Source: a virus
Taxonomy: Duplodnaviria; Heunggongvirae; Uroviricota; Caudoviricetes
IMG/VR virus record: IMGVR_UViG_2563366806_000008
Location: 1-34,125 of that record
DNA: 34,125 bases
Direction: 5' to 3' (one strand)
This document shows, piece after piece, positions 1 through 34,125 of this stretch; positions within the stretch are counted from its first letter, which is position 1, and the number at the start of each line of letters is the position of its first letter. The position numbers were made by a program, and so were the translations under genes. The notes below the pieces were generated by a model. The model had not been told where the DNA came from. It was given only the letters and a program-made list of their open reading frames with translations, and did not search any database.

Positions 1-1362
1 ATGTTTAAACCGGAACTCCTTTCCCCGGCGGGAACGCTGAAAAATATGCGTTACGCTTTCGCTTATGGCGCAGATGCTGTTTATGCGGGCCAGCCGCGTT
101 ACTCCCTGCGTGTGCGCAACAACGAATTCAACCACGAAAATCTTCAGCTCGGCATCAATGAAGCCCACGCGCTGGGGAAAAAGTTTTATGTCGTGGTCAA
201 CATTGCACCGCACAACGCCAAGCTGAAAACCTTTATCCGTGACCTGAAACCGGTGGTGGAAATGGGGCCGGATGCGCTGATTATGTCCGATCCAGGGCTG
301 ATTATGCTGGTGCGTGAGCACTTCCCTGAAATGCCGATCCACCTCTCGGTGCAGGCTAACGCCGTAAACTGGGCGACGGTGAAATTCTGGCAGCAAATGG
401 GCCTGACCCGCGTGATCCTCTCTCGCGAGCTGTCGCTGGAAGAGATTGAAGAGATCCGCAATCAGGTGCCGGATATGGAGATCGAGATCTTCGTTCACGG
501 CGCACTGTGCATGGCCTACTCCGGTCGCTGCCTGCTCTCTGGCTATATCAACAAGCGCGATCCGAACCAGGGTACCTGCACCAACGCCTGCCGCTGGGAG
601 TACAACGTCCAGGAAGGGAAAGAAGATGACGTTGGCAACATCGTACACAAGTACGAGCCGATTCCGGTGCAAAATGTTGAGCCGACGCTGGGTATCGGCG
701 CGCCAACCGACAAAGTGTTTATGATCGAAGAAGCCCAGCGTCCGGGCGAGTATATGACCGCGTTTGAAGATGAGCACGGCACTTACATCATGAACTCGAA
801 AGATCTGCGCGCCATCGCCCATGTAGAACGCCTGACCAAAATGGGCGTGCATTCGCTGAAAATCGAAGGCCGTACTAAATCTTTCTACTATTGCGCACGC
901 ACCGCACAGGTTTACCGTAAAGCTATCGATGACGCCGCTGCGGGCAAACCGTTCGATACCAGCCTGCTGGAAACTCTGGAAGGTCTGGCGCATCGTGGCT
1001 ATACCGAAGGTTTCCTGCGTCGTCATACTCACGACGATTATCAGAACTACGAATACGGTTATTCAGTTTCTGACCGCCAGCAGTTTGTTGGTGAGTTTAC
1101 CGGTGAGCGCAAGGGGGACCTCGCGGCGGTAGCGGTGAAAAATAAATTCTCCGTTGGCGACAGCCTTGAGCTGATGACGCCGCAAGGCAACATTAACTTT
1201 ACCCTTGAGCACATGGAAAACGCCAAAGGTGAAGCGATGCCGGTCGCACCAGGCGATGGTTATACTGTGTGGCTCCCGGTCCCGCAGGATCTTGAGCTCA
1301 ATTACGCTCTGCTGATGCGTAATTTCTCCGGGGAAACCACGCGTAACCCACACGGTAAGTGA
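1..1362 (+). CDS. yegQ: U32-family peptidase-like protein YegQ, complete 453-aa ORF (host chromosome)
   Basis: Full-length ORF in six-frame track; translation MFKPELLSPAGTL... recognised as E. coli YegQ (peptidase U32 family); lies outside the prophage direct repeat. Confidence 0.85.
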   Translation: MFKPELLSPAGTLKNMRYAFAYGADAVYAGQPRYSLRVRNNEFNHENLQLGINEAHALGKKFYVVVNIAPHNAKLKTFIRDLKPVVEMGPDALIMSDPGLIMLVREHFPEMPIHLSVQANAVNWATVKFWQQMGLTRVILSRELSLEEIEEIRNQVPDMEIEIFVHGALCMAYSGRCLLSGYINKRDPNQGTCTNACRWEYNVQEGKEDDVGNIVHKYEPIPVQNVEPTLGIGAPTDKVFMIEEAQRPGEYMTAFEDEHGTYIMNSKDLRAIAHVERLTKMGVHSLKIEGRTKSFYYCARTAQVYRKAIDDAAAGKPFDTSLLETLEGLAHRGYTEGFLRRHTHDDYQNYEYGYSVSDRQQFVGEFTGERKGDLAAVAVKNKFSVGDSLELMTPQGNINFTLEHMENAKGEAMPVAPGDGYTVWLPVPQDLELNYALLMRNFSGETTRNPHGK

Positions 1363-1396
1363 TTAATTTCGATTATTTTTCCCGGATGGAAAATTC

Positions 1397-1439
1397 TTAG
1401 AAACCGATCACATACAGCTGCATTTATTAAGGTTATCAT
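1397..1439 (+). promoter_or_regulatory. Putative cyaR promoter: CRP-like site (ttaga-N6-TCACA, 1397-1412) and -10 TATCAT (1434-1439)
   Basis: TCACA at 1408-1412 with a weak left half-site; site centre about 42 bp upstream of the inferred CyaR 5' end; CyaR is known to be CRP-activated. Confidence 0.4.
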
Positions 1440-1446
1440 CCGTTTC

Positions 1447-1533
1447 GCTGAAAAACATAACCCATAAAATGCTAGCTGTACCAGGAACCACCTCCTTAGC
1501 CTGTGTAATCTCCCTTACACGGGCTTATTTTTT
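1447..1533 (+). ncRNA. cyaR: CyaR (RyeE) Hfq-binding small RNA, about 87 nt, ending in an intrinsic terminator
   Basis: Sequence gctgaaaaacataacccataaaatgctagctgtaccaggaaccacctccttagcctgtgtaatctcccttacacgggcttatttttt matches my recollection of E. coli CyaR; stem cctgtgtaa/ttacacggg followed by T-run. Confidence 0.8.
1507..1533. repeat. Prophage attachment core, left copy (ogr-proximal junction): aatctcccttacacgggcttatttttt
   Basis: Exact 27-bp direct repeat of 33612-33638; coincides with the last 27 nt of cyaR; phage genes start immediately to the right. Confidence 0.8.
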
Positions 1534-1597
1534 ACGTACAACAAATTGAAATAAAAGGATTTATTTCTGGTTAAGTCCACACATTGACCACATCGAC

Positions 1598-1631
1598 AAA
1601 AAAAGCCCCTCGACTGAGGGGCTTTCTGTTT
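1598..1631 (-). terminator. Intrinsic terminator downstream of ogr (possibly bidirectional)
   Basis: Stem gcccctc (1605-1611) / gaggggc (1616-1622), loop gact, flanked by an A-run on + (T-run on minus) and tttctgttt on +. Confidence 0.55.
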
Positions 1632-1635
1632 GTAA

Positions 1636-1854
1636 TTACATCCACATAATTTGCTGCCCTGACGGCAACGGGTGCGGCCTCACGGCGTGGACTTCTCCCG
1701 GCTTCACGATGTATCTCTGTACCGACTCATAAGTGATGAACGTGGCGCTGCAATTCACGTTCTGGCACTGGTGATAACGCTCTTTTGTCGTGTCAGTGAT
1801 ATAGCGACTTGTACGCGCATGTGCGGCATGCTGGCATAAAGGACAATGAAACAT
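1636..1854 (-). CDS. ogr: Ogr, zinc-finger late-gene transcription activator (72 aa)
   Basis: Trimmed to internal Met giving MFHCPLCQHAAHARTSRYITDTTKERYHQCQNVNCSATF... with C-x2-C ... C-x4-C zinc finger; 72 aa as in P2 Ogr; the longer ORF (to 1917) is probably an artefact. Confidence 0.8.
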   Translation of the reverse strand: MFHCPLCQHAAHARTSRYITDTTKERYHQCQNVNCSATFITYESVQRYIVKPGEVHAVRPHPLPSGQQIMWM

Positions 1855-1935
1855 CGCGAGCACCTCTTCCGGTTTTGTTGATGGTGCCATTTTAGTTAAT
1901 TTATCCTTATAAAACAAACAGATAAAATAAAAACA

Positions 1936-3099
1936 TCACTCATCATCTTCTGTTTCGTACTCCACATCAGAAAGCCTGACCTCAAGCTCCAAGGACGTCG
2001 TGAAGCCGCTATTATTCAGAAAATGTGTCACCTTAGTGATTGTCCAGTCCTGCTCGTCTATGACGCGCTTAAAGCCTGACACTCTGACCGGTGTTTCCGT
2101 GTAAATATCTGCACGACCGGTAGCCAGGATGATGGAGAACTCCGCAACGCCCCGTTGCAGTTTGTCCCACTTCGCCTGAGCAGCACGCATGGCCTGTGCT
2201 TTCGTGGCATATACCGTAGTCAGGGCAAAAACGTTGTCAGCCTCACCGGCCATGTATTCACCTTCGCGCGCTTCCGGTACTTTTGGCGCTTTCTTCTGCG
2301 TGACCAGTTTTGCTTTCGGGTGCTCCAGTGCGCGCAGGTGTTTTTCTTTCTTTTTGCGTTTCAGTTTTACCTTCTGCTTTTGTGGTTTCGGGTCTTTGGT
2401 GTGTAACCACTTTGCCGTTACGCCGGTATAGGCTCCACGGTCAGCAATCGCAAAATGATGGCGGTCGCCGTCGCTGCGGGTTATGGTGACCTGCGGGATT
2501 TTTTTACCGCTGGCCGTCACCCCCTGCCCCGCTTTGAGAAACAACAGTTTTCCCATTTTTACCGACACCTCACCGCCGTTGCGTTCTGCAAGACGGGTCA
2601 GGAATTTCGCATCAGACTCCTGCGACTGGTCGATGTGCGGGATTTTAATTCCGGCCAGTGACGGAGCGACACTGGCTTCCAGCCTGTTACGGGAGGCTAT
2701 CGCCTCAACAATTGCACCGAGCGTTGTGTCATGCCAGGAGCCTTCCCGGCGGGAATTAAGCGTCCCGCGGAAATCTGCACTCCGGGCACGGATGGTAACC
2801 ACATCCGGCGCGCCCCGGTGTTCAACCTCATCAACGGTAAATTTCCCTTTGCATACCAGGGCAAAGCCTTTCCAGCCGATATACACCGTCAGGACAGCGC
2901 CACGAACCGGCAGCCCGACCTGCCCGTCAGCATCGTTCAGTTCAATATCAAGCTGGTCAGCTTCAAAGCCCCTGTTATCCGTCAGGGTCATACTCATCAG
3001 ACGGTCGCTGATATTGCCGGTAATATCCCTGCTGTCGAGCATCAGCATGTAATCCGGCGTCAGCGTACTGCCTGCATCAAATGTCAGCGCATCCAGCAT
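1936..3099 (-). CDS. D: Tail protein D (387 aa)
   Basis: Position between ogr and U; 387 aa, same length as P2 gpD; the K-12 remnant yegZ derives from this gene. Confidence 0.8.
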   Translation of the reverse strand: MLDALTFDAGSTLTPDYMLMLDSRDITGNISDRLMSMTLTDNRGFEADQLDIELNDADGQVGLPVRGAVLTVYIGWKGFALVCKGKFTVDEVEHRGAPDVVTIRARSADFRGTLNSRREGSWHDTTLGAIVEAIASRNRLEASVAPSLAGIKIPHIDQSQESDAKFLTRLAERNGGEVSVKMGKLLFLKAGQGVTASGKKIPQVTITRSDGDRHHFAIADRGAYTGVTAKWLHTKDPKPQKQKVKLKRKKKEKHLRALEHPKAKLVTQKKAPKVPEAREGEYMAGEADNVFALTTVYATKAQAMRAAQAKWDKLQRGVAEFSIILATGRADIYTETPVRVSGFKRVIDEQDWTITKVTHFLNNSGFTTSLELEVRLSDVEYETEDDE

Positions 3100-3578
3100 T
3101 ATCCCGCCCCCGTCATCCCCGTGAATCTGGTCGCCATACTGCCAACCTTACCGATGAGCGACTCCGCCTGTTTACCGATATCGCCATAAAGCGCGGCCAG
3201 TGATTCATCAACGCGGGTGAGCGACAGCGTAAAATCAATTTTCCGGGGTGTGCCGTCTGAAAAGAAAATACTCCCTGTTTCACTCACCCTGCTGATGACA
3301 TACATGCCGTAAATCATGCCGGTGCCATCCAGCAACGGCCACGCCCGACCTTCCTCTGCCATCAGCCTGAGCGTGGTCATCGTCAGCTTTCCGCCTGTCA
3401 GTTCGGGATAAAGCACACCGGCAAGCGTAATGTTTTCCTCACCCACACCGAGAAACTGGTAGGCATCCCGTTTACCGATACGGGAATTTGACGGCCAGCG
3501 ATAATCTGATTCACGCTGCATGGTCTGGTGTGGCAGCGTCTGGCGCATAAAAACAAACATACCTAACGCGAGCATCAT
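3099..3578 (-). CDS. U: Tail protein U (159 aa)
   Basis: Synteny T-U-D and 159-aa length as in P2 gpU. Confidence 0.75.
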   Translation of the reverse strand: MMLALGMFVFMRQTLPHQTMQRESDYRWPSNSRIGKRDAYQFLGVGEENITLAGVLYPELTGGKLTMTTLRLMAEEGRAWPLLDGTGMIYGMYVISRVSETGSIFFSDGTPRKIDFTLSLTRVDESLAALYGDIGKQAESLIGKVGSMATRFTGMTGAG

Positions 3579-3592
3579 TTTTCGTCACCTCC

Positions 3593-6040
3593 TTAACCGT
3601 CATGCATCATGCTGGCACGGGCGCGCGCACGTTTATCCCGCTCGTATTTTTCGAGTGCATCCTGTAACTGGCGGTCGAGCTGTGTCCCCTGCGCAGTACC
3701 GCCCGTCAGGTTGATGTGATATTCGTTTTTACTCTGGTCCACATAAGAGCGGCCAGCCGGTGCCGTGACCGGCTGGTAAGCCTGATAGCCTGCATAAGAG
3801 CTGGTCGCCGGAATATAACCACCGGTGCCATACGTGGCGGCATTAGTCCTTGCGGCGGTCTGGTCAAGTGTGTCTGACTCTTTGTTGATAACACCGAGTT
3901 TTTCCAGCACCCAGTCAATACCACTGCGCAGTTTGTTGAACGCATTAAGCGGCAGCATCAGTGCGTCAGCCAGTGCCTGCCCGAACATGACGCCCGTGTC
4001 ACGGCAACGGTTCAGGGTGTCCTGGGTGGCTTTAACCGGGGCAATCAGGTTTTTAAACCACTGCCACGCGGCCTGTAACTTTTCGCCCAGCCAGTCAAAC
4101 ACCGGCTTCAGTGGCGTGAACAGTTCTCCCACCGGCGCAAATGCCGCTTTCAGCCCTTCCACCACACCGCCAAAGAATGCGCTGACAGGCTCCCAGTATT
4201 TACGGATAAGCAACGCCCCGGCGACAATTGCAGCCACCACGGCCACAACCGGCCAGCTAATCGCCCCGATGGCCGTCATAACGGCACTACCAACCGTCGT
4301 GAAGATTGCACCCATTGCGCCTGCTGCCGCGATGATGGCATTGATGCCGGTGATAACCGGCCAGGCTGCAAGACCAATTGCACCGATGATGCCAATAAGC
4401 GCCAGCGCGCCACCGGCAATGAGGCCGATGGTTGACGCCAGTGATTTGTTTTTCTGGATCCAGCCGTCGAGTTTTAACACATACTTTGTGGCCGTCTGAG
4501 TGAGCTTACGCAGTGTGCCTTCCTGCTGGTCAAACAGGTCAGTCCCCACCGCCTCATAAGCGGACTGAAACTCCTTAAAGTCACCACCGAGGTTATCCTG
4601 CATGATTTTAACCAGCTCTTCCGTTTTACCGTCCGATGCTTTCAGCGTGGCGGTCAGCTTATCCAGTTTTCCGCTTGCTGCCGCTGCCAGTAAAACGTTC
4701 GCTGATTTCAGGGCTTCCTCACCAAAAATGGTTTTAAGGTATTCCCCCTTCTGAGACGTTCCCAGCTTGTGTTTATCAAAGCTGACCTGAATCTCTTTCA
4801 GAATGGTGAACAACGGACGCATATTTCCCTTTTTGTCCGAGGTTTTAACGCCAAGCTCTTTTAGTGCTTCCCATGCTTTCCCTGTCGGAGCCTGTAATCG
4901 GGTGACAACGGCACTACTACCCGTACCCGCCATTGACCCCCTGATGTTATTGTCATGCAGCACACCTGTCATGGCTGCAGCCTGTTCAAGACTTACACCT
5001 GCCGTCCTCGCAACCGGACCGAGGTAAGTCAGTGCATCACTGAGTCCCTGAAAATCAGCCGCCGACTTATTCATCGTTGCCGACAACACGTCGCCCACAT
5101 GGCTGACATCATCATTTGACAGTTGAAAGGATGCCTTAGTCCCCAGCAACAGTTGCGCGTTTTCTTCCATCGACCGCTGATTCGCCAGTGCCATATTCAG
5201 CGTTACCGGCGTTGCCGCCTGAATAGCCGCAGCATCCCCGCCGGCTTTCGCAATGATAATCTGTGCACCGGCTGCATCATCCGCCGAGGCTGCGGTATTG
5301 TCGCCGAGCTGGCGCGCCTGCTTGCGGAGTGCGGTCATTTCGGCGGAGTCTTTTGCCACACCCAGCACGGCCTGCAATTCTGAGTTTTTCTGCGCAAACT
5401 CATAACCGGGCATCAGCAGCTTAACTCCGGCCATCGTTCCCGCCGCCGCAATCCCCACACCGGCAGCGCCTACCGAGGCCATATTTCCAGCCAGTTCCTT
5501 TCCGGCCTGATAACGCTGTTTTACTGCATTAAGTTTTGCCTGTTGCGCACTGACACGCGCCAGCGCGTCGCGCTGACGGTTAAGCTGTGCGGTGGTTTCA
5601 CTGATACGGTTTTTCAGCCCTCGTTCATCATGCGCCAGATTACGGGTATTAATACCCGCCTGACTCAATTCCTGACGCTGGCGCTGTACCGACAATCTCA
5701 GGCTGTTATATTTCGCCTGTAACTCAGACGCATTTTTACGCGCGGCTTCCATTGCCTTTGCCTGTGCATTTGTCGGTCGTTCAGTATTTTTAAACTGGAC
5801 AGCCAGAGCTGCGGCTTCCTGTCTGGCTTTTTTCAGTTCCTGACCAGTCACGGCGAGCTGTGCACTGGTCTTGCGAAATCCCTCAATACGGGATGCCTGA
5901 CCGTTCAGCTCGCGCAGTGATTTTTGTGTTTCCCGGATATCCCCCGACAGCGATTTGCTCGCTGTGCGGATGGATTTAAACGGGCGGGATGCCTGGTCAA
6001 CAGCCCTGAGCAATACCTGTAATTTTACATTGTTACTCAT
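3593..6040 (-). CDS. T: Tail tape-measure protein T (815 aa)
   Basis: 815 aa; Ala/Gly-rich hydrophobic central region and coiled-coil N-terminus typical of tape-measure proteins; follows E/E'. Confidence 0.85.
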   Translation of the reverse strand: MSNNVKLQVLLRAVDQASRPFKSIRTASKSLSGDIRETQKSLRELNGQASRIEGFRKTSAQLAVTGQELKKARQEAAALAVQFKNTERPTNAQAKAMEAARKNASELQAKYNSLRLSVQRQRQELSQAGINTRNLAHDERGLKNRISETTAQLNRQRDALARVSAQQAKLNAVKQRYQAGKELAGNMASVGAAGVGIAAAGTMAGVKLLMPGYEFAQKNSELQAVLGVAKDSAEMTALRKQARQLGDNTAASADDAAGAQIIIAKAGGDAAAIQAATPVTLNMALANQRSMEENAQLLLGTKASFQLSNDDVSHVGDVLSATMNKSAADFQGLSDALTYLGPVARTAGVSLEQAAAMTGVLHDNNIRGSMAGTGSSAVVTRLQAPTGKAWEALKELGVKTSDKKGNMRPLFTILKEIQVSFDKHKLGTSQKGEYLKTIFGEEALKSANVLLAAAASGKLDKLTATLKASDGKTEELVKIMQDNLGGDFKEFQSAYEAVGTDLFDQQEGTLRKLTQTATKYVLKLDGWIQKNKSLASTIGLIAGGALALIGIIGAIGLAAWPVITGINAIIAAAGAMGAIFTTVGSAVMTAIGAISWPVVAVVAAIVAGALLIRKYWEPVSAFFGGVVEGLKAAFAPVGELFTPLKPVFDWLGEKLQAAWQWFKNLIAPVKATQDTLNRCRDTGVMFGQALADALMLPLNAFNKLRSGIDWVLEKLGVINKESDTLDQTAARTNAATYGTGGYIPATSSYAGYQAYQPVTAPAGRSYVDQSKNEYHINLTGGTAQGTQLDRQLQDALEKYERDKRARARASMMHDG

Positions 6041-6460
6041 TCGTGTTTCCGCTTCGCCGGAGCGCCTTTTCGCGCCATGTGATGAGTTCGGTCAGACTCA
6101 TGGGATACAGTTCTGATGGCGGCCAGTGAAATATCACTGCCACATCCGCCATCAGGTCATCGACCGACAGATTTTTAGGAAACGTTACTGCACCGAGTTC
6201 GGCGACAAAAAACCGACCACCTTACCGGCCAGCGCCACAAGGTCAGGCAGTTCCAACGCGGCAACTTCCTGCTCGGTCAGCATCGGTGCCGTCATGCGCG
6301 GCAGCACTTTAATCAGTGCATCGACTTCGGAGTTTGCGACCGCAGCCAGACTGACACCGCGCAGCGTCCCGGCACTGGGTTTCATCAGCGTGACCTGTTC
6401 GATAACCTGCTCACCACGTTTGACCGGATTTTCCAGGGTAATGACATTTTCTTTGTCCAT
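6033..6460 (-). CDS. E+E': Tail assembly chaperone E+E' produced by -1 programmed frameshift at TTTTTTG (mRNA positions 6212 to 6206); predicted 142 aa
   Basis: Hand translation of the -1 frame after the slip gives VAELGAVTFPKNLSVDDLMADVAVIFHWPPSELYPMSLTELITWREKALRRSGNTNE then TAA at 6035-6033; total 142 aa equals the P2 E+E' length. Confidence 0.6.
6185..6460 (-). CDS. E: Tail assembly chaperone E (91 aa, zero-frame product)
   Basis: 91 aa between FII and T; ends ...VVGFLSPNSVQ; contains the slippery TTTTTTG near its 3' end. Confidence 0.8.
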   Translation of the reverse strand: MDKENVITLENPVKRGEQVIEQVTLMKPSAGTLRGVSLAAVANSEVDALIKVLPRMTAPMLTEQEVAALELPDLVALAGKVVGFLSPNSVQ

Positions 6461-6516
6461 GGTTTTCTCACTTCTGAATCAGGGTTAACCGGTCAGCCTG
6501 GCTGACCGTATGAAAA

Positions 6517-7035
6517 TCACAGGCCGATATTACGGCGGTGTTGCTCCAGCCGGTCGACGCCGTTCACCTTCTCAATCATGTTGATGGTGTCGATTTCGAC
6601 CAGCTCCTTACCGTCCATCGTCAGCCGGAAATAGGTGCAGACCACGGAGATTTTCGACTCGGTGTCTTCTCCCTGTTTACCCTCTCCGGTGTCGATTTCT
6701 TTCTGACGTCCACGCATGACCACTTCGACGGCCACCGTTTCGCCGGTATCGTCGCGCTGGTAAGAGCCAGCAAAACGAATCGGCACGGCATCCACACCGG
6801 TTGCGGCGTAAAGCTCCCAGATAACCGAATCCGGGAAGCCCCCGAGCGACCACTCCATTGACAGCGCATCGTCATCAAGGCCGAGGTCTACCGGTGCGCT
6901 GCCGTTCATCCCCGCACCGCGATAGTTTTCGAGCTTACGGGTCAGTTTTGGCAGCGTGACGGACTTTGCGACGCCCTGATAGCTGTAGCCGTTCAGAAAG
7001 ACGTTCATTAACTTGAGTTTGCGCGGCATTGCCAT
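6517..7035 (-). CDS. FII: Tail tube protein FII (172 aa)
   Basis: Synteny FI-FII-E; 172 aa as in P2. Confidence 0.8.
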   Translation of the reverse strand: MAMPRKLKLMNVFLNGYSYQGVAKSVTLPKLTRKLENYRGAGMNGSAPVDLGLDDDALSMEWSLGGFPDSVIWELYAATGVDAVPIRFAGSYQRDDTGETVAVEVVMRGRQKEIDTGEGKQGEDTESKISVVCTYFRLTMDGKELVEIDTINMIEKVNGVDRLEQHRRNIGL

Positions 7036-7047
7036 CGGTCAGGCTCC

Positions 7048-8238
7048 TTAATTGCTGTTAACCGAGGTGACCAGATTTGCCAGGTATTTATCGGTAATAC
7101 GCTGGCGCAGGGTCAGGTTTTCGAGAGGAGGCACCGGTGTATAGTCGTAGTCGATATACAGTTTTCCGGCCTTGAGGGTTTCCGCATCGTTGGATTCTTC
7201 GCTGAACCAGCAGGTCGCATCCACGATATAGCCGTTTGTTTTCAGCTCACGGAATTTGGCATTGATGCCGTCAACGATGTCGCGAATCAGCGTTGCGGTG
7301 ATGGGCTTATCCACCGCCCACATGTGCGCCTCAGCCATCGTGTCGGCCAACACCTGCGCGGTGCGGGTGTAGTTTTCAAAGAGGAACAGCGGGTCATCAG
7401 AGCAGGTACAGTTACCCCAGAAGCGGAAACCGTCGCGGCGAATCAGCGTAGTGACACCTGACTCGTTAAGCAGGTCAGCATCAGTACCGGACTCCTGCAA
7501 ATCCCAGAATACAGATGCGCTGATGCCGGTAACACCGTTCACCCCGACGTTGGACAGCGTTTTATGCCAGCCCTGCTCCTGGTCGATTTTAGCGCGCAGA
7601 CCCAGCGCACGGGCGGTGGCATACGCGGTGGCGGTGGTACTGGCGACCGTATCCCATGCGAGGAAATCCGGCCAGATGACCATCAGCTCACGCTGGCTGA
7701 AATTCTGGCGGTAAGCTTTCACCTCGGAAATGGTTTTACAGCCCCATGCGCTGATATACCCGAAAGCGCGCAGCTTCTGACAGACTGATGCCAGTGCAAC
7801 AGCCACCTCTTTGGTATCCAGCCCCGGCACACCGAGAATACGCGGTTTAACACCGGTTACCGACTCCGCCGCCAGCAGGGCTTTCAGTCCGGTGTACTGA
7901 CCGTTTTCGTCGGTAGTGCCGATGATATTGGAAACGGTCTGCGCGAGTTTCGTTTCCTCGTCGTCGCCGGTGCCGTCTTCCACACGTACGACAACGGTGA
8001 CCGGTTTTGACTGGTCAGCGATGGCCTGTAACGACGCCGCCAGCGTGCCTTTTTTACCGGCCTTTGCAATTGCGCTCTGCACATTGGTAATCAGCACCGG
8101 TTTATTGAGTGGGAAGATTTCCGCATCCGCATCGCTGGCCGTGCAGACCATGCCAACAATGGCGGTGGATACGGTGGAAATGACGCGGGTGCCGTCGTTA
8201 ATCTCCAGCACCTGCACGCCGTGATGATAGTCACTCAT
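7048..8238 (-). CDS. FI: Contractile tail sheath protein FI (396 aa)
   Basis: 396 aa; first gene of the FI-FII-E-T-U-D operon; length as in P2. Confidence 0.85.
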   Translation of the reverse strand: MSDYHHGVQVLEINDGTRVISTVSTAIVGMVCTASDADAEIFPLNKPVLITNVQSAIAKAGKKGTLAASLQAIADQSKPVTVVVRVEDGTGDDEETKLAQTVSNIIGTTDENGQYTGLKALLAAESVTGVKPRILGVPGLDTKEVAVALASVCQKLRAFGYISAWGCKTISEVKAYRQNFSQRELMVIWPDFLAWDTVASTTATAYATARALGLRAKIDQEQGWHKTLSNVGVNGVTGISASVFWDLQESGTDADLLNESGVTTLIRRDGFRFWGNCTCSDDPLFLFENYTRTAQVLADTMAEAHMWAVDKPITATLIRDIVDGINAKFRELKTNGYIVDATCWFSEESNDAETLKAGKLYIDYDYTPVPPLENLTLRQRITDKYLANLVTSVNSN

Positions 8239-8332
8239 CCGTTTAACTCCGTGGTTAATGGGTGCAACTATTTTCTGTTGGGCAGTGCATAAGACGCTAT
8301 TTGACCTGACTGGTCAGTGGATGAAACAACAG

Positions 8333-8362
8333 ATTAAAGAAAAGGCGGGCAACTCGCCCGCC
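8333..8362 (-). terminator. Intrinsic terminator after the cargo gene, upstream of FI
   Basis: Stem ggcgggc (8344-8350) / gcccgcc (8356-8362); on the minus strand followed by ttttctttaat. Confidence 0.5.
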
Positions 8363-8524
8363 CGTCCTGATTTGTACTCACTCATTTTTCAACTGACAAT
8401 TTACATAGCCCAAAAGCTATCAAATCAGACAGTCTGCTTTGAGCCAAAAGCAGACGTTATGGTATGTCAATCAAACAAGAGGAAGTGACCTGCTCCCCGT
8501 TGTGGGTGTGAACCTCATGGGCAT

Positions 8525-9751
8525 TCAACCTTTCAATGCTTCAATCGTATTATTAAGTCGACGCAACAGGTCGTCGTACGTCAATATGTCTATCATGTTG
8601 GCGTACTTACGTTTGATTATCTCAAAATCAAGCAACTGACCGTCGGTCATGTTACCGTTCGCTATCTGATCGCGTCCGACAATGATGATGGCTTTTGGGT
8701 TAGATATACGAATACACATTCCCGCTGGCAGAGAATTCTTGTAGGCATTCGTAAGCTCTTTTTCACCCTTAACACCCCATTTAGATAAATGAAAAATATA
8801 CTTTTCAGCCTGCATAATACCGCCGCTAAGTTCTGATGTAGGAATATAGTTATCGCGATAGGGCGTCTTGCGAAGGATCTTATCATCAAACGGCTTTTTG
8901 ACTTCGATGATATCAAGGTTGCCGTTTGCATCCACCAGTGCAATGTCTATAAACCGATTTGTTTTAGCCGAAGGATTAGAGTAATAGTCGAAAATTTTAA
9001 CCTTCTCGAGGACCTTGATATATTTTGGAAAAAGTAATGTGATGAAGGGTATCATCAGGCTCTGCCAGTCATCTTCAGACAAGTTAGTTTTGTTATTCAA
9101 CGCATCCTGGATAATGTCTCTTATGAGTGTATATTTCTCAATTTCGAGCTTATTTAAAACTTCTAAATCCAGTTTGTCGGTTTTTCTGATCACTGTTTTT
9201 CTGTTTAGGTAATGTTCATACCGTTCGCGAGCATCTTTCATACCATCAAGATAACCTGCGAGAATAGCGTGAACCCTTGCATTAGCATAGCGATCCAGTT
9301 CCCCTGTGTTGGGGAATTTACTTTGCAACTCCTGGAATACGCTTTTTGGTATAGCTTCCGGCTTATCTCCTCCGATGATGATGGGATTAGTGTGATCGAG
9401 TAGTTTTGAAAGCCGACCAAAAATGGAGACGTTGCGTTCTGACGCAAATACTTTCCTTTCAAGCTTGATGGACTTATGTATAAGGACATCTCGATTAATG
9501 CTTAGAATCCGTCCCGGAACTGTTATGTATTCATTATTAAGCGTGCCAAAATTAAAGGAATATTCGTAATCATTAAAATCCTGAACGGTTGACGGTGGGT
9601 TTCTCAAGTCCTGGAGTTGAAAGTTAAAAATTCGTGAAATGCATACTGTTTGAAATTTATTTAAACTCTCCCAAACCCAAATTATTTGTTCTCCGCTGTC
9701 ACCGTCGTAAGTCATAACAACGTCATTTGATACAAAGCTGAACTGTAACAT
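8525..9751 (-). CDS. Cargo protein (408 aa): N-terminal domain of unknown function plus C-terminal PD-(D/E)xK / RecB-like nuclease domain; candidate anti-phage effector, possibly Shedu (DUF4263)-like
   Basis: AT-rich ORF in the G/FI slot with good RBS (agagga) before ATG at 9751; motifs FIDIALVD (D269/D274), IIEVKK (E283-x-K285) and QAEKY (Q314-xxx-Y318) match nuclease motifs I, II, III. Confidence 0.6.
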   Translation of the reverse strand: MLQFSFVSNDVVMTYDGDSGEQIIWVWESLNKFQTVCISRIFNFQLQDLRNPPSTVQDFNDYEYSFNFGTLNNEYITVPGRILSINRDVLIHKSIKLERKVFASERNVSIFGRLSKLLDHTNPIIIGGDKPEAIPKSVFQELQSKFPNTGELDRYANARVHAILAGYLDGMKDARERYEHYLNRKTVIRKTDKLDLEVLNKLEIEKYTLIRDIIQDALNNKTNLSEDDWQSLMIPFITLLFPKYIKVLEKVKIFDYYSNPSAKTNRFIDIALVDANGNLDIIEVKKPFDDKILRKTPYRDNYIPTSELSGGIMQAEKYIFHLSKWGVKGEKELTNAYKNSLPAGMCIRISNPKAIIIVGRDQIANGNMTDGQLLDFEIIKRKYANMIDILTYDDLLRRLNNTIEALKG

Positions 9752-10041
9752 ATTTCCTCTGATTGATAAAACGTCCCATATTTTCCTGATAATTGCATTA
9801 GAGATCCGGCATGAACTGATGCCCGCCTATAATGACTAACTCTGCAATCACTGTCTCGATATTATGTTCATCCCTCATTTTATCCAAGTTATAAAATAGC
9901 AATCACGTAGATAATGACCTGCTCCCAGCAAACTAACATAGCACGATGTAAGCAAGTTCCGCTTTTGGTACAGAGCAGACTGTCAGATTAAGTTTTACTC
10001 TGTGCCATAGATACGTTAGCTCACTCCAGATATCATACAAC

Positions 10042-10569
10042 TTATTGCGGTATTTCCGGCCATTCAGGATTTGCAGGATCCACACGGCTGACCAGAACGC
10101 TGTAGCGTTCCCATGACTCCAGTCGTGCGCGCTCCTCATCCGTCGCCATATTCAGCCTGACGGTGCGTTCCAGCGGCTGGATAACGCTTTCCGCTTCGGA
10201 AAGTAACGCGGCCTTTTGTGATTCGGCCTGTTGTTGCTGTTCGTCTGCCGTATAAATCCGCTTAATCACGGCACCATCCTTAAACATCCATTTACCTGAG
10301 TCATCAGCACGTCGGTTGGCGGTAATATCAGGAACCTCGACAACGCTAAAACCTTCAGGGTTAAGCGTTGAAGCATCTCTGGTGATGCCGACAATTATAT
10401 TATTCTCGTCGTAAACAATCTTTATCGTGTCCTCCTGAAAATTACTTACTTCCTCATACCAGTTTTTTCCCTCTTCGGACCATAACCAGATAACATCAAA
10501 ATTTTTTGTCAGTTGATATTGGGCAACAGTTTTTGGATTACCCGCAATAATATTTTTTAAATGCTGCAT
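10042..10569 (-). CDS. G: Tail fibre assembly chaperone G (175 aa)
   Basis: Immediately downstream of H; 175 aa as in P2 gpG. Confidence 0.8.
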
Positions 10570-10572
10570 AAA

Positions 10573-12501
10573 TTACACCTGTGCGACGTTATACCATGTT
10601 CCATTGATGTATTTTTGTATTGGTCTGAATACTGCGGGGTCATCACCATCGACTTCACCGACAATACCAAGCCCGGTAATTACGTGCCCTGCTTTCTCAT
10701 ACATCACACCTTTTTGCATAGTCTGAACAACACGTGTGCCCAGGCGAATATCTCGTACATAGCGAGAATCCGATTCATCTTTGGTATATGCACCAACATC
10801 TCCCGCAGAGGGTTTGCGGGTTGTGGTGTAAAACTCTGACCAGTCAGCCTCAAATCCATAACCATCACGCGCTGAACGATAATAAATACCGCCGTTCTTA
10901 TAATTCACACGGAACTGTACGGCAGGGCAACTCCCCTCGCTCATATTGAAATGGAGGATTAATGTCGATGCGCCACCAATATTTGCTTGATAGACCCCGC
11001 TATTCCAGTTCCAGCCAACAGCTTTATCATTTCCGACAGTGCTTCCTGTTTTCCCTAAAGCAAATGCAGGCTGCTGGTTTTTCGTGTTGTAGTCTCGTCG
11101 CCAGCCAGGAGCATAAGCATCACCATGATTAATATAAGTGAATTGAGCGTTAGTGGTGCCGCCTCCGGTGGAAGTGCTTGGTGTTGTTACACGGATGGTC
11201 ATGGCACCTTTATTACCCATAACCTCAATAACGCAACCTGCAAGATGAATAGTTCCACAGCCAGTATCGGTAATAATTTTATTATTGCCGTATGACCATG
11301 AACATTTGCACATCCAGTACGGATGATTAAATGCACCACGGGAATCCAGCCATTCAATAAACTGAGCGGTTGTCCAGTTTCCGGCTTCAGTGCTCAAAGC
11401 GCCGCTATAAGCACGACAGGCACCGATATTTTTCGTGAAGGTATCCTTTCCCGGAATATCCGCACCGTTCTGATCTTTCTGAAGACGTTTTTCAGCATTG
11501 TCATAGGCAGACTTCACTGCTTTTGGTGTTGCGGCCAGCGTTTCAGAATCACTGTTGGTGGCGCTACTGAGCTGGACAAGGCCTTTTCGCGCCGTGGTGG
11601 CATCCTGCGCAGTGTATTTCCCGTTAGCAAGGTCATACGCTGTCTTAACCGCCTTTGGCGTTGCTGCAAGCGTTTCAGAATCGCTGTTGGTGGCGCTACT
11701 GAGCTGGACAAGACCTTTTCGCGCTGTGGTGGCGTCCTGTGCAGTGTATTTCCCGTTAGCAAGGTCATATGCTGCCTTTACCGCTTTTGGTGTTGCGGCG
11801 AGCGTTTCAGACGTGCTGTTGGTGGCGCTACTGAGCTGGACAAGGCCTTTTCGCGCTGTGGTGGCATCCTGCGCAGTGTATTTCCCGTTAGCAAGATCAT
11901 ACGCGGCCTTTACCGCTTTCGGCGTTGCGGCCAGTGTTTCAGACGTGCTGTTGATCGCACTGCTTAACTGAGTAAAACCTTTTGCGGTCAGCGAGGCGTC
12001 CGGGTGACGTCGTGACTGTTCATGCTCTGCAATTTTGTCATCAACGTAATCCTGCGTCGCCATCACCGTTGTGGTGTCAATGGTCAGCGCCACTGAGGCC
12101 ACACTGCTGACGATGATGACCATGCGACAGGTCTGCGAACGCCCTGAGCCTTCGGCAAGAGCTGGCTTATAACTTTCGGCCATGTTCGCCACGGCAATTA
12201 ATGTTCCCGCATCATCGTACAGGCCAAGCTCACGCATCCAGAAACCGCCCACCTCCGGCGGAATAACCAGCTCTGCGATAATATAATTACTGTTTCGTTT
12301 GTCCTGGCTGATTTTGTTCAGCGCATGTCGCCAGACTTCATGGATAAGCCCGGTCTGTCCGGCATCCGGGACAGGCAATTTACCACCGCCATCCCCGACG
12401 GCCATCGTGGTAATGTTGACCTTCCGCCCTCCAGGCGCGGTTGCCGCTGCCAGCTTTGCTGCACCGGCAGTGGTGATAACGGTTCTGAATTTTGTGCTCA
12501 T
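10573..12501 (-). CDS. H: Tail fibre protein H (642 aa)
   Basis: N-terminus MSTKFRTVITTAGAAKLAAA... typical of P2-type fibres; internal SETLAATPKAVK fibre repeats; variable C-terminal part. Confidence 0.85.
   Translation of the reverse strand: MSTKFRTVITTAGAAKLAAATAPGGRKVNITTMAVGDGGGKLPVPDAGQTGLIHEVWRHALNKISQDKRNSNYIIAELVIPPEVGGFWMRELGLYDDAGTLIAVANMAESYKPALAEGSGRSQTCRMVIIVSSVASVALTIDTTTVMATQDYVDDKIAEHEQSRRHPDASLTAKGFTQLSSAINSTSETLAATPKAVKAAYDLANGKYTAQDATTARKGLVQLSSATNSTSETLAATPKAVKAAYDLANGKYTAQDATTARKGLVQLSSATNSDSETLAATPKAVKTAYDLANGKYTAQDATTARKGLVQLSSATNSDSETLAATPKAVKSAYDNAEKRLQKDQNGADIPGKDTFTKNIGACRAYSGALSTEAGNWTTAQFIEWLDSRGAFNHPYWMCKCSWSYGNNKIITDTGCGTIHLAGCVIEVMGNKGAMTIRVTTPSTSTGGGTTNAQFTYINHGDAYAPGWRRDYNTKNQQPAFALGKTGSTVGNDKAVGWNWNSGVYQANIGGASTLILHFNMSEGSCPAVQFRVNYKNGGIYYRSARDGYGFEADWSEFYTTTRKPSAGDVGAYTKDESDSRYVRDIRLGTRVVQTMQKGVMYEKAGHVITGLGIVGEVDGDDPAVFRPIQKYINGTWYNVAQV
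11497..11982 (-). repeat. In-frame tandem repeats within H: about 3.7 copies of a 132-bp (44-aa) unit KGLVQLSSATNS(T/D)SETLAATPKAVKAAYDLANGKYTAQDATTAR
   Basis: Read directly from the H translation (residues about 174-335) and the near-identical DNA units starting near 11521, 11653, 11785, 11917. Confidence 0.8.
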
Positions 12502-12511
12502 TATTCCTCAC

Positions 12512-13042
12512 TTATCCGGGGTAAACCGTAATTACATCGCCGTCGTAAGCCACACCACCGGCGAACAGGTAGCCGGGAATGTCCCGGGTAATGTTCAGGC
12601 CAATAAGGTGACGGCTTGCAGGTTTGGCATCAGCAATCAGCCGTTCCATTTCCTGATACATTGCCTCTGTGATGCCACTTTCCAGTACACCAATATCAAG
12701 CCGGAAGGTGCCCGGCGGGTCACTGGTTTCCCACCACTCCGTCACGTTGATGAGATAGCCCAGCGGCTCCACCACACGCCGGATTGCACCTATCGTGCCC
12801 TTATGACAGTGGATGAAATAGGCATCGCGGATAACGGCGCGTTTTGTCGCTTCCGGCCACTTTTCATCCCACCTGTCGACCGAAAACGCCCACGCCAGCC
12901 ACGGCAGCAGATTTGCCGGACAGGTGTCCGGGTTCCACAGTTCACGAATACTGACCGGCGTTTTTTCAATTTCCGCACAGGCTTTTGCGGCGGCGACTTC
13001 AAGCGGTGATGAGCCGGTCGGCAGCAGGCGCGAATCACTCAT
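12512..13042 (-). CDS. I: Baseplate assembly protein I (176 aa)
   Basis: Synteny J-I-H; 176 aa as in P2. Confidence 0.8.
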   Translation of the reverse strand: MSDSRLLPTGSSPLEVAAAKACAEIEKTPVSIRELWNPDTCPANLLPWLAWAFSVDRWDEKWPEATKRAVIRDAYFIHCHKGTIGAIRRVVEPLGYLINVTEWWETSDPPGTFRLDIGVLESGITEAMYQEMERLIADAKPASRHLIGLNITRDIPGYLFAGGVAYDGDVITVYPG

Positions 13043-13943
13043 CCGAGCCTCCGGTCACGACGCGGTATTCGGTGCAGAAAGACGCCTGCGTACTGTTGAG
13101 CACAATGTCGGCCAGTGGTGCAGCCAGCTCGACACGCTGCACGCCTTCCACATGCAAAGCGGCATAAATAGCAGACAGACGGATGTCGCGCCCCAGCCGG
13201 TGCTGTGCCGTGATGTACGCTTCCAGTTTTTTCACGGCAGCAGCGCGGATGGGTTCGCTTTCGGGACCAGGGTAAAGGTAAAGCGTGGCGTTTATCTGGT
13301 ATTCAACGATGGCGGCAGACTGCACGGTCACGCGGTCGGCCACCGGCCTGACGTCCTCACCATTCAGGGCGTTGCGCACCACCGCCAGCAGGTCTTCGGA
13401 TGCGACACCGTTATTTTCGCGAGACAGCACGGAGATAGTGACGCAGGCCGGAGACGGACTGGTGACAGAGATATCCGCGACACGCCCGTCGGCACTGCGA
13501 CCATGATACTGATAGGCTCCCACCGACCCGGCGACGCTTAAGCCCTCAAACGCCTGCTGAATACGCAGACGATAATCGGTGTCAGACTCCATCACTGCCG
13601 GTGTCGGCGGGATGGTCGAATCATCTGCCGGGGTGATAGTCAGGCGCGTGGTGTTGTAATTGGCACCAATCACATCAAGGTCATTACCGGCGGCACAGGC
13701 CAGCATCACCGCCCGCGCAGCCTCATTCACACGCTGACGCCAGATAAGCTCACGATAAGCATTTTCCTCCAGCAGTTTGACGAGAGGCTCAGATTCCAGC
13801 GTCAGGGTACGGGCGACCGCCTCCTGCTGGTCTTCCGGGTAAAGGGAAATCAGTGTCGCCTTGCGTTCAGCGAGAATGATTTCAAAGTCCAGCTCCTCGA
13901 CCACATCCGGTGCGGGTAGCTGGTTCAGGTCGATAATCGGCAT
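13035..13943 (-). CDS. J: Baseplate protein J (302 aa)
   Basis: Synteny W-J-I; 302 aa as in P2. Confidence 0.8.
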   Translation of the reverse strand: MPIIDLNQLPAPDVVEELDFEIILAERKATLISLYPEDQQEAVARTLTLESEPLVKLLEENAYRELIWRQRVNEAARAVMLACAAGNDLDVIGANYNTTRLTITPADDSTIPPTPAVMESDTDYRLRIQQAFEGLSVAGSVGAYQYHGRSADGRVADISVTSPSPACVTISVLSRENNGVASEDLLAVVRNALNGEDVRPVADRVTVQSAAIVEYQINATLYLYPGPESEPIRAAAVKKLEAYITAQHRLGRDIRLSAIYAALHVEGVQRVELAAPLADIVLNSTQASFCTEYRVVTGGSDE

Positions 13944-13947
13944 GGTT

Positions 13948-14295
13948 TCAACTCACAGGGATGGTTAACGAAAGTGGCTGGCCGGTATCGTTGTGCTGGC
14001 CGGTTAACGTGACCGTCATTCGCCCGTCAAAGCTGCGCGCCGTGGTGACGGATGACAGGGTGACGCGGGGTTCCCATTTCAGCACCGCCATGTAACAGGC
14101 GACCTTAATCTGCAACTCAAGCGCCGGGGTCTGCGGCTGGTCAATCATTGATGCCAGCAACGAGCCGTAATCACGACGCATCACCCGTGAGCCGACCGGT
14201 GTACGCAGGATATCGCCGATACTCTGGCTGATATGCTCAAGGTCAGTGACAGTCAGGCCATCACTGCGATTCATTCCGAGATAACGCGCTGTCAT
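13948..14295 (-). CDS. W: Baseplate wedge protein W (115 aa)
   Basis: Synteny V-W-J; 115 aa as in P2. Confidence 0.8.
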   Translation of the reverse strand: MTARYLGMNRSDGLTVTDLEHISQSIGDILRTPVGSRVMRRDYGSLLASMIDQPQTPALELQIKVACYMAVLKWEPRVTLSSVTTARSFDGRMTVTLTGQHNDTGQPLSLTIPVS

Positions 14296-14927
14296 AAAGG
14301 ACTCCCGGTTGTGCCGCCGCTGTCGCCGGGGTGTTTATGGGTATGCAGTACCTTACCGTTTGATGAGAGTTCACCGCCGGTATGTTCAATGTTGCCGCGC
14401 ATCGTCCCGCCCTTCTGCACTTCCAGCGTGCCGGTAATCAGCCTGTTGGTGCAGACCACCTCCGGTGTGTCCAGGGTGACGCGGGTTGATGCTTTCACCA
14501 TGACCACCGGCACCGTGGCAGTAACAGAATCAGAGGCCGTCACGCTGGCCGTTTTAATTCCGCTTACCGTAAGTGCACTGGTTTCGGGTTCATATTCAAT
14601 CACCGCCCCGTCAGGGAAACGGATATGCAGGGCATCCGCCGACGCAGACGGCGCGGGGTTATCGCCGGAATAAATCCCCGGCAGAACGAACGCCGTGTCG
14701 AGTTCACCGCCCACGGCCAGAATCAGCACCTGTTCCCCCACGGAAGGTGCCCACCATGTGCGCGAACGCCCGGCGCGATGGGTCAGCCACTGAAGCCAGT
14801 CGGTGCACATGCCGCCGGTCTGCACACGGCAGCGACCGGCGTTAAGGTCGGTTTCGACGACAATGCCGGTGCGTATCATGTTGCGCAGTGCGCGCGCGAG
14901 TTCCTGAATATTTGATAATGTGCTCAT
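14292..14927 (-). CDS. V: Baseplate spike/hub protein V (211 aa)
   Basis: Trimmed to Met giving MSTLSNIQELARALRNMIRTG...; 211 aa as in P2 gpV; the longer ORF (to 14996) would run into the divergent promoter region. Confidence 0.8.
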   Translation of the reverse strand: MSTLSNIQELARALRNMIRTGIVVETDLNAGRCRVQTGGMCTDWLQWLTHRAGRSRTWWAPSVGEQVLILAVGGELDTAFVLPGIYSGDNPAPSASADALHIRFPDGAVIEYEPETSALTVSGIKTASVTASDSVTATVPVVMVKASTRVTLDTPEVVCTNRLITGTLEVQKGGTMRGNIEHTGGELSSNGKVLHTHKHPGDSGGTTGSPL

Positions 14928-14973
14928 ACGGCAATAATGAGAGATATATACTCGATAAACCATTACAACCCGT

Positions 14974-14991
14974 TGTATCATTTTTGGCACA
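14974..14991. promoter_or_regulatory. Perfect TGT-N12-ACA dyad (Ogr-type late promoter box) upstream of V
   Basis: tgtatcatttttggcaca; palindromic dyad centred about 55 bp upstream of the V ATG; P2 late promoters carry this dyad near -55. Confidence 0.35.
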
Positions 14992-15010
14992 ATCAAGAAG
15001 GAACTGAAGT

Positions 15011-15754
15011 ATGGATAAATATCAAATCTGGGAAAATCAAAAAGACACCATCGCCCACCAAGAGTATTTAAAAATCTCCGACACCAATTTACTTGGACAT
15101 ATGCATATTGCCAATTACGAAGTTGTCCAACATGAATTAAGCAAATTCAACTCCCCTGACATTGTTTCCCGTCATTCATTTAACAGAGACAAATTTAAAA
15201 AAGAACATTTAAACATATCAAGACACCTTTTCAATTATATATCTTCAGCATTATCATTTAGAGATTCAACGCGCAACCTACTTAAAACAAAAGCATTAAA
15301 TATTGCCGACATTAAAATCAAATCAGAGGCATTCATCAATCATGAATTCCGAAATAATCCAGTAATAAAATTAATGGAGGATTTAAGAAACATCCTGACG
15401 CATCAAAACATGATCGCCCCATCAATATCATCATTCATGCACCTCCAAAGAAATATAAACATGCACGGCTTTTCATTTAAGATTGAAAGAATCTTAAACA
15501 ATGACAGAACCACCAAACAAACAAAAGAATATTTAATCTCACTAAAGCAAAAAAACTTATTCATTTTACCGATAATAGAAGAATACCAATACACGACTCT
15601 TAAGTATCAACACTGGCTTTTAGCAAGTATCTACACTGTTCATCAAGATACTTACCAAGAATACTGGAATGCGAGAAAAAACATCATGAACGAATGGGGA
15701 GGAGACACTCAGCTAATACCTAAAGAGAGTGAGCTCACTTATTTAACCAGATAA
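15011..15754 (+). CDS. Cargo ORF of unknown function (247 aa), opposite strand to the late operons; candidate accessory/defence gene
   Basis: Strongly AT-rich ORF with RBS aagaagga before the ATG; Asn/Lys/Ile-rich; occupies the S/V junction (P2 orf30 position) on the opposite strand; contains R126-x4-H131 (RNILTH). Confidence 0.6.
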   Translation: MDKYQIWENQKDTIAHQEYLKISDTNLLGHMHIANYEVVQHELSKFNSPDIVSRHSFNRDKFKKEHLNISRHLFNYISSALSFRDSTRNLLKTKALNIADIKIKSEAFINHEFRNNPVIKLMEDLRNILTHQNMIAPSISSFMHLQRNINMHGFSFKIERILNNDRTTKQTKEYLISLKQKNLFILPIIEEYQYTTLKYQHWLLASIYTVHQDTYQEYWNARKNIMNEWGGDTQLIPKESELTYLTR

Positions 15755-15775
15755 CAACCTGGTCAGTTCGCAAAC

Positions 15776-15808
15776 GGAAAAAACTGGCCGCGACATTTTA
15801 TCGCGGCC
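15776..15808 (-). terminator. Intrinsic terminator of the head/lysis late transcript (after S); the same hairpin may also end the plus-strand cargo ORF
   Basis: Stem ggccgcg (15786-15792) / cgcggcc (15802-15808); on the minus strand followed by agttttttcc. Confidence 0.55.
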
Positions 15809-15958
15809 TTAAACATTCAAACGATCACCATTGATGAATCCTTATGCCCCAATCGACTGTATATTTTCAAGTGGCAATTAAAACTTATCCGACGAAAATA
15901 CAAAGAGTGTTATACAACAATCAACAACTCAGCAATAAAGCGTAAAAAAATTGCACAA

Positions 15959-16411
15959 CTAACGATCGAGGTGAGCCAGGATAATCTCTTCAATCATCTG
16001 CACATCCTTACCGGTAAAGCCGAGCAAAGGACGCGCCGGATAATCAATTTTCTTACCGTCTTTCCGGGTTTCTTCCGACAGACCAAACTGATGCACGCTG
16101 GCGATTTTCGGTGACTTCCCGCCGTAAAATTCCATTGATGCCTGTTCCGGGCTGGCGCGGATATGCAAAAAACGACTGGTGATAAGTTTCGCAAACATTT
16201 TTCGCTTAACGCGACCGGTCTTTTTTCTGGCGCTCTGCTGCTGGCGTGGCGCGTAGGGTGTGCCGTCCGGGGCTTTCTGTGCCATCACCCGACGCTGCTG
16301 ACTCTGCCGCAGACGTTTCGCCAGTTCGGCACTCAGTCGCCGACGCCCTGACGGTGACAGCGATTCAATAAGTCCGGCCAGCCGGTCTTCAAAACGCTTA
16401 AACTCATTCAT
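15959..16411 (-). CDS. S: Tail completion protein S (150 aa)
   Basis: Synteny R-S; 150 aa as in P2. Confidence 0.8.
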   Translation of the reverse strand: MNEFKRFEDRLAGLIESLSPSGRRRLSAELAKRLRQSQQRRVMAQKAPDGTPYAPRQQQSARKKTGRVKRKMFAKLITSRFLHIRASPEQASMEFYGGKSPKIASVHQFGLSEETRKDGKKIDYPARPLLGFTGKDVQMIEEIILAHLDR

Positions 16412-16871
16412 CCCACTTGCTCACCAGTTCGCCATTGATATAAAGCTCCATCGGGCGGGTGACCGGCTCCGGCGGCGGGGGTTCCGGGATATTCTTCACA
16501 TGCAGCGCGCCGTCCACCTCACTGACCAGCGTGCGCTCGGTCAGCATCAGGCTGATGCTGATATCAAAGCTGCTGTCATTGTTGATGTCCGCATAAAACG
16601 TGAAGCCCTTTTTCTGGCCTTCGTCGGTGGTCATGATGTCGGGCTGATTTTCCCGCAGCCACGCCAGCACCGGCACGATGAGCAGGTCAAAATCACCGGT
16701 AAAGTCGGTCAAAATGACATTGAGCGTGTAACGCTTTTCGAACGACAGCGACGTCGCCAGTGTGGAGGCAATACTCCCGTTATCCACGAATATCCGCAGC
16801 ATATCGGGGTTAGTTTTCAGCACCGTGACGGCATCAGTCAGCGCCCTGCGCAGGCTGTCGGGTTTGAGCAT
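16404..16871 (-). CDS. R: Tail completion protein R (155 aa)
   Basis: Synteny lysB-R-S; 155 aa as in P2. Confidence 0.8.
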   Translation of the reverse strand: MLKPDSLRRALTDAVTVLKTNPDMLRIFVDNGSIASTLATSLSFEKRYTLNVILTDFTGDFDLLIVPVLAWLRENQPDIMTTDEGQKKGFTFYADINNDSSFDISISLMLTERTLVSEVDGALHVKNIPEPPPPEPVTRPMELYINGELVSKWDE

Positions 16872-17124
16872 CGTTTTCGTCCTGACAGTGTTTAATCATT
16901 TTTACCTGGCTGGCACAGCGTGCCAGCGCGTTCTCAAGCTGCCGGATATCGGCACTTAAATCGCCGTTCTTCTGCGGGTCACTGCCCGGCATCGGGCAAA
17001 GGCTCACTTTCGGGCAGGCGTTGGCGACAATCACTGGCGTCAGTGCAGGCCGGACGCTGGTGCAACCGGCGCACAGCATCAGGCAGGTCAGCGCCATACC
17101 AGCGGCGGAAATCCTCGTTTTCAT
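16834..17124 (-). CDS. lysC: LysC, Rz1-like outer-membrane spanin lipoprotein (96 aa from internal Met)
   Basis: Alternative frame overlapping the 3' part of lysB; MKTRISAAGMALTCLMLCAGC has a signal peptide and lipobox (LCAGC); Pro-rich mature part. Confidence 0.5.
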   Translation of the reverse strand: MKTRISAAGMALTCLMLCAGCTSVRPALTPVIVANACPKVSLCPMPGSDPQKNGDLSADIRQLENALARCASQVKMIKHCQDENDAQTRQPAQGAD

Positions 17125-17404
17125 TAAGTAACCTCGTGATGGTTTTCTCGCGCAGTGCTTCACGCTTCGCGGCGTTCTCCAGTTCCTGACGCAGTGCCAC
17201 CTGCGCCAGCTCGTTTTTGTCTGCCCTGGTGAGTGCAACATGAAGCTGATTTTTCAGCATGGTGATGGTCGTCTGCTGCCCGCTGGCGACGCTGTTCGCC
17301 CTGTCCAGTGAGGTGCGCAGGCTGGCATTTTCATGCTTCACCAGAAACAGCCCCGGCACCGCCAGTGATAACAACACAACCAGCACAATCATCAGCTTTG
17401 ACAT
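16979..17404 (-). CDS. lysB: LysB, Rz-like inner-membrane spanin (141 aa)
   Basis: N-terminal transmembrane segment followed by a coiled-coil-like region; 141 aa, position after lysA as in P2. Confidence 0.75.
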   Translation of the reverse strand: MSKLMIVLVVLLSLAVPGLFLVKHENASLRTSLDRANSVASGQQTTITMLKNQLHVALTRADKNELAQVALRQELENAAKREALREKTITRLLNENEDFRRWYGADLPDAVRRLHQRPACTDASDCRQRLPESEPLPDAGQ

Positions 17405-17817
17405 GGTTCCCGCCCCTCAAAACGCTGACGGCAGGCCGTACGTATCAGCCGGAAGAACACCGACGCCACAAGATAAATCAGCGCGGTAAAAATCCACCCG
17501 GCAGCGACCAGCGCGATAAACGTCGCCACCATCACCACCAGAGCCGCCGCCCGTCTGCGCCACGGCACCGGCTGCAAAAACAGCGACGTGACAATCTTCA
17601 CGGCCAGCGATTCCGGCGGCAGCTCCCGCCCGTAGCGTTCCAGCACATACTCAGTGGCATACACCCCGACACCACCGGCAACCACACAGATAACCGTCGC
17701 CAGAATCGCCCAGGCGGCGACAAAATTGACGGCCACGCTCTGCGGGTAAATCAGGGACAGTGCCAGCATCAGCGCCAGCGACACGTTCAGCATTTGTGAA
17801 AGGGATAATTTCTTCAT
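17392..17817 (-). CDS. lysA: LysA, membrane protein modulating lysis timing (141 aa)
   Basis: Multiple hydrophobic segments; 141 aa between K and lysB as in P2. Confidence 0.7.
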   Translation of the reverse strand: MKKLSLSQMLNVSLALMLALSLIYPQSVAVNFVAAWAILATVICVVAGGVGVYATEYVLERYGRELPPESLAVKIVTSLFLQPVPWRRRAAALVVMVATFIALVAAGWIFTALIYLVASVFFRLIRTACRQRFEGREPCQS

Positions 17818-17831
17818 GGTGTTTACTCCGT

Positions 17832-18329
17832 TTAAGCCGGTACGCCGCCAGCGGTACGCCAGACGGTGACCAGTTTTTCCAGTGAATGCTCACGCTGACC
17901 GTAACCGGCACCCGGCAGGGACGCCCAGATATTGCGACAGCGTGAAATGGCGCGCTCAATACGTCCCGCCCGGATGTCATCCAGCGCACCGCGTTCGCGG
18001 ATCAACTGAATGGCGAGTCTGTCCTGTGACAACGGACTGAAATCCGGCAGGGCAAGCTGTTTGCGGTAATGCGGCCAGAACAGGTAAAGCTGCTGATAGC
18101 GACCGGAGGCCGTGGATTTTTCACCGCGACGGTTAAACACCTTCGCCGGTCGGCCATGTGCGAACGGGTGGTCACTGTAGTCGGTGAAAATTTCCGGCTT
18201 TCCGTCCAGTCCGGTGACTATCACGTCATAGCCCCGGTTTTTCGTCAGCGGATGGTTCGCCGTCCCTTCGGACACGGCCAGCATGTCGAGAAAGGCGGCG
18301 ATATTCTGATGCGTGTTAATAACCGGCAT
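17832..18329 (-). CDS. K: Endolysin K (lysozyme-type, 165 aa)
   Basis: Synteny Y-K-lysA; 165 aa as in P2 gpK. Confidence 0.8.
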   Translation of the reverse strand: MPVINTHQNIAAFLDMLAVSEGTANHPLTKNRGYDVIVTGLDGKPEIFTDYSDHPFAHGRPAKVFNRRGEKSTASGRYQQLYLFWPHYRKQLALPDFSPLSQDRLAIQLIRERGALDDIRAGRIERAISRCRNIWASLPGAGYGQREHSLEKLVTVWRTAGGVPA

Positions 18330-18610
18330 TACGGTTTCCCCCTGCCCTTAAAGCGGCGCTGAATGGCAATCTCAATCACCTGATAACCGGCGATACCCAG
18401 CATGGAGCCGATGCCGCACACCGCAGGCAATGACAGGTCAGGAAACTGCACCAGAACAACACCGGCAACCATCGAGACAAAACCACCGAGCAACATGCGC
18501 CCGATAAACAGACGCGGGGTGATGGGTTCACCACCGGCAAGCACCTTGCCGACAACAATCAGCACCCCAATCATGAAAAGCGACAGGACGCTTTTTTCTT
18601 CTGCTGTCAT
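18329..18610 (-). CDS. Y: Holin Y (93 aa)
   Basis: Small protein with hydrophobic transmembrane segments immediately upstream of the endolysin; 93 aa as in P2. Confidence 0.8.
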   Translation of the reverse strand: MTAEEKSVLSLFMIGVLIVVGKVLAGGEPITPRLFIGRMLLGGFVSMVAGVVLVQFPDLSLPAVCGIGSMLGIAGYQVIEIAIQRRFKGRGKP

Positions 18611-18613
18611 GCG

Positions 18614-18817
18614 TTACTCCCACAGATTGACAGTTTCAGCCACGGGCGCGGTCTGAACGTCGGGCAGTTCGACGGCGGTGCCGTGCGGCAGCACCGCGCC
18701 CAGTTCAGCCAGTCCCGGATTTGCGGCGAGCACGGTCTCAACCACGCCCTCAGTGCGCCCGTAATACCGGACACAAATGGCGTCGAGCGTGTCGCCCTGT
18801 AGCGCAAAGGTCTTCAT
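18614..18817 (-). CDS. X: Tail protein X (67 aa)
   Basis: Trimmed to Met giving MKTFALQGDTLDAICVRYYG...; 67 aa as in P2 gpX. Confidence 0.7.
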   Translation of the reverse strand: MKTFALQGDTLDAICVRYYGRTEGVVETVLAANPGLAELGAVLPHGTAVELPDVQTAPVAETVNLWE

Positions 18818-19326
18818 CAGATTTGACTCACGATGCAGCGCGGCTTGTCCTGGATGCGCGCCACCGCCCAGCGCATATCCCGCCACAGCTCATCAATGGT
18901 GCTGTCAATGCTGTCAGCCTTCTTGTCGCCTTTCGCACTGGCATCCACGCCGCGATAACGCTCATACAGCGACGCGGTCGCCATCGCACACACGGCGCGC
19001 TCGTAGTAAAAAACCCTGATGCTTTCACCGTCGATGTCGTCCGCCGGGACGTCCGCCAGACGCGTAAAACCGGCGGCAATTTTCTGTTCGCGGTACTCGT
19101 ACAGCTCCGCATTTGTTTCCGCCATGCCTGACTTGATGGCCTCACGCAGACGGGCGGGGGCGACAGTCTGCTCAAGGCGCATACGTTCCCGGACGCGCTT
19201 CGGGTCGATATCGGGAAAAAAGAACGTGTTTTTAATCACCGGCTCGTCGCCTGCCGGTTGCGGGATGACCACCGTACCCTCACCGGACACGGGAGCCTCC
19301 TTTCGCGGAATAATCAGCGTCATCAT
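18817..19326 (-). CDS. L: Head completion protein L (169 aa)
   Basis: Trimmed to MMTLIIPRKEAP...; 169 aa as in P2 gpL; synteny M-L-X. Confidence 0.75.
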   Translation of the reverse strand: MMTLIIPRKEAPVSGEGTVVIPQPAGDEPVIKNTFFFPDIDPKRVRERMRLEQTVAPARLREAIKSGMAETNAELYEYREQKIAAGFTRLADVPADDIDGESIRVFYYERAVCAMATASLYERYRGVDASAKGDKKADSIDSTIDELWRDMRWAVARIQDKPRCIVSQI

Positions 19327-19425
19327 GACTACCTCTGAAAAGTCGGGCGGTGGACGCCGGTGCAGTGTCAGATGATTCACCCTCACTGACCGGCGTGCCG
19401 CCCTGGCGCGGGGCGCATTCGGTTG

Positions 19426-20169
19426 TTAACTGGCTTTCTTTTTCGGGCGTCCACGTTTTGCCGGTGTCACGCTCCGGGTCTTACGCGGGGTACGGGTGGC
19501 CGCTTTTGGCTGCGGCTCCGGCTTCGGTTTCAGCTCCCGCTCCAGTCGTTCAATCTCTTTTTTGACGCCTGCCTGACAGTCGAGCTGTGTCGCACGTTGC
19601 AGGTGCGCCAGCGCACCGGCGGCATCACCACCGTCACGCAGAAACAGACCGGTGATTTTGTGCAGCTTTGCGCGCACTTCATCAGGCATGTCAGCAGCGG
19701 CAGTCAGTTCAAGGGTCTCCGTCAGCAGGCGGGTATCCACAGACTCACCGGCAGCGTGGGCACGCATGGCCGCAAGCGCGACCTCCTCGGTGAACATGTA
19801 CGGCGGGGTGCGGCGGTGTTTACCCGGCATGGTCAGACCGTACTTCAGGGCATAACGGGCAATCTCCAGCGCACCGGCAATATCGCCGGTATCCAGACGC
19901 CACAGCATGACCGTCATCAGAATGTCATCCTGTGCACCTTTGCCCTGCTCCAGCACGCCGTTCACCCACGGCAACCAGAACGGCAGCAGTTCGCGTTTTT
20001 TCGCGGCCTTCAGCTCTTTTGAATAAATCGCTTTCAGTGTGCGCTGGTCTGCGGCGAGCTTAACCAGCATCTGCTCATAGACAGTTGCATGTCGCAGCGG
20101 GGCGGCTTCCCGCTGCGCGGTCATCGCTGCCGAGACCCGCATCATGTGGCGCTGTGCGGGACTCGTCAT
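19426..20169 (-). CDS. M: Terminase endonuclease (small) subunit M (247 aa)
   Basis: Synteny N-M-L; 247 aa as in P2; basic C-terminal tail. Confidence 0.8.
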   Translation of the reverse strand: MTSPAQRHMMRVSAAMTAQREAAPLRHATVYEQMLVKLAADQRTLKAIYSKELKAAKKRELLPFWLPWVNGVLEQGKGAQDDILMTVMLWRLDTGDIAGALEIARYALKYGLTMPGKHRRTPPYMFTEEVALAAMRAHAAGESVDTRLLTETLELTAAADMPDEVRAKLHKITGLFLRDGGDAAGALAHLQRATQLDCQAGVKKEIERLERELKPKPEPQPKAATRTPRKTRSVTPAKRGRPKKKAS

Positions 20170-20172
20170 CGG

Positions 20173-21246
20173 TTACGCTCCCGGCTCTGCGGTCGCTTTA
20201 GCCGGTGTGGAGAAGTCACCGACCTTGATTTTTTCCACCAGACAACCGGCGGCGTAGTCTTCCACCACGTAATCAATGTTCATTGACTCGTAGTTCTCCA
20301 CGCGGTCGAGTTTCGGGTTTTCCACAATCACGCGGCGATGGCTGTCATCCATGTAGTAGATGGACAGGTTTTCCAGCTTCGTGATGAGCATCGCATCCGC
20401 CGGGAAGTACGGGACGCGTACCGCCGGCAGGTTACCGATGCGTTTCTGGCTGATGATGACGTCAGCGGCCAGCATCTCGCTGTTGTCCTGCTCCTTGTTG
20501 ACGATGGGGAAATACTTGTCCGCCAGTAGCTGACGCCCCACAATCACCACAAGGTCAGGGTCTTCCTGATACCACGGCTCAATCAGGTTGTTGGTCGCAT
20601 CCATCACCAGTGCATCGAGGCTGGCATAATCACCGCCCTTACCCACGCGGATGACCTCAGAGGTCGTGTGACCTTCCTCGTCAGTAACCTTGCTCATCAC
20701 GCGCGCCGGGGCTTCATTGCGGTATTTCTGCAGCCAGCCGACCGCCACATCCTGCAGCATCTGGTTACTGCTGCGGTCAGAGGTTTCGGCACGCCTCACG
20801 CCGTTAAAACCGGCCATGATTAAATCAAGGGACTGGCGTTTGATAATGGCGTTACGGACACGGAGCTGGAAATCCTGATAACGCGCCCACAGGTCAAGCG
20901 TTTTGTAGCGGATATAAAAATCGAAGTTAATCTGGTCGCATTCGTACTTGTTTGACGCCAGCTTCGAGAAGTCCTTCGGCTGACGCTCGGTGCCACCGGC
21001 GGTGTCTGTGGTGCTGGCGATGGAGCCGGTGACACCAATACCAATTTTTTCCCCTTTCATTTCGCTGACCGGCACAATGTTGATGCGGGTCAGAAAGTCA
21101 GAGGACTCCTGCATGGTGTTCATCAGGGTCTGGGTGACCGACGGTTCAACGGTGAATTTTTTCGACACATCACCGGCGTCGATGCCGTTCAGTTCGGCAA
21201 CACGGGACAGGTAGGCATTAAATTTAAAGCGGGTTTCCTGGCGCAT
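20173..21246 (-). CDS. N: Major capsid protein N (357 aa)
   Basis: Synteny O-N-M; 357 aa as in P2 gpN. Confidence 0.85.
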   Translation of the reverse strand: MRQETRFKFNAYLSRVAELNGIDAGDVSKKFTVEPSVTQTLMNTMQESSDFLTRINIVPVSEMKGEKIGIGVTGSIASTTDTAGGTERQPKDFSKLASNKYECDQINFDFYIRYKTLDLWARYQDFQLRVRNAIIKRQSLDLIMAGFNGVRRAETSDRSSNQMLQDVAVGWLQKYRNEAPARVMSKVTDEEGHTTSEVIRVGKGGDYASLDALVMDATNNLIEPWYQEDPDLVVIVGRQLLADKYFPIVNKEQDNSEMLAADVIISQKRIGNLPAVRVPYFPADAMLITKLENLSIYYMDDSHRRVIVENPKLDRVENYESMNIDYVVEDYAAGCLVEKIKVGDFSTPAKATAEPGA

Positions 21247-21304
21247 AGTTTTTCCTGAAATTAAGGGTTAATCGTGAAGGTTTTCCCGGACTGGCTGACG
21301 CCGG

Positions 21305-22159
21305 TCAGCAGTTCGTCATCAGGGCGTCACCGCCACCGCCGGTGGCCTTGCTGCGGCGCTGCTGGGTCAGACTTTCGGTGTGGTCGAGACTGTTTTTCAG
21401 GCGGCTGAATGCCTGGCTGGTTTCATCCGCCCTGTCAGTCACCTCCTGCTTAAGTGCGGAAAAGGCGGTTTCCATCTCAGCGAGTCGCTGCTCAGTGGCG
21501 CTCAGCTTTTCCTGCACATGTTCAGCAACAGCGGTCACCGCTTCATGCACGTCATTCAGACGGGCGTCATCGCTGGCCTGTTTGCGGCCAAAAATGGATT
21601 TCACCTTTTCGGTCAGGGCGGTGAACACGGTTTCAGGCAGGTCTTCAAATTCCAGCTCAACAGGCGTTGCCACTGAAATCAGGTTTTCAGGGCTTAATTT
21701 GAAGCGGTTCAGGGGGTTGTGTTTTGCCGTGCGGCAGAATTCCAGGTATTCCGTGCCGAGGCTTGCCGGGTCATCGGTGACGGCCAGACCCACCAGATAA
21801 CATTTGCCGGTGTTGGCAAAGTTCGGCTGAATTTCCATTGAGGTGTAGACCTTCTGCGCGGCCTTGTTCATCGCGATAAGGTCATCGGTCGGGGTGATTT
21901 TCGCAAACAGCGCCCATTTGCCTTTCAGCGCCGAATCGTCATCAATCTTTTCGGCCTTCAGTTCGGCCACATCGCCATAACGTTTAAAAATACCGTCAGG
22001 CAGGATGCCGCGCAGATGTTCCAGGTTAATGCGGCAACCGTAGACACGCGGGTCAAAGGTTTCGGCCATTTCCTGAATATCCTGCGCACTGATGACACGC
22101 CCGTCACAGGTGTCACCCTCAACGCCGATACGAAAGAATTTTGAGACTTTTTTTGCCAT
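21305..22159 (-). CDS. O: Capsid scaffolding protein O (284 aa)
   Basis: Trimmed to MAKKVSKFFRIGVEGDT...; 284 aa as in P2 gpO; divergent from P. Confidence 0.8.
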   Translation of the reverse strand: MAKKVSKFFRIGVEGDTCDGRVISAQDIQEMAETFDPRVYGCRINLEHLRGILPDGIFKRYGDVAELKAEKIDDDSALKGKWALFAKITPTDDLIAMNKAAQKVYTSMEIQPNFANTGKCYLVGLAVTDDPASLGTEYLEFCRTAKHNPLNRFKLSPENLISVATPVELEFEDLPETVFTALTEKVKSIFGRKQASDDARLNDVHEAVTAVAEHVQEKLSATEQRLAEMETAFSALKQEVTDRADETSQAFSRLKNSLDHTESLTQQRRSKATGGGGDALMTNC

Positions 22160-22332
22160 TGTCAGGAGTCCTGAATAGTGATTAGAGGAGTCACATGTCG
22201 GCATCAGTTTCCCGACGATGCGCATCCTCCGCCATCAGTCCCGGATGGCTTATCACTGACACAACAGCACCTTAGCGAATCGCGGGGCGCGACTCAGTAG
22301 CCTTGCCGTGTATTCATCACGGCGAGGTATTC

Positions 22333-24105
22333 ATGACCATCACCACAGACACCACTCTTTTACACGACCCGCGTCGTCAGGCGGCGCTGCTGTACTGGCA
22401 GGGGTTTTCCGTGCCGCAGATTGCCGCCATGTTGCAGATGAAACGCCCGACGGTGCAGAGCTGGAAACAGCGCGACGGCTGGGACAGCGTTGCCCCCATC
22501 AGCCGTGTCGAAATGAGTCTGGAAGCGCGGCTGACCCAGCTCATCATCAAACCGCAGAAAACCGGCGGTGACTTCAAGGAAATTGACCTGCTCGGACGCC
22601 AGATTGAACGACTGGCACGGGTAAACCGCTACAGCCAGACCGGCAACGAGGCAGACCTTAATCCGAACATCGCTAACCGCAACAAAGGCGGGCGGCGCAA
22701 ACCGAAAAAGAATTTTTTCAGTGACGAGGCTATCGAAAAGCTGGAGCAGATTTTCTTTGAGCAGTCTTTCGAATATCAGTTGCACTGGTATCGCGCCGGG
22801 CTTGAGCACCGCATCCGCGATATCCTGAAATCCCGCCAGATTGGCGCGACGTTTTATTTTTCCCGCGAGGCGCTGCTGCGCGCCCTGAAAACCGGTCATA
22901 ACCAGATTTTTCTGTCGGCCAGTAAAACGCAGGCGTATGTGTTCCGCGAATACATCATCGCCTTTGCCCGGCTGGTTGACGTTGACCTGACCGGTGACCC
23001 GATTGTCCTGGGCAATAACGGCGCAAAACTGATTTTTCTCGGCACCAACTCCAACACCGCGCAGAGCCATAACGGCGACCTGTACGTCGACGAGATTTTC
23101 TGGATACCGAATTTTCAGGTACTGCGTAAGGTGGCATCAGGTATGGCCTCACAGAGTCACCTGCGCTCGACCTATTTCTCCACCCCGTCCACGCTGGCGC
23201 ACGACGCCTACCCGTTCTGGTCGGGTGAACTGTTCAACCGGGGACGCGCCAGCGCCGCCGAACGCGTGGAAATCGACGTCAGTCATAACGCTCTTGCCGG
23301 TGGGCTTCTCTGTGCGGACGGTCAGTGGCGGCAGATTGTCACCATTGAGGACGCCCTGAAAGGTGGCTGCACGCTGTTCGACATTGAGCAGCTTAAACGC
23401 GAAAACAGCGCCGACGATTTTAAAAACCTGTTCATGTGTGAATTTGTTGACGACAAGGCGTCGGTGTTCCCGTTCGAGGAGCTGCAACGCTGCATGGTCG
23501 ACACGCTGGAAGAATGGGAAGACTATGCGCCGTTTGCCGCGAATCCGTTCGGCTCCCGCCCGGTCTGGATTGGTTACGACCCGTCACACCGTGGCGACAG
23601 TGCCGGATGCGTGGTGCTGGCACCGCCGGTGGTGGCCGGTGGCAAATTCAGAATACTTGAGCGTCACCAGTGGAAAGGCATGGACTTTGCCACCCAGGCT
23701 GAATCCATCCGCAAACTCACCGAAAAATACAACGTCGAATACATCGGTATTGATGCCACCGGCCTCGGTGTCGGCGTGTTCCAGCTCGTTCGCTCGTTCT
23801 ATCCCGCCGCACGCGATATCCGCTACACGCCGGAAATGAAAACCGCAATGGTGCTCAAGGCAAAAGACGTTATTCGCCGTGGCTGTCTGGAATATGACGT
23901 CAGCGCCACCGACATCACCAGCTCGTTTATGGCTATCCGCAAGACCATGACCAGCAGCGGACGCAGCGCCACCTATGAGGCCAGCCGCAGCGAGGAAGCC
24001 AGCCACGCCGACCTCGCCTGGGCGACCATGCACGCCCTGTTAAATGAGCCACTCACCGCCGGTATCAGCACCCCGCTGACATCCACCATTCTGGAGTTTT
24101 ACTGA
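22333..24105 (+). CDS. P: Terminase ATPase (large) subunit P (590 aa)
   Basis: Trimmed to MTITTDTTLLHD...; 590 aa as in P2 gpP; followed directly by portal gene Q. Confidence 0.85.
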   Translation: MTITTDTTLLHDPRRQAALLYWQGFSVPQIAAMLQMKRPTVQSWKQRDGWDSVAPISRVEMSLEARLTQLIIKPQKTGGDFKEIDLLGRQIERLARVNRYSQTGNEADLNPNIANRNKGGRRKPKKNFFSDEAIEKLEQIFFEQSFEYQLHWYRAGLEHRIRDILKSRQIGATFYFSREALLRALKTGHNQIFLSASKTQAYVFREYIIAFARLVDVDLTGDPIVLGNNGAKLIFLGTNSNTAQSHNGDLYVDEIFWIPNFQVLRKVASGMASQSHLRSTYFSTPSTLAHDAYPFWSGELFNRGRASAAERVEIDVSHNALAGGLLCADGQWRQIVTIEDALKGGCTLFDIEQLKRENSADDFKNLFMCEFVDDKASVFPFEELQRCMVDTLEEWEDYAPFAANPFGSRPVWIGYDPSHRGDSAGCVVLAPPVVAGGKFRILERHQWKGMDFATQAESIRKLTEKYNVEYIGIDATGLGVGVFQLVRSFYPAARDIRYTPEMKTAMVLKAKDVIRRGCLEYDVSATDITSSFMAIRKTMTSSGRSATYEASRSEEASHADLAWATMHALLNEPLTAGISTPLTSTILEFY

Positions 24106-25139
24106 TGAGCAAGAAAAAAGGGAAAACACCGCAACCTGCGGCAAAAAAAATGACCGCCAGCGCCCCGAAAATGGAGGCATTCACCTTTGGTGAACCGGTG
24201 CCGGTACTCGACCGCCGTGACATTCTGGATTACGTCGAGTGCATCAGTAACGGCAGATGGTATGAGCCACCGGTCAGCTTTACCGGTCTGGCAAAAAGCC
24301 TGCGTGCTGCCGTACATCACAGCTCACCGATTTACGTCAAACGTAATATTCTGGCTTCAACGTTTATTCCGCACCCGTGGCTTTCCCAGCAGGATTTCAG
24401 CCGCTTTGTGCTGGATTTTCTGGTGTTCGGTAATGCGTTTCTGGAAAAGCGTTACAGCACCACCGGTAAGGTCATCAGACTGGAAACCTCACCGGCAAAA
24501 TATACCCGCCGTGGCGTGGAGGAGGATGTTTACTGGTGGGTGCCGTCCTTCAACGAGCCGACAGCCTTCGCGCCCGGCTCCGTGTTTCACCTGCTGGAGC
24601 CGGATATTAATCAGGAGCTGTACGGCCTGCCGGAATATCTCAGCGCCCTTAATTCTGCCTGGCTGAATGAGTCGGCCACGCTGTTCCGCCGCAAGTATTA
24701 CGAAAACGGCGCTCATGCCGGATATATCATGTACGTCACCGATGCCGTGCAGGATCGCAACGATATCGAAATGCTTCGCGAAAACATGGTCAAGTCGAAA
24801 GGCCGCAACAACTTTAAAAATCTGTTTCTCTATGCCCCGCAGGGGAAAGCCGACGGCATTAAAATTATCCCGCTCAGTGAAGTGGCAACGAAGGACGATT
24901 TTTTTAATATCAAAAAAGCCAGCGCCGCTGACCTGCTGGACGCGCACCGCATCCCCTTTCAGTTGATGGGCGGCAAGCCGGAGAACGTCGGGTCGCTGGG
25001 TGATATTGAGAAAGTGGCAAAGGTCTTTGTCCGCAATGAGCTTATCCCGCTACAGGACAGGATCCGCGAGATAAACGGCTGGCTCGGTCAGGAGGTCATC
25101 CGCTTTAAAAACTACTCACTGGACACTGACAACGGCTGA
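24105..25139 (+). CDS. Q: Portal protein Q (344 aa)
   Basis: 344 aa as in P2 gpQ; last gene before cos. Confidence 0.85.
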   Translation: MSKKKGKTPQPAAKKMTASAPKMEAFTFGEPVPVLDRRDILDYVECISNGRWYEPPVSFTGLAKSLRAAVHHSSPIYVKRNILASTFIPHPWLSQQDFSRFVLDFLVFGNAFLEKRYSTTGKVIRLETSPAKYTRRGVEEDVYWWVPSFNEPTAFAPGSVFHLLEPDINQELYGLPEYLSALNSAWLNESATLFRRKYYENGAHAGYIMYVTDAVQDRNDIEMLRENMVKSKGRNNFKNLFLYAPQGKADGIKIIPLSEVATKDDFFNIKKASAADLLDAHRIPFQLMGGKPENVGSLGDIEKVAKVFVRNELIPLQDRIREINGWLGQEVIRFKNYSLDTDNG

Positions 25140-25308
25140 ACATCGCCGCCTGCGGGCGGCTTTTTTACACCCCGTCATCACGCCCTCACACGCTCACCAC
25201 CGCACAAAACACCCCGCAGACACACCAACGCCCCGGCGCACAATCCAAACGCCGTCACGACGCGCTGAGACGCTGAAAAAATAAAATCAGCACCACCGCC
25301 AGCGCGCA

Positions 25309-25327
25309 GTGCTATCCCCGCCTCGCC
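25309..25327 (-). other. Candidate cos cohesive-end sequence (19 nt)
   Basis: Minus-strand GGCGAGGCGGGGATAGCAC differs at one position from the P2 cos overhang as I recall it (GGCGAGGCGGGGAAAGCAC); lies between Q and the replication side as expected. Confidence 0.55.
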
Positions 25328-25542
25328 TGCCCGCTTTATGGGTCGGTTTTAATGCAGGTGCACGAATACACCGGAGGCGCGCCGGCACTGGTGGCGCTCA
25401 GACGCAACAGGGGAGGAAAACGCATGCAATTGAATGCATTTCTAGGCACACCTAAAAATGAAAAAATGTTATGACAATTAATCATTTTAAACACACTGAT
25501 TAAGGGTAGAATTCTCCTAGTAAAATCATAGAAAAACCGCTA

Positions 25543-26472
25543 TCAAACCAGGCTTTTGCCTTGCTTCATTTTTTTAGATGAGTCTAAAAATTTGAAATTA
25601 TCATTAGATGAAAATATTCTTTCTGCGGTATGCCGAATGACTGAAGTATTGAAGACCGCAGCCTGCTCCTCATTACAACTGAATACACCCTCATGACCAT
25701 CAAACTCGCCCGCCAAAAGAAGGTTTTTTGATACTGGGAACAAAACTAAAGTGTCTTTTACACCAAACCCGGGGGAATAAGGGCCTCGTGCTAATTCAGG
25801 ATTAGTCCACATTAAGCAAACTGGGTTATCTGAAGTTATAAATGACCCTTGCCCATCAGATATGGTCATAAGTGACCAGTTGCGTTGATGCAACAACTTG
25901 GTGATAACAGGTACACATTTCATTTCCATATCTATCATGAACTCTCTGATTACATTGATTTCGAAATTATCCCCATCCACAAAATTTTTAATTTTTTCGT
26001 AAGCGAGATCATATGGCAAAGACTCACCCATTTCTTTCTCATAAGCTAATTTGCAATCGTCCCAACGCTCAGCCGAACTAACTGAGGATTTCATGATAAA
26101 CTTTGCTATTTGTTTCAATGGAGATGATAAATGTTCTCGCTGAGCAGGCGTACGTATTGCCAATAAGGAAATAAACTCCAGAATAACATCTTTGGTTTCG
26201 CCTGAAAACTCGCCCCCCTCCTCAAGTTTTCTTAAATGAGTAGCGACACTGCCTTCAAACTCTGCAAGAGAACTCTCGAGATAGTTTGGGTCAACTCCAT
26301 CCAATTCTAATCGGTTGAAATCTCTAACCCCCCCGACATTGCGAGTATTACTCTCAAAGGTTTTGCGCTCCTTTAAATCTATTACAGTTAATTTTGATTT
26401 TTTCCCCCCATTACTTGTAAACCCTTTCAAATAACATTGGGATAAAAAATGATGATGCCTTGCAACACTCAT
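25543..26472 (-). CDS. DUF4238-type cargo protein (309 aa from Met at 26472); candidate single-gene anti-phage protein
   Basis: AT-rich ORF in the tin/old slot; N-terminal HHFLSQCYLKGF resembles the DUF4238 signature (HH-x-x-P/S-Q-x-YL-x-x-F); RBS ggag before ATG at 26472; ORF extends upstream to 26514. Confidence 0.65.
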   Translation of the reverse strand: MSVARHHHFLSQCYLKGFTSNGGKKSKLTVIDLKERKTFESNTRNVGGVRDFNRLELDGVDPNYLESSLAEFEGSVATHLRKLEEGGEFSGETKDVILEFISLLAIRTPAQREHLSSPLKQIAKFIMKSSVSSAERWDDCKLAYEKEMGESLPYDLAYEKIKNFVDGDNFEINVIREFMIDMEMKCVPVITKLLHQRNWSLMTISDGQGSFITSDNPVCLMWTNPELARGPYSPGFGVKDTLVLFPVSKNLLLAGEFDGHEGVFSCNEEQAAVFNTSVIRHTAERIFSSNDNFKFLDSSKKMKQGKSLV

Positions 26473-26575
26473 ACTCAGCTCCGTTATGGCTATAATCGCA
26501 TAAATAATAAGCACTTATATTGCAATCATCTAGTTAAATACACAATATTTATGACTCCGAAATTTCATTAAATCA

Positions 26576-28789
26576 CTATTGATAGGTTTTACCAATTAGT
26601 GCCAGCTCGAAATGGATGCGTGGAATCTGCGAACGTTCAGCCTTTTTCATCCGCCCTGATGGCGCTATCTGGTACGGTTTTAATGGTTCGCAGTTTCTTT
26701 GTTGCCAATTCGGTCTCGGTGCACCATGTTTTAATGCACTCCTGAGCACCGTCACAACTTCCGGGTCATCCCATCCGATAACACCACTATCAACCAGATT
26801 TAACACCGCTGCGGCATGCTCAGACGGTGTAGGGTGCATAACCGGAACGTCACCGCCGGTGAACTTTCCACAGTTATTGACAGGACTCCGAGGCGCGGCG
26901 ATGCCGCTTTTTAAAGTCAAAGGCTCAACGACCGGCACTTTCGGCACAATGCGCCAGTCCGTCGTTCTGGTGATATGAATATGACGCGCGCCGAGATGCG
27001 GCGCGTAAATGCCGACCACTCTCTCGACTTCTTCCTCGTACTCGTTAACTTCATCCGACGGACTACGGGCGACCCTGACAGTCTGACAATCGCGCGGGAC
27101 ATTTGCCCCGCCCTGCGCGCTGATATACAACGCAAAATCACCACTGTCTGCGGCGGCGCGTGCAACCTCGACGCGTTCGTCAAACTCATCAGCAATGCTG
27201 ACGCCGCGAGGCAATTTGCGTAGTTCACGGTAAGCCCCCATTGTCGGCAGGCCAACCGTTTTAAATTGCGGGATGCGCCACGTTGACGCCCATGCGGTAA
27301 CAGCCGCCGCTGTGTCTTTCAGCGGCCTGCCGGTATCGTTATCGAGCTGACCATCCAGTGCATAGCCGTCGATGTTTTTTGAAATGTATTTCGCGATATA
27401 TCCCGCAGCACCGCCCCGGTTAAGGTGTTTTGCCTGAAAACGGTTTCGCGCAGCTCCTCTTTCGTCTCCATCCTCTTTGAGCGCGTAGCGACGCATGATT
27501 TCGATAATCTGGTTACGCTGGCGTGGATTACAAAAAAGCATCATATGCCAGTGCGGCGTTCCGTCGTGGTGTGGCTCGACGACACGCAAACCGTAGACCT
27601 GTAAATCATTATCCTTGAATGCCGTGCGCATCAGGCTCCAGATGCGGCAGAGATAACGCTGCGCATCCTTTGGATTAAATGCCTCATCGTTCCAGCCGTG
27701 ATTAAGCTGAACGGTTTTACTTTCGCCTTTTCTGACCTGACGTGTCGGGTGATACTTTGACGGCGCGGTCAGCGTGATAAACATCCCCACATCACCCTCT
27801 GCGGCGGCGTAACGCTCAATACCGGCAATGGTGTTCATCAGCTCCATCCGGCGAATTTCAGGATTAGAAATACTGCCCATCACCTTACTGATAAGGTCGA
27901 TGCGCTCGCCGGTTTCCCTGTTTTCAAGGTCACACGATTTAAGAAATTCCAGATTTGCCTGGCGGCGTGCACGCACATCACGAATGGCATGTTTACTGGC
28001 ATAAGGAGAACGGTCTTTATTGACCTCCCCGACAGCAATCAGTAACGCCTCATGCCAGCGCATACGCTGGCCTTTAAGCTGATGAGTCCACCACTCATCG
28101 TTAAACAGACGGGCAATGGCAGAATATGCCTGCCTCGTGGTCATCTGCCCTTTACGGTATTTTTTCCAGTAGAGCGGGGAAATATTGAAAGCACGTGCAG
28201 CGCCAGCAACATGACCATAGAGGTGAGCCTGCGCCTCATCCGTAAACAGCGATTCTTTTTCGCCATGCGCATCCACCCAGGCATCGCTGAGTTCCTCATA
28301 CATCATGAAAAGCTGCGATGAGATACGGGCAGCAAACTTTTTTAGCTCCTTATCATTCATTCCCGGCAGGCGCGCATAGTGGTCACGCTCTGCCAGAAAC
28401 AGTAACGACGCGTCGGTGTTCATTTCATGGCGCTGATTCACACGCTCAATGCGCGGCCATAAACGACGCTGAAAAGTGGATGTGAGGAAATAAAACCCGT
28501 GCACCGGGCTTTTATTGCGCCGGATGTAGTCATAGCGTGAAGTAAACAGCGAGCGCAAAAAGTAAGGCAGGCGGTTAATCGTGGATAAAACACCTTGCAC
28601 CTGACGCATCTCGTCACGTGTAAGGGGTCTTTCGCGCCCGACGGCCTCGCGTGGCGCGTTCCATGCATAAGCACCGGTAAACGCCTTACCGGTGCCTGCG
28701 GCAAATGCTGGCGGAGGGACAAAACGCCCGGAGGCTTTAACGGCCATATGAGCCAAAAGCCTCTGAACAACGCTTGCTGAGTTGCTCAA
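26576..28789 (-). CDS. A: Replication initiation protein A (rolling-circle nickase, 737 aa)
   Basis: Large last gene of the early operon; N-terminus MSNSASVVQRLLAHMAVKAS...; somewhat shorter than P2 gpA as recalled (761 aa). Confidence 0.8.
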   Translation of the reverse strand: MSNSASVVQRLLAHMAVKASGRFVPPPAFAAGTGKAFTGAYAWNAPREAVGRERPLTRDEMRQVQGVLSTINRLPYFLRSLFTSRYDYIRRNKSPVHGFYFLTSTFQRRLWPRIERVNQRHEMNTDASLLFLAERDHYARLPGMNDKELKKFAARISSQLFMMYEELSDAWVDAHGEKESLFTDEAQAHLYGHVAGAARAFNISPLYWKKYRKGQMTTRQAYSAIARLFNDEWWTHQLKGQRMRWHEALLIAVGEVNKDRSPYASKHAIRDVRARRQANLEFLKSCDLENRETGERIDLISKVMGSISNPEIRRMELMNTIAGIERYAAAEGDVGMFITLTAPSKYHPTRQVRKGESKTVQLNHGWNDEAFNPKDAQRYLCRIWSLMRTAFKDNDLQVYGLRVVEPHHDGTPHWHMMLFCNPRQRNQIIEIMRRYALKEDGDERGAARNRFQAKHLNRGGAAGYIAKYISKNIDGYALDGQLDNDTGRPLKDTAAAVTAWASTWRIPQFKTVGLPTMGAYRELRKLPRGVSIADEFDERVEVARAAADSGDFALYISAQGGANVPRDCQTVRVARSPSDEVNEYEEEVERVVGIYAPHLGARHIHITRTTDWRIVPKVPVVEPLTLKSGIAAPRSPVNNCGKFTGGDVPVMHPTPSEHAAAVLNLVDSGVIGWDDPEVVTVLRSALKHGAPRPNWQQRNCEPLKPYQIAPSGRMKKAERSQIPRIHFELALIGKTYQ

Positions 28790-29012
28790 CCTGCGCGTTT
28801 AAATCAGCAAAAGACTTTGCGCTTCCGGTCAGAATATCGTGATGCATCAGGCCGGAAACGAGCTGGCTTAATTTCGGGTAATAACCAACCACCGACAGCC
28901 ATTCCTGACCGGCGTTTTTACCGCTTTCCGCTCTCTTTTTCTCGTGGAGAATAAACTGAAAGCTGTCACTGGTAACGACATAACGTTCGCCAATTTCAAT
29001 ACGAATACTCAT
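28737..29012 (-). CDS. Early-operon small protein (orf83-like), hypothetical
   Basis: 91-aa ORF immediately upstream of A, in operon orientation. Confidence 0.45.
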   Translation of the reverse strand: MSIRIEIGERYVVTSDSFQFILHEKKRAESGKNAGQEWLSVVGYYPKLSQLVSGLMHHDILTGSAKSFADLNAQVEQLSKRCSEAFGSYGR

Positions 29013-29233
29013 GCCGTTCTCCGGTAATGTTTGTTTTTTGCTTCAAAGACTGACTGACAGGAAACACAACGCGTGGCTGACGGATAAGCCGCACGACGGG
29101 CAGCAGGTATTGGCGCATCACACTCTTCGCAAACCAGCGAAGAAACACCGCAATGTTTTACCCTTGCCGCGTTAATCTGGCGCTCCAGTAATTCAGCCTG
29201 TTGTTCCTGAATAAAATCTACGTTGTCCGGCAT
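29009..29233 (-). CDS. TraR/DksA-family C4 zinc-finger protein (orf82-like, 74 aa)
   Basis: CEECDAPIPAARRAAYPSATRCVSCQ: C-x2-C-x17-C-x2-C zinc finger typical of TraR/DksA-like phage proteins. Confidence 0.65.
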   Translation of the reverse strand: MPDNVDFIQEQQAELLERQINAARVKHCGVSSLVCEECDAPIPAARRAAYPSATRCVSCQSVFEAKNKHYRRTA

Positions 29234-29538
29234 TACCAGTTCCTTTTGTCGTTCAGTTTTTTAAATTCATCAGCGCAATAGCTGGCGATTTCTGTCGTTA
29301 ATTTCGTCAGTTCATCCACGGAGGAGATTTGCTTGTGAAACACAGCGCGTTTAACAAGTAAATTGACCACATCAGACAGGAGGTTTAATTCGTTCTGATA
29401 AATCGCGATAACAGACTCAGTTATTTCGCGTTTTTCTTTATCAAGACCAAGTTGAATAAGAGACAAATCGCCATTTTTCATAACGGCGATTTTTAAGGCG
29501 TTATTCAGTAATACAACTGAACGAGAACAGGACATCAA
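29233..29538 (-). CDS. Early-operon small protein (orf81-like), hypothetical
   Basis: 101-aa ORF translationally coupled to neighbours. Confidence 0.45.
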
Positions 29539-29759
29539 AGCACCTCCCCGCGAGACAATCCGATATTGTGAAATTTTTCCGACTCCTGACTGAGCAGCTC
29601 GACTATCTCCACGCGGGATAACTCCGCCTTTGTGATGTGGCGAATCATGGCATCAAGATGAGAAGAAAAGCGCGTCGCAGCGTCGGCCTGTGCTTCGGTT
29701 CTGGCCTGTTGCAGCAGTAATGCGTATTTACCGCACTGATTTTCAGAAACTGTATGCAT
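29535..29759 (-). CDS. Early-operon small protein (orf80-like), hypothetical
   Basis: 74-aa ORF between B and orf81-like. Confidence 0.45.
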
Positions 29760-29822
29760 AACTTTCTCCAGGCAAAAAGAAGCCCCGCACGATTAAGTGC
29801 GTTAAAAACTCTGGTTAATTAC

Positions 29823-30323
29823 TTAATGCAGATATTGCTCTGGTTTTACCGACGTCAGAATTGTCGGTGCATACTCAAACAGGCTGAATAATTCACGTAA
29901 TGCACGGAATAAAGCATCACGCCAGTAACATGACTCTTCATTAATTCGCCAGTATGGCTGGTTGAATTCTTTTTCAGTCAATCCGGCATGCATAAATAAA
30001 GTACGACGCTGACTGACTGTTAAAAAACTAATATATGCATACTCACTTGCGCCAACCTGACGGCGTTTTGAGAATGCCCCACGCAATTCATCAATTGCAC
30101 ATACCAGTCGTTCACGTTCGACATCATTCATTTCTTCAAAACGCATCGTTGCGTGACGCTGTTTTAACTGCGCATGGAAGCAAACCGTTAGCCGTTCACG
30201 TTCCATCATCTGATTATAATAATCGCATGTCTCCTGCCAGCGAGGGACGGCCAGATGCTTACCAATTATCCGGCGCATAGCTGCTGGCTGTTTTTCAACA
30301 AGATTGAGCGTCATCACTGTCAT
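29823..30323 (-). CDS. B: Replication protein B (166 aa)
   Basis: 166 aa as in P2 gpB; RBS ggaggg before the ATG; position between cox side and A. Confidence 0.8.
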   Translation of the reverse strand: MTVMTLNLVEKQPAAMRRIIGKHLAVPRWQETCDYYNQMMERERLTVCFHAQLKQRHATMRFEEMNDVERERLVCAIDELRGAFSKRRQVGASEYAYISFLTVSQRRTLFMHAGLTEKEFNQPYWRINEESCYWRDALFRALRELFSLFEYAPTILTSVKPEQYLH

Positions 30324-30355
30324 TTCCAGACCCTCCGACTTTTCAGAAAGGTCAG

Positions 30356-31576
30356 TGTAGATTCAATCTGTCAATGCAACACCCCTTTCAATTATCTCTT
30401 TCGGTGTTTTGAACTTCAGTGTCTTTCTCGGTCTGTTGTTTAGCTGAGCAGCAACCAGATCTAGTTCATGTTGAGTATATTGGGCAAGACATGTCTTTTT
30501 AGGAAAGTACTGCCGAATTAGCCCATTTGTGTTCTCATTTGTTCCCCGCTGCCAAGGACTCTGAGGATCGCAGAAGTAAACTTTAACGCCGGTGCTGACA
30601 GTAAATTCTAGATGTCTGGCCAGTTCCATTCCTCTGTCCCATGTCAGTGATTTTCTGAGTTCTGACGGTAAACTCAGGAATTTGTCGGTAAGAGCCTGAT
30701 TTACTGAGACAGAATCTTTGCCCCTGAGTCTAAGGATGATCGTATAACGTGATTTTCGGTCTACAAGTGTGGCTATATGAGAGTTTTTTGTACCTGAGAC
30801 TAAATCGCCCTCCCAATGCCCCAGAGAGCGTCTGTTATCGATATTTCGGGAACGTTCGTGAATTGGTGTTCCGTTCACTATGTTAATCGTACCTCTTTCG
30901 CCTTTGCGGGTATGACGCCTGCCATGGCGAAGGCTATGCGACCGTCGCAGATGCTGTATATTCAGGTGGTGTAGCGCTTCACGGCTACGAAAGTACAGCG
31001 TTTTATAAATTGTCTCAGGTGATATTCGCAGCGTTTTTTGACGTGGTTTTGTTCGCCTTAACCATCCTGATATTTGCTCTGGAGACCATTTCATCTCCAG
31101 CTTTTCCAGAACAAGCTTTCGCAATGGTAAATTTTGATCCAGTAAGCACGGTTTTGGCCTTTTCGCCATTCTGTTGGCTCGGTTATTAGCATCAACAGCT
31201 TTGTAATAGCGTCTGCCCCGATTACGCTGAACTTCACGTGAGATCGTCGAAGGACTGCGATTCAGCGCAGTAGCTATCGCACGAATGCTCATTTTGGCTG
31301 ACAAACCAGCTCGTATCTCCTCGCGCTCAGACAGTGTCAGGTGAGCTACAGCCCGCTTACGCTCATGGGGTTTTATGCCGCCAGTATCCCTTAACATAGT
31401 GAAGATCGTTCCGGGTTTTGAACCCAGGATATTCGCTATTTCACTGAAGCCTGTTCCGTTCTTCCATAGTTCAAAAACAGAGGCTTTTTCCTCTGCTGTA
31501 AATGTTCGTCTCATTCAAAAAACCTCCGCAACCCCATGTTTTCACATAACTGTTGCGTTGACCAATTGAATCTACA
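30356..31576 (-). mobile_element. IS30 insertion sequence, 1221 bp, with imperfect 26-bp terminal inverted repeats and 2-bp AG target-site duplication
   Basis: Ends tgtagattcaatctgtcaatgcaaca (30356-30381) and tgtagattcaattggtcaacgcaaca (reverse complement of 31551-31576); flanking AG at 30354-30355 and 31577-31578. Confidence 0.9.
30363..31514 (-). CDS. insI: IS30-family transposase (383 aa)
   Basis: Translation MRRTFTAEEKASVFELWKNGTGFSEIANILG... with HTH N-terminus and DDE catalytic region; 383 aa as for IS30 transposase. Confidence 0.9.
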   Translation of the reverse strand: MRRTFTAEEKASVFELWKNGTGFSEIANILGSKPGTIFTMLRDTGGIKPHERKRAVAHLTLSEREEIRAGLSAKMSIRAIATALNRSPSTISREVQRNRGRRYYKAVDANNRANRMAKRPKPCLLDQNLPLRKLVLEKLEMKWSPEQISGWLRRTKPRQKTLRISPETIYKTLYFRSREALHHLNIQHLRRSHSLRHGRRHTRKGERGTINIVNGTPIHERSRNIDNRRSLGHWEGDLVSGTKNSHIATLVDRKSRYTIILRLRGKDSVSVNQALTDKFLSLPSELRKSLTWDRGMELARHLEFTVSTGVKVYFCDPQSPWQRGTNENTNGLIRQYFPKKTCLAQYTQHELDLVAAQLNNRPRKTLKFKTPKEIIERGVALTD

Positions 31577-31737
31577 AGAGCCTTCTTTAACGGACTCTGT
31601 TTTTTGGTGCGGATAATGATTCCCTTGCGTCCCTTACCGTGGGTAATGGTGAAGTCAATCGCCCTGGGGCTTTCGTTACGCAGTAACTGAGCAATACAAC
31701 GAGGCTCATTCATACGGTTCTCCTTAACGTGGTTCAC
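31577..31737 (-). pseudogene. Small early-operon ORF (orf78-like) truncated at its 3' end by IS30
   Basis: The track ORF 31471-31737 is a chimera: about 53 phage codons then read-through into the IS30 end; re-joining the flanks by hand restores about 12 codons ending at the B start. Confidence 0.4.
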
Positions 31738-31999
31738 CGAGACCTAACCACATCAACCAGCCGTCACGAATCTCTTTAGGGCGGCTTTCATAAGCCAGTT
31801 TTAGTCCGTTATTCCATGCCGGAAGGTATACCCAATATTCACCTGCACGACCTGAAGCTGATTGTGGATCGGTCATATCAATTACAGGCAGCTTTCCTTT
31901 ATCGATCATCCGACGAACCGCTCCTGTCGATTTTCCTATTAGTTTTGCGAACTCCTGATAAGGAATCGCATCAGTCATGAGTGTTACTTGCTTGCTCAT
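31724..31999 (-). CDS. cox: Cox, excisionase and repressor of Pc (91 aa)
   Basis: MSKQVTLMTDAIPYQEFAKLIGKSTGAVRRMIDKGKLPVIDM... with HTH; 91 aa, first gene of the early operon, divergent from C. Confidence 0.85.
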   Translation of the reverse strand: MSKQVTLMTDAIPYQEFAKLIGKSTGAVRRMIDKGKLPVIDMTDPQSASGRAGEYWVYLPAWNNGLKLAYESRPKEIRDGWLMWLGLGEPR

Positions 32000-32036
32000 G
32001 TCGTCCTCCAGCCCTCATGAATTGCGTTTAATGCCT

Positions 32037-32120
32037 TATAATGCCTTTTAGTGCCCACATCCAAGCACTAAACAATCTACATCTAAACTAAATACTATTG
32101 AGATCTAAACACTATGTCAA
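32037..32120. promoter_or_regulatory. Immunity switch: Pc -10 TATAAT (32037-32042, +); Pe -35 TTGACA (32115-32120, minus) and -10 TAGTAT (32092-32097, minus) flanked by two ATCTAAAC direct repeats (32081-32088, 32103-32110) 22 bp apart
   Basis: Motifs read directly; face-to-face promoters with direct-repeat operators flanking the Pe -10 match the known P2 C-repressor operator architecture. Confidence 0.5.
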
Positions 32121-32413
32121 ACACGATAAGCGAGAAGATAGTCTTAATGCGAAAATCTGAGTATTTGAGCAGACAACAACTTGCTGATTTAACAGGGGTT
32201 CCGTATGGCACGCTGAGTTACTATGAAAGTGGTCGTTCAACACCTCCAACAGATGTCATGATGAACATCCTGCAGACCCCACAATTCACCAAATACACTT
32301 TATGGTTCATGACAAATCAGATCGCTCCTGAGTCCGGGCAAATTGCGCCCGCTCTCGCACACTTTGGGCAAAACGAAACAACGTCGCCCCACTCCGGTCA
32401 AAAGACTGGTTAA
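32114..32413 (+). CDS. C: Immunity repressor C (99 aa)
   Basis: 99 aa as in P2 C; N-terminal HTH (LSRQQLADLTGVPYGTLSYYESG); upstream of int. Confidence 0.85.
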   Translation: MSNTISEKIVLMRKSEYLSRQQLADLTGVPYGTLSYYESGRSTPPTDVMMNILQTPQFTKYTLWFMTNQIAPESGQIAPALAHFGQNETTSPHSGQKTG

Positions 32414-32528
32414 CAATTCATCGTGAATATATTCATCACAAGTGCCTACTATTGGTGGCTAAATTTCAGCCACCACGAAAAAAACGATTAGTAGTCGCAA
32501 AAAAACACACCACTCGGAGGGTTTTCTG

Positions 32529-33542
32529 ATGGCAATCAAAAAACTCGATGATGGTCGATATGAAGTGGACATCCGCCCTACTGGACGTAATGGAAAACGC
32601 ATCCGTAGGAAGTTTGATAAGAAAAGCGAAGCTGTCGCTTTCGAGAAATACACGTTGTACAACCACCACAATAAAGAATGGCTATCAAAACCAACAGACA
32701 AGCGACGTCTGTCGGAGCTGACACAGATCTGGTGGGATTTAAAGGGTAAACACGAAGAGCATGGGAAATCTAATCTTGGAAAAATTGAAATCTTCACAAA
32801 AATAACGAATGACCCATGCGCATTTCAAATTACGAAATCGCTTATCAGCCAATACTGCGCCACCCGAAGAAGTCAGGGTATTAAACCTTCGAGTATCAAT
32901 CGTGATTTAACATGTATTAGCGGCATGTTTACAGCCCTGATTGAAGCGGAGTTATACTTTGGTGAGCACCCTATCAGAGGGACAAAAAGGCTTAAGGAGG
33001 AAAAACCAGACACAGGCTATCTCACGCAGGAAGAAATTGCCTTACTGCTCGCAGCTCTTGACGGCGACAACAAAAAGATTGCGATTCTTTGCCTGAGTAC
33101 TGGAGCACGTTGGGGAGAAGCAGCTCGTTTGAAAGCAGAAAATATCATTCATAACCGCGTCACGTTTGTTAAAACGAAAACAAACAAACCACGCACCGTC
33201 CCGATCTCAGAGGCTGTTGCCAAAATGATCGCGGATAACAAACGAGGTTTTTTATTCCCTGATGCTGATTACCCTCGCTTCAGACGAACAATGAAAGCAA
33301 TAAAACCGGATTTGCCAATGGGGCAAGCCACACATGCACTAAGGCACAGCTTTGCCACTCATTTCATGATTAATGGAGGAAGTATTATCACGCTACAACG
33401 GATACTAGGTCACACGCGGATTGAGCAAACTATGGTTTACGCTCATTTTGCTCCAGAGTACCTTCAGGACGCCATTTCTCTTAATCCGCTGAGAGGTGGT
33501 ACTGAGGCCGAGAGTGTCCACACAGTGTCCACAGTAGAGTAA
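32529..33542 (+). CDS. int: Tyrosine integrase (337 aa)
   Basis: 337 aa as in P2 Int; C-terminal catalytic motifs (ARWGE, HALRHSFATH, LGHTRIEQTMVYAH with the Tyr); ends about 70 bp before the att core. Confidence 0.9.
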   Translation: MAIKKLDDGRYEVDIRPTGRNGKRIRRKFDKKSEAVAFEKYTLYNHHNKEWLSKPTDKRRLSELTQIWWDLKGKHEEHGKSNLGKIEIFTKITNDPCAFQITKSLISQYCATRRSQGIKPSSINRDLTCISGMFTALIEAELYFGEHPIRGTKRLKEEKPDTGYLTQEEIALLLAALDGDNKKIAILCLSTGARWGEAARLKAENIIHNRVTFVKTKTNKPRTVPISEAVAKMIADNKRGFLFPDADYPRFRRTMKAIKPDLPMGQATHALRHSFATHFMINGGSIITLQRILGHTRIEQTMVYAHFAPEYLQDAISLNPLRGGTEAESVHTVSTVE

Positions 33543-33611
33543 CGTTTAAGGGCTTTCAGTGGTCATTTATGCCGCTCAAACCCGCATTGTACCGTTGAAA
33601 GCCCCTACTGA

Positions 33612-33638
33612 TGACACCCTAAATCTCCCTTACACGGG
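33612..33638. repeat. Prophage attachment core, right copy (int-proximal junction)
   Basis: Exact 27-bp copy of 1507-1533; here followed by one extra T and the inverted repeat gggcttat / ataagccc. Confidence 0.8.
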
Positions 33639-33807
33639 CTTATTTTTTTATGCATAAGCCCTATCTCTGGTAACCGTCTTCCATTGACCACATCGATAGA
33701 ATCCTCCTTCATAGCACGATGCCTTTCACTTATCGGCATCGTGCTCCCACAGGTTCCGGCTACGCACAGCCAGAACGCGCATATTTGACGCTTACCAAAA
33801 AATATTC

Positions 33808-34125
33808 TCACTCTCCACATTTGAATGTCAGACGAGCGACACCATGTAATCCTACACCTTCTGTCTTCAGCTCAACTATTTGCATTTTTTTGCCCTGAGT
33901 AACACAGAAATGAGTTGCATCATTTTTTACTATATTTTCTGCACCAGATATTCTACCCCTGGCTAAAGAAGCTTCGGCTTCGGTGTAGTATTGGTTATCG
34001 AGTTTACGCTGAATATTACTTTTATATGCAAGACCAAATTTACCGATACTTGTCTCATCATTATGCACAGCACAACCAGACATAATAAAAATACTAATTA
34101 ATGATATAGCAGCTATCTTTTTCAT
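33808..34125 (-). CDS. yegR: Small lipoprotein (105 aa), probably host gene yegR
   Basis: MKKIAAISLISIFIMSGC: signal peptide plus lipobox; position just outside the prophage as for yegR next to the K-12 ogrK/yegZ remnant; identity from memory only. Confidence 0.5.
   Translation of the reverse strand: MKKIAAISLISIFIMSGCAVHNDETSIGKFGLAYKSNIQRKLDNQYYTEAEASLARGRISGAENIVKNDATHFCVTQGKKMQIVELKTEGVGLHGVARLTFKCGE

Follow-up and report, generated by a model that had tools for sequence, protein, structure and literature searches.

The DNA stretch analysed here, a viral sequence of 34,125 nucleotides referred to below as the window, contains on its minus strand a short gene, E, with the heptamer TTTTTTG close to its stop codon. 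The question raised by this locus is whether E gives only the 91-amino acid protein apparent from its open reading frame or also, by a programmed -1 frameshift at the heptamer, a fusion of 142 amino acids, as proposed in a preliminary description of the same sequence. The window almost certainly holds a P2-type (Peduovirus) E. coli prophage, with positions 6033-6460 (minus strand) comprising its E/E+E' tail-assembly chaperone locus. The site is an ordinary feature, the already known programmed -1 frameshift of P2 E/E+E'.

The anatomy of the locus can be read directly from the letters. Gene E (6460-6185, minus strand), delimited by the open reading frame list and translation and supported by Pfam and P2 homology, encodes gpE, a tail assembly chaperone of 91 amino acids, in the 0 frame. 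According to the exact translation, the slippery heptamer T TTT TTG (6212-6206, minus strand) starts 248 nt past the E ATG and is therefore read as GGT TTT TTG (G83 F84 L85), in the X XXY YYZ phase with E, as at the P2 site. Six sense codons (SPNSVQ) follow the TTG in the 0 frame before the E stop TAA (6187-6185), in agreement with the earlier placement of the heptamer seven codons ahead of that stop. The E' frame (6033-6206, minus strand), in which base 6206 is read again, is open in the -1 frame for 57 codons, VAELGAVTFPKNLSVDDLMADVAVIFHWPPSELYPMSLTELITWREKALRRSGNTNE, and ends with TAA at 6035-6033. The 57-codon extension ending at 6033, originally translated by hand, was thus reproduced by the computed translation from 6206, which had been set beforehand as a test and ran into no early stop past the slip site. 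The whole E+E' coding region (6033-6460, minus strand) corresponds by translation and by the P2 record to a 142-amino acid fusion made via -1 frameshift. The expected overlap with the start of gene T at 6040 amounts to 8 nt, ATGAGTAA, shared between the end of E' and the beginning of T (ATG 6040-6038). Gene T (3593-6040, minus strand), assigned from the open reading frame list and P2 annotation, encodes the tape measure protein of 815 amino acids. Directly upstream of E lies FII (6517-7035, minus strand), the gene for the tail tube protein of 172 amino acids by P2 annotation, preceded by FI (8238-7048, minus strand), which is colinear with P2. Within the FETUD operon, E/E' thus has FII (tail tube) on one side and T (tape measure) on the other, and the open reading frame list and colinearity give the same gene order as in P2, FI-FII-E-E'-T-U-D.

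Taken alone, the heptamer pattern does not exceed chance. On the two strands of the window TTTTTTG is found 21 times (10.4 expected), and 12 in-phase X XXY YYZ sites are followed by 30 or more open codons in the -1 frame, mostly in shadow frames. With so many long -1 extensions behind in-phase heptamers, the pattern has no diagnostic value of its own, and this site stands out from chance by its homology to P2 and the comparative evidence taken together.

Compared directly, the DNA of the locus is 97.4% identical to that of bacteriophage P2, and the E+E' product shares 140 of its 142 residues with P2 gpE+E' (89/91 in gpE and 57/57 in E'; P2 reference proteins AAD03291/AAD03292). The total length that had been matched to P2 is consequently right, and the extension not only resembles P2 E' but is identical to it. 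The P2 record (GenBank AF063097.1) lists both gpE and gpE+E', the latter with the remark '-1 frameshift; essential tail protein', and marks the -1 translational frameshift at the equivalent heptamer, in line with what had been claimed for the tail chaperone gene E of the window. Shared with P2 are the heptamer T TTT TTG at gene nucleotides 249-255, the products of 91 and 142 amino acids, the location between FII and T and the 8-nt overlap with T. The two differ in a pair of conservative N-terminal substitutions (D2 and E10 in the window, N2 and D10 in P2) and in the E stop codon, which is TAA in the window and TGA in P2. Four nucleotide differences from P2 are found 3' of the heptamer, and they are synonymous only in the -1 frame. 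Frameshifting in P2 reportedly takes place with an efficiency of approximately 10%, and E' is essential according to the GenBank notes on P2; by analogy with P2, a fusion made at a low percentage and essential for tail assembly would be expected here as well. Production of the 91-amino acid E and the 142-amino acid E+E' at TTTTTTG has been described for P2 (Lynch et al., 2010, PMC3091744).

Both halves of the product also belong to known tail protein families. Pfam PF10109 (Phage_TAC_7) matches residues 7-85 with 47.3 bits (cutoff 25) and PF06528 (Phage_P2_GpE) residues 104-139 with 76.3-78.7 bits (cutoff 23), and the PHROG tail families phrog_103 and phrog_1756 match the two halves. In tblastn searches 401 of the 418 matched phage records contained both halves, joined from two pieces. 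Product lengths predicted by the slip model equal those of the annotated joined coding sequences of P2, PSP3 and KS14.

Conservation of the site was observed directly in a set of 14 divergent P2-family genomes, 13 of Peduoviridae and that of Vibrio phage VHML. All 14 have an in-phase X XXY YYZ heptamer within the overlap and an open -1 frame; the heptamer is TTTTTTG in 12, and the remaining two have TTTTTTC and GGGAAAG. Among IMG/VR loci the heptamer is present in 80/80 (78 TTTTTTG, 2 TTTTTTA). Variability by codon position was calculated from 54 unique colinear sequences of relatives. Before the site it follows the 0 frame (0.045/0.026/0.188 for positions 1, 2 and 3), and at the site the variable position moves from the third position of the 0 frame to the third position of the -1 frame: the -1-frame values are 0.059/0.037/0.189 for the 32 nt from the E stop to an internal ATG and 0.029/0.019/0.096 in the GpE domain. 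Purifying selection acts in the -1 frame past the site.

These data also bear on the proposal that E' is initiated independently at the internal ATG (6152-6150, minus strand), the start of a 39-amino acid 'GpE family' open reading frame in automatic annotation, and is made as a 39-amino acid protein for which a frameshift is unneeded. RefSeq calls this open reading frame in several phage records and in an E. coli copy that is 99.5% identical, and 54/54 close relatives have the ATG. The anti-Shine-Dalgarno (anti-SD) match upstream of it is, with -5.3 kcal/mol, not worse than that of the E start (-5.1), so that SD strength does not discriminate between the two. The 32-nt linker ahead of the ATG, however, has the periodicity of the -1 frame, and in all 54 sequences it is free of stops in that frame and interrupted by stops in each of the two others; in the divergent relatives the -1 frame is open all the way back to the heptamer in 14/14. 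Furthermore, RSA1, Mannheimia phage 2256AP1 and VHML (3/14 of the divergent genomes) have no start codon at the position equivalent to the ATG, in the window the ATG lies within a 10-bp stem, and the P2 record calls the product a frameshift fusion. A free-standing E' is therefore highly improbable, and we regard E+E' as a frameshift product.

On the basis of the P2 experiments and the general model of slippage, the following course of events may be proposed. Most ribosomes would read E in the 0 frame and terminate at TAA 6187-6185, giving the 91-amino acid gpE, and a minority would slip by -1 nt on T TTT TTG (6212-6206). In the standard tandem-slippage model the P-site tRNA-Phe would move from UUU to UUU and the A-site tRNA-Leu from UUG to UUU. 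The slipped ribosomes would then read 57 further codons in the -1 frame and end 8 nt into T with the 142-amino acid gpE+E', and a ribosomal -1 slip after Leu85 predicts the tryptic junction peptide VVGFLVAELGAVTFPK. The ratio of gpE to gpE+E' would be fixed by the frequency of slippage, and in tail assembly both proteins would work on the tape measure protein, as the lambda G/GT pair suggests. Nothing in the sequence speaks against this explanation.

The change of frame might instead take place in the RNA, if the polymerase inserts an extra U while stuttering on the T6 run. The E+E' junction would in that case be Phe-Phe-Val and the expected peptide VVGFFVAELGAVTFPK, as it would be after a slip in the P site only. 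A homopolymer of six T favours polymerase stutter, a scan for terminator-like elements flags a weak hairpin immediately 5' of the T run, and one sequence alone cannot separate an RNA-level from a ribosome-level -1 change. Productive polymerase slippage in E. coli, however, is not known with fewer than approximately 8-9 residues, and T6 is short for it. All 94 sequences examined keep the seventh base and the X XXY YYZ phase, and phase would be irrelevant to the polymerase; one relative has G GGA AAG, without a long homopolymer. As for the flagged hairpin with its T run (6233-6212), four of its eight pairs are G-U and it is broken in relatives by a G-to-A change at gene position 244; it was rejected both as a terminator and as a sign of transcriptional slippage. 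Slippage of the polymerase can hardly be credited here, and slippage of the ribosome is the preferred explanation.

The 45 nt past the heptamer fold no better than shuffled sequences in 14/14 relatives (z from -1.2 to +1.5), and a stable hairpin or pseudoknot of the dnaX type, 5-9 nt 3' of the heptamer, was found in none of the 14. The absence of downstream structure agrees with an earlier report (Lynch et al., 2010, PMC3091744). As there is no recognisable downstream stimulator, the efficiency of the frameshift is not predictable from the sequence. When 113 nt from the heptamer on are folded, z is -1.97, owing to a hairpin that begins 51 nt downstream (6113-6155, minus strand). It has a perfect 10-bp stem, CUGAUGGCGG/CCGCCAUCAG, and encloses the internal AUG at 6152-6150. 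This hairpin is limited to the P2/PSP3/Klebsiella/Yersinia clade, and RNAalifold applied to the 54 sequences gave conserved pairs with essentially no compensatory changes, so that a functional role for it is not established; the distance of 51 nt, the restriction to one clade and the lack of covariation rule it out as a general stimulator. A small hairpin CGCCG/CGGUG located 1 nt 3' of the heptamer (pairs G258-U269, C259-G268, C260-G267 and G261-C266) is too near and too weak for a stimulator, and its conservation results from dual coding, since the 0 frame reads Pro-Lys/Asn there and the -1 frame Ala-Glu.

Upstream of the heptamer there is an SD-like motif, AAGGUGGUC (6223-6215, minus strand), complementary to the 3' end of 16S rRNA. 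Its anti-SD match of -12.8 kcal/mol is the strongest in the gene, and across the E/E' region the motif is the top match in the window and in 10/14 divergent relatives. It ends 2 nt ahead of the heptamer in the window, and the gap is 1-5 nt in the window and its clade. Lys80 is encoded by AAG in 50 of 51 Lys codons, compared to 52 AAG versus 168 AAA for Lys elsewhere in E, and the synonymous positions of the motif fall within the 9 of 78 third positions that are invariant in E. Synonymous recoding equalled the observed anti-SD strength in 3-98% of trials, depending on the genome; a hand-worked Fisher combination of these fractions gave p ~0.015, uncorrected for relatedness, and the test supports the motif only weakly. 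The residues encoded by the motif, Gly, Lys/Glu and Val, by themselves favour strings of this kind. Relatives from Burkholderia have a different G-rich motif 10-12 nt upstream of the heptamer, and the SD spacing of dnaX (approximately 10-14 nt 5') is seen only in the Burkholderia phages phiE202 and KS14 and not in the window. A duplex this near the slip site has been reported to attenuate -1 shifting, not to stimulate it (PMC6321510), and at such short spacing the effect of the motif could be attenuation instead of stimulation. In a literature search that covered work other than the original 2002 P2 study, no SD-like stimulator specific to the P2 site was found. From its sequence properties the motif may tentatively be viewed as under selection for tuning the chaperone frameshift of the P2 family, a suggestion we consider rather doubtful. 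If true, it would set the E:E+E' ratio via ribosome pausing or tension at the slip site.

Two well-known systems are useful for comparison. The tau/gamma frameshift of E. coli dnaX has in common with E/E' a -1 slip on X XXY YYZ and a 5' element complementary to the anti-SD. It takes place on A AAA AAG, approximately 10 nt past the SD and a few nucleotides ahead of a strong hairpin, and it shortens the protein, whereas the E/E' locus of the window has the SD-like motif 1-5 nt off and no structure within 45 nt, and the shift lengthens the protein. The other is lambda G/GT, which represents the conserved tail-chaperone -1 frameshift of long-tailed dsDNA phages. In lambda as in E/E', two open reading frames, of which the second is in the -1 frame, follow the gene for the major tail (tube) protein and precede that for the tape measure; they overlap, and the overlap contains a canonical slippery sequence. 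The lambda slip site is G GGA AAG, and the tail of lambda is non-contractile. Its G/GT chaperones are said to have been described in 1993 and in studies of 2004, 2013 and 2014; the P2 E/E+E' frameshift was reportedly described in 2002 and is the contractile-tail counterpart. We know of no sequence similarity between P2 E/E' and lambda G/T. In lambda a low-frequency -1 shift near the end of the first open reading frame gives two proteins with a common N-terminus in a ratio set by the slip (Atkins, 2016, PMC5009743). A single-sequence AlphaFold2 model of the 142-amino acid fusion had a mean pLDDT of 60.8, with the E' part below 50. Foldseek comparison of this low-confidence model with the PDB gave no match at E<=0.001, and phmmer against the PDB gave no meaningful match.

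Unlike in P2 itself, the gene in the window resides in a prophage beside yegQ that has an IS30-type insertion and other cargo genes. Shedu and DUF4238 defence genes occupy P2 variable slots. The IS30-type element is 1221 bp in length, with 26-nt inverted repeats and a transposase of 383 amino acids (HTH_38+rve), and is inserted at P2 coordinate 26426/7, inside orf78 and 32 bp upstream of replication gene B. With the element in the early operon, this copy may never express its tail operon. This raises the possibility that the prophage is defective and that E+E' is an inherited relic, intact in sequence, yet neither made nor selected at present. On the other hand, every tail gene (FI, FII, E, E', T, U and D) is full length and colinear with P2, and recent purifying selection is indicated by the almost exclusively synonymous changes that separate E/E' from P2. 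B and A could still be driven by read-through or by promoters borne by the element. We consider a relic unlikely, and it would in any case concern the present use of the E/E' site and not its identity, which is that of the P2 E/E+E' frameshift.

The locus is also instructive for annotation. Standard pipelines split it into a 91-amino acid 'tail assembly protein' and an artificial 39-amino acid 'GpE family' open reading frame; in the RefSeq copy mentioned above, E (91 amino acids) is accompanied by a separate 39-amino acid 'GpE family phage tail protein' and no fusion is given. Spotting the heptamer restores the 142-amino acid product, and the recoding event is recoverable exactly from the raw sequence alone. 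Copies of the locus with at least 95% DNA identity are found in approximately 1,570 of 5,426 complete E. coli genomes.

The minus-strand region 6460-6033 was read and translated exactly. Gene E (6460-6185) codes for 91 amino acids, and the heptamer TTTTTTG, proposed in the preliminary description as a -1 frameshift site seven codons ahead of the E stop, lies at 6212-6206, 248 nt past the E ATG. It is read in the E frame as G-GT TTT TTG, i.e., in the X XXY YYZ phase, and is followed by six sense codons (SPNSVQ) and TAA. From the re-read base 6206 the -1 frame is open for the 57 codons expected of the extension E', with no early stop, and ends with TAA at 6035-6033, the fused product E+E' being 142 aa. 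As had also been noted, the end of E' overlaps the start of the next gene, the tape-measure gene T (ATG at 6040; 815 aa), the overlap being ATGAGTAA.

A 701-nt query around the heptamer matched 82 phage records; identity was 95-99% for 74 of these and 97.4% for bacteriophage P2 itself. The P2 record contains gpE and a joined CDS for gpE+E' ('shares amino terminus with gpE; -1 frameshift; essential tail protein'), and a 'site of -1 translational frameshift' is marked at the base following an identical heptamer. The P2 E/E+E' frameshift is already known, the -1 shift at TTTTTTG giving 91-aa E and 142-aa E+E' (Lynch et al., 2010; PMC3091744). The length of 142 aa given for the P2 fusion in the preliminary description is right, and 140 of the 142 residues are identical in the window, the E' part fully so. 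Along the 428 nt of the locus, the window and P2 differ at 11 positions: two alter N-terminal residues (D2N and E10D, window to P2), five are ahead of the site and synonymous in the 0 frame, and four are past the site and all synonymous in the -1 frame, one of these also switching the E stop from TAA in the window to TGA in P2. Pfam families Phage_TAC_7 ('tail assembly chaperone proteins, E, or 41 or 14') and Phage_P2_GpE match residues 7-85 and 104-139, respectively, both well over threshold, and both halves match tail families in PHROGs. By every testable criterion the locus belongs to the P2 gpE/gpE+E' family. Copies at ≥95% identity are found in approximately 1,570 of 5,426 complete E. coli genomes.

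The slippery pattern on its own is no more than chance. TTTTTTG occurs 21 times in the window (10.4 expected), and 12 in-phase X XXY YYZ sites are followed by 30 or more open codons in the -1 frame, most of these sites lying in shadow frames that are non-coding. One in-phase A AAA AAC (29033-29039, minus strand) is located in the early region near orf81-orf83. It stands shortly before a 74-codon open frame ends, and the -1 frame continues for 98 codons; this is probably just an overlap of adjacent genes. Support for the E frameshift comes from homology and comparison. A tblastn search with the 142-aa fusion gave 418 phage records, in 401 of which one place, joined from two pieces, covers at least 80% of the query. 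Thirteen relatives with protein identities down to 34% were fetched, namely 12 Peduoviridae (P2, Klebsiella phage, PSP3, Yersinia phage, phiE202, Cartapus, SopEPhi, KS14, RSA1, Shewanella phage, Acica and Mannheimia phage) and Vibrio phage VHML. In each of these genomes and in the window (14 in total), the E/E' overlap contains an in-phase X XXY YYZ heptamer, after which the -1 frame stays open until a stop at or close to the start of the tape-measure gene. The heptamer is T TTT TTG in 12 of them, T TTT TTC in VHML and G GGA AAG in the Mannheimia phage, while among 80 IMG/VR loci TTTTTTG is found in 78 and TTTTTTA in two. For P2, PSP3 and KS14, whose joined CDSs are annotated, the slip model predicts fusion lengths equal to the annotated ones. 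The coordinates and counts of the preliminary description are all correct, and both its observation and its interpretation are right.

RefSeq and GenBank annotations commonly show E' as a free-standing ORF of approximately 37-43 aa ('GpE family phage tail protein') and not as a fusion, for example in E. coli NZ_LR778153.1 (L014, 909-1028) and in six phage records (L003, L004, L005, L008, L009 and L013). Such annotation implies that E' is initiated independently, here as a 39-aa protein from the internal ATG at 6152-6150 (minus strand). This is contradicted by how variability is distributed over codon positions among 54 colinear sequences, all unique and 79-100% identical. The means for positions 1/2/3 are 0.045/0.026/0.188 in the 0 frame ahead of the site, and past the E stop the peak shifts to position 3 of the -1 frame, both in the 32-nt linker that separates the E stop from the internal ATG (0.059/0.037/0.189) and in the GpE domain (0.029/0.019/0.096). 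In all 54 sequences only the -1 frame of the linker is free of stops, each of the other two frames being interrupted. The periodicity and the stop-free frame indicate that translation has moved into the -1 frame before any possible internal start is reached. In addition, the -1 frame is always open from the heptamer onward, and RSA1, the Mannheimia phage and VHML have no start codon at the equivalent position. Shine-Dalgarno (SD) strength does not discriminate, as the start of E itself is equally weak by that measure. The free-standing ORF is a systematic annotation artefact at this locus. A strong hairpin with a perfect 10-bp stem (CUGAUGGCGG/CCGCCAUCAG; 6113-6155, minus strand), 51 nt downstream of the heptamer, encloses the internal AUG and, by burying it, might suppress spurious internal initiation. 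It is found only in the P2/PSP3/Klebsiella/Yersinia clade, and no compensatory changes were seen in its stem, i.e., covariation is absent.

The best-supported reading, following the established simultaneous-slippage model, is that tRNA-Phe and tRNA-Leu would slip in tandem by -1 on U UUU UUG. Transcriptional slippage on the T6 run could also change the frame, and a terminator scan does flag a hairpin with a T-run; this is unlikely, however, given that the run is short, the flagged hairpin is G-U rich and unconserved, codon phase and the seventh base are kept in 94 of 94 sequences (the window, 13 phage relatives and 80 viral contigs), and one relative has GGGAAAG instead. Regarding stimulators of tandem tRNA slippage, the 45 nt following the heptamer fold no better than shuffles in any of the 14 relatives, in agreement with the published absence of stimulatory hairpins in P2 and Burkholderia relatives (Lynch et al., 2010; PMC3091744). 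The site falls outside the dnaX-type definition because SD spacing and a downstream hairpin are both absent.

Two nucleotides ahead of the heptamer ends AAGGUGGUC (6223-6215, minus strand), which is complementary to the 16S rRNA 3' end (-12.8 kcal/mol) and is the strongest anti-SD match across the whole E/E' region of the window. Ten of 14 divergent relatives likewise have their strongest anti-SD match of the region beside the heptamer; Burkholderia phages have a different G-rich motif 10-12 nt upstream. Third positions are invariant in nine of 78 degenerate codons of E, Lys80 and Val81 being two of the nine, and at position 80, 50 of 51 Lys codons are AAG (AAA 168 vs. AAG 52 for other Lys in E). 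The synonymous-recoding null was exceeded weakly, the per-genome fractions spanning 0.03-0.98; combined by hand with Fisher's method, uncorrected for relatedness, they give p ~0.015. An SD duplex at such short spacing has been reported to attenuate, not stimulate, -1 shifting (PMC6321510). We regard the putative modulator role of AAGGUGGUC as a lead and not a finding. The bases just 3' of the heptamer (6197-6205, minus strand) are nearly invariant among distant relatives (nnGCCGAA). The 0 frame reads them as Pro-Lys/Asn and the -1 frame as Ala-Glu. Their conservation is most simply explained by constraint from dual coding; the 3' context may also influence slippage.

A tail-chaperone role for E and E+E' is suggested by the name of the Pfam family, the notes in the P2 record, the position of the gene and the lambda G/GT paradigm, in which the tape measure is bound by the short and the long chaperone and the tube protein is recruited through the extension (PMC5009743). 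The P2-type locus is the contractile-tail counterpart of G/GT.

The window is an E. coli chromosome segment that begins in yegQ (1-1362; its 1,500-nt flank is 100% identical to several E. coli chromosomes). The adjoining P2-type prophage (1507-33648) is bounded by the P2 att core, its ends (1507-1533 and 33622-33648) aligning to the 27-bp attP core of P2 (24356-24382). The tail operon FI-FII-E-E'-T-U-D is full length and colinear with P2. An IS30-type element of 1221 bp (30356-31576) carries inverted repeats of 26 nt, which are 88% complementary, and encodes on the minus strand a transposase of 383 aa (HTH_38+rve). Its insertion point, P2 coordinate 26426/7, falls within orf78 and 32 bp ahead of replication gene B, and the early operon is thus interrupted. 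The prophage may be defective through this insertion, and the E/E+E' site may be a relic whose tail operon is not expressed from this copy, although the identity of the E/E+E' locus is unaffected.

A 408-aa Shedu nuclease SduA (8525-9751, minus strand; Pfam SduA_C 3e-33, PADLOC SduA 1e-219) is encoded in a low-GC stretch (approximately 39-46% in 1-kb windows). It takes the position of fun(Z) in P2, with tail-fibre assembly gene G on one side and sheath gene FI on the other. A 323-aa DUF4238 protein (25543-26514, minus strand; Pfam 5e-39, PADLOC 'DUF4238-Pers' 2e-219) stands in for old/tin/orf91 between gpA and gpQ; strong protection against T7 has been reported for a single DUF4238 protein from this P2 hotspot (PMC9122126). 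In the P2 orf30 slot between S and V, a 35% GC island carries on the opposite strand a 247-aa ORF (15011-15754, plus strand), with no match in Pfam or PADLOC and a full-length match to PHROG 12680, which is functionally unassigned in PHROGs. Finally, tail fibre gene H contains a tandem repeat of 132 bp (44 codons; 3.4 copies, 89% identity; 11500-11943, minus strand). Every copy aligns to one 210-bp stretch of P2 (~13252-13461), and the window therefore has more copies of the unit than P2.

Follow-up and report, generated by a model that had tools for sequence, protein, structure and literature searches.

Three moron regions have been named explicitly in P2-like phages (PMC6823313; PMC3091744). 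Phage P2 itself carries orf30 in the S/V slot, fun(Z) in the Z region and tin and old in the TO region, with a G+C content of 0.33-0.36. Defence proteins related to such cargo have been characterized. The Escherichia coli Shedu protein EcSduA (PDB 8ps4, 8ps5 and 8ps6) is a tetrameric PD-(D/E)xK nickase with a DNA-end clamp and activity against T6 (Loeff et al., bioRxiv 10.1101/2023.08.10.552762), and a DUF4238 protein from the P2 gpA-gpQ hotspot protects against T7 (Rousset et al. 2022, PMC9122126).

The DNA analyzed here, referred to as the window, is the whole of a 34,125-nucleotide stretch (IMG/VR record IMGVR_UViG_2563366806_000008). It is a P2-like (Peduovirus) prophage located at the cyaR/yegQ-yegR site, with its genes in P2 order. 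An exact repeat of 27-28 bp, recovered as blastn HSPs, is present at both prophage ends: the left att core repeat (1507-1534) overlaps the gene for the host sRNA CyaR, mapped to 1445-1530, at its 3′ end, and the right att core repeat (33622-33648) adjoins int, the integrase ORF being located at 32529-33542. The cos site (25309-25327), which separates gene Q from the TO region, was placed by alignment to the P2 ends, P2 position 1 (cosL) falling at 25327 and cosR (33593-33546) at 25309-25356. The early operon is interrupted by an IS30 element, which may leave the prophage defective, with the cargo unaffected; any benefit of the cargo may in that case now go only to the host.

A sequence-only reading of the window had proposed three AT-rich inserts between conserved P2 modules, each carrying one gene with its own translation signals. 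Sliding-window G+C analysis revealed three deep troughs at the very places it had named, and boundary mapping by blastn against phage P2 (AF063097) confirmed the inserts, homology being lost at 8459-9953, 14928-15956 and 25357-26613. These boundaries differ by ~30 to 220 bp from the gene-to-gene coordinates proposed earlier. The three segments are the canonical P2 moron loci and are bounded as in P2: G and FI enclose the Z region, S and V the orf30 region, and A and cos/Q the TO region.

Segment G+C was 0.399 (Z), 0.345 (S/V) and 0.388 (TO), compared with 0.56 for the late-gene backbone, resulting in z values of -5.8, -6.8 and -5.8, respectively, relative to same-length windows of the D-to-A backbone (mean 0.556-0.558, sd ~0.03, lowest not under 0.436). 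For the cargo ORFs themselves, G+C amounted to 0.395 (Z), 0.332 (S/V) and 0.391 (TO) and GC3 to 0.42, 0.36 and 0.36, with values of 0.560 and 0.64 for the pooled late genes. Jensen-Shannon distances in codon usage to the late backbone were 0.10 (Z), 0.20 (S/V) and 0.16 (TO), late genes themselves ranging from 0.03 to 0.10; the value for sduA, the Z ORF, no more than equals the top of this range. The composition of the backbone is not uniform, since the early genes B, cox, C and int (G+C 0.44-0.46) and the tail-fibre genes G and H also lie below the late genes. As to gene content, a single real gene was found in each slot, preceded at 4-8 nt by a plausible Shine-Dalgarno sequence (GAGGAAA, AAGGA and GGAG), as had been proposed. 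Consensus sigma-70 sites in the three slots did not exceed the count in shuffled sequence, so that promoters of the cargo genes are not established. The three segments are compositionally foreign single-gene cassettes.

The cassette of the Z region, or Z/fun slot (8459-9953; G+C 0.40), is located between the tail-fibre assembly gene G and the promoter region of the tail-sheath gene FI, with P2 homology ending at 8458 and restarting at 9954. It shares 99.6% identity with the 'P2-EC31 proviral Z-region' (AJ512677) and was recovered from 53 out of 5426 complete E. coli genomes. Its gene, sduA (8525-9751, minus strand), encodes a Shedu immune nuclease of 408 aa. Pfam SduA_C (PF14082, C-terminal DUF4263 / PD-(D/E)xK nuclease domain) matched residues 224-396 (E 3.1e-33), the PADLOC SduA profile matched over the full length (E 9.9e-220), and the protein is 100% identical over 407 residues to PDB 8ps4 (chain A) and 8ps5, 'Shedu effector protein'; the RefSeq name is 'Shedu immune nuclease family protein'. 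Judged by this identity, the Z-slot gene product is EcSduA (Shedu), and the activity of the identical protein has been demonstrated experimentally (bioRxiv 10.1101/2023.08.10.552762). The Z-region context was already given in AJ512677, where the gene is called a 'putative lysogenic conversion protein' without the Shedu name, and its depositors annotated left and right inverted repeats as well as a predicted -35/-10 pair for the cassette. In the window, one 32-nt inverted-repeat arm (8423-8454), itself a terminator-like hairpin, is 84% complementary to the other arm (9958-9989), which is located just downstream of G. On the minus strand, the terminator-like hairpin beside the cassette was mapped to 8455-8432.

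The cassette of the TO region, or tin/old slot (25357-26613; G+C 0.39), is bounded by cos on one side and by the 3′ end of replication gene A on the other. P2 homology is absent between 25356 and 26614, and the cassette also substitutes the last ~40-50 codons of A. The sequenced phage record pro483 carries it at 99.3% identity, and it was found in 14 of 5426 E. coli genomes. Its only ORF of at least 60 aa is the gene for a predicted single-gene DUF4238 anti-phage system (25543-26472, minus strand, 309 aa), 103 bp downstream of A and on the same strand. The ATG at 26472 was taken as its start, 14 codons inside a 323-aa ORF opening with GTG, because profile matches start at residue 15. Pfam PF14022 matched with E 5e-39 (profile positions 2-280 of 281) and the PADLOC profile 'DUF4238-Pers' (PDLC03000) with E 2e-219 (positions 1-309 of 309); the RefSeq name is 'DUF4238 domain-containing protein'. 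By these profiles, the TO-slot gene is a single-gene DUF4238 system, of which a tested family member, possibly a different allele, guards against T7. As it follows A on the same strand and no promoter was detected for it, the gene might not be expressed while the lysogen is repressed.

The S/V (orf30-region) cassette (14928-15956; G+C 0.345) takes the place of the whole interval from the V start codon to the S stop codon: P2 homology stops exactly at the V ATG (14927) and restarts 2 nt past the S stop (15957). In empty-slot prophages, merely 64-70 bp are present between V and S. Strains 504838, 0-4 and SC467 carry the cassette with 100% identity, and it was found in 18 of 5426 genomes. Its gene (15011-15754, plus strand), antisense to the late operons, encodes a predicted HEPN-like protein of 247 aa with an RNxxxH motif (R126-H131). 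With a dN/dS of 0.16 relative to a 76%-identical allele, the ORF is a real gene under purifying selection. In diverged P2-like prophages, homologues with identities of 76%, 59%, 51% and 35% are located in this slot in the same orientation, and 337 remote homologues were found. The protein had no match in Pfam, NCBIfam or PADLOC and showed no relationship to P2 Orf30 by BLASTP and hhalign; in Pfam, no significant match was obtained for any of four S/V cargo genes (P2 Orf30, the window gene, the 357-aa PI7/CD45 gene and R18C ORF16). Late-gene control elements are also located inside the cassette. A TGT-N12-ACA dyad (14974-14991, minus strand) upstream of V, with its centre at 55.5 bp from the V ATG, the distance of the annotated P2 pV activator site, is likely the Ogr activator site of late promoter pV. 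Between the convergent S and cargo genes, a terminator scan located the intrinsic hairpin of the O-operon terminator (15786-15808), reading on the minus strand GGCCGCGATAAAATGTCGCGGCC followed by AGTTTTTTCC; the P2 O-operon terminator is annotated at the equivalent place.

Occupancy of the S/V slot beside the two classical hotspots had been singled out by the sequence-only reading as unusual, and this part did not hold. P2 fills all three slots, and among 52 P2-like prophages sampled evenly from complete E. coli genomes the S/V slot was filled in 20 (~38%), with cargo of at least 4 size classes, and empty in 32 (~62%). Triple occupancy is therefore ordinary, and all three slots were filled in 4/4 related prophages inspected. 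For this phage family the three-gene arrangement is normal and no exception; three slots of this kind are textbook P2 biology, so that the headline claim holds nothing new. The foreign single-gene cassettes of the earlier interpretation stand, the rarity of S/V occupancy does not. Among 504838, 0-4, SC467, CD45, PI7, R18C and P2, the flanks are conserved and the cargo differs.

The history of the cassettes was assessed by comparison with related prophages. Cassettes are 99.4-100% identical to their donors, the flanking backbone 95-98%. An identical S/V gene is found in prophages whose Z and TO cargo differ, and the S/V cassette lies within a tract of ~4.5 kb (11.5-16 kb) sharing 98.8-100% identity with strains 0-4 and SC467. 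The sister prophage of strain CD45, at the same yegQ/yegR site, carries the same Shedu and DUF4238 cassettes together with another S/V gene, and pro483 has the DUF4238 cassette in common with the window, its S/V slot being empty. Most likely, cassettes would be exchanged among P2-like phages by homologous recombination in the conserved flanking genes, and the short inverted repeats flanking the Z region may aid this. As a result of such exchange, cargo assorts independently of the backbone, an assortment that is directly apparent in these prophages. The cassettes might instead be a set inherited from an ancestor with all slots filled, their low G+C merely reflecting an ancient origin of the cargo. 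Such descent would suit the filling of all three slots in P2 and in every relative inspected, and the presence in CD45, L725 and GMM060 of this Shedu and DUF4238 pair with unchanged spacing, in CD45 also at the same integration site; because CD45 has this pair, the Z and TO cassettes were probably co-inherited in the lineage of the window. The S/V cassette, however, differs from that of CD45, and its recombination tract is near-identical to prophages with unrelated Z and TO cargo. Cassette frequencies also differ (53, 18 and 14 of 5426), with little overlap among the genomes listed. Joint inheritance of the whole set is therefore judged rather doubtful. Separate acquisition, as proposed from the sequence, is borne out as far as independent assortment is concerned, although only the S/V cassette has demonstrably been swapped.

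Proteins of the HEPN type carry an Rx4-6H motif, typically R-[NHD]-x3-H. Across 86 aligned remote homologues of the S/V protein, N75, R126 and H131 were the only invariant residues. The conserved motif DLRNYxLH corresponds to the HEPN RNxxxH form, with N127 present in 88% of the 86 sequences. At the level of sequence profiles, membership was not recovered by Pfam, NCBIfam, PADLOC or a PDB profile search: the Pfam HEPN families gave a single match among the 86 members (HEPN pEK499_p136, E 0.0057, which is chance level) and none to the family consensus, and the PDB profile search returned nothing. The AlphaFold2 model (pLDDT 93.5) is mainly helical with one beta-hairpin insert, and Foldseek returned nothing significant for it. 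A non-enzymatic helical bundle, acting as sensor, scaffold or membrane-active toxin and using the Arg and His in a structural or ligand-binding role, is considered unlikely. Genomic context was informative in about six contigs. Remote members of the family are chromosomal and outside phages, next to an MmeI-type RM gene, a Panacea antitoxin with an SNase and an Eco57I-type methyltransferase, a DUF4011/AAA_12/DUF3320 helicase-nuclease, or a KAP NTPase with a GIY-YIG protein and a type I-like RM system. The S/V cargo is thus a single gene whose predicted product bears a HEPN RNase signature, with defence-island neighbours elsewhere, and we tentatively infer that this product is a stand-alone HEPN-like RNase, probably defensive.

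The same gene could serve the phage itself, encoding an RNA-processing factor, an anti-defence factor or one that acts on P4-type satellites or on the phage's own late transcripts, and be retained as such. Its homologues, 76-35% identical in the same slot and orientation, look like long residence and co-divergence, unlike the fast turnover of defence cargo, and the presence of the V late promoter and the O-operon terminator on the cassette indicates close integration with late-gene control. Yet the slot is empty in the majority of sampled prophages, so that the gene is dispensable, and its antisense orientation relative to the late operons, shared with orf30, fun(Z), tin and old of P2, fits lysogenic expression. 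The remote members, moreover, reside beside chromosomal RM, toxin-antitoxin and helicase-nuclease defence genes, not in phages. A phage-benefit role is therefore regarded as improbable, more so than the non-enzymatic one.

A defensive, HEPN-like S/V protein would be a metal-independent RNase acting as an abortive-infection or toxin-like anti-phage effector, and its gene would be read from the other strand than the late operons, which are silent. Between them, the three cargo genes would equip the lysogen, and thereby the prophage, with stacked defences directed at different competitors. Lysogen benefit and layered protection, as suggested earlier, are reasonable, one gene encoding a characterized defence protein and another belonging to a family with a validated member. 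Very probably, the window contains three canonical moron loci carrying Shedu, an inferred HEPN-type RNase and DUF4238, a stacked defence that is normal for this phage family. The native context of Shedu, in the Z region and with a DUF4238 system in the TO slot, offers a natural test-bed in which to ask if defences stacked in a prophage add up. Only the S/V gene family is a lead worth following, the remainder being ordinary. At the 50% clustering level the family counts more than 330 representatives, and it occurs both in the P2 S/V slot, apparently as a long-standing resident, and beside RM, toxin-antitoxin and helicase defence genes of unrelated bacteria. Recent hotspot-mining papers treat the TO and Z/fun loci only and pass over the S/V slot, which is filled in about two fifths of E. 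coli P2-like prophages, and a survey could cheaply yield new defence genes. It is tentatively suggested, as the less probable outcome, that the family comprises undescribed single-gene HEPN-type RNase anti-phage effectors and that the S-V locus is a third, essentially unmined defence hotspot.

Compared with the moron loci of P2, those of the window occupy the same three positions between the same conserved genes and have a similarly low G+C (0.35-0.40 vs 0.33-0.36 in P2), with variable, non-essential content and a late promoter or terminator kept at each flank. The S/V cargo, like orf30 of P2, runs antisense to the late operons. None of the three cargo genes is related to those of P2, fun(Z) is antisense to the late genes whereas sduA is co-directional with them, and the P2 TO slot holds orf91, tin and old in 3.4 kb whereas that of the window holds one gene in 1.26 kb. 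EcSduA and the window protein do not differ, residue W25, mutated by Loeff et al. to abolish defence, is kept, and both are single-gene systems; the window places the protein in its native context, a P2-like prophage Z region. The DUF4238 system of Rousset et al. (2022) shares with the window its hotspot, its single gene and a full-length DUF4238 domain. The S/V family has the invariant R-N-x3-H in common with stand-alone HEPN Abi and toxin proteins (AbiD/F, AbiU2, AbiV, Abi_C; MNT-HEPN 7ae2, 5yep and 8xdj), which likewise are small and encoded by single genes, mobile or beside RM or toxin-antitoxin genes, and have a helical-bundle fold, as predicted for the S/V protein. It differs from them in having no detectable sequence relationship to the Pfam HEPN families, in its length (247 aa vs about 130-150 aa for MNT-HEPN toxins), in a beta-hairpin insert (residues 138-157) and additional helices at the C terminus, and in a slot that holds neither MNT nor another partner gene.

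The ORF map of the window matches that of the annotated phage P2 genome (AF063097), identifying a complete P2-like prophage between host genes. On the left, yegQ (1-1362) is followed by an intact sRNA gene cyaR (RyeE) at 1445-1530 (full-length Rfam match, 100.7 bits). The att core repeat was located by blastn at 1507-1534, with a copy at 33622-33648 beyond which yegR is found. Since the left core overlaps the 3′ end of cyaR, the phage would integrate into, and reconstitute, the end of this gene. The late genes are encoded on the minus strand and keep the order of P2, in three blocks: ogr, D, U, T, E, FII and FI; G, H, I, J, W and V; and S, R, lysB, lysA, K, Y, X, L, M, N and O. P and Q follow on the plus strand, then cos (25309-25327) and A, orf83 to orf80, B, cox, C and int.

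A complete IS30-type insertion sequence (30356-31576; 1221 bp with 26-bp terminal inverted repeats), encoding a 383-aa transposase with HTH_38 and rve domains, is located within orf78, 32 bp upstream of replication gene B and between the early promoter/cox and B-A. The element is absent from P2 and from sister prophages. The insertion is likely polar on the early operon, and the prophage may therefore be replication-defective. In the sister prophage of strain 504838, which carries an identical S/V cassette, baseplate gene V (record 19393-20028) contains an internal stop and has a pseudogene annotation, another sign of prophage decay with cargo retained. The centre of tape-measure gene T (4500-6000) shows 76-86% identity to the four sister prophages (strains 504838, 0-4, SC467 and CD45), which are otherwise 95-98% identical (for SC467 the drop extends only to ~5500); this is a localised patch of mosaicism away from the three cargo slots. 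Tail-fibre gene H contains a tandem repeat of 132 bp (44 codons) at 11500-12001, in ~3.4 copies with an 89% match; H and G (G+C 0.51 and 0.46) are the most divergent structural genes among the relatives.

Following blastn against P2, homology was found to be lost at 8459-9953 between G and FI (Z slot), 14928-15956 between S and V (S/V slot) and 25357-26613 between cos and A (TO slot), delimiting the cargo. The G+C profile of the window has three deep troughs at the places noted in the sequence-only reading, which had described three AT-rich inserts, each with a single ORF carrying its own translation signals. This observation is correct and statistically clear. Segment G+C is 0.399, 0.345 and 0.388 for the Z, S/V and TO slots (z = -5.8, -6.8 and -5.8), relative to backbone windows of the same length (mean 0.556-0.558, sd ~0.03, minimum 0.436), and each slot holds one substantial ORF preceded by a Shine-Dalgarno sequence. 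The cargo ORFs have a G+C of 0.395, 0.332 and 0.391 (GC3 0.36-0.42) versus 0.56 (GC3 0.64) for the late genes. The backbone itself is not uniform, as the early region and the tail-fibre genes likewise lie below late-gene G+C. Codon usage sets apart two of the three genes: divergence from the backbone amounts to 0.20 for the S/V gene and 0.16 for the TO gene, exceeding the late genes (0.03-0.10), whereas the value for the Z gene, 0.10, merely equals the top of that range. Scanning all three slots for the sigma-70 promoter consensus gave matches at chance level, and Rfam and tRNA scans gave no match inside the slots.

The Z slot encodes the Shedu protein SduA (8525-9751, minus strand, 408 aa; Pfam SduA_C E 3e-33, PADLOC SduA E 1e-219), which matches the 'Shedu effector protein' of PDB entries 8ps4 and 8ps5 without a difference over 407 aligned residues. 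In the paper behind these entries, EcSduA was described as a tetramer that protects against T6, and escapers had mutations in uvsW, which fits suppression of recombination-dependent replication (bioRxiv 10.1101/2023.08.10.552762). The cassette is also 99.6% identical to GenBank AJ512677 ('P2-EC31 proviral Z-region, putative lysogenic conversion protein'), in which a promoter and inverted repeats at the flanks are marked by the depositors. That 2004-era record differs from window 8209-10071 by a 1-bp indel and its annotated ORF measures 1089 bp, compared with 1227 bp for sduA; the gene is probably truncated in the old record. In the window, inverted-repeat arms were found at 8423-8454 and 9958-9989, each a terminator-like hairpin just on the conserved side of the breakpoint. 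Of 5426 complete E. coli genomes, 53 carry the cassette, none at less than 99% identity.

The TO slot contains a full-length DUF4238 gene (25543-26472, minus strand, 309 aa from an internal ATG; Pfam E 5e-39, PADLOC 'DUF4238-Pers' E 2e-219), and the cassette occurs in 14 of 5426 genomes. A single DUF4238 protein cloned from the same hotspot conferred strong resistance to T7 (Rousset et al. 2022, PMC9122126). P2 orf91 is absent from this slot, and the cassette boundary falls inside gene A (26576-26613), where the cassette takes the place of the final 152 nt of P2 A, giving a shorter A with a different C-terminus. The sequenced phage record pro483 contains this cassette, altered end of A included, at 99.3% identity, which suggests that the altered C-terminus is not disabling for the phage.

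The non-homologous S/V segment extends from exactly the start codon of V to 2 nt past the stop codon of S. The V late promoter is therefore supplied by the cassette, in a version of its own. At 14974-14991 there is a TGT-N12-ACA dyad whose centre is 55.5 bp away from the V ATG, the geometry of the annotated activator site of P2 pV; the sole sigma-70-like site ahead of the cargo ATG (14952-14981), a match at chance level, overlaps this dyad. An intrinsic terminator (15786-15808), with its T-run on the late strand, separates the convergent S and cargo genes.

The cargo gene of this slot (15011-15754, plus strand) encodes a 247-aa protein. With a dN/dS of 0.16 against a 76%-identical allele, and with homologues at 59%, 51% and 35% identity in the same slot and orientation of progressively more diverged P2-like prophages, the ORF is a real gene of long residence in the slot. 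Searches with the protein gave no match in Pfam or PADLOC, only families of unknown function in PHROGs, no match in PDB by sequence or profile and none by tblastn in the phage collection; WP_001471813 was not mentioned in the papers searched. A relationship to P2 Orf30 was rejected (BLASTP E 0.74; hhalign probability 0.2%), as was one to the 246-aa S/V ORF of phage R18C, which runs in the other orientation with respect to S and V and gave no tblastn match.

An exhaustive profile search yielded 337 remote homologues, mostly of ~240 aa, some forming the N-terminal part of proteins of ~530-720 aa. The extra regions of these fusions had no PADLOC match and, in Pfam, only a sub-threshold match to CREPT (E 1.3e-4). 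Comparison of 86 aligned remote homologues with Pfam, PADLOC and NCBIfam, and of the family consensus with Pfam, gave scattered chance hits only. Invariant positions in this alignment, whose mean column identity is 22%, are limited to N75, R126 and H131. The block F-V-x-D-L-R-N-Y-x-L-H is conserved and contains the Rx4-6H RNase motif of HEPN proteins in its R-N-x3-H form, as in Ire1, RNase L and Cas13. AlphaFold2 modelling from the 86 sequences gave a confident, mostly helical model (pLDDT 93.5) into which one beta-hairpin is inserted; a model from 6 close sequences (pLDDT 57) was discarded. Foldseek searches against PDB and BFVD returned nothing significant.

Neighbourhoods of the remote homologues were judged on contigs of sufficient length, two further contexts being uninformative. 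Neighbours comprised, in one context each, an MmeI-type restriction-modification gene 23 bp upstream; a SocA/Panacea antitoxin with an SNase and an Eco57I-type methyltransferase; a DUF4011/AAA_12/MTES_1575/DUF3320 helicase-nuclease; and a KAP NTPase with GIY-YIG and a type-I-like restriction-modification fusion. That the S/V protein is a stand-alone HEPN-like RNase is proposed with middling confidence; that it is in addition a defence effector, of abortive-infection or toxin type, is offered tentatively, as a possible but rather doubtful reading.

The sequence-only reading had regarded an occupied S/V slot beside the two classical hotspots as the unusual part, and here it did not hold. P2 fills the same three positions, with orf30 (S/V), fun(Z) (G/FI) and orf91, tin and old (A/cos), at a cargo G+C of 0.33-0.36 versus 0.56-0.58 for P2 late genes. 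Phage R18C was described with TO, S/V and fun(Z) regions, all filled (Svab et al., PMC6823313), and 'the TO-region, the Z-region and P2 orf30' were likewise named by Lynch et al. 2010 (PMC3091744). The impression probably arose because recent hotspot papers stress only two loci, gpA-gpQ in Rousset 2022 and old-tin plus Z/fun in the iLund4u preprint. To gauge occupancy, 5426 complete E. coli genomes were searched with a query of 1.9 kb of the V side joined to 1.9 kb of the S side. The locus was found in 1462 genomes; 60 rows were taken evenly down the ranking and the 52 with a match of at least 90% of the query were kept. The slot was empty (64-70 bp) in 32 and filled in 20 (~38%), 13 of the latter having the size of P2 orf30 (938 bp; one with an added IS2) and the others measuring 1029, 1038 and ~1255 bp, with three of inexact size (one with a P-loop NTPase gene). 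All three slots were filled in each of the four sister prophages examined in full. Given this occupancy and these relatives, triple occupancy is ordinary. Another S/V cargo gene (357 aa, hypothetical) was found in strains PI7 (record 2009-3082) and CD45 (record 20232-21305); neither it nor P2 Orf30 had a Pfam match, and the R18C ORF matched only HNH_5, below threshold (E 0.0096). The slot seems to hold only uncharacterised genes.

In line with the suggestion of separate acquisition, the S/V cassette has a history apart from that of the Z and TO pair. It is 100% identical in 504838, 0-4 and SC467. These strains carry different cargo in the Z and TO slots: an RNA-directed DNA polymerase gene in 0-4, a NACHT-domain gene in SC467 and hypothetical genes in 504838. 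The 0-4 prophage moreover has a different attachment site and integrase. Cassettes are 99.4-100% identical versus 95-98% in the adjacent backbone, and the S/V cassette lies inside a ~4.5-kb tract (~11.5-16 kb) whose identity is 98.8-100% with 0-4 and SC467 and only 96.6-98% with CD45. Such identity tracks are the mark of cassette exchange, most likely through homologous recombination; the S/V cassette has demonstrably been exchanged. The CD45 prophage is also integrated at the yegQ/yegR site and shares both the Shedu and the DUF4238 cassette, together with the different 357-aa S/V gene and no IS30. Shedu and DUF4238 occur together in three genomes (CD45, L725 and GMM060), and this pair was probably co-inherited. 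None of these three is among the 15 S/V-cargo genomes listed out of 18, and among the complete RefSeq genomes inspected the exact triple was not found.

The general interpretation of the inserts as foreign lysogen-benefit cargo, likely a stacked defence, is supported by the identity of SduA to the Shedu effector and by the protection against T7 found for one DUF4238 protein from this hotspot. The most useful target is the S/V gene, together with the S/V slot as a whole. sduA and the DUF4238 gene are already known. The S/V gene, which like orf30 in P2 is antisense to the late operons on either side, is a new candidate at a locus of a known type.

Follow-up and report, generated by a model that had tools for sequence, protein, structure and literature searches.

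The closest described system is EcSduA of Escherichia coli KTE10, a homotetramer of 195 kDa whose properties were established by SEC-MALS, cryo-EM and nuclease assays (Loeff, Walter, Rosalen and Jinek, bioRxiv 10.1101/2023.08.10.552762; hereafter Loeff et al.). According to this study, each protomer consists of an N-terminal domain without structural relatives (residues 1-145), a helical linker (146-188) and a DUF4263 PD-(D/E)xK nuclease domain (195-408). A 17-Å clamp, built from two N-terminal domains, admits only a free, slightly unwound end of double-stranded DNA stabilized by W25, and the duplex passes across an active site containing E226, Q230, D269, E283, K285, Q314 and Mg2+, where the 5' strand is nicked approximately 13-14 nt from the end. 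Defence is lost in alanine mutants of E226, D269, E283, K285, residue 314 and W25, and the nuclease domain on its own is toxic to E. coli (Loeff et al.). In vivo, EcSduA leaves circular plasmids untouched, while linear fragments transform approximately 10-fold less well; restriction of phages T2 and T6 exceeds 30,000-fold, with no culture collapse at an MOI of 5, and T6 escapers carry mutations in uvsW (Loeff et al.). The scissile phosphate lies approximately 12 Å from the catalytic centre in the published EcSduA-DNA complex. Loeff et al. also pointed out that Shedu is found in P2 prophages at the Z/fun hotspot.

A second relevant system is PD-T4-8, a DUF4263 protein from E. coli ECOR31 that was obtained by selection with T4 and validated as a native-promoter clone on a panel of ten phages by Vassallo et al. 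(2022; PMC9519451), who also described a second defence hotspot of P2 at the fun locus. This protein was classed as 'Type 1B' Shedu by Gu et al. (bioRxiv 10.1101/2023.08.10.552793), and no full-length homology between it and the Shedu protein of Bacillus cereus was detectable (Vassallo et al.). The B. cereus system (Doron et al., 2018; Gu et al.) resembles EcSduA in the toxicity of its truncated nuclease, but possesses a sensor of an unrelated N-terminal class; EcSduA makes end-directed nicks. Finally, KELShedu of E. coli (PMC12577705) also employs a Shedu-type nuclease effector, but is a two-component system that requires KELA, a separate protein that binds dsDNA, and works through abortive infection, in contrast to the single gene found in the present cassette.

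The window analyzed here (the whole stretch of 34,125 nucleotides) contains an open reading frame of 408 codons plus stop on the minus strand (positions 8525-9751, ATG start), which was present in the program-made ORF list and is flanked by two P2-type tail genes, G (tail fibre assembly, 10042-10569, minus strand) and FI (tail sheath, 7048-8238, minus strand). A PDB sequence search showed that its deduced product is identical over its full length (100%, 408/408 residues) to the 'Shedu effector protein' of entries 8PS4 and 8PS5, and that 8PS6, an N-terminal construct crystallised on its own, matches its residues 1-188 without a difference. An exact-sequence look-up identified the protein as ELC07825.1, found on 409 contigs, and ELC07825.1 is the entry synthesised as EcSduA from strain KTE10 (Loeff et al.). 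The ORF is thus almost certainly sduA, which makes up an anti-phage system of Shedu type I on its own and is carried as Z/fun moron cargo by a P2-like E. coli prophage. Since all 408 residues are identical, the architecture, catalytic residues, tetrameric state, nickase mechanism and T2/T6 defence of EcSduA apply directly. The protein shows no difference from that of KTE10; only the surrounding prophage differs, in that a DUF4238 system and an IS30 insertion are also present here and another gene occupies the V/S slot. In RefSeq the same protein is recorded as WP_001515542.1, 'Shedu immune nuclease family protein', located between tail fibre assembly and sheath genes; a scan against NCBIfam release 20 yielded no match at E ≤ 1, and the RefSeq name must therefore stem from another kind of evidence.

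The gene, its structure, mechanism, catalytic mutants, phage range and location in the P2 Z/fun locus have all been published previously and are not new. The suggestion of the first-pass annotation that this system may be undescribed is consequently refuted by the identity with EcSduA (8PS4/8PS5/8PS6, ELC07825.1), and what it called an unknown sensor domain is the characterized DNA-end clamp of Loeff et al. The experiments it had proposed likewise have published answers: the question of structure is settled by the cryo-EM work of Loeff et al., a native-promoter clone was challenged with a phage panel in the case of PD-T4-8 (Vassallo et al.), and mutation of D269, E283 and K285 to alanine causes loss of function (Loeff et al.). 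The family, the catalytic residues and the role had been read correctly from the raw sequence, from which the earlier characterization could not have been known.

An older record of the same gene was found in GenBank entry AJ512677 (P2-EC31 proviral Z-region, ORF1; Nilsson et al., 2004), which shares 99.6% DNA identity with a 1.86-kb region of the window including the flanks and inverted repeats, and which carries annotations of a left and a right inverted repeat, of a -35 and a -10 signal and of a 'putative lysogenic conversion protein'. The two sequences differ by seven substitutions and a 1-bp deletion in AJ512677 at window position 8792, and the sequence of ORF1 implies the replacements T121N and C346R relative to the window protein. 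The deletion shifts the reading frame, which accounts for the annotated length of 362 aa, and is probably a sequencing error, because PD-T4-8 of the same strain ECOR31 (RCP52534.1) measures 1227 nt. PD-T4-8 and ORF1 of the P2-EC31 Z-region are the same gene in the same G/FI slot. Among 5,426 complete E. coli genomes, the cassette occurs in this slot in 53, in which the 1.9-kb region is covered to at least 80%, and a further 1,662 match its flanks only, corresponding to P2-like prophages with other cargo.

As established by others for this exact sequence, SduA acts as a homotetramer in which paired N-terminal domains clamp a free end of double-stranded DNA. End binding places the duplex over the PD-(D/E)xK site, where the 5' strand is nicked approximately 13-14 nt in. 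Circular DNA of host and plasmids is spared. The phages blocked are those with linear, recombination-dependent replication intermediates (T2 and T6, and T4 for the ECOR31 allele), with escape through loss of the UvsW helicase. The same protein could instead protect by abortive infection, in which the infected cell dies or arrests, rather than by cell-sparing destruction of phage DNA ends. According to Gu et al., PD-T4-8 had been proposed as an abortive system, 12 of the 21 systems studied as native-promoter, low-copy clones by Vassallo et al. were assigned to this category by the MOI dependence of protection, and the toxicity of the lone nuclease domain points in the same direction. However, EcSduA cultures infected with T6 at an MOI of 5 grew as uninfected controls did (Loeff et al.), which corresponds to direct immunity, and circular DNA was untouched by the enzyme in vivo. 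The studies supporting either mode differ in expression levels and in the phages used. Abortive infection is therefore regarded as an unlikely, albeit not negligible, mode of action of this protein. The published accounts were found to disagree on mechanism in this one respect (abortive infection for PD-T4-8, direct immunity for EcSduA), and no evidence speaks against the identification itself; direct immunity through nicking of phage DNA ends is the reading retained here.

The intergenic block between G and FI (8239-10041) comprises 1803 bp with a GC content of 0.405, compared with 0.515 for the window and 0.561 for FI, in agreement with the AT-rich block of about 1.8 kb noted in the first pass. 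Homology of the backbone with phages P2, Wphi and vB_EcoM-12474III stops at position 8459 and resumes at 9954-9966; since it thus covers the outer parts of the block, the variable cargo is confined to approximately 8460-9953 (about 1.5 kb, GC 0.40). Within these limits, only the sduA ORF is present, flanked by 65 bp and 202 bp, and because no second gene would fit into the cassette, this is a single-gene system. The earlier reading of the locus as single-gene anti-phage cargo in the P2 Z/fun slot was therefore sound: sduA is the sole ORF of the cassette, and defence has been published for the identical protein.

A repeat search revealed an inverted repeat at the edges of the cassette. The inner core of the FI-side arm (8423-8454, 32 nt) is situated in conserved backbone at the cassette edge, the whole arm being annotated in AJ512677 as 'Right inverted repeat' (approximately 8365-8455), while the inner core of the G-side arm occupies 9958-9989 (whole arm in AJ512677 approximately 9957-10069) and was recognized by the repeat search, the AJ512677 annotation and conservation. 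The two cores are 84% complementary, their inner ends bound the cassette exactly, and the repeat is kept in all four phages compared (P2, Wphi, 12474III and the window prophage). Each arm is also able to form a hairpin of its own, and the arms may serve either as terminators or as sites of recombination. In P2 and Wphi, the same slot, with the same inverted repeats and backbone terminator, contains a gene for a 299-aa protein (orf44 of Wphi) unrelated to SduA, and in vB_EcoM-12474III it contains a gene for an SMEK-domain protein, likewise unrelated to SduA and encoded on the opposite strand; the same arms thus flank three unrelated cargos, namely those of P2/Wphi, 12474III and the window prophage. 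The cassette would be one of many alternative cargos swapped between conserved inverted repeats. An 11-nt direct repeat, GACCTGCTCCC, was also observed within the cassette, 32 nt inside each inverted-repeat arm (8487-8497 and 9916-9926, plus strand); it occurs twice only in the window and is of marginal significance, since 5 of 100 shuffled sequences gave at least two matches with one mismatch allowed. Rousset et al. (2022), whose survey covered the Q/A hotspot alone, made no mention of Shedu.

The position in this slot also bears on the older view of the gene as a lysogenic-conversion determinant acting on host physiology, in the manner of P2 Z/fun (FUdR sensitivity, T5 exclusion), with no nuclease-based defence. 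Apart from the shared slot, this view has the 'putative lysogenic conversion protein' label of AJ512677 in its favour, but that annotation dates from 2002, precedes the description of Shedu and was based on the frameshifted sequence. Moreover, SduA does not resemble the protein encoded in the slot of P2 (best BLASTP E = 0.97), and mutations of the catalytic residues abolish defence. A purely physiological role is thus very improbable and, for practical purposes, refuted, leaving Shedu defence as the function of this cargo.

Several candidate expression signals were located around sduA. The sequence directly 5' of the ATG codon reads AGAGGAAAT and, as the first-pass annotation had proposed, includes a ribosome-binding site of the gene's own, AGAGG (9756-9760, minus strand), 4 nt before the start. 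A putative cassette promoter, TTGGAT-17 nt-TAATAT (9859-9887, minus strand; -35 at 9882-9887 and -10 at 9859-9864), corresponds to the -35 and -10 signals annotated in AJ512677. It agrees with the consensus at no more than 8 of 12 positions and escaped a consensus scan; the ECOR31 allele is active as a native-promoter clone. Downstream, a strong intrinsic terminator with a GC-rich stem followed by a T-run was detected by a terminator scan (8333-8363, minus strand), its stem at 8343-8363 consisting of nine pairs, seven of them G-C. The downstream hairpin terminator ascribed to the gene in the first pass does exist, but its conservation in P2, Wphi and 12474III identifies it as part of the backbone and not of the cargo. 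A weak terminator-like hairpin, recognized by consensus match only, was found inside the cassette at 8479-8498 (minus strand), 27 nt past the sduA stop codon; overall, eight terminator-like sites were observed in the region against 1.4 expected from shuffled sequences. No Ogr-type dyad TGT-N12-ACA, sought as a sign of the FI late promoter, was present between 8239 and 8460, and this pattern was rarer in the window than in shuffled sequences; Rfam and tRNA scans of the cassette yielded no match. In a lysogen, sduA would be expressed from its own weak promoter within the cassette, and its transcript would be expected to end at the terminator of the backbone, before the FI late promoter region is reached.

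At the protein level, the only Pfam family matching at E ≤ 1 was SduA_C (PF14082, formerly DUF4263), with a score of 115.6 bits against a gathering cutoff of 27 (E = 3.1e-33). The match spans residues 224-396 and model positions 2-159 of 159. The PADLOC SduA model PDLC04067 was matched over its full length (residues 1-407 on a model of 407 positions, E = 9.9e-220), a second PADLOC model, PDLC00388, gave E = 2.9e-171, and PHROG 18241, a family of unknown function, gave E = 2e-254. The motifs FIDIALVD (residues 267-274), IIEVKK (281-286) and QAEKY (314-318) occur in this order, with D269, E283, K285 and Q314 exactly where the first reading had placed them, and the catalytic set E226, D269, E283, K285 and Q314 is complete and in order in EcSduA numbering, together with Q230 and the sensor-domain residues W25 and R106. 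The architecture is that of type I Shedu, with an N-terminal sensor, a linker and a C-terminal nuclease, as indicated by the position of the Pfam domain and by the identity of residues 1-188 with 8PS6. With the domain limits of Loeff et al., the DNA-end clamp including W25 (codons 1-145) is encoded at 9317-9751, the α-helical linker (codons 146-188) at 9188-9316, and the SduA_C nuclease domain (codons 195-408), defined by the Pfam match, the residue check and the published mutants, at 8528-9169, all on the minus strand. The two-domain DUF4263/Shedu assignment made from sequence alone is confirmed by these searches. The nuclease is indeed C-terminal, although it exceeds the 140 residues initially allotted to it, as the Pfam match begins at residue 224 and the published domain, beginning at residue 195, takes in E226 and Q230 of the active site.

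The comparison with RecB and Cas4 drawn in the first pass holds at the level of the superfamily only, in that no RecB, Cas4, PDDEXK or NERD model was matched in Pfam at E ≤ 1. The whole protein contains two cysteines, C37 and C346. Nucleases of the Cas4/AddB type carry an Fe-S cluster motif of four cysteines, and such a cluster is ruled out by the content of two. An enzyme of the RecB/Cas4 or NERD type engaged in phage recombination or DNA processing, to which only the D...ExK...Q motif order common to the PD-(D/E)xK superfamily would point, has a negligible probability and is rejected on the Pfam, PADLOC and PDB results, given that SduA_C stands alone in Pfam, the defence model is matched over the full length and phage defence has been shown for the identical protein.

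The remainder of the prophage contains further accessory elements. In the Q/A (tin/old) hotspot, a gene for a 323-aa DUF4238 protein (25543-26514, minus strand) is located between Q (24105-25139) and A (26576-28789), with matches to Pfam (E = 5e-39) and to the PADLOC model DUF4238-Pers (E = 2e-219); the DUF4238 single-gene system was validated as active against T7 (Rousset et al., 2022). An IS30 copy of 1221 bp (30356-31576), with terminal inverted repeats of 26 nt and a transposase gene (30363-31514, minus strand) encoding HTH_38 and rve domains, is inserted in the early operon, where it separates the cox side from a 166-aa ORF at 29823-30323. The same early-operon arrangement exists in other E. 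coli genomes free of the IS30 interruption, and owing to this insertion the prophage may be replication-defective. The CyaR/RyeE sRNA gene (1445-1530, plus strand; Rfam RF00112, 100.7 bits) is flanked by yegQ (1-1362) on one side and by the ogr end of the prophage on the other, which places the prophage at the yegQ-cyaR-ogrK locus.

The third classical moron slot of P2 lies between V and S, at the position of orf30 (PMC6823313). In the window it is occupied by an ORF of 247 aa (15011-15754, plus strand) with a GC content of 0.33, the lowest in the prophage, whose product has no match in Pfam, PADLOC or PDB sequence searches. In strain 20A24, whose prophage is otherwise nearly identical, this slot is occupied by an unrelated gene, and the 247-aa ORF was found in none of 76 sequenced P2-like phages and in 18 of 5,426 complete E. 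coli genomes. An exhaustive profile search retrieved 337 distant relatives, some of which are fusions of approximately 700 aa, and none of the 40 relatives tested belonged to a curated family in Pfam, PADLOC or PDB sequence searches. In an alignment of 80 sequences, N35, N75, R126 and H131 are invariant and N127 nearly so, defining a DLR-N-x-x-L-H motif. AlphaFold run on this alignment produced a confident helical-bundle model (pLDDT 94, pTM 0.89), whereas an earlier AF2 model from six sequences was unusable (pLDDT 57); Foldseek searches with the confident model returned nothing significant from PDB or BFVD. The Rx4H motif bears a tentative resemblance to that of HEPN RNases.

Taken together, the prophage possesses at least two known, validated defence systems, Shedu in the G/FI slot and DUF4238 in the Q/A hotspot. 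The protein family in the V/S slot, with its confidently predicted fold, invariant R-N-x3-H signature and no relatives among known families, offers a better prospect of new biology than sduA does. P2 DNA is circular during replication, and 5' overhangs of 19 nt are present at its cos ends; for both reasons P2 itself might be spared by EcSduA, in which case sduA would serve mainly as a weapon between mobile elements. It is conceivable, though rather doubtful, that EcSduA expressed from its own weak promoter in a P2-like lysogen behaves otherwise than in plasmid systems, or that the cassettes are swapped at the inverted repeats by a dedicated recombination mechanism rather than by ordinary homologous exchange. 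If true, behaviour in the native context could explain why PD-T4-8 has been considered an abortive infection system and EcSduA one of direct immunity.

Follow-up and report, generated by a model that had tools for sequence, protein, structure and literature searches.

A PF03406 repeat array in the tail-fibre gene H of a P2-like prophage

The tail fibre of phage P2, gpH (NC_001895, 669 aa), joins an N-terminal PF12571 domain to units of the repeat family PF03406 and is encoded within the gene order V-W-J-I-H-G. The repeat considered here is already known, as a curated Pfam family that is present in this reference phage. A paper by Haggard-Ljungquist et al. from 1992 (J Bacteriol 174:1462, cited in PMC12143355) reportedly covers, as its title has it, P2 tail-fibre gene sequences and the horizontal transfer of fibre genes; the repeats go unmentioned in two papers on engineering the P2 fibre. 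Single PF03406 units occur in Mu S and in the lambda side fibre Stf (orf-401/orf-314), where the unit occupies aa 358-396 of orf-401. In Mu the distal modules of S and S' are served by the chaperones U and U' (PDB 5yvq, 8ju3) and are switched by Gin-mediated inversion, and in lambda a swappable distal end is paired with the chaperone Tfa. PF03406 was listed in 2021 among repeat families without known structure (PMC8078820).

Here we describe such an array in a stretch of 34,125 nucleotides (IMG/VR record IMGVR_UViG_2563366806_000008), referred to below as the window. About 80% of the first 25 kb of the window matches P2-like phages at 95-97% nucleotide identity, and 80% matches P2 itself at 95.5%. 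The array is real, ordinary and, in outline, well understood.

Layout of gene H and its neighbours

The locus is made up of the following features, given in window positions, with amino acids numbered along the H product.

10573..12501, minus strand: tail-fibre gene H, an open reading frame of 642 aa plus stop, with Pfam matches to PF12571, to PF03406 (four) and, weakly, to gp37_C
12049..12501, minus strand: N-terminal fibre domain, aa 1-151 (PF12571 Phage_tail_fib, E 2.4e-58, profile positions 1-150 of 150)
11890..12021, minus strand: repeat unit 1, aa 161-204, the divergent first copy, placed by motif register and unit alignment
11758..11889, minus strand: repeat unit 2, aa 205-248, with 13 nt differences from unit 3 and 13 from unit 4
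11626..11757, minus strand: repeat unit 3, aa 249-292, with 13 nt differences from unit 2 and 16 from unit 4
11494..11625, minus strand: repeat unit 4, aa 293-336, the terminal copy, ending ...AYDNA where the other units end ...AYDLA
11434..11493, minus strand: conserved linker EKRLQKDQNGADIPGKDTFT, aa 337-356, the main mosaic junction zone
10771..11433, minus strand: Mu S'/P1 S'-like receptor-binding body, aa 357-577, from matches to PDB 8ju3, Mu Sv' and P1 Sv'
10576..10770, minus strand: C-terminal tip of P2 H/Mu S type, aa 578-642, from matches to P2 H, Mu S and 5yvq_A 436-503
10042..10569, minus strand: gene G, tail-fibre assembly chaperone of 175 aa (PF02413 Caudo_TAP, E 2e-35)

The order and sizes of the genes from V to G agree with the P2 late operon: the ORFs upstream of H, at 115, 302 and 176 aa, fit the sizes of W, J and I, and the V product carries Phage_base_V and spike domains. 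The next ORF after G (8525..9751) encodes Shedu SduA and is followed by an ORF the size of a tail-sheath gene, as in the P2 order. Homology to P2 Orf30 was sought for the ORF at 15011..15754, with no significant match. The top PHROG families for H itself are annotated 'tail fiber protein'. Its N-terminal homology, its position in the operon and the cognate G downstream together indicate a P2-type (Peduovirus) gpH, and aa 1-151 presumably attach the fibre to the baseplate, as the name of the PF12571 family and the biology of P2 suggest.

Downstream of the array, H is a mosaic in which a Mu S'/P1 S'-like body is followed by a P2 H-like tip and accompanied by a chaperone of P2 G/Mu U type. Amino acids 334-640 match the Mu S/S' fibre in PDB 8ju3 with an E value of 4e-168, aa 328-642 are 71% identical to Mu Sv', and the body is 89% identical to P1 Sv' at the nucleotide level. 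The last 65 aa align with P2 H 605-669 at 81.5% identity and with Mu S 437-502 at 52%. G shares 92.6% of its residues with P2 G, 89.7% with Mu U and 56% with Mu U', and matches 5yvq_B (Mu U) with an E value of 1e-103. The first-pass annotation of this DNA had expected host-range specificity to reside downstream of the repeats, together with G, and had suggested aligning the C-terminal region with known receptor-binding domains; the matches to Mu Sv' and 8ju3, to the P2 H tip and to P2 G and Mu U agree with that expectation. By analogy with Mu, whose fibre and chaperone are treated in PMC9608196, the tip is presumably the chaperone-binding end.

Repeat units, copy number and mosaicism

The array consists of four consecutive in-frame units of 44 aa (aa 161-336; 11494..12021, minus strand). 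About four copies of a motif-bearing 44-aa unit had been noted previously at 11497-11982, a span that lies inside the array, and the motif SETLAATPKAVK is indeed present in every unit, at aa 187, 231, 275 and 319, with a spacing of exactly 44 aa. Tandem Repeats Finder detected a period of 132 bp (11500-11943; 3.4 copies with 89% matches, score 706, without indels), and a repeat search returned three 226-nt copies offset by 132 nt at 85-88% identity. Identity of 89% across 3.4 copies of 132 bp excludes chance by a wide margin. PF03406 matches H in four stretches with 266.4 bits, the cut-off being 22 (E 5.4e-81), the best stretch being aa 170-210 (profile positions 1-41 of 42), and the family core S-E-T-L-A-A-T-P-K-A-V-K recurs at a 44-aa period, within the unit size of about 42-44 aa. 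Judged from sequence, the score, the periodicity and the fibre-protein context all place the array in PF03406 (Phage_fiber_2, "Phage tail fibre repeat"). The final copy in other species likewise ends in the residues DNA. An AlphaFold2 prediction for H aa 151-350 from the single sequence had a mean pLDDT of 44.6 and a pTM of 0.27, values too low for the model to be informative.

The units had been called near-identical and said to differ by only a few nucleotides. As protein they are (93-95% identity), whereas their likeness as DNA is moderate: within units 2-4, any two are separated by 13-16 differences per 132 nt (88-90% identity), and unit 1 differs from them at 43-50 nt (62-67% identity), its 3' half being much closer. 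The longest exact tracts shared between units measure 30 nt for adjacent units and 41 nt for units 2 and 4. Since the units are less alike than had been claimed, the array is less unstable than that description implied. Differences between units lie mostly at synonymous third positions (8-13 third-position differences per pair among units 2-4, with only 2-3 amino acid changes per pair), and the H reading frame is thus under purifying selection.

Comparison with 109 distinct H alleles from IMG/VR showed that the number of units is polymorphic: one copy is present in 7 alleles, two in 20, three in 12, four in 55 and five in 12, and the remaining 3 are truncated genes with no units. Four copies is the mode, the 44-aa spacing is invariant and the reading frame is kept in all alleles regardless of copy number. 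H homologues in other Enterobacteriaceae genera have 1-4 copies, spaced in the same way, and DNA matching the repeat region is present in 1631 of the 5426 complete E. coli genomes (~30%). When alleles were sorted into 20 classes by C-terminal tail, with at least 93% identity inside each class, 7 classes were found with two or three copy numbers, one of them with 3, 4 and 5. All 8 distinct proteins of the window's own class (312-aa tail) have four copies, and the variation within classes lies in others than this one. Adjacent units 3 and 4 of one 5-copy allele, L022, differ by 2 nt, the mark of a recent duplication; with one 132-nt block removed, L022 is 98.9% identical to a 4-copy allele. The closest pair of 4-copy and 5-copy alleles is still apart at 25 other sites. 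Taken together, the polymorphism and the L022 duplication indicate that units are gained and lost, though rarely. The preferred copy number differs by C-terminal class, being two for the P2 type, four for most Mu S'-like types and five for the 709-aa type, and it persists despite the shuffling of array sequences between alleles.

How far alleles diverge changes in patches from one unit to the next, and per nucleotide the units have diverged more than the N-terminal part; at 21 of the 46 polymorphic unit sites the identical two bases segregate at two or more unit positions. Where these shared polymorphisms are synonymous, they could in part reflect recurrent mutation instead of gene conversion. 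Each unit is mostly nearest to the same-position unit of other phages (window units 2 and 3 differ from units 2 and 3 of allele L010 by 0 and 1 nt), which implies that the array is old and largely stable. All 4- and 5-copy classes share SAYDNAEKRLQKDQNGADIP and part at the next residue; it is in the conserved linker that follows the array, and not within the array, that most module junctions fall. The earlier proposal that the repeats are a substrate for expansion, contraction and recombination is supported by the series of one to five copies, the seven variable classes, L022 and the shared polymorphisms.

We propose that the array is four PF03406 copies forming the proximal shaft of a P2-type gpH, set between the N-terminal domain and a swappable distal module that folds with G, and we consider this reading, mechanism included, very probably correct. 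Each 44-aa unit would be one structural module of the shaft, in which case each added copy would lengthen the shaft by a fixed step. The units, the linker after them and the conserved N-terminal part may act as DNA homology anchors. Rare unequal crossing-over or slippage would add or remove exactly one unit, homologous recombination and gene conversion would shuffle unit sequences, and the distal specificity module may be exchanged by homologous recombination among fibre genes of P2, Mu, P1 and lambda type. It is also conceivable, though we think it unlikely, that copy number is an adaptive setting in which shaft length suits the receptor-binding module and the depth at which its receptor lies under O-antigen or capsule. 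Such matching would account for the strongly preferred copy number of each C-terminal class, and simple linkage by descent fits as well.

Alternative readings of the locus

A more dynamic interpretation would make the array a fast contingency locus, expanding and contracting at high frequency to yield fibre-length or on/off variants within the timescale of a single infection. Variation in copy number among close relatives, the very recent duplication that left two adjacent units 2 nt apart and the exact 30-41 nt tracts common to units are in keeping with this; against it, units 2-4 have diverged at 10-12% of their nucleotides, units are mostly closest to same-position units in other phages, the closest 4- and 5-copy alleles are separated by those 25 further sites, and near-identical 4-copy arrays recur in the independent contigs L013 and L019, whose H genes show 2 and 3 differences from that of the window along 1929 nt. 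Because the unit is 132 nt, or 3 x 44, a change in copy number never turns H off, and neither the frame shift nor the expression switch of a phase-variable repeat was found among the alleles, which are in frame at all copy numbers. We therefore regard a contingency locus as very unlikely. Recurrence of the array in those two contigs also bears on whether the repeat count is an artefact of short-read assembly, with repeats collapsed or expanded. Assemblies are well known to go wrong at tandem repeats, and database entries do disagree in copy number, but the units are distinguished by 13-50 positions, so that reads of at least 100 nt are placed unambiguously; a complete E. coli genome matches the array at 99.2%, and genes of equal length are present in four phage isolates, vB_EcoM-12474II to V. 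Near-identical arrays known from independent sources exclude an assembly artefact, to which we assign hardly any probability.

Two further readings concern what else the locus might encode, one of them invoking plus-strand ORFs opposite the repeats:

11323..11967, plus strand: antisense shadow ORF of 214 aa, no gene; its frame lacks stops in units 2-4 and has stops at 11299 and 11965
11555..11971, plus strand: second antisense shadow ORF, of 138 aa, no gene; stop-free between 11504 and 11969

Were one of these a real overlapping gene, the repeat might be conserved partly on its account. The lengths of the two ORFs invite that view, as does the finding that the frame of the 214-aa ORF, which is codon-aligned with H, stays open across units 2..n in 47 of the 69 other alleles. 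In such a codon-aligned frame, however, a stop arises only opposite a sense codon TTA, CTA or TCA, all of them seldom used in genes of E. coli, and open shadow frames are thus to be expected. Inter-unit substitutions sit on third positions of the H frame, and units are only 68-80% identical to one another in the 214-aa frame, compared with 93-95% in H. The frame of the 138-aa ORF scores better between units (88-91%), yet it is open in only 2 of the 69 other alleles. Overall, inter-unit identity is 63-80% in two antisense frames and 88-91% in the third, which is interrupted by a stop in unit 4. Both ORFs terminate at the edge of the highly similar units, and the previous attribution of these long ORFs to the repeats proved sound: they occupy stop-poor frames across units 2-4, with stops resuming beyond. 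The substitution pattern and poor conservation rule out real antisense genes, an extremely improbable reading, and both ORFs should be flagged as artefacts in annotation. The other reading casts the locus as a switch of the Mu G/P1 C type, with the repeats or the linker bounding an invertible segment that holds two specificity modules. Mu Sv' and P1 Sv', the homologues of distal H, both lie in invertible segments, and the constant part of the Mu fibre ends directly after its single PF03406 unit and linker. Positions 10500-12600, however, contain no inverted repeats, Mu gixL/gixR have no match in or near H (the best matches are 9-14 nt long and scattered over the window), and a single chaperone gene follows H. 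Nor is the SduA ORF beyond G an invertase: a serine invertase (gin/cin/pin) was sought beside G, and no ORF of at least 80 aa between G and the tail-sheath-sized ORF has a recombinase match. With neither a gix-like site nor inverted repeats, an invertible segment is ruled out at H, and its probability is virtually nil.

Comparison with described fibres

As a discovery the array has small value, and its practical value is modest. Together with the linker that follows, it forms a natural exchange junction for distal fibre modules, which makes the junction a candidate fusion point for engineered P2/P4-based delivery particles (compare PMC9594776, PMC9942202). The natural series of one to five copies is a ready set for asking whether fibre length affects adsorption. 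The suggestion that E. coli K-12 StfR is rich in PF03406 proved wrong, as Pfam assigns it PF08400, Gp34_trimer, Collar and PF03335, and no PF03406.

The H genes of vB_EcoM-12474II to V (MK907236-39, NC_049457) have the same length as that of the window, 1929 nt, and align with it over 100% of their length at 96.7% nucleotide identity, a divergence of about 3%. Equal length, full coverage and this level of identity place them in the 4-copy allele class of the window. The gpH of fiAA91-ss (NC_022750, 692 aa) agrees with the window in its N-terminal part, its linker and the start of its distal module, but has three units and a longer C-terminal end; it lacks a counterpart of window unit 2, and its units 2 and 3 correspond to window units 3 and 4, with 7 nt differences each. 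P2 gpH shares its domain architecture and gene order with the window, and aa 1-251 of the window's H are 95.2% identical to it. P2 gpH has two units where the window has four, and departs right after the AVK of the second into another distal module, TVMDETNKKAPLNSPALTG..., where the window continues towards a Mu S'/P1 S'-like body.

More distant fibres share parts of this plan. In Mu S the single unit leads into the same DNA..RL.KD.NGADIP linker as in the window, and the distal part and chaperones of Mu are akin to H and G. Mu nevertheless has a different N-terminal part, and the window, unlike Mu, has no gix site, no invertase beside G and no second cassette. Lambda Stf resembles the window in combining a swappable distal end with a chaperone, and differs in its N-terminal domain (PF08400), in its single unit and in being the side fibre of a siphovirus.

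The repeat array and its reading frames

Across the first 25 kb of the window, ~80% of the sequence aligns with P2, Wphi, P2_AC1 and relatives at 95-97% identity, a peptidase U32 gene taken as host DNA opens the window (1..1362, plus strand), and a tyrosine integrase gene lies toward the other end (32529..33542, plus strand). The window is therefore an integrated P2-like prophage with a host flank, not a packaged phage genome, and the fibre gene is H. Upstream of H are ORFs with sizes as in P2 I, J and W, and V with spike domains. The features concerned are:

10573..12501, minus strand: tail-fibre gene H, 642 aa
10042..10569, minus strand: chaperone gene G after H, Caudo_TAP tail-fibre assembly protein, 175 aa
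11890..12021, minus strand: repeat unit 1
11758..11889, minus strand: repeat unit 2
11626..11757, minus strand: repeat unit 3
11494..11625, minus strand: repeat unit 4
11323..11967, plus strand: shadow ORF, 214 aa
11555..11971, plus strand: shadow ORF, 138 aa

Pfam searches demonstrated that the array belongs to the PF03406 family ('Phage tail fibre repeat') within a P2-type H gene: PF03406 matches H four times (266 bits, cut-off 22; E 5.4e-81), aa 1-151 belong to PF12571, the phage tail-collar fibre N-terminal domain, and gp37_C gives a weak match. Tandem Repeats Finder places 3.4 copies of a 132-bp period at 11500-11943 (89% matches, 0 indels, score 706), and a separate repeat search returned three 226-nt copies at 132-nt spacing with 85-88% identity. 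SETLAATPKAVK occurs in the protein at aa 187, 231, 275 and 319, a spacing of exactly 44 aa, and sets the register of four in-frame units spanning aa 161-336 (12021..11494). Position, period, copy number and motif are as the first-pass annotation gave them, and the feature is real, rightly interpreted in outline and already known; of 5426 complete E. coli genomes, 1631 contain DNA matching the repeat region.

The accompanying description of the copies as only a few nucleotides apart was wrong. Pairwise differences among units 2-4 number 13, 13 and 16 per 132 nt (88-90% identity), and unit 1 differs from them at 43-50 positions, its 3′ half being much closer. The longest exact tracts in common are 30 nt between adjacent units and 41 nt between units 2 and 4. 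Among units 2-4, third codon positions hold 8-13 of the differences in each pair, amino-acid changes number only 2-3 per pair, and protein identity between units in the H frame is 93-95%. As protein the units are therefore near-identical; they have diverged under purifying selection and do not represent a fresh duplication.

Long antisense ORFs had been attributed to the repeats, and our analysis agrees. Two of the three plus-strand frames are stop-free across units 2-4, bounded by stops at 11299 and 11504 at the low-coordinate end and at 11965 and 11969 at the high-coordinate end; the 214-aa ORF extends ~170 nt past the array. In its frame, protein identity between units falls to 68-80%, showing that selection acts on the reading frame of H. 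An antisense stop in the codon-aligned frame arises only opposite a sense TTA, CTA or TCA codon, all three uncommon in E. coli genes, so this frame is expected to be open; across units 2 to n it is open in 47 of 69 other alleles, and the other antisense frame in only 2 of 69. Both plus-strand ORFs are shadow ORFs, lengthened through repetition of a stop-free unit.

Copy number among related H alleles

A protein search and an exact DNA pattern recovered 109 distinct complete H sequences from IMG/VR, a set biased to close relatives of the query, in which unit spacing is 44 aa throughout.

Copies of the 44-aa unit in distinct H alleles from IMG/VR
Copies: distinct alleles
0 (short, truncated genes): 3
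1: 7
2: 20
3: 12
4: 55
5: 12

In bacterial assemblies sampled at one genome per species, P2-like H homologues carry 1-4 copies, again at 44-aa spacing, in genera and species including Citrobacter, Salmonella, Escherichia albertii, Buttiauxella and Scandinavium. Across otherwise equivalent genes, the array thus ranges from 1 to 5 copies in steps of whole units. When proteins were grouped by sequence past the last unit (at least 93% identity within a tail class), 7 of 20 classes included two or three copy numbers: one combines 3 copies (4 proteins), 4 copies (14) and 5 copies (1), another 3 copies (3) and 4 copies (6), and the P2-type class 1 copy (2) and 2 copies (10). The window's own class has only 4 copies, in all eight distinct proteins. 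On two related IMG/VR contigs, L069 and L076, H ends early, at 322 and 289 aa, directly past the third unit; the shortened genes may encode disrupted fibres or be pseudogenes.

For the most part, a unit's nearest match is its positional counterpart in other phages. Units 2 and 3 of the window are 0 and 1 nt away from those of the L010 allele, and units 2 and 3 of the isolated phage fiAA91-ss, which has three units and the same downstream module, are counterparts of window units 3 and 4. Recent events are also visible: units 3 and 4 of the L022 allele differ by 2 nt, and once a 132-nt block is taken out, this allele and a 4-copy allele are told apart by 25 of 2250 sites. Whole units are therefore indeed gained and lost, but slowly relative to allele spread. 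When 4-copy alleles are compared, the units diverge more per nucleotide than the N-terminal part does, and the divergence is patchy across units (6, 0, 5 and 7 differences in units 1-4 of the L005 allele). Across 39 distinct 4-copy arrays, 46 sites of the unit vary within at least one of units 2-4, and 21 of them have the same pair of bases segregating at two or more unit positions, which is suggestive of gene conversion or unequal exchange between units; recurrent synonymous mutation could contribute.

That the array is a fast contingency locus is unlikely: the units are 10-12% diverged, every one has positional counterparts in other phages, and a 132-nt unit never disrupts the reading frame. 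A repeat count produced by misassembly is excluded by the recurrence of near-identical arrays in independent contigs, one complete genome and isolated phages. An invertible switch of the Mu/P1 type is likewise excluded, as no inverted repeats occur in 10500-12600, no gix-like site was found in or near H, and the gene past G encodes Shedu, not an invertase. We propose that each unit would form one module of a trimeric shaft, with copy number setting fibre length, and that unit number may change via unequal crossing-over or slippage, with gene conversion possibly also behind array changes. An AlphaFold model of the repeat was unusable (pLDDT 44.6), and a survey from 2021 includes PF03406 with the repeat families that lack a known structure (PMC8078820).

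Other genes of the prophage

Several further genes were noted:

8525..9751, minus strand: Shedu defence protein SduA, 408 aa (Pfam SduA_C E 3e-33; PADLOC SduA E 1e-219)
14292..14996, minus strand: spike gene V, mechanical ORF with TTG start, 234 aa
15011..15754, plus strand: 247-aa ORF, phrog_12680 (E 6e-165), a PHROG of unknown function
25543..26514, minus strand: DUF4238 protein, 323 aa, full-length match to the PADLOC candidate defence model 'DUF4238-Pers' (E 2e-219)
30363..31514, minus strand: transposase, 383 aa, with HTH_38 and rve integrase-core domains

The SduA gene, with a GC content of 39.5% (window 51.5%), is located between G and the tail-sheath gene, where P2 has fun(Z), and the DUF4238 gene (GC 39%) adjoins replication gene A (26576..28789). 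The 247-aa ORF, of very low GC (33%) and with no Pfam or PADLOC matches, occupies the V-S gap, the P2 slot of the nonessential orf30, is unrelated to Orf30, and may be an uncharacterised accessory (moron) gene. The transposase, presumably IS30-type, sits in the early region and suggests that an IS inserted there, possibly inactivating the prophage. In P2, V measures 636 nt (211 aa), shorter than the V ORF here, whose true start is probably an internal ATG.

Distal fibre, chaperone and module junction

Downstream of the array H is a mosaic. Residues 334-640 match the solved Mu S/S′ fibre 8ju3 (E 4e-168), residues 328-642 are 71% identical to Mu Sv′, and nucleotides 1016-1718 of the gene share 89% identity with P1 Sv′. 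The last 65 aa depart from the Mu S′ pattern and align with the tips of P2 H (81.5% identity) and Mu S (52%). G resembles P2 G (92.6% identity) and Mu U (89.7%) far more than Mu U′ (56%), and matches 5yvq_B at E 1e-103. H is therefore a three-part mosaic composed of a P2 N-terminus with repeats, a Mu S′/P1 S′-like body, and a P2 H/Mu S-type tip with matching chaperone. Because the Mu chaperone is reported to bind distally on the fibre, ensuring correct assembly and trimerisation (PMC9608196), tip and chaperone would be expected to travel together, and the H/G pattern fits this. These homologies support the earlier expectation that specificity resides downstream of the repeats, with G.

In P2-type H genes, divergence begins directly past the AVK motif of unit 2. 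SAYDNAEKRLQKDQNGADIP is common to all 4- and 5-copy classes, which part at the next residue; this conserved linker directly after the array is therefore the main module junction. The idea that K-12 StfR has many PF03406 copies proved wrong on Pfam testing. By the same Pfam model P2 gpH has two copies, and Mu S and lambda orf-401 one each, compared with four in the window H. Following its single unit, Mu S carries the same linker as the window, and the boundary of the Mu G segment lies just past it.

Follow-up and report, generated by a model that had tools for sequence, protein, structure and literature searches.

The perfect dyad TGT-N12-ACA at positions 14974..14991 is most probably (at a rough probability of 0.85) the activator box of the late promoter PV in a P2-like prophage of E. 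coli, which has four such promoters and was analysed here within a single stretch of 34,125 bp, referred to as the window throughout. The initial annotation had taken the dyad for a late-promoter box of the Ogr type, and this reading is upheld by the position of the dyad with respect to gene V, its rank in a weight-matrix scan, its conservation in relatives and the presence of an Ogr protein identical to that of phage P2. During lytic growth the zinc-finger protein Ogr (gene at 1639..1854) would bind the box at 14974..14991 and would recruit RNA polymerase to a weak core promoter, which would have a -10 element CATTAT (14939..14934) and no -35 element. Transcription would then start at the A of the V start codon (14927) or no more than one base away, and the resulting V-W-J-I-H-G message would be leaderless and translated without a Shine-Dalgarno sequence. 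That Ogr binds the box, that it contacts the alpha subunit of RNA polymerase and where exactly transcription starts are inferred from homology to the P2 annotation. The mechanism of Ogr, including its contact with the alpha subunit, is described in the P2/P4 literature. An Ogr box at about -55 combined with a leaderless V message is already known for P2, and the present finding adds little to the biology of P2 itself. The box is located in the variable slot for orf30 cargo genes, and each cassette in this slot has its own version of it at the same distance from V.

The prophage and its late genes

The window contains a complete P2-like (Peduovirus) prophage of E. coli, bounded by an attR core at about 1508..1534 and an attL core at about 33624..33650. 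The 27-bp P2 att core AAAAAATAAGCCCGTGTAAGGGAGATT is present at both prophage ends, and a host gene encoding a U32 peptidase adjoins the prophage. The late genes are located on the minus strand. Gene V (14292..14927, minus strand), which encodes the baseplate spike (211 aa, Pfam Phage_base_V and Phage_spike), is the first gene of the V late operon; it is followed by gene W (13948..14295, minus strand), and V-W-J-I-H-G constitute the late morphogenetic operon downstream of the PV box. Gene S is located at 15959..16411 on the minus strand. It is followed at 15786..15808 (minus strand) by a hairpin and a T-run, the terminator of the O operon, for which P2 has an annotated terminator at the equivalent place; this hairpin terminator insulates V from read-through.

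The late-gene activator gene ogr (1639..1854, minus strand; Pfam Ogr_Delta) encodes a protein that is identical to P2 Ogr at 72/72 residues (100%). A second copy of ogr beyond attL (33605..33820) was considered and rejected, as this region has no similarity to ogr. The host flank at 33660..33700, just outside attL, contains ATCGATGTGGTCAATGG, which resembles GTCGATGTGGTCAATGTG of P2, i.e. the sequence that follows the ogr terminator and adjoins attP. An earlier P2-like insertion may have left the ATCGATGTGGTCAATGG sequence behind; none of the ORFs beyond this sequence is ogr-like or D-like.

Megablast comparison with P2 and its relatives gave 97-98% DNA identity that ends at window position 14914, and upstream of this position, which corresponds to about codon 5 of V, no DNA identity to P2-like phages was found. 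Because the identity to P2 stops within the first V codons, the V promoter region and the adjacent cargo ORF together constitute one non-P2 cassette.

Position of the dyad and occurrence of the bare motif

The gap between the ATG of V and the ATG of the divergent cargo ORF spans 83 bp (14928..15010) and contains the dyad, which reads TGTATCATTTTTGGCACA at 14974..14991 and is a perfect match to TGT-N12-ACA, as the initial annotation had reported. Its centre, at 14982.5, was said to lie about 55 bp from the V ATG; the measured distance to the A of this codon (14927) is 55.5 bp. TGT-N12-ACA is the consensus quoted for the late promoters PP, PO, PV and PF (PMC3931495). In the P2 record (AF063097) the activator binding site of PV is annotated at 10239..10266 and the V-operon transcription start at 10308, on the first base of the V coding sequence, so that the centre of the site is 55.5 bp upstream of the start; according to the same record, PO and PP share one site located 55-56 bp from each start, and the PF site lies at ~57-59 bp.

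The window and P2 are alike in that the box is located upstream of V with a distance of 55.5 bp between box centre and ATG, that V lacks a Shine-Dalgarno sequence and that Ogr is identical. In both, moreover, a divergent, AT-rich and non-essential ORF has its Shine-Dalgarno sequence abutting the box, and the O-operon terminator is located beyond the cargo gene. They differ in that the P2 box is imperfect (TGT-N12-CAA in the window frame) whereas the window box is perfect, in that the window box is 1 bp closer to the ATG, and in that the window has the better -10 sequence (CATTAT vs CAATCT in P2). Furthermore, DNA homology is no longer detectable beyond about codon 5 of V in the upstream direction, and the cargo protein is unrelated to P2 Orf30, a relationship that was rejected on the basis of a BLASTP E value of 0.74.

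The bare motif TGT-N12-ACA is not enriched in the window, which has three perfect copies vs 8.95 +/- 2.6 expected, and 168 copies with at most one mismatch vs 147.5 +/- 10 expected. The under-representation of the bare motif counts against the dyad being the PV box. One of the two other perfect copies (1502..1519) straddles the attR core/junction and the other (12356..12373) lies within gene H; both are accidents that are irrelevant to the late promoters. A perfect dyad would fall on the expected place, give or take 1 bp, with a chance of about 8e-4 (8.95 x 3 / 34125). What exceeds chance is the position of the dyad together with its extended sequence, and not the motif alone. 

The PO/PP and PF boxes

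A weight matrix of 24 columns was derived from eight other boxes, namely those of P2 PO/PP, PF and PV and those of five non-homologous PV variants from IMG/VR. When both strands of the window were scanned with this matrix, the four highest-ranking sites were, in this order, the PO/PP box (22243..22266), the PV dyad in the plus orientation (17.3 bits), the PF box (8308..8331, 15.9 bits) and the PV dyad in the minus orientation (10.0 bits); the PF box of the window was absent from the training set. A score of at least 17.3 bits anywhere in the window was obtained in 17 of 500 shuffles.

The activator box common to PO and PP, which reads TGTGTCAGTGATAAGCCA on the minus strand (22246..22263), has one mismatch (CCA for ACA) and is identical to the P2 box. 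Its centre, at 22254.5, is 55.5 bp away from the positions that correspond by homology to the PO and PP starts annotated in P2. The PF activator box, TGTTTCATCCACTGACCA (8311..8328, minus strand), also has one mismatch, again CCA for ACA, and is ~56.5 bp away from where the transcription start of P2 PF maps by homology. The scan of the window that the initial annotation had proposed has recovered the sister boxes PO/PP and PF in the one-mismatch form TGT-N12-CCA, and a complete set of late-promoter boxes is now supplied for this prophage, in which the PV box is the sole perfect one. The earlier description of the dyad as the only perfect late-promoter box is correct among promoter positions, but not for the window as a whole with its two further perfect copies.

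Conservation of the box in relatives

Gene V was found to be 95-99% identical to that of the window in 78 P2-like IMG/VR contigs, and these contigs fall into seven mutually unrelated types of V-upstream sequence. V starts with ATG in 7/7 types, and TTGT is likewise present in 7/7, its TGT being at position -65 relative to the ATG, or at -64 in the type to which the window belongs. Two Eganvirus phages have kept TTGTGTGA at the same distance from V. In the differently organised phage SEN5 (Senquatrovirus), a box at -65 upstream of V was not found. Because non-homologous cassettes each carry a box at the same place, the placement of the box is attributable to selection and not to descent.

The 83-bp gap was aligned for only five variants from three clades, whose cargo proteins are 51-76% identical. 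Overall, 42/83 positions are invariant; TTGTGC is invariant at 6/6 and ATGATAC at 7/7 positions, and CAT(T/C)AT at -12..-7 is invariant at 5/6. Conservation is lacking in the spacer, in the 6 bp directly before the ATG and in the sequence TATATAT at -23..-17. In more distant relatives the right half of the box is ACT and not ACA, an observation that counts against the dyad being the PV box; since these relatives have an ACT right half, a perfect dyad is not required. The extended pattern TTGTGCN5ATGATACNACG gave 65 matches in genome contigs, all of them in unrelated taxa and attributable to chance, and in IMG/VR it retrieved only two E. coli alleles that were already known, which added no depth to the footprint.

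Non-homologous boxes at a fixed distance from V amount to a natural experiment on the bases that Ogr needs. From the comparison of cassettes, one side would have to provide TTGT and about four further bases, and the other side a loose xCA.

Each of the cargo cassettes in the slot between S and V (IMG/VR L003-L082, 130 bp upstream of V) has an Ogr box of its own that is not homologous to the others. A recombination junction is located between the box and the -10 region in L008, L013 and L078, and inside the first V codons in the window type. The commonest V-upstream type (52/78 loci, without cargo) has a hairpin between the box and the -10 region.

Expression signals of the cargo gene

The cargo ORF (15011..15754, plus strand; 247 aa) is AT-rich, with a GC content of ~0.32, is assigned to phrog_12680 and occupies the orf30 slot between S and V. 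P2-like phages are known to have three variable regions, one of which is the orf30 slot (PMC3091744); the slot is also documented in PMC6823313, and orf30 is not mentioned in a study of variable-region hotspots (PMC9122126). The cargo gene looks like a gene expressed in the lysogen rather than a late gene. Its Shine-Dalgarno sequence, AAGGA (14997..15001, plus strand), belongs to a purine-rich tract that is conserved in relatives, and only 5 bp separate it from the end of the box at 14991. Because of this short distance, a cargo promoter, if it is present in the gap, must overlap either the box or the PV core.

A single dyad between divergent genes is also found at P2 PO/PP, where the box works in either orientation, and at the window dyad the better extended half-site, TTGTATCA, faces the cargo gene. 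Unlike at PO/PP, however, a cargo start located 55.5 bp beyond the box would fall inside the ORF, at about 15038, and the cargo gene has a Shine-Dalgarno sequence. Activation of the cargo gene by the box in the manner of PO/PP was rejected, as the implied start lies 27 nt within the ORF.

A consensus scan detected a candidate sigma-70 promoter for the cargo gene, TCGATA-N18-TATCAT (14952..14981, plus strand; 9/12 matches), whose -10 hexamer (14976..14981) lies within the Ogr box. If this promoter were constitutive, Ogr bound to the box could at the same time occlude its -10, so that the site would have a dual use; we consider this rather unlikely. It would account for the conserved block 14947..14960 (11/14 invariant), which contains the candidate -35, is without an equivalent at P2 PF or P2 PV and has no other explanation. 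The 5-bp distance between box and Shine-Dalgarno sequence, which forces any cargo promoter in the gap to overlap, argues in the same direction. So do the layout of P2 orf30, which is alike in having its Shine-Dalgarno sequence AAGGAG abutting the box, and the independent detection of the same sigma-70-like site, in the same position, in L088, a distant relative whose cargo protein is 51% identical; the candidate -35 and -10 hexamers are both conserved in relatives. Against it, matches of 9/12 occur at chance frequency in DNA this rich in AT (5 seen vs 4.2 expected), and an Ogr half-site fully accounts for the invariant ATGATAC, TTGTATCAT being identical to the half-site of the L078 box. In addition, promoter prediction gave nothing comparable in the P2 gap, and the cargo promoter could instead be located inside V.

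Occlusion of this kind would shut off the cargo gene in the late lytic phase and, conversely, RNA polymerase at the cargo promoter could dampen PV. The suggestion of the initial annotation that Ogr and cargo expression might interfere with each other is, as far as the geometry of the gap goes, a reasonable and plausible one. A more elaborate scheme, in which the Ogr box doubles as an operator, appears improbable: a sigma-70 promoter would express the cargo gene, possibly a gene for a HEPN-like RNase or defence function, from the third variable slot in the lysogen, and Ogr would then turn leaderless V on and the cargo gene off. Such a switch-off would protect the late development of the phage itself, and cargo cassettes would travel with their own unit of box plus promoter.

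Several carriers of the cargo gene are damaged. The cargo ATG is changed to AGG in L074 (IMGVR_UViG_3300045988_104087), the cargo gene is split into two ORFs in L086 (NZ_CP025849), and it is shortened to 197 aa in L087 (NZ_CP104595). In L084 (NZ_CP025856) V has an internal stop and carries a pseudogene annotation.

The start of the V message

The inferred transcription start of PV is the A (14927) of the V start codon ATG (14925..14927, minus strand), in line with the P2 annotation and the lack of a Shine-Dalgarno sequence. No Shine-Dalgarno sequence was found in the 20 nt that precede the V ATG (atatctctcattattgccgt) or before V in any of the seven upstream types, in agreement with what the initial annotation had noticed for V. 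Such sequences are present elsewhere, i.e. GGAG for FI, GAGG for P and AAGGA for the cargo gene. The putative -10 of PV, CATTAT at -12..-7 (14934..14939, minus strand), is invariant at 5/6 positions in the five variants (CATTAT/CATCAT), and its flanks vary. The spacing between TGT and this hexamer is 52 bp, the same as to CAATCT in P2 and to CATCCT in common type A. A -35 was not found for PV, the sequence TGGTTT at -35..-30 matching at 2/6 positions; its absence is expected because the promoter is activator-dependent. The -10 of P2 at its annotated start is poor (CAATCT), which counts against a leaderless PV message.

Christie and Calendar reportedly described a leaderless P2 gene in 1985, and Julien and Calendar are said to have reported in 1995 a footprint at -55 of P2 late promoters and a role for the alpha subunit of RNA polymerase. 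P2 is listed among the few leaderless genes of E. coli elements by Shell et al. 2015 (PMC4633059), who cite Christie & Calendar 1985. Together with the start annotated in AF063097, this suggests that the V mRNA, which had been described as nearly leaderless, is most likely fully so. As in the well-known leaderless mRNAs from mobile elements of E. coli (lambda cI from PRM, Tn1721 tetR and P2 V), there is an ATG without a Shine-Dalgarno sequence and transcription would start on the A; unlike those, the leaderless message of the window would head a six-gene structural operon.

Alternatively, transcription from PV could start ~10 nt upstream of the ATG, using TATATAT (14950..14944, -23..-17) as -10, which would give a very short leader lacking a Shine-Dalgarno sequence and place the box at about -45. 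This seems highly improbable, even though TATATAT is a far better -10 than CATTAT and is found at nearly the same place in the window and in P2 despite unrelated surroundings. In relatives of the cargo family it is not conserved (CATATGT, CATGCTT; 3/7 invariant), unlike CAT(T/C)AT, and it is absent from the commonest V-upstream type. Moreover, the P2 record sets the start on the ATG, and with its box at -45 PV would depart from the 55-57 bp spacing seen at PO, PP and PF. The TATATAT sequence at about -24..-17 before V occupies 14944..14950 in the window and 2654..2660 in L001 (P2), with unrelated flanks; its common occurrence may be a coincidence in AT-rich DNA.

That the dyad is a chance palindrome in acquired AT-rich DNA, V owing its expression to a different promoter or to O-operon read-through, is barely credible: about nine copies are expected per window and the two other perfect ones are clearly non-functional, but the position matches that of P2 exactly, the dyad has a top matrix rank in the window, both half-sites are conserved, TTGT recurs at -64/-65 in seven unrelated contexts, and the terminator at 15786..15808 together with the opposing cargo gene blocks read-through.

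The cargo protein family and the variable slots

The cargo protein belongs to phrog_12680, a family annotated as of unknown function, and gave no match in Pfam, PADLOC or NCBIfam, nor in a sequence-profile search of the PDB. Homologues with 51-59% identity are encoded in the same slot of other P2-like prophages, divergently from V and with a gap of 84 bp. A profile search of 1.84 billion representatives yielded 337 relatives (~340 uncharacterised protein clusters), most of which are ~240 aa long; some are ~550-720 aa long and have the cargo domain at their N-terminus. A tblastn search with the cargo protein against 50,697 phage records gave no match. A 741-bp ORF has been reported for phage R18C (PMC6823313); given the lack of a tblastn match, the cargo gene cannot be equated with it.

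Residues N35, N75, R126 and H131 are invariant and N127 is nearly invariant in 50 homologues, and the motif L-R-N-x3-H, which includes R126 and H131, conforms to the HEPN motif Rx4-6H. Motifs of the Rx4H type mark HEPN RNases. An AlphaFold model based on the 50-sequence alignment is mostly helical, with a pLDDT of 95.2 and a pTM of 0.90; AF2 gave a pLDDT of 57 with six sequences and of 95 with 50. A Foldseek search of this model against the PDB gave no significant neighbour. That the cargo protein is HEPN-like is a lead and not a result. The family has a confidently predicted fold and an invariant R-N-x3-H, and the expression signals of its member in the window necessarily overlap PV.

Like the variable regions of other P2-like phages (the TO region with old/tin, Z/fun and orf30), the window has its cargo gene in the orf30 slot, and the other two slots carry Shedu SduA and DUF4238-Pers. 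The Z/fun slot between G and FI (8525..9751, minus strand) encodes a 408-aa Shedu SduA protein (PADLOC PDLC04067, E = 1e-219), and the old/tin slot next to Q (25543..26514, minus strand) encodes a 323-aa protein assigned to PADLOC DUF4238-Pers (E = 2e-219). Known or candidate defence genes are accordingly present in two of the three variable slots of the prophage.

Follow-up and report, generated by a model that had tools for sequence, protein, structure and literature searches.

The window described here, i.e., the whole 34,125-nt stretch of viral DNA that was analysed, is a P2-like prophage with its late genes on the minus strand in the order I (12512-13042), J, W and V, then S, R and the lysis genes, with W, J and I lying downstream of V and R preceding S. 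Between V and S sits an ORF on the plus strand that encodes 247 amino acids; it was found in the ORF list exactly as the initial annotation had claimed, and identical prophages in RefSeq have the same ORF, labelled hypothetical protein. The overall GC content of this ORF is 33% vs about 57% in the flanks. Along the region it drops to 0.31-0.36 over 15000-15800 compared with 0.55-0.62 in the neighbouring late genes, which confirms the AT-rich block described before. The good ribosome binding site also claimed for this ORF is there, i.e., AAGGA placed 8 nt from the ATG, and homologues with 51-59% identity (see below) keep an equivalent purine run at this position. The features of the region are as follows.

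14292..14927, minus strand: V, baseplate spike gene (flank), 97% identical to P2 V
14915..15954, no strand: exchangeable module, non-homologous to "empty" and orf30-type junctions (alignments)
14952..14981, plus strand: candidate sigma-70 promoter TCGATA-N18-TATCAT (consensus scan)
14974..14991, no strand: TGT-N12-ACA dyad TGTATCATTTTTGGCACA, centre about 55 nt upstream of the V ATG (14927)
14998..15002, plus strand: Shine-Dalgarno core AAGGA, 8 nt 5' of the ATG, read from the sequence
15011..15754, plus strand: cargo gene, 247 amino acids, ATG start; cytosolic protein of an unannotated family
15386..15403, plus strand: codons of R126-N-I-L-T-H131, an Rx4H motif of HEPN type that closes predicted helix 117-131 at its C-terminus
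15786..15808, no strand: GC-rich hairpin GGCCGCGATAAAATGTCGCGGCC, then a minus-strand T-run, between the convergent cargo gene and S
15959..16411, minus strand: S, tail completion gene (flank), 97% identical to P2 S

Both flanking signals named in the initial annotation were located. The hairpin with its T-run (15808..15786 on the minus strand) reads as the terminator of the S operon, and it probably ends the cargo transcript as well; in the second E. coli allele of the region a compensatory G-C to A-T change retains the stem pairing. The TGT-N12-ACA dyad beside the V start is present at 14974-14991 and is presumed to be the Ogr-type activator site of the V late promoter (pV), as the P2 GenBank record annotates a pV activator site at the equivalent position relative to V. 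The bare pattern is not significant alone (3 matches in the window vs 8.95 expected); the dyad therefore carries meaning because of its position, not because of the frequency of the pattern. It is kept in all carriers of the cargo gene, and the distant homologous locus L006 retains five of the six half-site bases.

The ORF at 15011-15754 is a real gene under purifying selection. Its two E. coli alleles share 76% protein identity with a dN/dS of 0.16-0.17, and copies of allele 2 (strains NCTC9040 and DETEC-E601) compared with each other give 0.13. Four other P2-like backbones have an intact version of the reading frame at 51-76% identity, in each case located in the S/V junction and running against the late genes. 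In the homologues at 51-59% identity, the backbone proteins S, W and V share no more than 53%, 70% and 75-77% identity with their window counterparts, and the phages that carry them have backbones of about 75% nucleotide identity to any sequenced peduovirus. AT-rich sequence with biased strand composition and no annotation is what one would expect of a non-functional remnant or of a chance ORF in junk DNA; this explanation is already refuted, and its probability is close to nil, by the dN/dS of 0.13-0.17, by the full-length frame kept at 51% identity, and by the 337 profile relatives with invariant residues and the confident fold prediction described below.

As a cargo position the S/V site is not new: it corresponds to the orf30 locus of P2, which is already known to be variable. 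The TO-region, the Z-region and orf30 have been described as the three loci of P2-like phages that hold foreign genes (PMC3091744). The initial annotation was thus right that the site is not one of the two best-known P2 hotspots, but it had overlooked that the site is the recognised third locus (PMC3091744). Recent hotspot papers concentrate on other sites, and neither PMC9122126 nor the iLund4u P2 analysis deals with the S/V site. P2 Orf30 itself (NP_046770, 261 aa) occupies the same place in the same opposite orientation as the window ORF, between the O-operon terminator and the pV activator site, and resembles it in its similar size, AT richness and nonessential nature (the P2 record reads "Orf30; nonessential"). 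There is, however, no sequence similarity between the two, and homology to P2 Orf30 was rejected; by eye, the translation of P2 Orf30 shows extended hydrophobic segments that resemble those of a membrane protein.

A match to the P2-type S-V region is present in 1585 of 5426 complete E. coli genomes, and 18 of the 1585 have the cargo ORF (6 at 99% nucleotide identity or above and 12 at about 88-90%). The states of the junction were estimated from records sampled at even steps down the ranking: about two thirds of the sampled E. coli junctions are "empty" (66 bp), about a quarter are of the orf30 type, and single sampled records hold a 357-aa ORF or a co-directional HNH-like ORF. Compared across P2-like prophages, as the initial annotation had proposed, the junction occurs in empty, orf30, 357-aa, HNH-like and window-type states. 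The 357-aa ORF (L017 809-1882, NZ_CP061764) has no family match. The HNH-like ORF (L019 995-1543, NZ_CP116067) is apparently frameshifted to 182 aa, and phage R18C has a co-directional HNH-like S/V ORF of 246 aa (L025 681-1421). Homology of the window ORF to this 741-bp ORF of R18C was rejected, the latter being co-directional and HNH-like. Compared with the tin/old and Z/fun hotspots, the S/V site is a different locus, far less diverse and mostly empty. The defences at tin/old and Z/fun (Rousset 2022, PMC9122126) and the window ORF have in common that they are AT-rich accessory genes exchanged between near-identical prophages; the former are lysogen-expressed, which is only predicted for the window ORF.

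The status of the ORF as horizontally acquired cargo, as put forward initially, is supported by its AT richness, its presence in only 18 of 1585 genomes and its absence from the common 66-bp empty junction. Alignments to the empty and orf30-type junctions place the limits of the exchanged segment at about 14915, inside the fifth codon of V, and at about 15954, just before the S stop. It contains the first approximately four codons of V, the pV promoter region, the cargo gene, the hairpin and a 150-bp AT-rich spacer; with these limits the module comes with a pV promoter region and a terminator of its own. The start of the V coding sequence varies with the junction (L001/L016), reading MSTLS with the cargo and MNTLA in the empty and orf30 types, which puts the recombination boundary of the module within V itself. 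No direct or inverted repeats were found to flank the module; a transposon-like insertion was rejected on this ground, and exchange presumably takes place by homologous recombination in V and S. The backbone can be near-identical between two prophages (S 98.7%, V 95.3%) and yet the cargo only 76% identical, which is the fast turnover expected of accessory genes. One copy (L003 1210-1953, NZ_CP116176) is a mosaic in which the first approximately 38 residues are of the window allele and the rest is of allele 2, indicating recombination within the cargo gene as well. The AT-rich spacer of about 150 bp (15809-15954), which separates the terminator hairpin from the S stop, occurs in both E. coli alleles and is missing from the 51-59% identical homologues L006 and L009, which have the hairpin only.

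The opposite orientation of the gene had been taken to imply an independent promoter. A consensus scan gave one candidate, TCGATA-N18-TATCAT, which matches 9 of 12 consensus positions and is the only sigma-70-like match upstream of the cargo gene; its -10 element shares bases with the pV dyad, on the left side of the latter, and its -35 element falls on the pV core promoter. All carriers have TATCAT unchanged, and all keep the purine-rich ribosome binding site. The claim is therefore borne out as far as a conserved sigma-70-like candidate goes, but such matches occur in this region at chance level and the conservation of TATCAT may reflect the overlapping dyad rather than a promoter. If the candidate is real, the cargo gene would be transcribed in the lysogen from its own weak sigma-70 promoter, interleaved with a silent Ogr-dependent pV, and RNA polymerase would be unable to occupy both divergent promoters at once. 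In the lysogen, pV would be silent without Ogr and the cargo promoter would be free; once late development is under way, binding of Ogr and polymerase to pV would occlude the cargo promoter, and such a shut-off of the cargo gene at pV activation would spare the prophage's own lytic cycle. The overlap of the candidate promoter with the pV site gives a testable idea of how a prophage avoids death by its own abortive-infection gene.

The initial annotation could name no family for the protein, and indeed no Pfam, PADLOC, NCBIfam or PDB sequence model matches it. The cargo protein gave no match above threshold to Pfam, PADLOC-DB 2.0 or NCBIfam, and neither did the 76-135 relatives to Pfam, PADLOC and NCBIfam; the sole library match is PHROG 12680, whose function is not assigned. 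Profile searches of PDB sequences returned only spurious weak matches, e.g., TRF2 and tropinone reductase, and megablast and tblastn against 50,697 phage records returned none. The close family consists of 7 clusters. A profile search of 1.84 billion representatives, however, found 337 relatives at E<=1e-3 (clusters at 50% identity), most of them 220-310 aa long and matching over their full length, along with a few fusions of 450-720 aa. In the longer proteins (P0029, P0037, P0052, P0076, P0078 and others, 600-720 aa) the domain is N-terminal and fused to about 450 residues, that matched nothing in Pfam or PDB; in P0052, another R-x4-H string (RINDRH) occurs close to the C-terminus. On a T4SS-bearing contig, an ORF just upstream of the relative P0041 (L027 2492-3325) encodes a protein of the same length (277 aa) that aligns weakly at "QLHNYL" and "LRNLIL" (no His). 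This neighbour may be a degenerate paralogue; as a tandem paralogue it was not significant (E 1.3).

Conservation was read from alignments of 76 and 135 relatives drawn from the 337, with 14-76% identity to the window protein. N75, R126 and H131 are invariant in the 135 relatives, at least 90% of the sequences in the 76-member alignment have N127, and N35, R88, L125, Y192 and W202 are nearly invariant in both; the family consensus reads ...RLLHNFLASAxSLVDHTR...DLRNYxLH.... The string R126-N-I-L-T-H131, which had been noticed as a possible HEPN RNase motif, does exist in the translated ORF. The earlier caution that it could be a chance match is contradicted by the conservation check proposed at the same time, i.e., by the invariance of the R126/H131 pair across all 135 relatives.

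An AlphaFold model built with the alignment of profile relatives has a pLDDT of 95.9 and a pTM of 0.91; an earlier run with six close homologues was poor (pLDDT 56.7) and was discarded. The model has helices at 14-44, 59-90 (long), 99-112 (a short insert) and 117-131, the last one ending in the motif, followed by a beta-hairpin (138-157), two short helices, a strand, a long helix (185-214) and a final one (216-226). The all-alpha HEPN fold suggested initially thus fits in that the protein is mostly alpha-helical, but not in the beta-hairpin insert at 138-157. Foldseek searches of PDB and BFVD did not confirm a HEPN fold, giving nothing with E <0.1. The top rows were ClyA/Cry6Aa-like pore-forming toxins, which we rejected (E >=0.11, TM <=0.25); such a toxin is also unlikely as no hydrophobic stretch is seen by eye in the hairpin region.

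HEPN domains carry the Rx4-6H motif where helix 3 ends and the loop towards helix 4 begins; the Arg is most often followed by N, D or H, and inserts between helices 2 and 3 are common (PMC3710099). Further criteria are a four-helix up-and-down bundle, a dimer that juxtaposes two motifs, and metal-independent RNA cleavage. In the window protein the motif R126-N127-I-L-T-H131 has a polar Asn after the Arg, and the order of elements in the model, with core helices assigned from the secondary-structure string, is H1, H2, insert, H3 with the motif at its end, and H4; each putative core helix bears one conserved residue. In this model with a pLDDT of 95.9, the motif thus closes a core helix on its C-terminal side, in agreement with the HEPN definition. 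Helix 2 lacks the acidic residue (Ex3[KR]) that many HEPN families have, though not every one of them; the invariant N75 and the near-invariant R88 are found there. The beta-containing insert of about 50 residues between putative H3 and H4 is unusually large for HEPN. The data show a real and mobile gene under purifying selection, with an invariant RN-x3-H placed as in HEPN domains.

HEPN membership as such did not come out of the profile searches, since no HEPN profile reaches threshold. The nearest family is pEK499_p136 (PF18736; "HEPN family nuclease" WP_000528932 of plasmid pEK499). The window protein does not match PF18736 even at E<=10, and one of the 135 relatives (P0105) does, with 16.8 bits and E 0.0057 over residues 103-163, below the gathering cutoff of 26.6 bits. 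For profile comparison we built a 56-member alignment of the pEK499 protein. hhalign placed motif on motif with P 0.012 and a probability of 3.7%, and its score was above all 60 column-shuffled controls; with -glob it gave a degenerate 2-column alignment, which was disregarded. A low-stringency alignment is collinear, with N35-Y36 on N3-Y4, N75 on N44, R126/H131 on R96/H101 and the last helices together. When the motif is removed, the N- and C-terminal halves score about 0.06 and 0.05 vs shuffles. Both proteins are stand-alone and encoded on mobile elements. They share an N-terminal "NY" element, an early helix with an invariant Asn (N44 and N75, respectively) in place of the helix-2 acidic residue, and R-N-x3-H; the spacing from this Asn to the Arg is 52 in pEK499_p136 vs 51 in the window protein. 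In both, the motif is followed by an extended stretch and then by a final aromatic-rich helix, the strands being predicted in the window protein and judged from sequence alone in pEK499_p136. They differ in length (166 aa vs 247 aa). The window family is longer at the N-terminus by about 30 residues, and its insert between the motif and the last helix is much larger. These comparisons are suggestive of a distant homology to the pEK499_p136 family, not a proof of it.

It is our best reading, to which we give slightly less than an even chance, that the ORF is a moron at the orf30 locus encoding a lysogen-expressed, single-gene, cytosolic, HEPN-like and metal-independent abortive-infection RNase. 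The closest functional precedent is HepS of the Salmonella prophage Gifsy-1, a solo HEPN abortive-infection protein without antitoxin, which is an anticodon nuclease kept inactive until it is triggered by a phage protein (siphovirus tail-tip) (PMC13043305). Like the window protein, HepS is a single-gene prophage accessory of fewer than 250 aa that has an Rx4H motif but neither a partner nor an antitoxin; it occupies an accessory-gene site of its prophage, and it was first recognised from its predicted structure. No sequence relationship between the two was detected, however, the profile search of PDB sequences being without a HEPN match, and HepS belongs to a different prophage type and locus. 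The activity, the trigger and the tRNA anticodon cleavage of HepS are experimentally shown, whereas the window protein is known from sequence and model, for which we infer the RNase activity, the lysogenic expression, the trigger and the defence phenotype. The protein at rest would be an inactive oligomer, which infection by a foreign phage would activate; paired R126/N127/H131 sites would then cleave RNA (tRNA or mRNA), and the cleavage would abort the infection in the manner of solo HEPN proteins such as HepS.

The invariant Asn, Arg and His could instead form a ligand- or protein-binding site on a helical scaffold of a new fold, and the protein might then act in superinfection exclusion or as a regulator or sensor. 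We regard a non-nuclease as unlikely. It is true that no structural neighbour turned up and that no HEPN family gave a significant profile match, that some members of the HEPN superfamily and some look-alikes are non-catalytic (PMC3710099), and that some relatives are fused to about 450 residues of unassigned function. However, HEPN RNases have as their catalytic signature just such a strict R, N and H, with x4 spacing, where a core helix ends, and a binding role alone hardly explains such strict invariance of the motif. Even if the protein is not a nuclease, it still is a confidently modelled fold without a structural neighbour in PDB or BFVD.

Many HEPN proteins are toxins of toxin-antitoxin modules (PMC3710099), and an AT-rich spacer follows the gene in the E. 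coli alleles. One may thus think of an addiction module that stabilises the prophage rather than sensing phages, with an unrecognised antitoxin encoded as a small RNA or peptide in the spacer 15809-15954 or as an antisense transcript. The spacer, however, has no ORF longer than 33 aa, no Rfam match and no repeats, and a small RNA or antitoxin there was rejected for the lack of an Rfam match and of a conserved ORF. It is missing from the homologues at 51-59% identity. No conserved small ORF, Rfam match or repeats accompany the gene, nor is there a conserved neighbour in nine distant contexts, and we find a toxin of this kind very improbable.

The nine contexts of distant relatives that were examined contain no conserved partner gene, and four of them are defence-island-like: one relative is directly downstream of an MmeI-type restriction-modification enzyme, one is among SNase, SocA/Panacea and an Eco57I-type methylase, one is among KAP NTPase, GIY-YIG, a helicase-methylase (RM) and SIR2, and one is beside nSTAND and a DUF4011 helicase. 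The other five have no recognised defence genes (two mark mobile elements and three are uninformative). These contexts bear on whether an RN-x3-H-dependent enzyme, HEPN-like or other, serves the phage itself and not host defence, e.g., as an RNase or RNA-binding factor in lytic growth or lysogeny, in counter-defence, or as a weapon against P4-type satellites. Such a role would agree with the one locus kept across P2-like backbones whose S is only 53% identical, and with the promoter region of the cargo gene being physically interlocked with pV. On the other side, about 99% of E. coli P2-type prophages do without the gene and about two thirds of the junctions are empty, so the gene is dispensable for the phage; it is also oriented away from the late operons, and its distant relatives are found in chromosomal defence islands or beside RM genes, not in phage lytic modules. 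A phage-serving enzyme is, in our estimate, rather improbable.

A bolder form of the abortive-infection reading, likewise rather improbable, is that the ORF represents an undescribed and widespread superfamily of divergent HEPN-like single-protein immune nucleases with a promoter wired into the late-gene switch. The promoter would share DNA with the Ogr-dependent pV, and in this way a suicide nuclease would be silenced and self-targeting escaped. We consider the cargo protein a reasonable follow-up candidate and not a categorically new kind of system. If it is an active defence nuclease, then a family has been missed completely by PADLOC, Pfam and NCBIfam, immunity genes are found at the neglected third P2-like locus (orf30) too, and there is a compact HEPN-like enzyme, acting without a partner, whose trigger could be mapped by simple phage-escape genetics.

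The same prophage has two other AT-rich islands, both with recognised defence genes (two of the three islands). Like the four defence-island-like contexts of distant relatives, these neighbours speak for a defence role of the cargo gene through guilt by association only. At the Z/fun hotspot, between the tail fibre genes and FI, an AT-rich ORF of 408 aa on the minus strand (8525-9751) is a full-length Shedu SduA (PADLOC PDLC04067, E 8e-219). At the tin/old hotspot, between the portal gene Q and the replication gene A, an AT-rich ORF of 323 aa, also on the minus strand (25543-26514), encodes a DUF4238 "Pers" protein (PADLOC PDLC03000, E 2e-219), and a DUF4238 single-gene system has been reported to be anti-T7 (PMC9122126). 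With the cargo gene at S/V, all three AT-rich islands of the prophage are occupied. Near one prophage end we also observed the gene of the small RNA CyaR/RyeE on the plus strand at 1445-1530 (Rfam RF00112, 100.7 bits), which suggests that the prophage is integrated beside cyaR.

Follow-up and report, generated by a model that had tools for sequence, protein, structure and literature searches.

A single-gene DUF4238 anti-phage system, very probably functional, as cargo between gene A and cos of a pro483-type prophage

The hotspot adjoining cos in P2-like phages has been described by Rousset, Depardieu et al. 2022 (Cell Host Microbe; PMC9122126). The construct pFR101 of that study, consisting of a single DUF4238 gene from Escherichia coli TA007 with its native promoter, conferred strong T7 resistance on MG1655, T7 being the sole phage named as affected among the eight tested, and constitutive expression of DUF4238 from its native promoter was tolerated (PMC9122126). 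The sequence of the pFR101 protein is given in Table S2 of that paper, whose hotspot cargo table already contains WP_001515549 and in which some hotspot loci were entered as 'DUF4238 + hypothetical'. This bears out the preliminary description of the DNA studied here, which noted that a single-gene DUF4238 system from P2-like hotspots had been reported as defensive and that its mechanism had not been described. Indeed, the molecular function is given as unknown in PMC9122126, and a literature search for a mechanism of DUF4238, Rst_DUF4238, or PF14022 retrieved none; the matches to 'PF14022' were Plasmodium gene identifiers and were discarded. In subsequent publications, DUF4238 figures only as a system that was detected and whose mechanism is called unknown or unclassifiable. 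In addition, a Nat Commun 2024 paper (PMC11350192), whose text does not name the system concerned, places a DUF4238 domain in one validated E. coli TIR system, for which the TIR NADase site is required.

The DNA stretch analysed here (34,125 nucleotides; the window) contained a DUF4238 gene on the minus strand (25543..26472), starting at an ATG codon and encoding a defence protein of 309 amino acids of the type termed 'DUF4238-Pers' by PADLOC. In DefenseFinder, the single-gene DUF4238 system is named 'Rst_DUF4238'. A ribosome-binding site (GGAG; 26479..26482, minus strand) could be read from the sequence 6 nt upstream of the ATG, and this 930-nt ATG form is also the one annotated in RefSeq and in the pro483 record. 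A program-made list of open reading frames extended the gene to a GTG at 26514 (323 amino acids); this longer form was rejected, since both the annotations and the full-length profiles begin at the ATG, and since the extension overlaps the conserved upstream block and the candidate -10 element described below. The protein matched Pfam PF14022 (DUF4238) far beyond chance (E 4.2e-39; 135 bits against a cutoff of 27 bits), with residues 7-291 aligned nearly end to end to positions 2-280 of the 281 profile positions. The N-terminal DUF4238 signature that had been noticed from the letters alone is thus genuine, corresponding to HHFLSQCYLKGF at residues 7-18. Similarly, the PADLOC model PDLC03000 'DUF4238-Pers' (E 1.5e-219; 725.5 bits) and PHROG 29785 both covered residues 1-309 of 309, indicating a full-length protein instead of the truncated fragment that had been kept in mind as a possible refutation. 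No second PADLOC model matched the protein and no NCBIfam model for it was found. Identity with an OLD-family nuclease, with P2 Old, or with P2 Tin was rejected, as the searches of Pfam, PADLOC, and PHROGs returned DUF4238 models only, with neither an AAA/TOPRIM (OLD) signature nor Tin homology. Among 63 family members, no weak match to any other Pfam family or PADLOC model, AAA/TOPRIM included, was recurrent. The protein lacked a hydrophobic segment (maximum KD19 1.09) and had a pI of about 6.0; it is predicted to be cytoplasmic, soluble, and self-sufficient.

The gene lay in the variable cargo slot of a P2-like prophage (25357..26575), which extended from the conserved cos-proximal ...GGTTTTAATGCA to the stop codon of gene A. 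These bounds were set by comparison with the P2 and APECO1 sequences, the partial matches to other prophages ending at approximately 25430-25438. The left landmark of the hotspot was the cos cohesive-end sequence (25309..25327; gtgctatccccgcctcgcc versus gtgctttccccgcctcgcc in P2, 18 of 19 positions identical), with the portal gene Q (24105-25139) on the cos side of the slot, and the right landmark was the replication gene A on the minus strand (26576..28789; Pfam Phage_GPA, E 1e-122; 'replication endonuclease' in RefSeq). The slot contained one credible gene only, namely the DUF4238 gene; a second open reading frame (25352-25474; 40 amino acids) was situated on the opposite strand, in GC-rich cos-proximal DNA common to P2-like phages. 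The GC content was 0.378-0.404 over positions 25501-26500, against 0.54-0.56 in the flanks, and the DUF4238 gene is hence compositionally foreign. The AT-rich open reading frame between cos and A was therefore correctly delimited by the preliminary description, coordinates and landmarks included, and its placement of the gene in the tin/old position held as well. Indeed, the order in the P2 annotation is A, orf91, tin, old, and cosR; the orientation alone differs, A being co-directional with the DUF4238 gene but antiparallel to tin and old in P2. The same arrangement of gene A, DUF4238 gene, and cos was found in pro483 and in the prophage of E. coli 258E.

A 1.4-kb region comprising the gene was 99.9% identical to Escherichia phage pro483 (Peduovirus), including its ORF11, and the same DNA occurred in 14 of 5426 complete E. 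coli genomes (identity of at least 99% with a query coverage of at least 80%). The product of the gene in E. coli 258E is WP_001515549.1, annotated as 'DUF4238 domain-containing protein' and encoded between the portal gene and the gene for the replication endonuclease. The identical 309-amino acid protein heads a cluster of 103 database sequences (P0001). The window gene is therefore a correct re-identification of an already catalogued system. A tblastn search of 50,697 deposited phage genomes found pro483 as the sole one with a detectable homologue, the match being 100%. The family as a whole is large, comprising 7505 clusters at 50% identity with E<=1e-3, of which 856 with E<=1e-30, and it ranges from Gammaproteobacteria to Verrucomicrobiota and Caldisericaceae. 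Among the best 150 of the 7505 representatives, nearly all proteins were of about 290-350 amino acids and all were single-domain, the shorter ones being truncated matches.

A further copy was present in Kluyvera intermedia (NZ_JAKCNS010000008; L012 5580-7172), in which the final ~320 bp of A, together with the DUF4238 gene and cos, were found with 97% identity over 1.6 kb, without other P2 genes around them. A U32 peptidase gene homologous to window positions 1-1609 was located about 3 kb from this segment; the left end of the window itself consisted of a host U32 peptidase gene adjoining ogr. The Kluyvera locus appears to be a prophage remnant that retained the defence gene, which argues for selection and not for decay.

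Compared with the protein of TA007, the window protein was identical at 284 of 309 positions (92%), without gaps. None of the 25 substitutions preceded residue 87, and all affected positions that vary within the family, leaving the conserved sites untouched; these surface-type changes could retune phage recognition. In the first 66 codons, for which the TA007 DNA has been published, there were 14 synonymous differences and no non-synonymous ones, indicating purifying selection. Upstream of the gene, alignments revealed a 31-nt conserved block (TCATAAATATTGTGTATTTAACTAGATGATT; 26524..26554, minus strand) that was identical in the window, TA007, and Kluyvera alleles, the DNA around it diverging between the alleles while the block itself stayed identical. 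This block is a candidate promoter, operator, or other regulatory element, and it plausibly carries the native promoter behind the active TA007 construct. A candidate -10 element (TATTAT; 26509-26504, minus strand) was read between this block and the gene, and AACGGAGCT(G/A)AGTATG, at the ribosome-binding site, was also conserved in the upstream alignment of the window, TA007, and Kluyvera alleles. A scan with the sigma-70 consensus found no site on the minus strand in the interval of the 31-nt block. Consensus scans for promoters and terminators and folding of the RNA of the 3' region gave nothing convincing (fold z-score -0.25).

To assess the neighbours of the gene, 40 loci were taken from a collection with one genome per species, and genes were called around 38 of them. 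Within three genes on either side in these 38 loci, no neighbour family recurred beyond a single pair. Scans of 124 neighbours with Pfam and PADLOC returned a varied set, of which few were defence genes (GajA twice, a ThsA macro domain, and AAA_21-type ATPases) and many were housekeeping genes. The contexts of the homologues differed completely, encompassing an integrative element beside genes for GmrSD and a type I restriction enzyme, the vicinity of Gabija in Pseudomonas, a Vibrio prophage, another prophage near an integrase gene, and, for a copy with 84% identity, a non-phage context. Together with the Kluyvera remnant, these differing contexts indicate that the DUF4238 gene behaves as a mobile one-gene cassette. 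Within E. coli, a divergent second DUF4238 gene (P0005; loci L003/L004/L005; 50% identity) was found in an integrative element with serine recombinases, a DUF927 primase, and RadC, next to variable cargo: one variant had GmrSD with a type I restriction enzyme, another an HNH protein with a DNA methylase. A toxin-antitoxin-type abortive infection module was considered and rejected, as no recurrent neighbour was found. The 40-amino acid open reading frame at 25352-25474 was rejected as an antitoxin gene too, lying on the other strand in the shared cos-proximal DNA.

The prophage carried further cargo. A Shedu protein, SduA (8525-9751, minus strand; 408 amino acids), was identified by Pfam SduA_C (E 3e-33) and, over its full length, by PADLOC SduA (728 bits). 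Its gene was situated between those for the tail sheath (7048-8238) and tail-fibre assembly (10042-10569), within an AT-rich island with a GC content of about 0.40; by P2 gene order, this position is Z/fun, the second of the variable slots in P2-like phages. With SduA and DUF4238, this prophage bears two known defence systems or more. An open reading frame of 247 amino acids on the plus strand (15011-15754), opposite to the flanking baseplate and tail-completion genes, lay where the AT content of the window was highest (GC 0.33-0.37). It belonged to PHROG 12680, of unknown function, and had no match in Pfam, PADLOC, or the PDB; 18 of 5426 E. coli genomes carried it under the annotation 'hypothetical protein'. 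The 258E prophage contained a different gene at the same position (1245 bp; 'ATP-binding protein'), so that 15011-15754 appears to be a further, third slot for cargo, whose occupant is uncharacterised. Cargo is thus stacked within one prophage, DUF4238 and Shedu occupying two slots at least and an uncharacterised gene a third. Compared with the 258E prophage, there was also an IS30-family insertion of 1221 bp (30356-31576; transposase open reading frame 30363-31514, HTH_38 and rve), located within the P2 Orf78 homologue, in the part of the early operon that separates cox from gene B. This insertion may be polar on the expression of B and A, and lytic growth could be crippled. Furthermore, the region 31714-33542, containing the cox/C/int immunity and integration functions, had no blastn match to the 258E prophage, which was elsewhere 97-99% identical; judging from this comparison, the prophage is mosaic, its immunity and integrase module differing from that of 258E.

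An AlphaFold model of the DUF4238 protein, made with an alignment of 63 sequences as input, was of high confidence (pLDDT 90.1; pTM 0.87) and was divided into three parts. Its N-terminal motif segment, which includes a beta-hairpin, ends at about residue 63; residues 64-195 make up a middle domain of six helices, and residues 198-304 a C-terminal part rich in beta structure. Neither a relative of the model among solved structures nor sequence likeness to any enzyme was found. A viral structure library yielded a single significant fold match (Foldseek E 2e-10; probability 1.0), namely V9IQH5, an uncharacterised protein from Stenotrophomonas phage Smp131. Conservation was calculated over 137 representatives (50% non-redundant). 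The residues H8, Y14, L15, F18, F52, E66, E73, P109, R112, E183, R197, W199, F211, D215, P217, G235, G255, and N275 were conserved in at least 95% of them, and H7, Q12, D32, R50, D51, N53, R107, and T241 in 85-95%; the window protein kept every residue conserved in at least 85%. About 15 polar residues are conserved across the family, all of which are intact in the window protein, and the least variable blocks were residues 1-20, 41-60, and 211-220.

The identity and the location of the gene are observed here directly; its role in defence may be extended to it by analogy with the 92%-identical allele, the only one for which defence has been shown in the literature. The window gene is very probably a functional allele of the known single-gene DUF4238 system; it forms lysogenic-conversion cargo of a pro483-type prophage, in the hotspot between A and cos, and most likely excludes T7-type phages. 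Such phages would be excluded in a lysogen, to the benefit of both host and prophage. DUF4238 alone would then serve as a soluble cytoplasmic sensor and effector that is harmless until infection. Its active site would be built from the conserved polar residues of all three parts of the protein, with the HHxLxQxYLxxF and RDFN motifs contributed by the N-terminal segment, E66, E73, R112, and E183 by the middle domain, and R197, D215-N-P, and N275 by the C-terminal beta domain. Activation would come from a T7-specific component, or else the enzyme would act on one. These conserved polar residues would face a common site, and the existence of a latent enzyme with these residues in its active site is put forward tentatively, as a possibility that falls somewhat short of being probable. 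The same reserve applies to an undescribed fold with an undescribed defence chemistry, in which a self-contained sensor-effector enzyme would have a catalytic site of the His-His, Asp/Glu, and Arg type that is unmatched in any solved structure. Taken as a whole, the explanation that combines the known DUF4238 system with a latent enzyme is considered likely.

The main competitor of a latent enzyme is a non-catalytic blocker resembling Tin. By binding, it would inactivate a single protein or step specific to T7, such as T7 RNA polymerase-driven genome entry or replication, and its conserved residues would be structural or form a binding surface. P2 Tin poisons T-even replication, and as a non-essential lysogenic-conversion protein of the same locus it offers an analogy. 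The lack of resemblance to any enzyme, in sequence as well as in fold, would suit such a blocker, as would the narrow published range, with T7 alone named out of eight phages, and the tolerance of constitutive expression from the native promoter (PMC9122126). It is nevertheless considered rather unlikely, given that 7505 clusters, from Gammaproteobacteria to Verrucomicrobiota and Caldisericaceae, keep the same ~15 polar residues, which is more typical of catalysis. The latent enzyme is favoured, since conservation that reaches this deep across phyla is more easily explained by catalysis than by the binding of a fast-evolving phage protein.

DUF4238 might also be one half of a system, sensing infection and either signalling to a partner encoded elsewhere or being switched on by it, be it a host factor or a TIR-type enzyme, as could be suggested by the validated E. 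coli TIR system with a DUF4238 domain (PMC11350192) and by the 'DUF4238 + hypothetical' hotspot loci (PMC9122126). This is improbable, as a single gene was enough in E. coli K-12 MG1655 (PMC9122126), the 38 loci had no recurrent neighbour, and the slot had no second credible gene. Least probable is that the gene is inert cargo of a decaying prophage, unexpressed or inactivated by the 25 substitutions. The IS30 insertion in the early operon, the failure to find a consensus promoter, and the Kluyvera genome that keeps only a 1.6-kb A'-DUF4238-cos remnant could be read in that way; however, the open reading frame is intact, identical to that heading a cluster of 103 sequences, and complete in its conserved residues. 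In addition, its differences from TA007 are conservative and placed at variable sites, with synonymous changes only in the N-terminal 66 codons, and the 31-nt block and ribosome-binding site match those of the allele whose native promoter sufficed for activity. That the Kluyvera remnant kept the gene again argues for selection.

As a sighting, the window copy adds little, its accession being catalogued, a near-identical allele being validated against T7, and the system being detected automatically by both DefenseFinder and PADLOC. The remaining interest lies in the mechanism and the orphan fold of a large family of single proteins and not in this copy. A study by mutation and biochemistry can readily be designed from the list of conserved residues, the comparison of alleles, and the evidence for autonomy.

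With regard to known proteins and systems, V9IQH5 shares with the window protein its fold match and a similar length (298 amino acids), whereas the identity is 12% and the TM score about 0.4, and, being uncharacterised, it gives no mechanistic information; Smp131 is a P2-like temperate phage as well. Within P2 itself, the target of old is lambda and that of tin the T-even phages, against T7 for the tested DUF4238 allele. The window gene has in common with old and tin its slot between A and cos and its place among non-essential prophage genes excluding unrelated phages (PMC9122126), but it has no sequence relationship with them and the opposite orientation. The E. coli TIR system likewise has a Pfam DUF4238 domain in a validated anti-phage context (PMC11350192), whereas no TIR partner accompanies the window gene or recurs near its homologues. 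The closest counterpart is the TA007 system, from which the window allele differs in 25 substitutions and in the DNA directly downstream of gene A. The TA007 allele is the one that was assayed, and the WP_001515549 type, to which the window copy belongs, was catalogued in the same study. Both represent the same family and the same single-gene module, with a protein of 309 amino acids, a P2 hotspot next to cos, the same ribosome-binding site, and the same 31-nt upstream block.

Follow-up and report, generated by a model that had tools for sequence, protein, structure and literature searches.

It is known that IS elements insert into phage operons, that phage DNA contains IS30 hot spots and that some phages carry an IS. 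IS30 is reported to duplicate 2 bp of its target, and its targets are either near-palindromic hot spots or positions adjacent to an IS30 inverted repeat (PMC9333248); one natural hot spot is found in phage lambda (PMC9333248, citing Olasz et al. 1998). In the record of phage P2, the early operon has the order Pe-cox-orf78-B-putative terminator-orf80..83-A, and all of these genes are transcribed from Pe. Here we analyze an IS30 copy that lies at the orf78/B junction of a P2-type prophage contained in a stretch of 34,125 nucleotides (IMG/VR record IMGVR_UViG_2563366806_000008; hereafter denoted the window). A description of an IS30 insertion at orf78/B of P2-like prophages was not found in the searchable literature, and within that literature this junction is apparently undescribed as a recurrent IS30 target.

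The prophage was delimited to positions 1507-33648 by BLAST comparison with P2 and by its identical 27-bp att cores, which form an exact repeat (attL, 1507..1533; attR, 33622..33648). It lies between yegQ and yegR, with the integrase gene adjoining yegR; the yegQ/cyaR/yegR site is the K-12 location of the ogr-D' remnant. Searches by tblastn with 42 P2 proteins revealed every P2 essential gene at full length and without stops, and the only P2 genes that are absent or replaced are the non-essential orf30, fun(Z), orf91, tin and old. The C, Cox, X, Y, K, W, FII and Ogr proteins are 100% identical to those of P2, and Int is 99.4% identical. The gene order with all essential genes, together with the att cores, the integrase, C and cox, assigns the prophage to the P2 type (Peduovirus).

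Within the immunity and early region, the repressor gene C (32114..32413, plus strand) and cox (31724..31999, minus strand), the latter upstream of the IS and unaffected by it, were located by tblastn, and a promoter scan placed the early promoter Pe (TTGACA-17-TAGTAT; 32092..32120, minus strand) at the position that corresponds to the annotated P2 Pe. On the other side of the IS lies the intact B gene (29823..30323, minus strand; ORF list and tblastn), which functions in replication, in lagging-strand synthesis, and whose product is 98.8% identical to P2 gpB. Right after B, a scan revealed a terminator-like hairpin (29786..29801, minus strand) that matches the putative terminator in P2 and is part of the P2-backbone heritage. 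The replication endonuclease gene A (26576..28747, minus strand; tblastn), which follows B and orf80-83 in this operon, is likewise intact, and an ORF of equal length (723 aa) is annotated at a related locus. Three variable loci hold cargo, namely a Shedu SduA gene (8525-9751), an unknown 247-aa gene (15011-15754) and a DUF4238 gene (25543-26514). The view of the initial annotation that structural genes and cargo are intact is upheld by the ORF list and by the comparison with P2, and the IS30 copy is the sole lesion detectable in the prophage at the sequence level. Including IS30, the prophage measures 32,142 bp compared with 33,593 bp for P2; size should therefore not prevent packaging.

The IS30 copy is complete and occupies positions 30356..31576 (1221 bp), as determined by reading the junctions and by comparison with relatives; its transposase sense strand is the minus strand. 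At its ends are imperfect inverted repeats of 26 bp, IRL (31551..31576, minus strand) towards cox and IRR (30356..30381, minus strand) towards B. The plus strand at 30356-30381 reads TGTAGATTCAATCTGTCAATGCAACA, and its imperfect inverse, matching at 23 of 26 positions, is found at 31551-31576; IRR contains an outward-facing TTGACA −35 hexamer that can be read directly in the sequence. Between the repeats lies a single intact ORF of 383 aa (30363..31514, minus strand) with an N-terminal helix-turn-helix domain (HTH_38, 1.6e-23) and a C-terminal DDE domain (rve, 4.1e-14; both Pfam). An AG dinucleotide abuts the element on the B side (30354..30355) and on the cox side (31577..31578), and one AG fewer is present in the empty site. 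The initial annotation had described a complete IS30 with a 2-bp AG duplication, placed between Pe and cox on one side and B, the small early ORFs and A on the other, with the transposase in the orientation of the early operon. The exact coordinates, the repeats, the intact transposase and both copies of the dinucleotide bear this description out, the gene positions agree with it, and the minus strand encodes cox, the transposase and B alike.

The sequence of the element equals the modal IS30 sequence, with no difference from 14 copies at unrelated sites, one of them in Serratia, and the transposase gene does not differ by a single nucleotide from IS30 copies annotated as WP_001254932.1. An exact match over 1221 bp together with a target duplication makes chance resemblance no concern in this comparison. 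Since IS30 copies are nearly identical everywhere, the identity of the IS sequence is uninformative on descent or on the date of insertion, and for this reason we dropped it as evidence for common descent.

Comparison with IS-free relatives, the check that the initial annotation had proposed, revealed the empty site in P2 and in NZ_CP062901 and confirmed the point of insertion. Both flanks match at 99.9% in NZ_CP062901 (E. coli Res13-Lact-ER01-35), the closest IS-free relative, and at 98.3% in phage P2 (AF063097). The IS-free relatives span 1728 bp where the window spans 2951 bp, and IS30 together with the 2-bp duplication accounts for the missing 1223 bp; the uninterrupted site is shorter by this length in NZ_CP062901, in P2 and in all 76 matching P2-like phage records. 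The empty site reads GGTC-AG-AGCC, of which the first AG alone fits the observed flanks. The initial annotation had also held that IS-free relatives would mark the element as ancestral, an argument that is muddled: such relatives exist, and they show the opposite, namely that the IS30 insertion is derived and not ancestral as judged from these alignments. A near-identical IS-free twin of the whole prophage was absent from 5426 complete genomes (best match 97.4% over 91% of the query), and a twin comparison therefore sets no bound on when IS30 inserted.

The interrupted frame is P2 orf78 (171 bp, 56 aa), which is annotated in AF063097 and, intact, in an IS-free relative. Orf78 matches phrog_273, a family of unknown function, across all 56 positions, and the lost tail is therefore part of a conserved protein; a Pfam search of Orf78 and B yielded no domain. 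The frame starts at position 31713 on the minus strand and is cut after codon 46 of 56. Its 5' part, codons 1-46, is found at 31577..31713 (minus strand; tblastn with P2 Orf78 residues 1-47, and ORF list), and the severed 3' end, comprising the last 10 codons (TFLKSRRVWK) and the TGA, was read in the sequence at 30320..30353 (minus strand). The truncation of an orf78-like frame noted earlier is hence correct; the number of codons given for it, about 12, is not, as 10 are lost. From the cut, the orf78 frame continues into IS30 up to position 31471, which adds 34 IS-encoded residues and yields an 80-aa fusion frame; an identical 80-aa fusion ORF has been annotated by RefSeq in E. coli ABWA45. 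In the intact operon, the TGA of orf78 overlaps the ATG of B as ATGA. Stop/start overlaps of this type often couple translation, and orf78 and B could be translationally coupled in the intact operon. In the window, the end of IS30 is 30 bp upstream of the B ATG and the transposase ORF ends 40 nt ahead of it; the GGAGG belonging to B is still present 8 nt before this ATG.

On the operon strand, the target at the 3' end of orf78 reads AAAGAAGGCT-CT-GACCTTTCT and is near-palindromic. A literature search yielded no usable published consensus for IS30 hot spots. Using IS-internal patterns, we gathered IS30 copies at 46 IMG/VR loci and 17 genome loci, whose flanks revealed a palindromic preference of the form ...ATTAAAAAAGGCnN-NN-NnGCCTTTTTTAAT...; several preferred sites were occupied both ways (loci L010 and L041, L011 and L035, and L059 and L012). 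A target profile was derived from 13 collapsed half-sites, with all P2 sites left out, and with this profile the orf78 position ranked second among the 32,866 positions of the IS-free window (z = 3.8). For a second profile, eight half-sites from other E. coli insertions were added; ten E. coli IS30 sites had been picked through flank-extending BLAST matches, which biases them towards the orf78 site, and for this reason only the halves unselected for similarity here were admitted. With the enlarged profile the orf78 position ranked fourth of 32,866, and the homologous P2 position ranked fourth of 33,557 against the IS30 target profile. When the profiles were checked against the lambda hot spot at 33290, this position ranked only 625th (13-site) and 52nd (28-site) of 48,466 positions; the profile is therefore rough, and it supports rather than proves the reading of the orf78 site as a near-palindromic target of the hot-spot type.

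How often the junction is occupied was assessed with a 240-bp query across the empty site. Among 5426 complete E. coli genomes, 1667 had the empty junction, with ∼1900 such sites in all, and queries across either occupied junction were fully covered in only three, namely ABWA45 (NZ_CP022154), O157:H16 98-3133 (NZ_CP051001) and MFDS1001074 (NZ_CP106929). Two metagenome contigs (OLIE01000484 and OLOC01000016) contained the cox-side junction, and the exact pattern of the B-side junction had no match in the one-genome-per-species collection, IMG/VR and metagenomes. The IS30-occupied site was found in none of the 76 P2-like phage records, an absence that is uninformative since only about 0.1 occupied records would be expected by chance. 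The recurrence of IS30 at exactly this site had been overlooked in the initial annotation.

At all five other occupied loci, the orientation, the junctions and the AG duplication are the same as in the window. The occupied prophages in the three genomes have another Cox (118 aa), C and integrase and are integrated next to pflA; a third cox/C type is present in one metagenome contig. MFDS1001074 differs from O157:H16 98-3133 by one mismatch and one gap in 6966 bp, chromosomal flank included, and OLIE01000484 differs from O157:H16 by at most one position over the 700 nt of cox-side flank compared; at this level of similarity, both are the same lineage as O157:H16. The window and O157:H16 differ at 27 of 856 positions of the B-side flank and at 7 of 137 positions of the cox-side flank (34 of 993 in total), with no difference in the 1221 bp of IS30. 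Between the window and ABWA45 the corresponding values are 13/856, 5/137 and 2/1221, and ABWA45 and O157:H16 differ by ∼2% across the phage part of the locus and by two positions in IS30. Flank divergence thus amounts to 1.8-3.4%, whereas IS divergence is 0-0.16%. The flank SNPs nearest to the two IS ends are found at 17 and 9 bp (window and O157:H16), 17 and 51 bp (window and ABWA45) and 56 and 9 bp (ABWA45 and O157:H16). With SNPs so near the IS ends, transfer of the occupied allele would need crossovers within a few bases each time; independent insertions are simpler, and the flank comparisons favor a minimum of three separate transposition events, all into one dinucleotide. The single orientation at all occupied orf78 sites is not significant (p ∼0.25 for three events), but shared descent or selection for one orientation could also produce it.

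Two of these occupied prophages are visibly decayed. The O157:H16 prophage has been reduced to a 13-kb remnant by deletion of O through T, with a truncated P fused beside U, and the ABWA45 prophage is complete save for the tail gene R, which is annotated as frameshifted. Such decay fits relaxed selection after the insertion, in a sample of three and among P2-like prophages of which many are defective anyway.

With respect to expression of the early operon, the insertion increases the distance between Pe and the B ATG from ∼540 nt to ∼1760 nt. A standard scan of the operon strand detected no canonical intrinsic terminator within IS30. A permissive scan picked up two weak hairpins followed by T-runs at the 5' end of the transposase gene, one at 31561-31513 (−12 to −13 kcal/mol) and one at 31496-31468 (−9.9 kcal/mol). 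Our statements on IS30 terminators derive exclusively from these scans: work on IS30 terminators and polarity was reportedly carried out by Dalrymple and Arber, and an IS2 insertion mutant of P2, sig5, is said to exist, and our literature search returned nothing usable on either subject. RNA folding that masks the ribosome-binding site of the transposase gene was also considered and dropped, as the folds were not better than those of shuffled sequences (z = −1.5 and −1.1).

The outward −35 hexamer in the IRR of IS30 takes part in junction promoters (PMC9330008, PMC9333248). At the present junction, the hexamers located 16-18 bp beyond the outward TTGACA are ACCTTT, CCTTTC and CTTTCT; the one at 17 bp, CCTTTC, is no −10 element. 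The promoter scan found no sigma-70 promoter at the IRR/B junction, and a hybrid promoter composed of the IRR −35 and a flanking −10 was rejected for lack of a usable −10 and of any scan hit. The longer distance between Pe and B, the broken ATGA overlap, the weak hairpins and the missing junction promoter point towards attenuation of the operon, and the missing canonical terminator, the closeness of the transposase ORF to the B ATG and B's own GGAGG point towards read-through. The suggestion of the initial annotation that B/A expression may be reduced and the prophage replication-impaired is plausible; the evidence on impairment is indirect, with an interrupted operon and weak terminator-like hairpins on one side and otherwise intact genes on the other.

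We propose that a standard, active-looking IS30 recently transposed into the near-palindromic, hot-spot-like sequence at the 3' end of orf78. As a consequence, Orf78 would lose its conserved last 10 residues and the overlap between the orf78 stop and the B start would be broken. Transcription of B, orf80-83 and A would then depend solely on read-through from Pe over 1.2 kb of IS30 or, weakly, on an IS30 promoter. Transcripts from Pe probably cross IS30 and would give rise to a cox-orf78'-insI-B message, with loss en route by partial termination or, if the transposase frame is poorly translated, by Rho-dependent polarity; translation of B would be uncoupled from orf78. The weak promoter of IS30 itself could give low, repressor-independent transcription into B, which the P2 terminator-like hairpin at 29801-29786 would restrict before A. 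Judged by this arrangement, expression of B and A after derepression is probably lowered, not abolished, and plaque formation by the prophage may be poor.

The SOS response does not induce P2, the functions of Cox and Int are exerted upstream of the lesion, and satellites of the P4 type require the late genes of P2 but neither A nor B. The insertion should therefore leave immunity, excision, helper function and defence cargo as they are, and the prophage would continue to provide immunity and to help P4-type satellites, with Shedu and DUF4238 still in place. To the reading as a whole, a recent hot-spot insertion of IS30 into an otherwise intact P2-type prophage with B and A expression probably lowered, we assign a probability of roughly 0.75.

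Several other explanations have to be weighed against this reading. The insertion might be functionally neutral if read-through from Pe across the co-oriented transposase gene yields enough B and A. The standard scan, which detected no canonical intrinsic terminator on the operon strand of IS30, is in line with neutrality, as are the 40 nt that separate the end of the transposase ORF from the B ATG, the GGAGG that B retains and a genome that even with the IS stays below P2 size; functional phages with IS elements exist, moreover, among them P1, HK022, Sf6 and the P2-like KS5 (PMC3091744). Neutrality nonetheless sits uneasily with the 13-kb remnant devoid of O-T and the annotated R frameshift among the other occupied prophages, with the weak terminator-like hairpins at the start of the transposase gene and with the loss of the conserved Orf78 C-terminus; the absence of occupied sites from the 76 P2-like phage records points the same way, though with only ∼0.1 expected. 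We regard a neutral insertion as unlikely, albeit as a contender to be taken seriously. Domestication selected by the host, in which replication is crippled while immunity, defence cargo and satellite help are kept, could explain why independent insertions recur at one site, and it agrees with the Shedu and DUF4238 cargo and with the untouched Cox, int and late genes. Occupancy of only 3 of ∼1900 sites in complete genomes argues against appreciable selection, however, and target preference alone accounts for the recurrence; as P2 is not inducible by the SOS response, an intact prophage is already cheap for its host. We consider such domestication highly improbable.

With regard to history, a single ancestral insertion could have spread among P2-like backbones by homologous recombination of the orf78::IS30 allele. 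In line with this scenario, all five occupied loci share orientation and dinucleotide; P2-like phages are mosaic, the cox/C/int module switches right beside orf78, and a metagenome locus (L082) with the third immunity type is only 2 nt off O157:H16 in its orf78 flank. The differences that begin 9-56 bp from both IS ends in comparisons of the window, ABWA45 and O157:H16, the divergence of the flanks by 1.8-3.4% against 0-0.16% for the IS, and the independent score of the site as a top IS30 target make descent from one insertion improbable. In a further proposal, the orf78/B junction, which is conserved in about 1900 P2-like prophages of complete E. coli genomes, would act as a genuine natural hot spot at which IS30 favors one orientation, and co-oriented insertion would place the transposase under the strong, repressor-controlled Pe. 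If this were true, transposition of IS30 would be switched on at derepression or upon new infection, with B and A expression throttled at the same time, and the phage would serve as a delivery vehicle for IS30; we hold this to be quite improbable.

In terms of its parts, the locus represents a textbook IS30 in a textbook P2-type prophage and leaves current understanding unchallenged. For annotation, we recommend the label P2-type with orf78::IS30 and advise against assuming that the prophage can replicate. The locus also provides a natural test of the polarity that a co-oriented IS30 exerts on an essential phage operon. P1 carries an IS30 hot spot, and the orf78 site would add a third such hot spot in temperate phages beside those of P1 and lambda. 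Recurrent independent insertions, together with decay in two of the three other lineages, may represent one route by which P2-like prophages become fixed while their defence cargo is kept.

Compared with IS30 as defined in ISfinder and represented by the insI copies of E. coli K-12, the element in the window has the same length, repeats, 383-aa transposase and 2-bp duplication; nothing in the element itself differs, and its location alone is particular. The lambda LHS hot spot (∼33,290) is, like the orf78 site, a near-palindromic target that is not an inverted repeat (AAA..GGC-NN-GCC..TTT), and in both cases one dinucleotide of a temperate phage is struck repeatedly with a 2-bp duplication. 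In contrast to LHS, the orf78 site belongs to the early operon of P2, at the orf78/B junction, and has so far been occupied in one orientation. P2 itself (AF063097) shares the early-operon order, the att core and Pe with the window prophage, and C, Cox and several late proteins are 100% identical; it differs in its uninterrupted orf78 and in having fun(Z), orf30 and old/tin where the window has Shedu, the unknown protein and DUF4238. The orf78::IS30 alleles of ABWA45, O157:H16, MFDS1001074, OLIE01000484 and OLOC01000016 have the junctions, orientation and AG of the window allele, but they are linked to other cox/C/int modules and, except for OLOC01000016, to the pflA site, and their flanks are 1.8-3.4% off; the window prophage, in turn, is set apart from the other occupied ones by its P2 immunity, its yegQ-yegR site and its otherwise intact state. 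P1, HK022, Sf6 and the Burkholderia phage KS5 (ISBmu23) are likewise temperate phages with a complete IS in their genome (PMC3091744). The IS of KS5 lies between genes and interrupts none of them, whereas the IS30 of the window lies within an operon, upstream of two essential replication genes.

Other prophages carry IS30 at the orf78 site occupied in the window. The one in O157:H16 strain 98-3133 (L084, NZ_CP051001.1 2537300-2573300) is a 13-kb remnant that has lost the late genes O through T; its terminase gene P is truncated and fused beside U. The corresponding prophage of strain ABWA45 (L083, NZ_CP022154.1 1828000-1864000) is complete apart from the essential tail gene R, which is frameshifted according to the annotation (locus positions 21530-21998). 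In the 1.5 kb examined of a 168-kb metagenome contig (L082, OLOC01000016.1), the IS30 junction facing cox is the same as that of the window, and the cox/C region represents a third type.

IS30 was also found at other sites. Many O157:H7 genomes and the comparison locus L071 (NZ_CP033605.1) contain another copy within a P2-like D-gene remnant; its flank has 9 bp in common with the B-side flank in the window. At three related target sites that include ATATTAAAAAAAGC, one contig carries IS30 in one orientation and another contig carries it in the other (opposite-orientation pairs L010/L041, L011/L035 and L059/L012, drawn from IMG/VR and genome loci). Matching duplications are missing from several of the copies, and this suggests that IS30 copies have recombined with one another.

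All three variable loci of P2 hold other cargo in the window. The Z/fun locus contains a gene for a Shedu SduA nuclease (8525-9751, minus strand; PADLOC, 1e-219), the orf30 locus one for a 247-aa protein (15011-15754, plus strand; phrog_12680), and the old/tin locus one for a DUF4238 protein (25543-26514, minus strand; PADLOC 'DUF4238-Pers', 2e-219).

Two genes on the minus strand differ from their P2 counterparts. The tail-fibre gene H (10573-12501) contains a tandem repeat at 11500-12001 with a 132-bp unit (44 codons) present in 3.4 copies of 89% identity, whereas the unit occurs only once in P2; H also departs from its P2 counterpart towards the C-terminus. Gene A (26576-28747) retains the ori nick region; its similarity to P2 stops ∼150 bp short of the P2 stop codon, at the border of the old/tin variable locus; its product comprises 723 residues in the window and in a close relative, compared with 761 in P2.

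Follow-up and report, generated by a model that had tools for sequence, protein, structure and literature searches.

A near-identical copy of the bacteriophage P2 lysis/lysogeny switch in a prophage with IS30 in its early operon

Genes and regulatory elements at the switch

This analysis concerns a 34,125-nucleotide stretch of viral DNA (IMG/VR record IMGVR_UViG_2563366806_000008), referred to here as the window. Toward the end of the window, cox and C are placed divergently on either side of a gap of 114 bp. The cox gene (31724 to 31999, minus strand), taken from the list of open reading frames (ORFs), encodes a 91-amino-acid (aa) Cox protein (Pfam Phage_Cox, E value of 5.5e-48) and stands first in the early operon, which is read from the promoter Pe. 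Cox is the lytic repressor of the opposing promoter, Pc, and also the directionality factor for excision. C (32114 to 32413, plus strand) encodes a 99-aa immunity repressor with a helix-turn-helix (Pfam HTH_3) and heads the lysogenic operon read from Pc. The second gene of that operon, int (32529 to 33542, plus strand), follows C on the same strand and encodes a 337-aa tyrosine integrase (Pfam Int_N and Phage_integrase).

A promoter scan of positions 31600 to 32600 returned Pe as the sole promoter-like site. This promoter runs toward cox on the minus strand, from 32120 to 32092, and consists of a −35 hexamer TTGACA (32115 to 32120), a 17-nucleotide spacer, and a −10 hexamer TAGTAT (32092 to 32097), together matching the consensus at 10 of 12 positions. 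The −35 hexamer (32120 to 32115) shares the TG of the C start codon (32114 to 32116). Pc, the promoter of the C-int operon, faces Pe from the cox side, such that the two promoters converge between the divergently placed genes. Its −10 hexamer, a perfect TATAAT at 32037 to 32042 on the plus strand, was recognized by direct reading, while its −35 hexamer, ATGAAT (32017 to 32022, plus strand), is a poor match to the consensus. Pc did not pass the promoter scan, which found no usable or recognizable −35 for it; this outcome fits the description of Pc in P2 as the weaker promoter, detectable only when Pe is inactivated (PMC1904263).

The Pe −10 hexamer sits between two half-sites for the C repressor, each of which reads ATCTAAAC on the plus strand (O2, 32081 to 32088, and O1, 32103 to 32110) and GTTTAGAT on the strand of Pe. 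The half-sites lie 22 bp apart, start to start, and ATCTAAAC has no further copy elsewhere in the window on either strand. The original prediction, made from the letters of the window, had described two identical 8-mers 22 bp apart around a candidate Pe −10 TAGTAT, a perfect TTGACA across the C start codon, and a perfect TATAAT for Pc on the cox side, and each of these elements was recovered here at the positions given above. In addition, a scan with the cox-box consensus TTAAA(G/C)NC(A/C) located three phased sites on the minus strand, at 32023 to 32031 (9/9), 32032 to 32040 (7/9), and 32042 to 32050 (8/9). With a phasing of 9 to 10 bp, these cox-box-like sites cover the −10 hexamer and the spacer of Pc. 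An Rfam scan of the whole window detected no RNA family at the switch, the only match being CyaR, which lies at the other end of the prophage.

Prophage boundaries and attachment sites

The switch belongs to a prophage that occupies positions 1507 to 33648, is colinear with P2 at 86 to 99% identity (blastn), and is bordered by yegQ (1 to 1362) and yegR (33808 to 34125); the match to P2 extends no further than 33648. The 27-bp att core is present in two perfect copies (27/27 each versus P2), at 1507 to 1533 and 33622 to 33648. At the int-side end (33508 to 33648), the core is preceded by a P′ arm (33508 to 33534) that matches P2 at 27/27 positions and by a Cox site (33532 to 33605) that matches at 73/74. 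At the Ogr-side end (1507 to 1596), the core is followed by an integration host factor (IHF) site (1532 to 1565, 33/34) and a P arm (1569 to 1596, 26/28). The claim that the prophage keeps the capacity for excision is thus supported at the sequence level, by the cores at both ends, the P′ arm, and the Cox site.

The CyaR (RyeE) small RNA (sRNA) gene, at 1445 to 1530 on the plus strand (Rfam RF00112, 100.7 bits), has its 3′ end inside the att core at 1507 to 1533. As such, the phage integrates into, and re-creates, the 3′ end of an sRNA gene. A literature search for CyaR as an attachment site of P2 gave nothing useful.

Comparison with phage P2

A megablast search with positions 31700 to 32560 retrieved phage P2 (AF063097/NC_001895) and several Peduovirus genomes at 99.2 to 99.3% identity over the full length of the query. 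In the P2 record, the Pe-Pc region spans 25884 to 25987, and its six annotated elements map to the window as follows: the Pc −35 (25982 to 25987) to 32017 to 32022, the Pc −10 (25962 to 25967) to 32037 to 32042, O2 to 32081 to 32088, the Pe −10 to 32092 to 32097, O1 to 32103 to 32110, and the Pe −35 to 32115 to 32120. The elements described above therefore equal the AF063097 annotations base for base, as anticipated by the claim that the region matches the known P2 arrangement. Between 31990 and 32130, the window and P2 are identical at 138 of 141 positions, and all three differences fall outside the promoter hexamers and operator half-sites. These are a C in place of the P2 T at 32009, between the cox start codon and Pc; a C in place of T at 32034, in the Pc spacer and at the N position of a cox-box; and a T in place of C at 32113, which is position −1 of the C start codon and also lies in the Pe spacer.

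The regulators are equally close to those of P2. C is identical at 99/99 residues to P2 C and to the protein whose crystal or nuclear magnetic resonance (NMR) structure is available (PDB entries 2XCJ and 2L49), Cox is identical at 91/91 residues to P2 Cox and PDB entry 4LHF, and Int is identical at 335/337 residues to P2 Int, with both changes being conservative. Intact C, cox, and int genes, as described in the original prediction, were accordingly found. In overall design, the two switches share the gene order int-C/cox-orf78-B-A, convergent Pe and Pc promoters, two half-sites at 22 bp around the Pe −10, a Pe −35 that lies over the C start codon, and cox-boxes over Pc. The window differs in the substitutions at 32009, 32034, and 32113, in two residues of Int, and in carrying an IS30 element in orf78, 0.5 kb downstream of Pe.

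For P2 itself, the function of these elements has been examined experimentally. P2 C recognizes two 8-bp direct repeats that flank the Pe −10 and whose centers are 22 bp apart (PMC1904268; PMC2995052), and its recognition helix has been defined by alanine scanning (PMC2995052). A single half-site cannot be bound by P2 C; P2 O1 reads GTTTAGAT, the reverse complement of ATCTAAAC, and its replacement with ATCCGAGT abolishes both repression in vivo and C binding in vitro (PMC1904263). Primer extension products obtained with P2 agree with the starts that had been presumed for Pe and Pc (PMC1904263). The repeats and promoters named in the original prediction are therefore, in P2, a binding site of C and the sources of the expected transcripts. 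P2 Cox protects at least 70 nucleotides that contain cox-boxes of the sequence TTAAA(G/C)NC(A/C), spaced 10 to 11 nucleotides apart over Pc, and at higher concentration it spreads toward Pe (PMC3936717).

Conservation among related loci

Conservation was assessed across 80 IMG/VR loci with a gene for C or a close relative. O1 is identical in 79/80 of these relatives, as is O2; the Pe −35 is identical in 80/80 and the Pe −10 in 78/80. The Pc −10 reads TATAAT in 74/80 and TATAGT in the remaining six, which are diverged in C (84 to 87% identical) and on the cox side. In these six relatives, the segment at 32081 to 32113 keeps 29 to 33 of its 33 bases, in comparison to only about 55% identity for 31990 to 32080, and residues 31 to 39 of C, which form the recognition helix, are unchanged. 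The block of operators and Pe thus covaries with the reading head of the repressor rather than with the neighboring sequence.

The alleles that set the window apart from P2 are also present in this set, with C at 32009 in 28/80 relatives, C at 32034 in 32/80, and T at 32113 in 4/80. The C at 32034 creates a perfect 9-bp direct repeat, TAATGCCTT, with a spacing of 10 bp over the Pc −10 (32029 to 32047, plus strand), and this change makes two neighboring cox-boxes more alike.

A P2-type cox-switch segment occurs in 397/5,426 complete Escherichia coli genomes. Over the switch, the Peduovirus phages P22H1, P22H4, and P24C9 and a prophage in E. coli strain Res13-Lact-ER01-35 (NZ_CP062901) are 99 to 100% identical to the window. 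The NZ_CP062901 prophage shares the yegR site and the DUF4238 cargo gene with the window and is free of IS30; over 31577 to 32130, the two are 100% identical, including the T at 32113.

Alternative explanations and identity of the switch

Taken on statistics alone, neither the 8-mer repeat nor the weak cox-boxes reach significance. The window contains 33 pairs of exact 8-mers in direct orientation 9 to 30 bp apart, compared to 14.3 ± 4.7 in dinucleotide-preserving shuffles, with 4 pairs in the window at a spacing of exactly 22, and the operator 8-mer itself is present two or more times in 21 of 100 shuffles. Cox-box sites at the 7/9 level arise by chance at about 3.7 per 140 bp, and one promoter-like match per 1 kb does not exceed expectation. 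Given how frequent 7/9 cox-boxes are, only their pattern and homology count, and their agreement with the literature is a matter of consistency and not independent proof. The figures for the 8-mers and the promoter would suit a reading in which the motifs came together by chance in an AT-rich intergenic region and there is no regulatory switch. However, the motifs fall exactly on six P2 features that were annotated independently and have been studied experimentally, the regulators on either side are identical to those of P2, and the motifs are kept in the 80 relatives, diverged ones included; a chance origin is, in our judgment, extremely improbable. What raises the finding above chance is this homology to annotated P2 elements along with the conservation in 80 related loci, motif statistics being insufficient for the purpose.

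The same comparisons bear on two readings that accept a switch and assign it a different status. One would regard it as a decaying remnant, in which the three substitutions, especially the T at position −1 of C, weaken C or the balance of Pe and Pc and leave immunity leaky or lost. The T at 32113 is indeed a minority allele (4/80), and with IS30 in the early operon, selection on lytic functions would be relaxed. Nonetheless, the NZ_CP062901 prophage, otherwise complete, has an identical switch over 31577 to 32130, T at 32113 included; since that prophage is free of IS30, the allele is older than the insertion and is found in a phage that seems intact. Furthermore, no hexamer, half-site, or codon is changed, and the intactness of all other genes points to a recent insertion with little decay. 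We consider a decaying switch to be very improbable. The other reading would place the switch in a different P2-like immunity class (W-phi-like, Hy dis-like, or 186-like) that shares only its layout with P2, an option raised by the existence of at least seven immunity classes with a common convergent-promoter layout among P2-like coliphages (PMC1904263). W-phi and P2 Hy dis resemble the window in having a small C that acts on two direct repeats at Pe, convergent promoters, and Cox as the counter-repressor (PMC1904263; PMC1904268). The W-phi half-sites, however, are 10 bp long at a distance of 34 bp, and those of P2 Hy dis are 8 bp long at a distance of 26 bp around the −35, and their sequences differ as well, whereas the window has the P2 values; moreover, the C proteins of these two phages are 43 to 63% identical to P2 C (PMC1904268). 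The CI/Apl switch of 186 (pR-pL) is likewise built from convergent promoters, one lytic and one lysogenic, and its excisionase-type protein works both at the switch and at att (PMC7498355). The window contains no 186-type CI, CII, or Tum. In 186, CI is a larger repressor of an unrelated type, CII provides an establishment function, and SOS induction operates through Tum. With P2 half-sites at 22 bp and a C protein 100% identical to P2 C, assignment to another class was discarded outright.

We therefore hold it to be nearly certain that the window holds the lysis/lysogeny switch of bacteriophage P2, in a prophage of P2 immunity that is inserted between yegQ/cyaR and yegR. An apparently intact P2-type switch had been predicted; with 138/141 identical positions and fully identical C and Cox proteins, the locus proved to be the P2 switch itself. 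As judged from the sequence, this copy, nearly unchanged with respect to coliphage P2 and located in an E. coli-type chromosome, is real and most likely functional. The DNA identity and conservation were established here, and C binding, transcript starts, and Cox action are carried over from the work on P2. The switch is already known, having been annotated in GenBank for P2 and characterized biochemically and structurally, and it is not new. The discovery value is accordingly small, as this is a classical phage regulatory circuit whose proteins have solved structures. For annotation, the result assigns the prophage to the P2 immunity class: the host should be immune to P2 and, given this class, open to derepression by P4-type satellites.

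Expected operation of the switch

Extrapolating from P2, transcription from Pc (−10 at 32037 to 32042, plus strand) would begin near 32049 and yield C and then Int, while transcription from Pe would begin near 32085 on the minus strand and yield Cox, orf78, B, orf80 to orf83, and A. With these start sites, the transcripts would share a head-on overlap of about 35 nucleotides. In the lysogen, C dimers would sit on the two GTTTAGAT half-sites, separated by two helical turns with the Pe −10 between them, thereby shutting off Pe and relieving the interference that it exerts on the weak Pc. Should Pe escape, Cox would polymerize on the phased cox-boxes over Pc and turn off C and int, and Cox, Int, and IHF together would direct excision at att.

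IS30 insertion in the early operon

An IS30 element occupies 30356 to 31576 on the minus strand. It is 1,221 bp long, encodes a 383-aa transposase (30363 to 31514) with HTH_38 and rve domains, has inverted repeats of about 26 bp, and is bordered by a 2-bp CT target duplication; many E. coli genomes contain annotated IS30 copies that are 100% identical to this one. Its orientation is that of the Pe operon, and it interrupts orf78 at the 3′ end, with the B start codon following 31 bp downstream. The insertion replaces the last ten codons of orf78 and removes the overlap of the orf78 stop codon with the B start codon, and the ribosome-binding site of B is intact. Beyond the element, the remaining genes of the Pe operon (26576 to 30323, minus strand), namely B (29823 to 30323), orf80 to orf83, and A (about 26591 to 28747), were recovered at full length by tblastn without stop codons. 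B is 98.8% identical to its P2 counterpart, and A is 94% identical over residues 1 to 719 and has a variant C terminus. The original prediction had called the early operon IS30 disrupted; the insertion is real, with the refinement that it resides in orf78 and not inside B or A.

Apart from IS30, no lesion is visible, and the P2 genome is otherwise complete. The 99%-identical NZ_CP062901 prophage, at the same chromosomal location, has this site unoccupied, and the IS30 junction was found in 0/5,426 complete E. coli genomes and 0/80 IMG/VR loci. Given its absence elsewhere, the insertion looks recent and strain specific.

The consequences for early transcription can be outlined from the arrangement of genes. 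Since cox lies upstream of IS30, the output of Cox from Pe should be untouched. A scan of 30250 to 31750 detected no promoter, and B, orf80 to orf83, and A would be transcribed only through read-through of the 1.2-kb element, a possible polar effect that could plausibly impair replication. The suggestion in the original prediction that the prophage may replicate poorly is in this respect reasonable. We also looked for features of IS30 that might modify this picture. A fusion promoter at the end of an IS element is an established concept (PMC9330008), and the B-side end of IS30 does have an outward TTGACA in its inverted repeat; however, the hexamers located 15 to 19 nucleotides downstream (GACCTT, ACCTTT, CCTTTC, CTTTCT, and TTTCTG) include no −10-like partner, and this candidate was rejected. 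An intrinsic terminator inside IS30 in the direction of Pe was likewise rejected, as a scan of the minus strand found no terminator-like hairpin, which means that read-through from Pe could be substantial.

In P2, replication requires both A and B, as does the expression of late genes through Ogr, and the P2 late genes can be activated directly by P4-type satellites. If these two points apply here, the prophage could still immunize its host, excise, and serve as a satellite helper. The phenotype predicted from the position of IS30 is a prophage that would be immune, able to excise, and impaired in replication.

Read-through from Pe would also reach the transposase gene. The diverted orf78 frame enters IS30 and meets a stop at 31471, with the start of the transposase ORF at 31514. 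IS30 may therefore be under indirect control of the phage repressor C. Combining these points leads to a speculative proposal, which we regard as rather unlikely, that the Pe-oriented IS30 uncouples the two halves of the early operon, allowing Cox to be made without efficient replication and placing IS30 transposition under the control of C. Were it true, derepression would lead to Cox production, excision, and activation of P4-type satellites without efficient P2 replication, and the prophage would be "grounded", that is, kept for its immunity, its defense cargo (Shedu and DUF4238), and possibly its help to satellites. The transposase would then be under Pe read-through, with transposition repressed by C in the lysogen and switched on after derepression of the prophage. 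The locus offers a natural test case for the grounding of a prophage by an insertion sequence in the early operon that leaves immunity and cargo defense genes in place.

Gene content and cargo loci

Of 41 P2 proteins tested with tblastn, 37 match the window without stop codons, and all essential P2 genes are full length. The nonessential P2 genes orf30, fun(Z), tin, and old gave no tblastn match, and neither did orf91. At the P2 fun(Z) locus, the window carries a gene for a 408-aa Shedu defense protein, SduA (8525 to 9751, minus strand; PADLOC PDLC04067, E value of 1e-219; Pfam SduA_C). Beside cos, old and tin are replaced by a gene for a 323-aa DUF4238 protein (25543 to 26514, minus strand), which matches the PADLOC model DUF4238-Pers (PDLC03000, E value of 2e-219). 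A 247-aa ORF (15011 to 15754, plus strand) is situated at the nonessential orf30 locus of P2, the third classical variable locus; it has no Pfam or PADLOC match and may be an uncharacterized cargo or defense gene. Outside these loci, the C-terminal two-thirds of the tail fiber protein H (10770 to 12501, minus strand) and roughly the last 40 residues of the replication protein A (26576 to 26750, minus strand) are unlike P2. These differences, together with the missing orf91, are the usual mosaic variation of P2-like phages.
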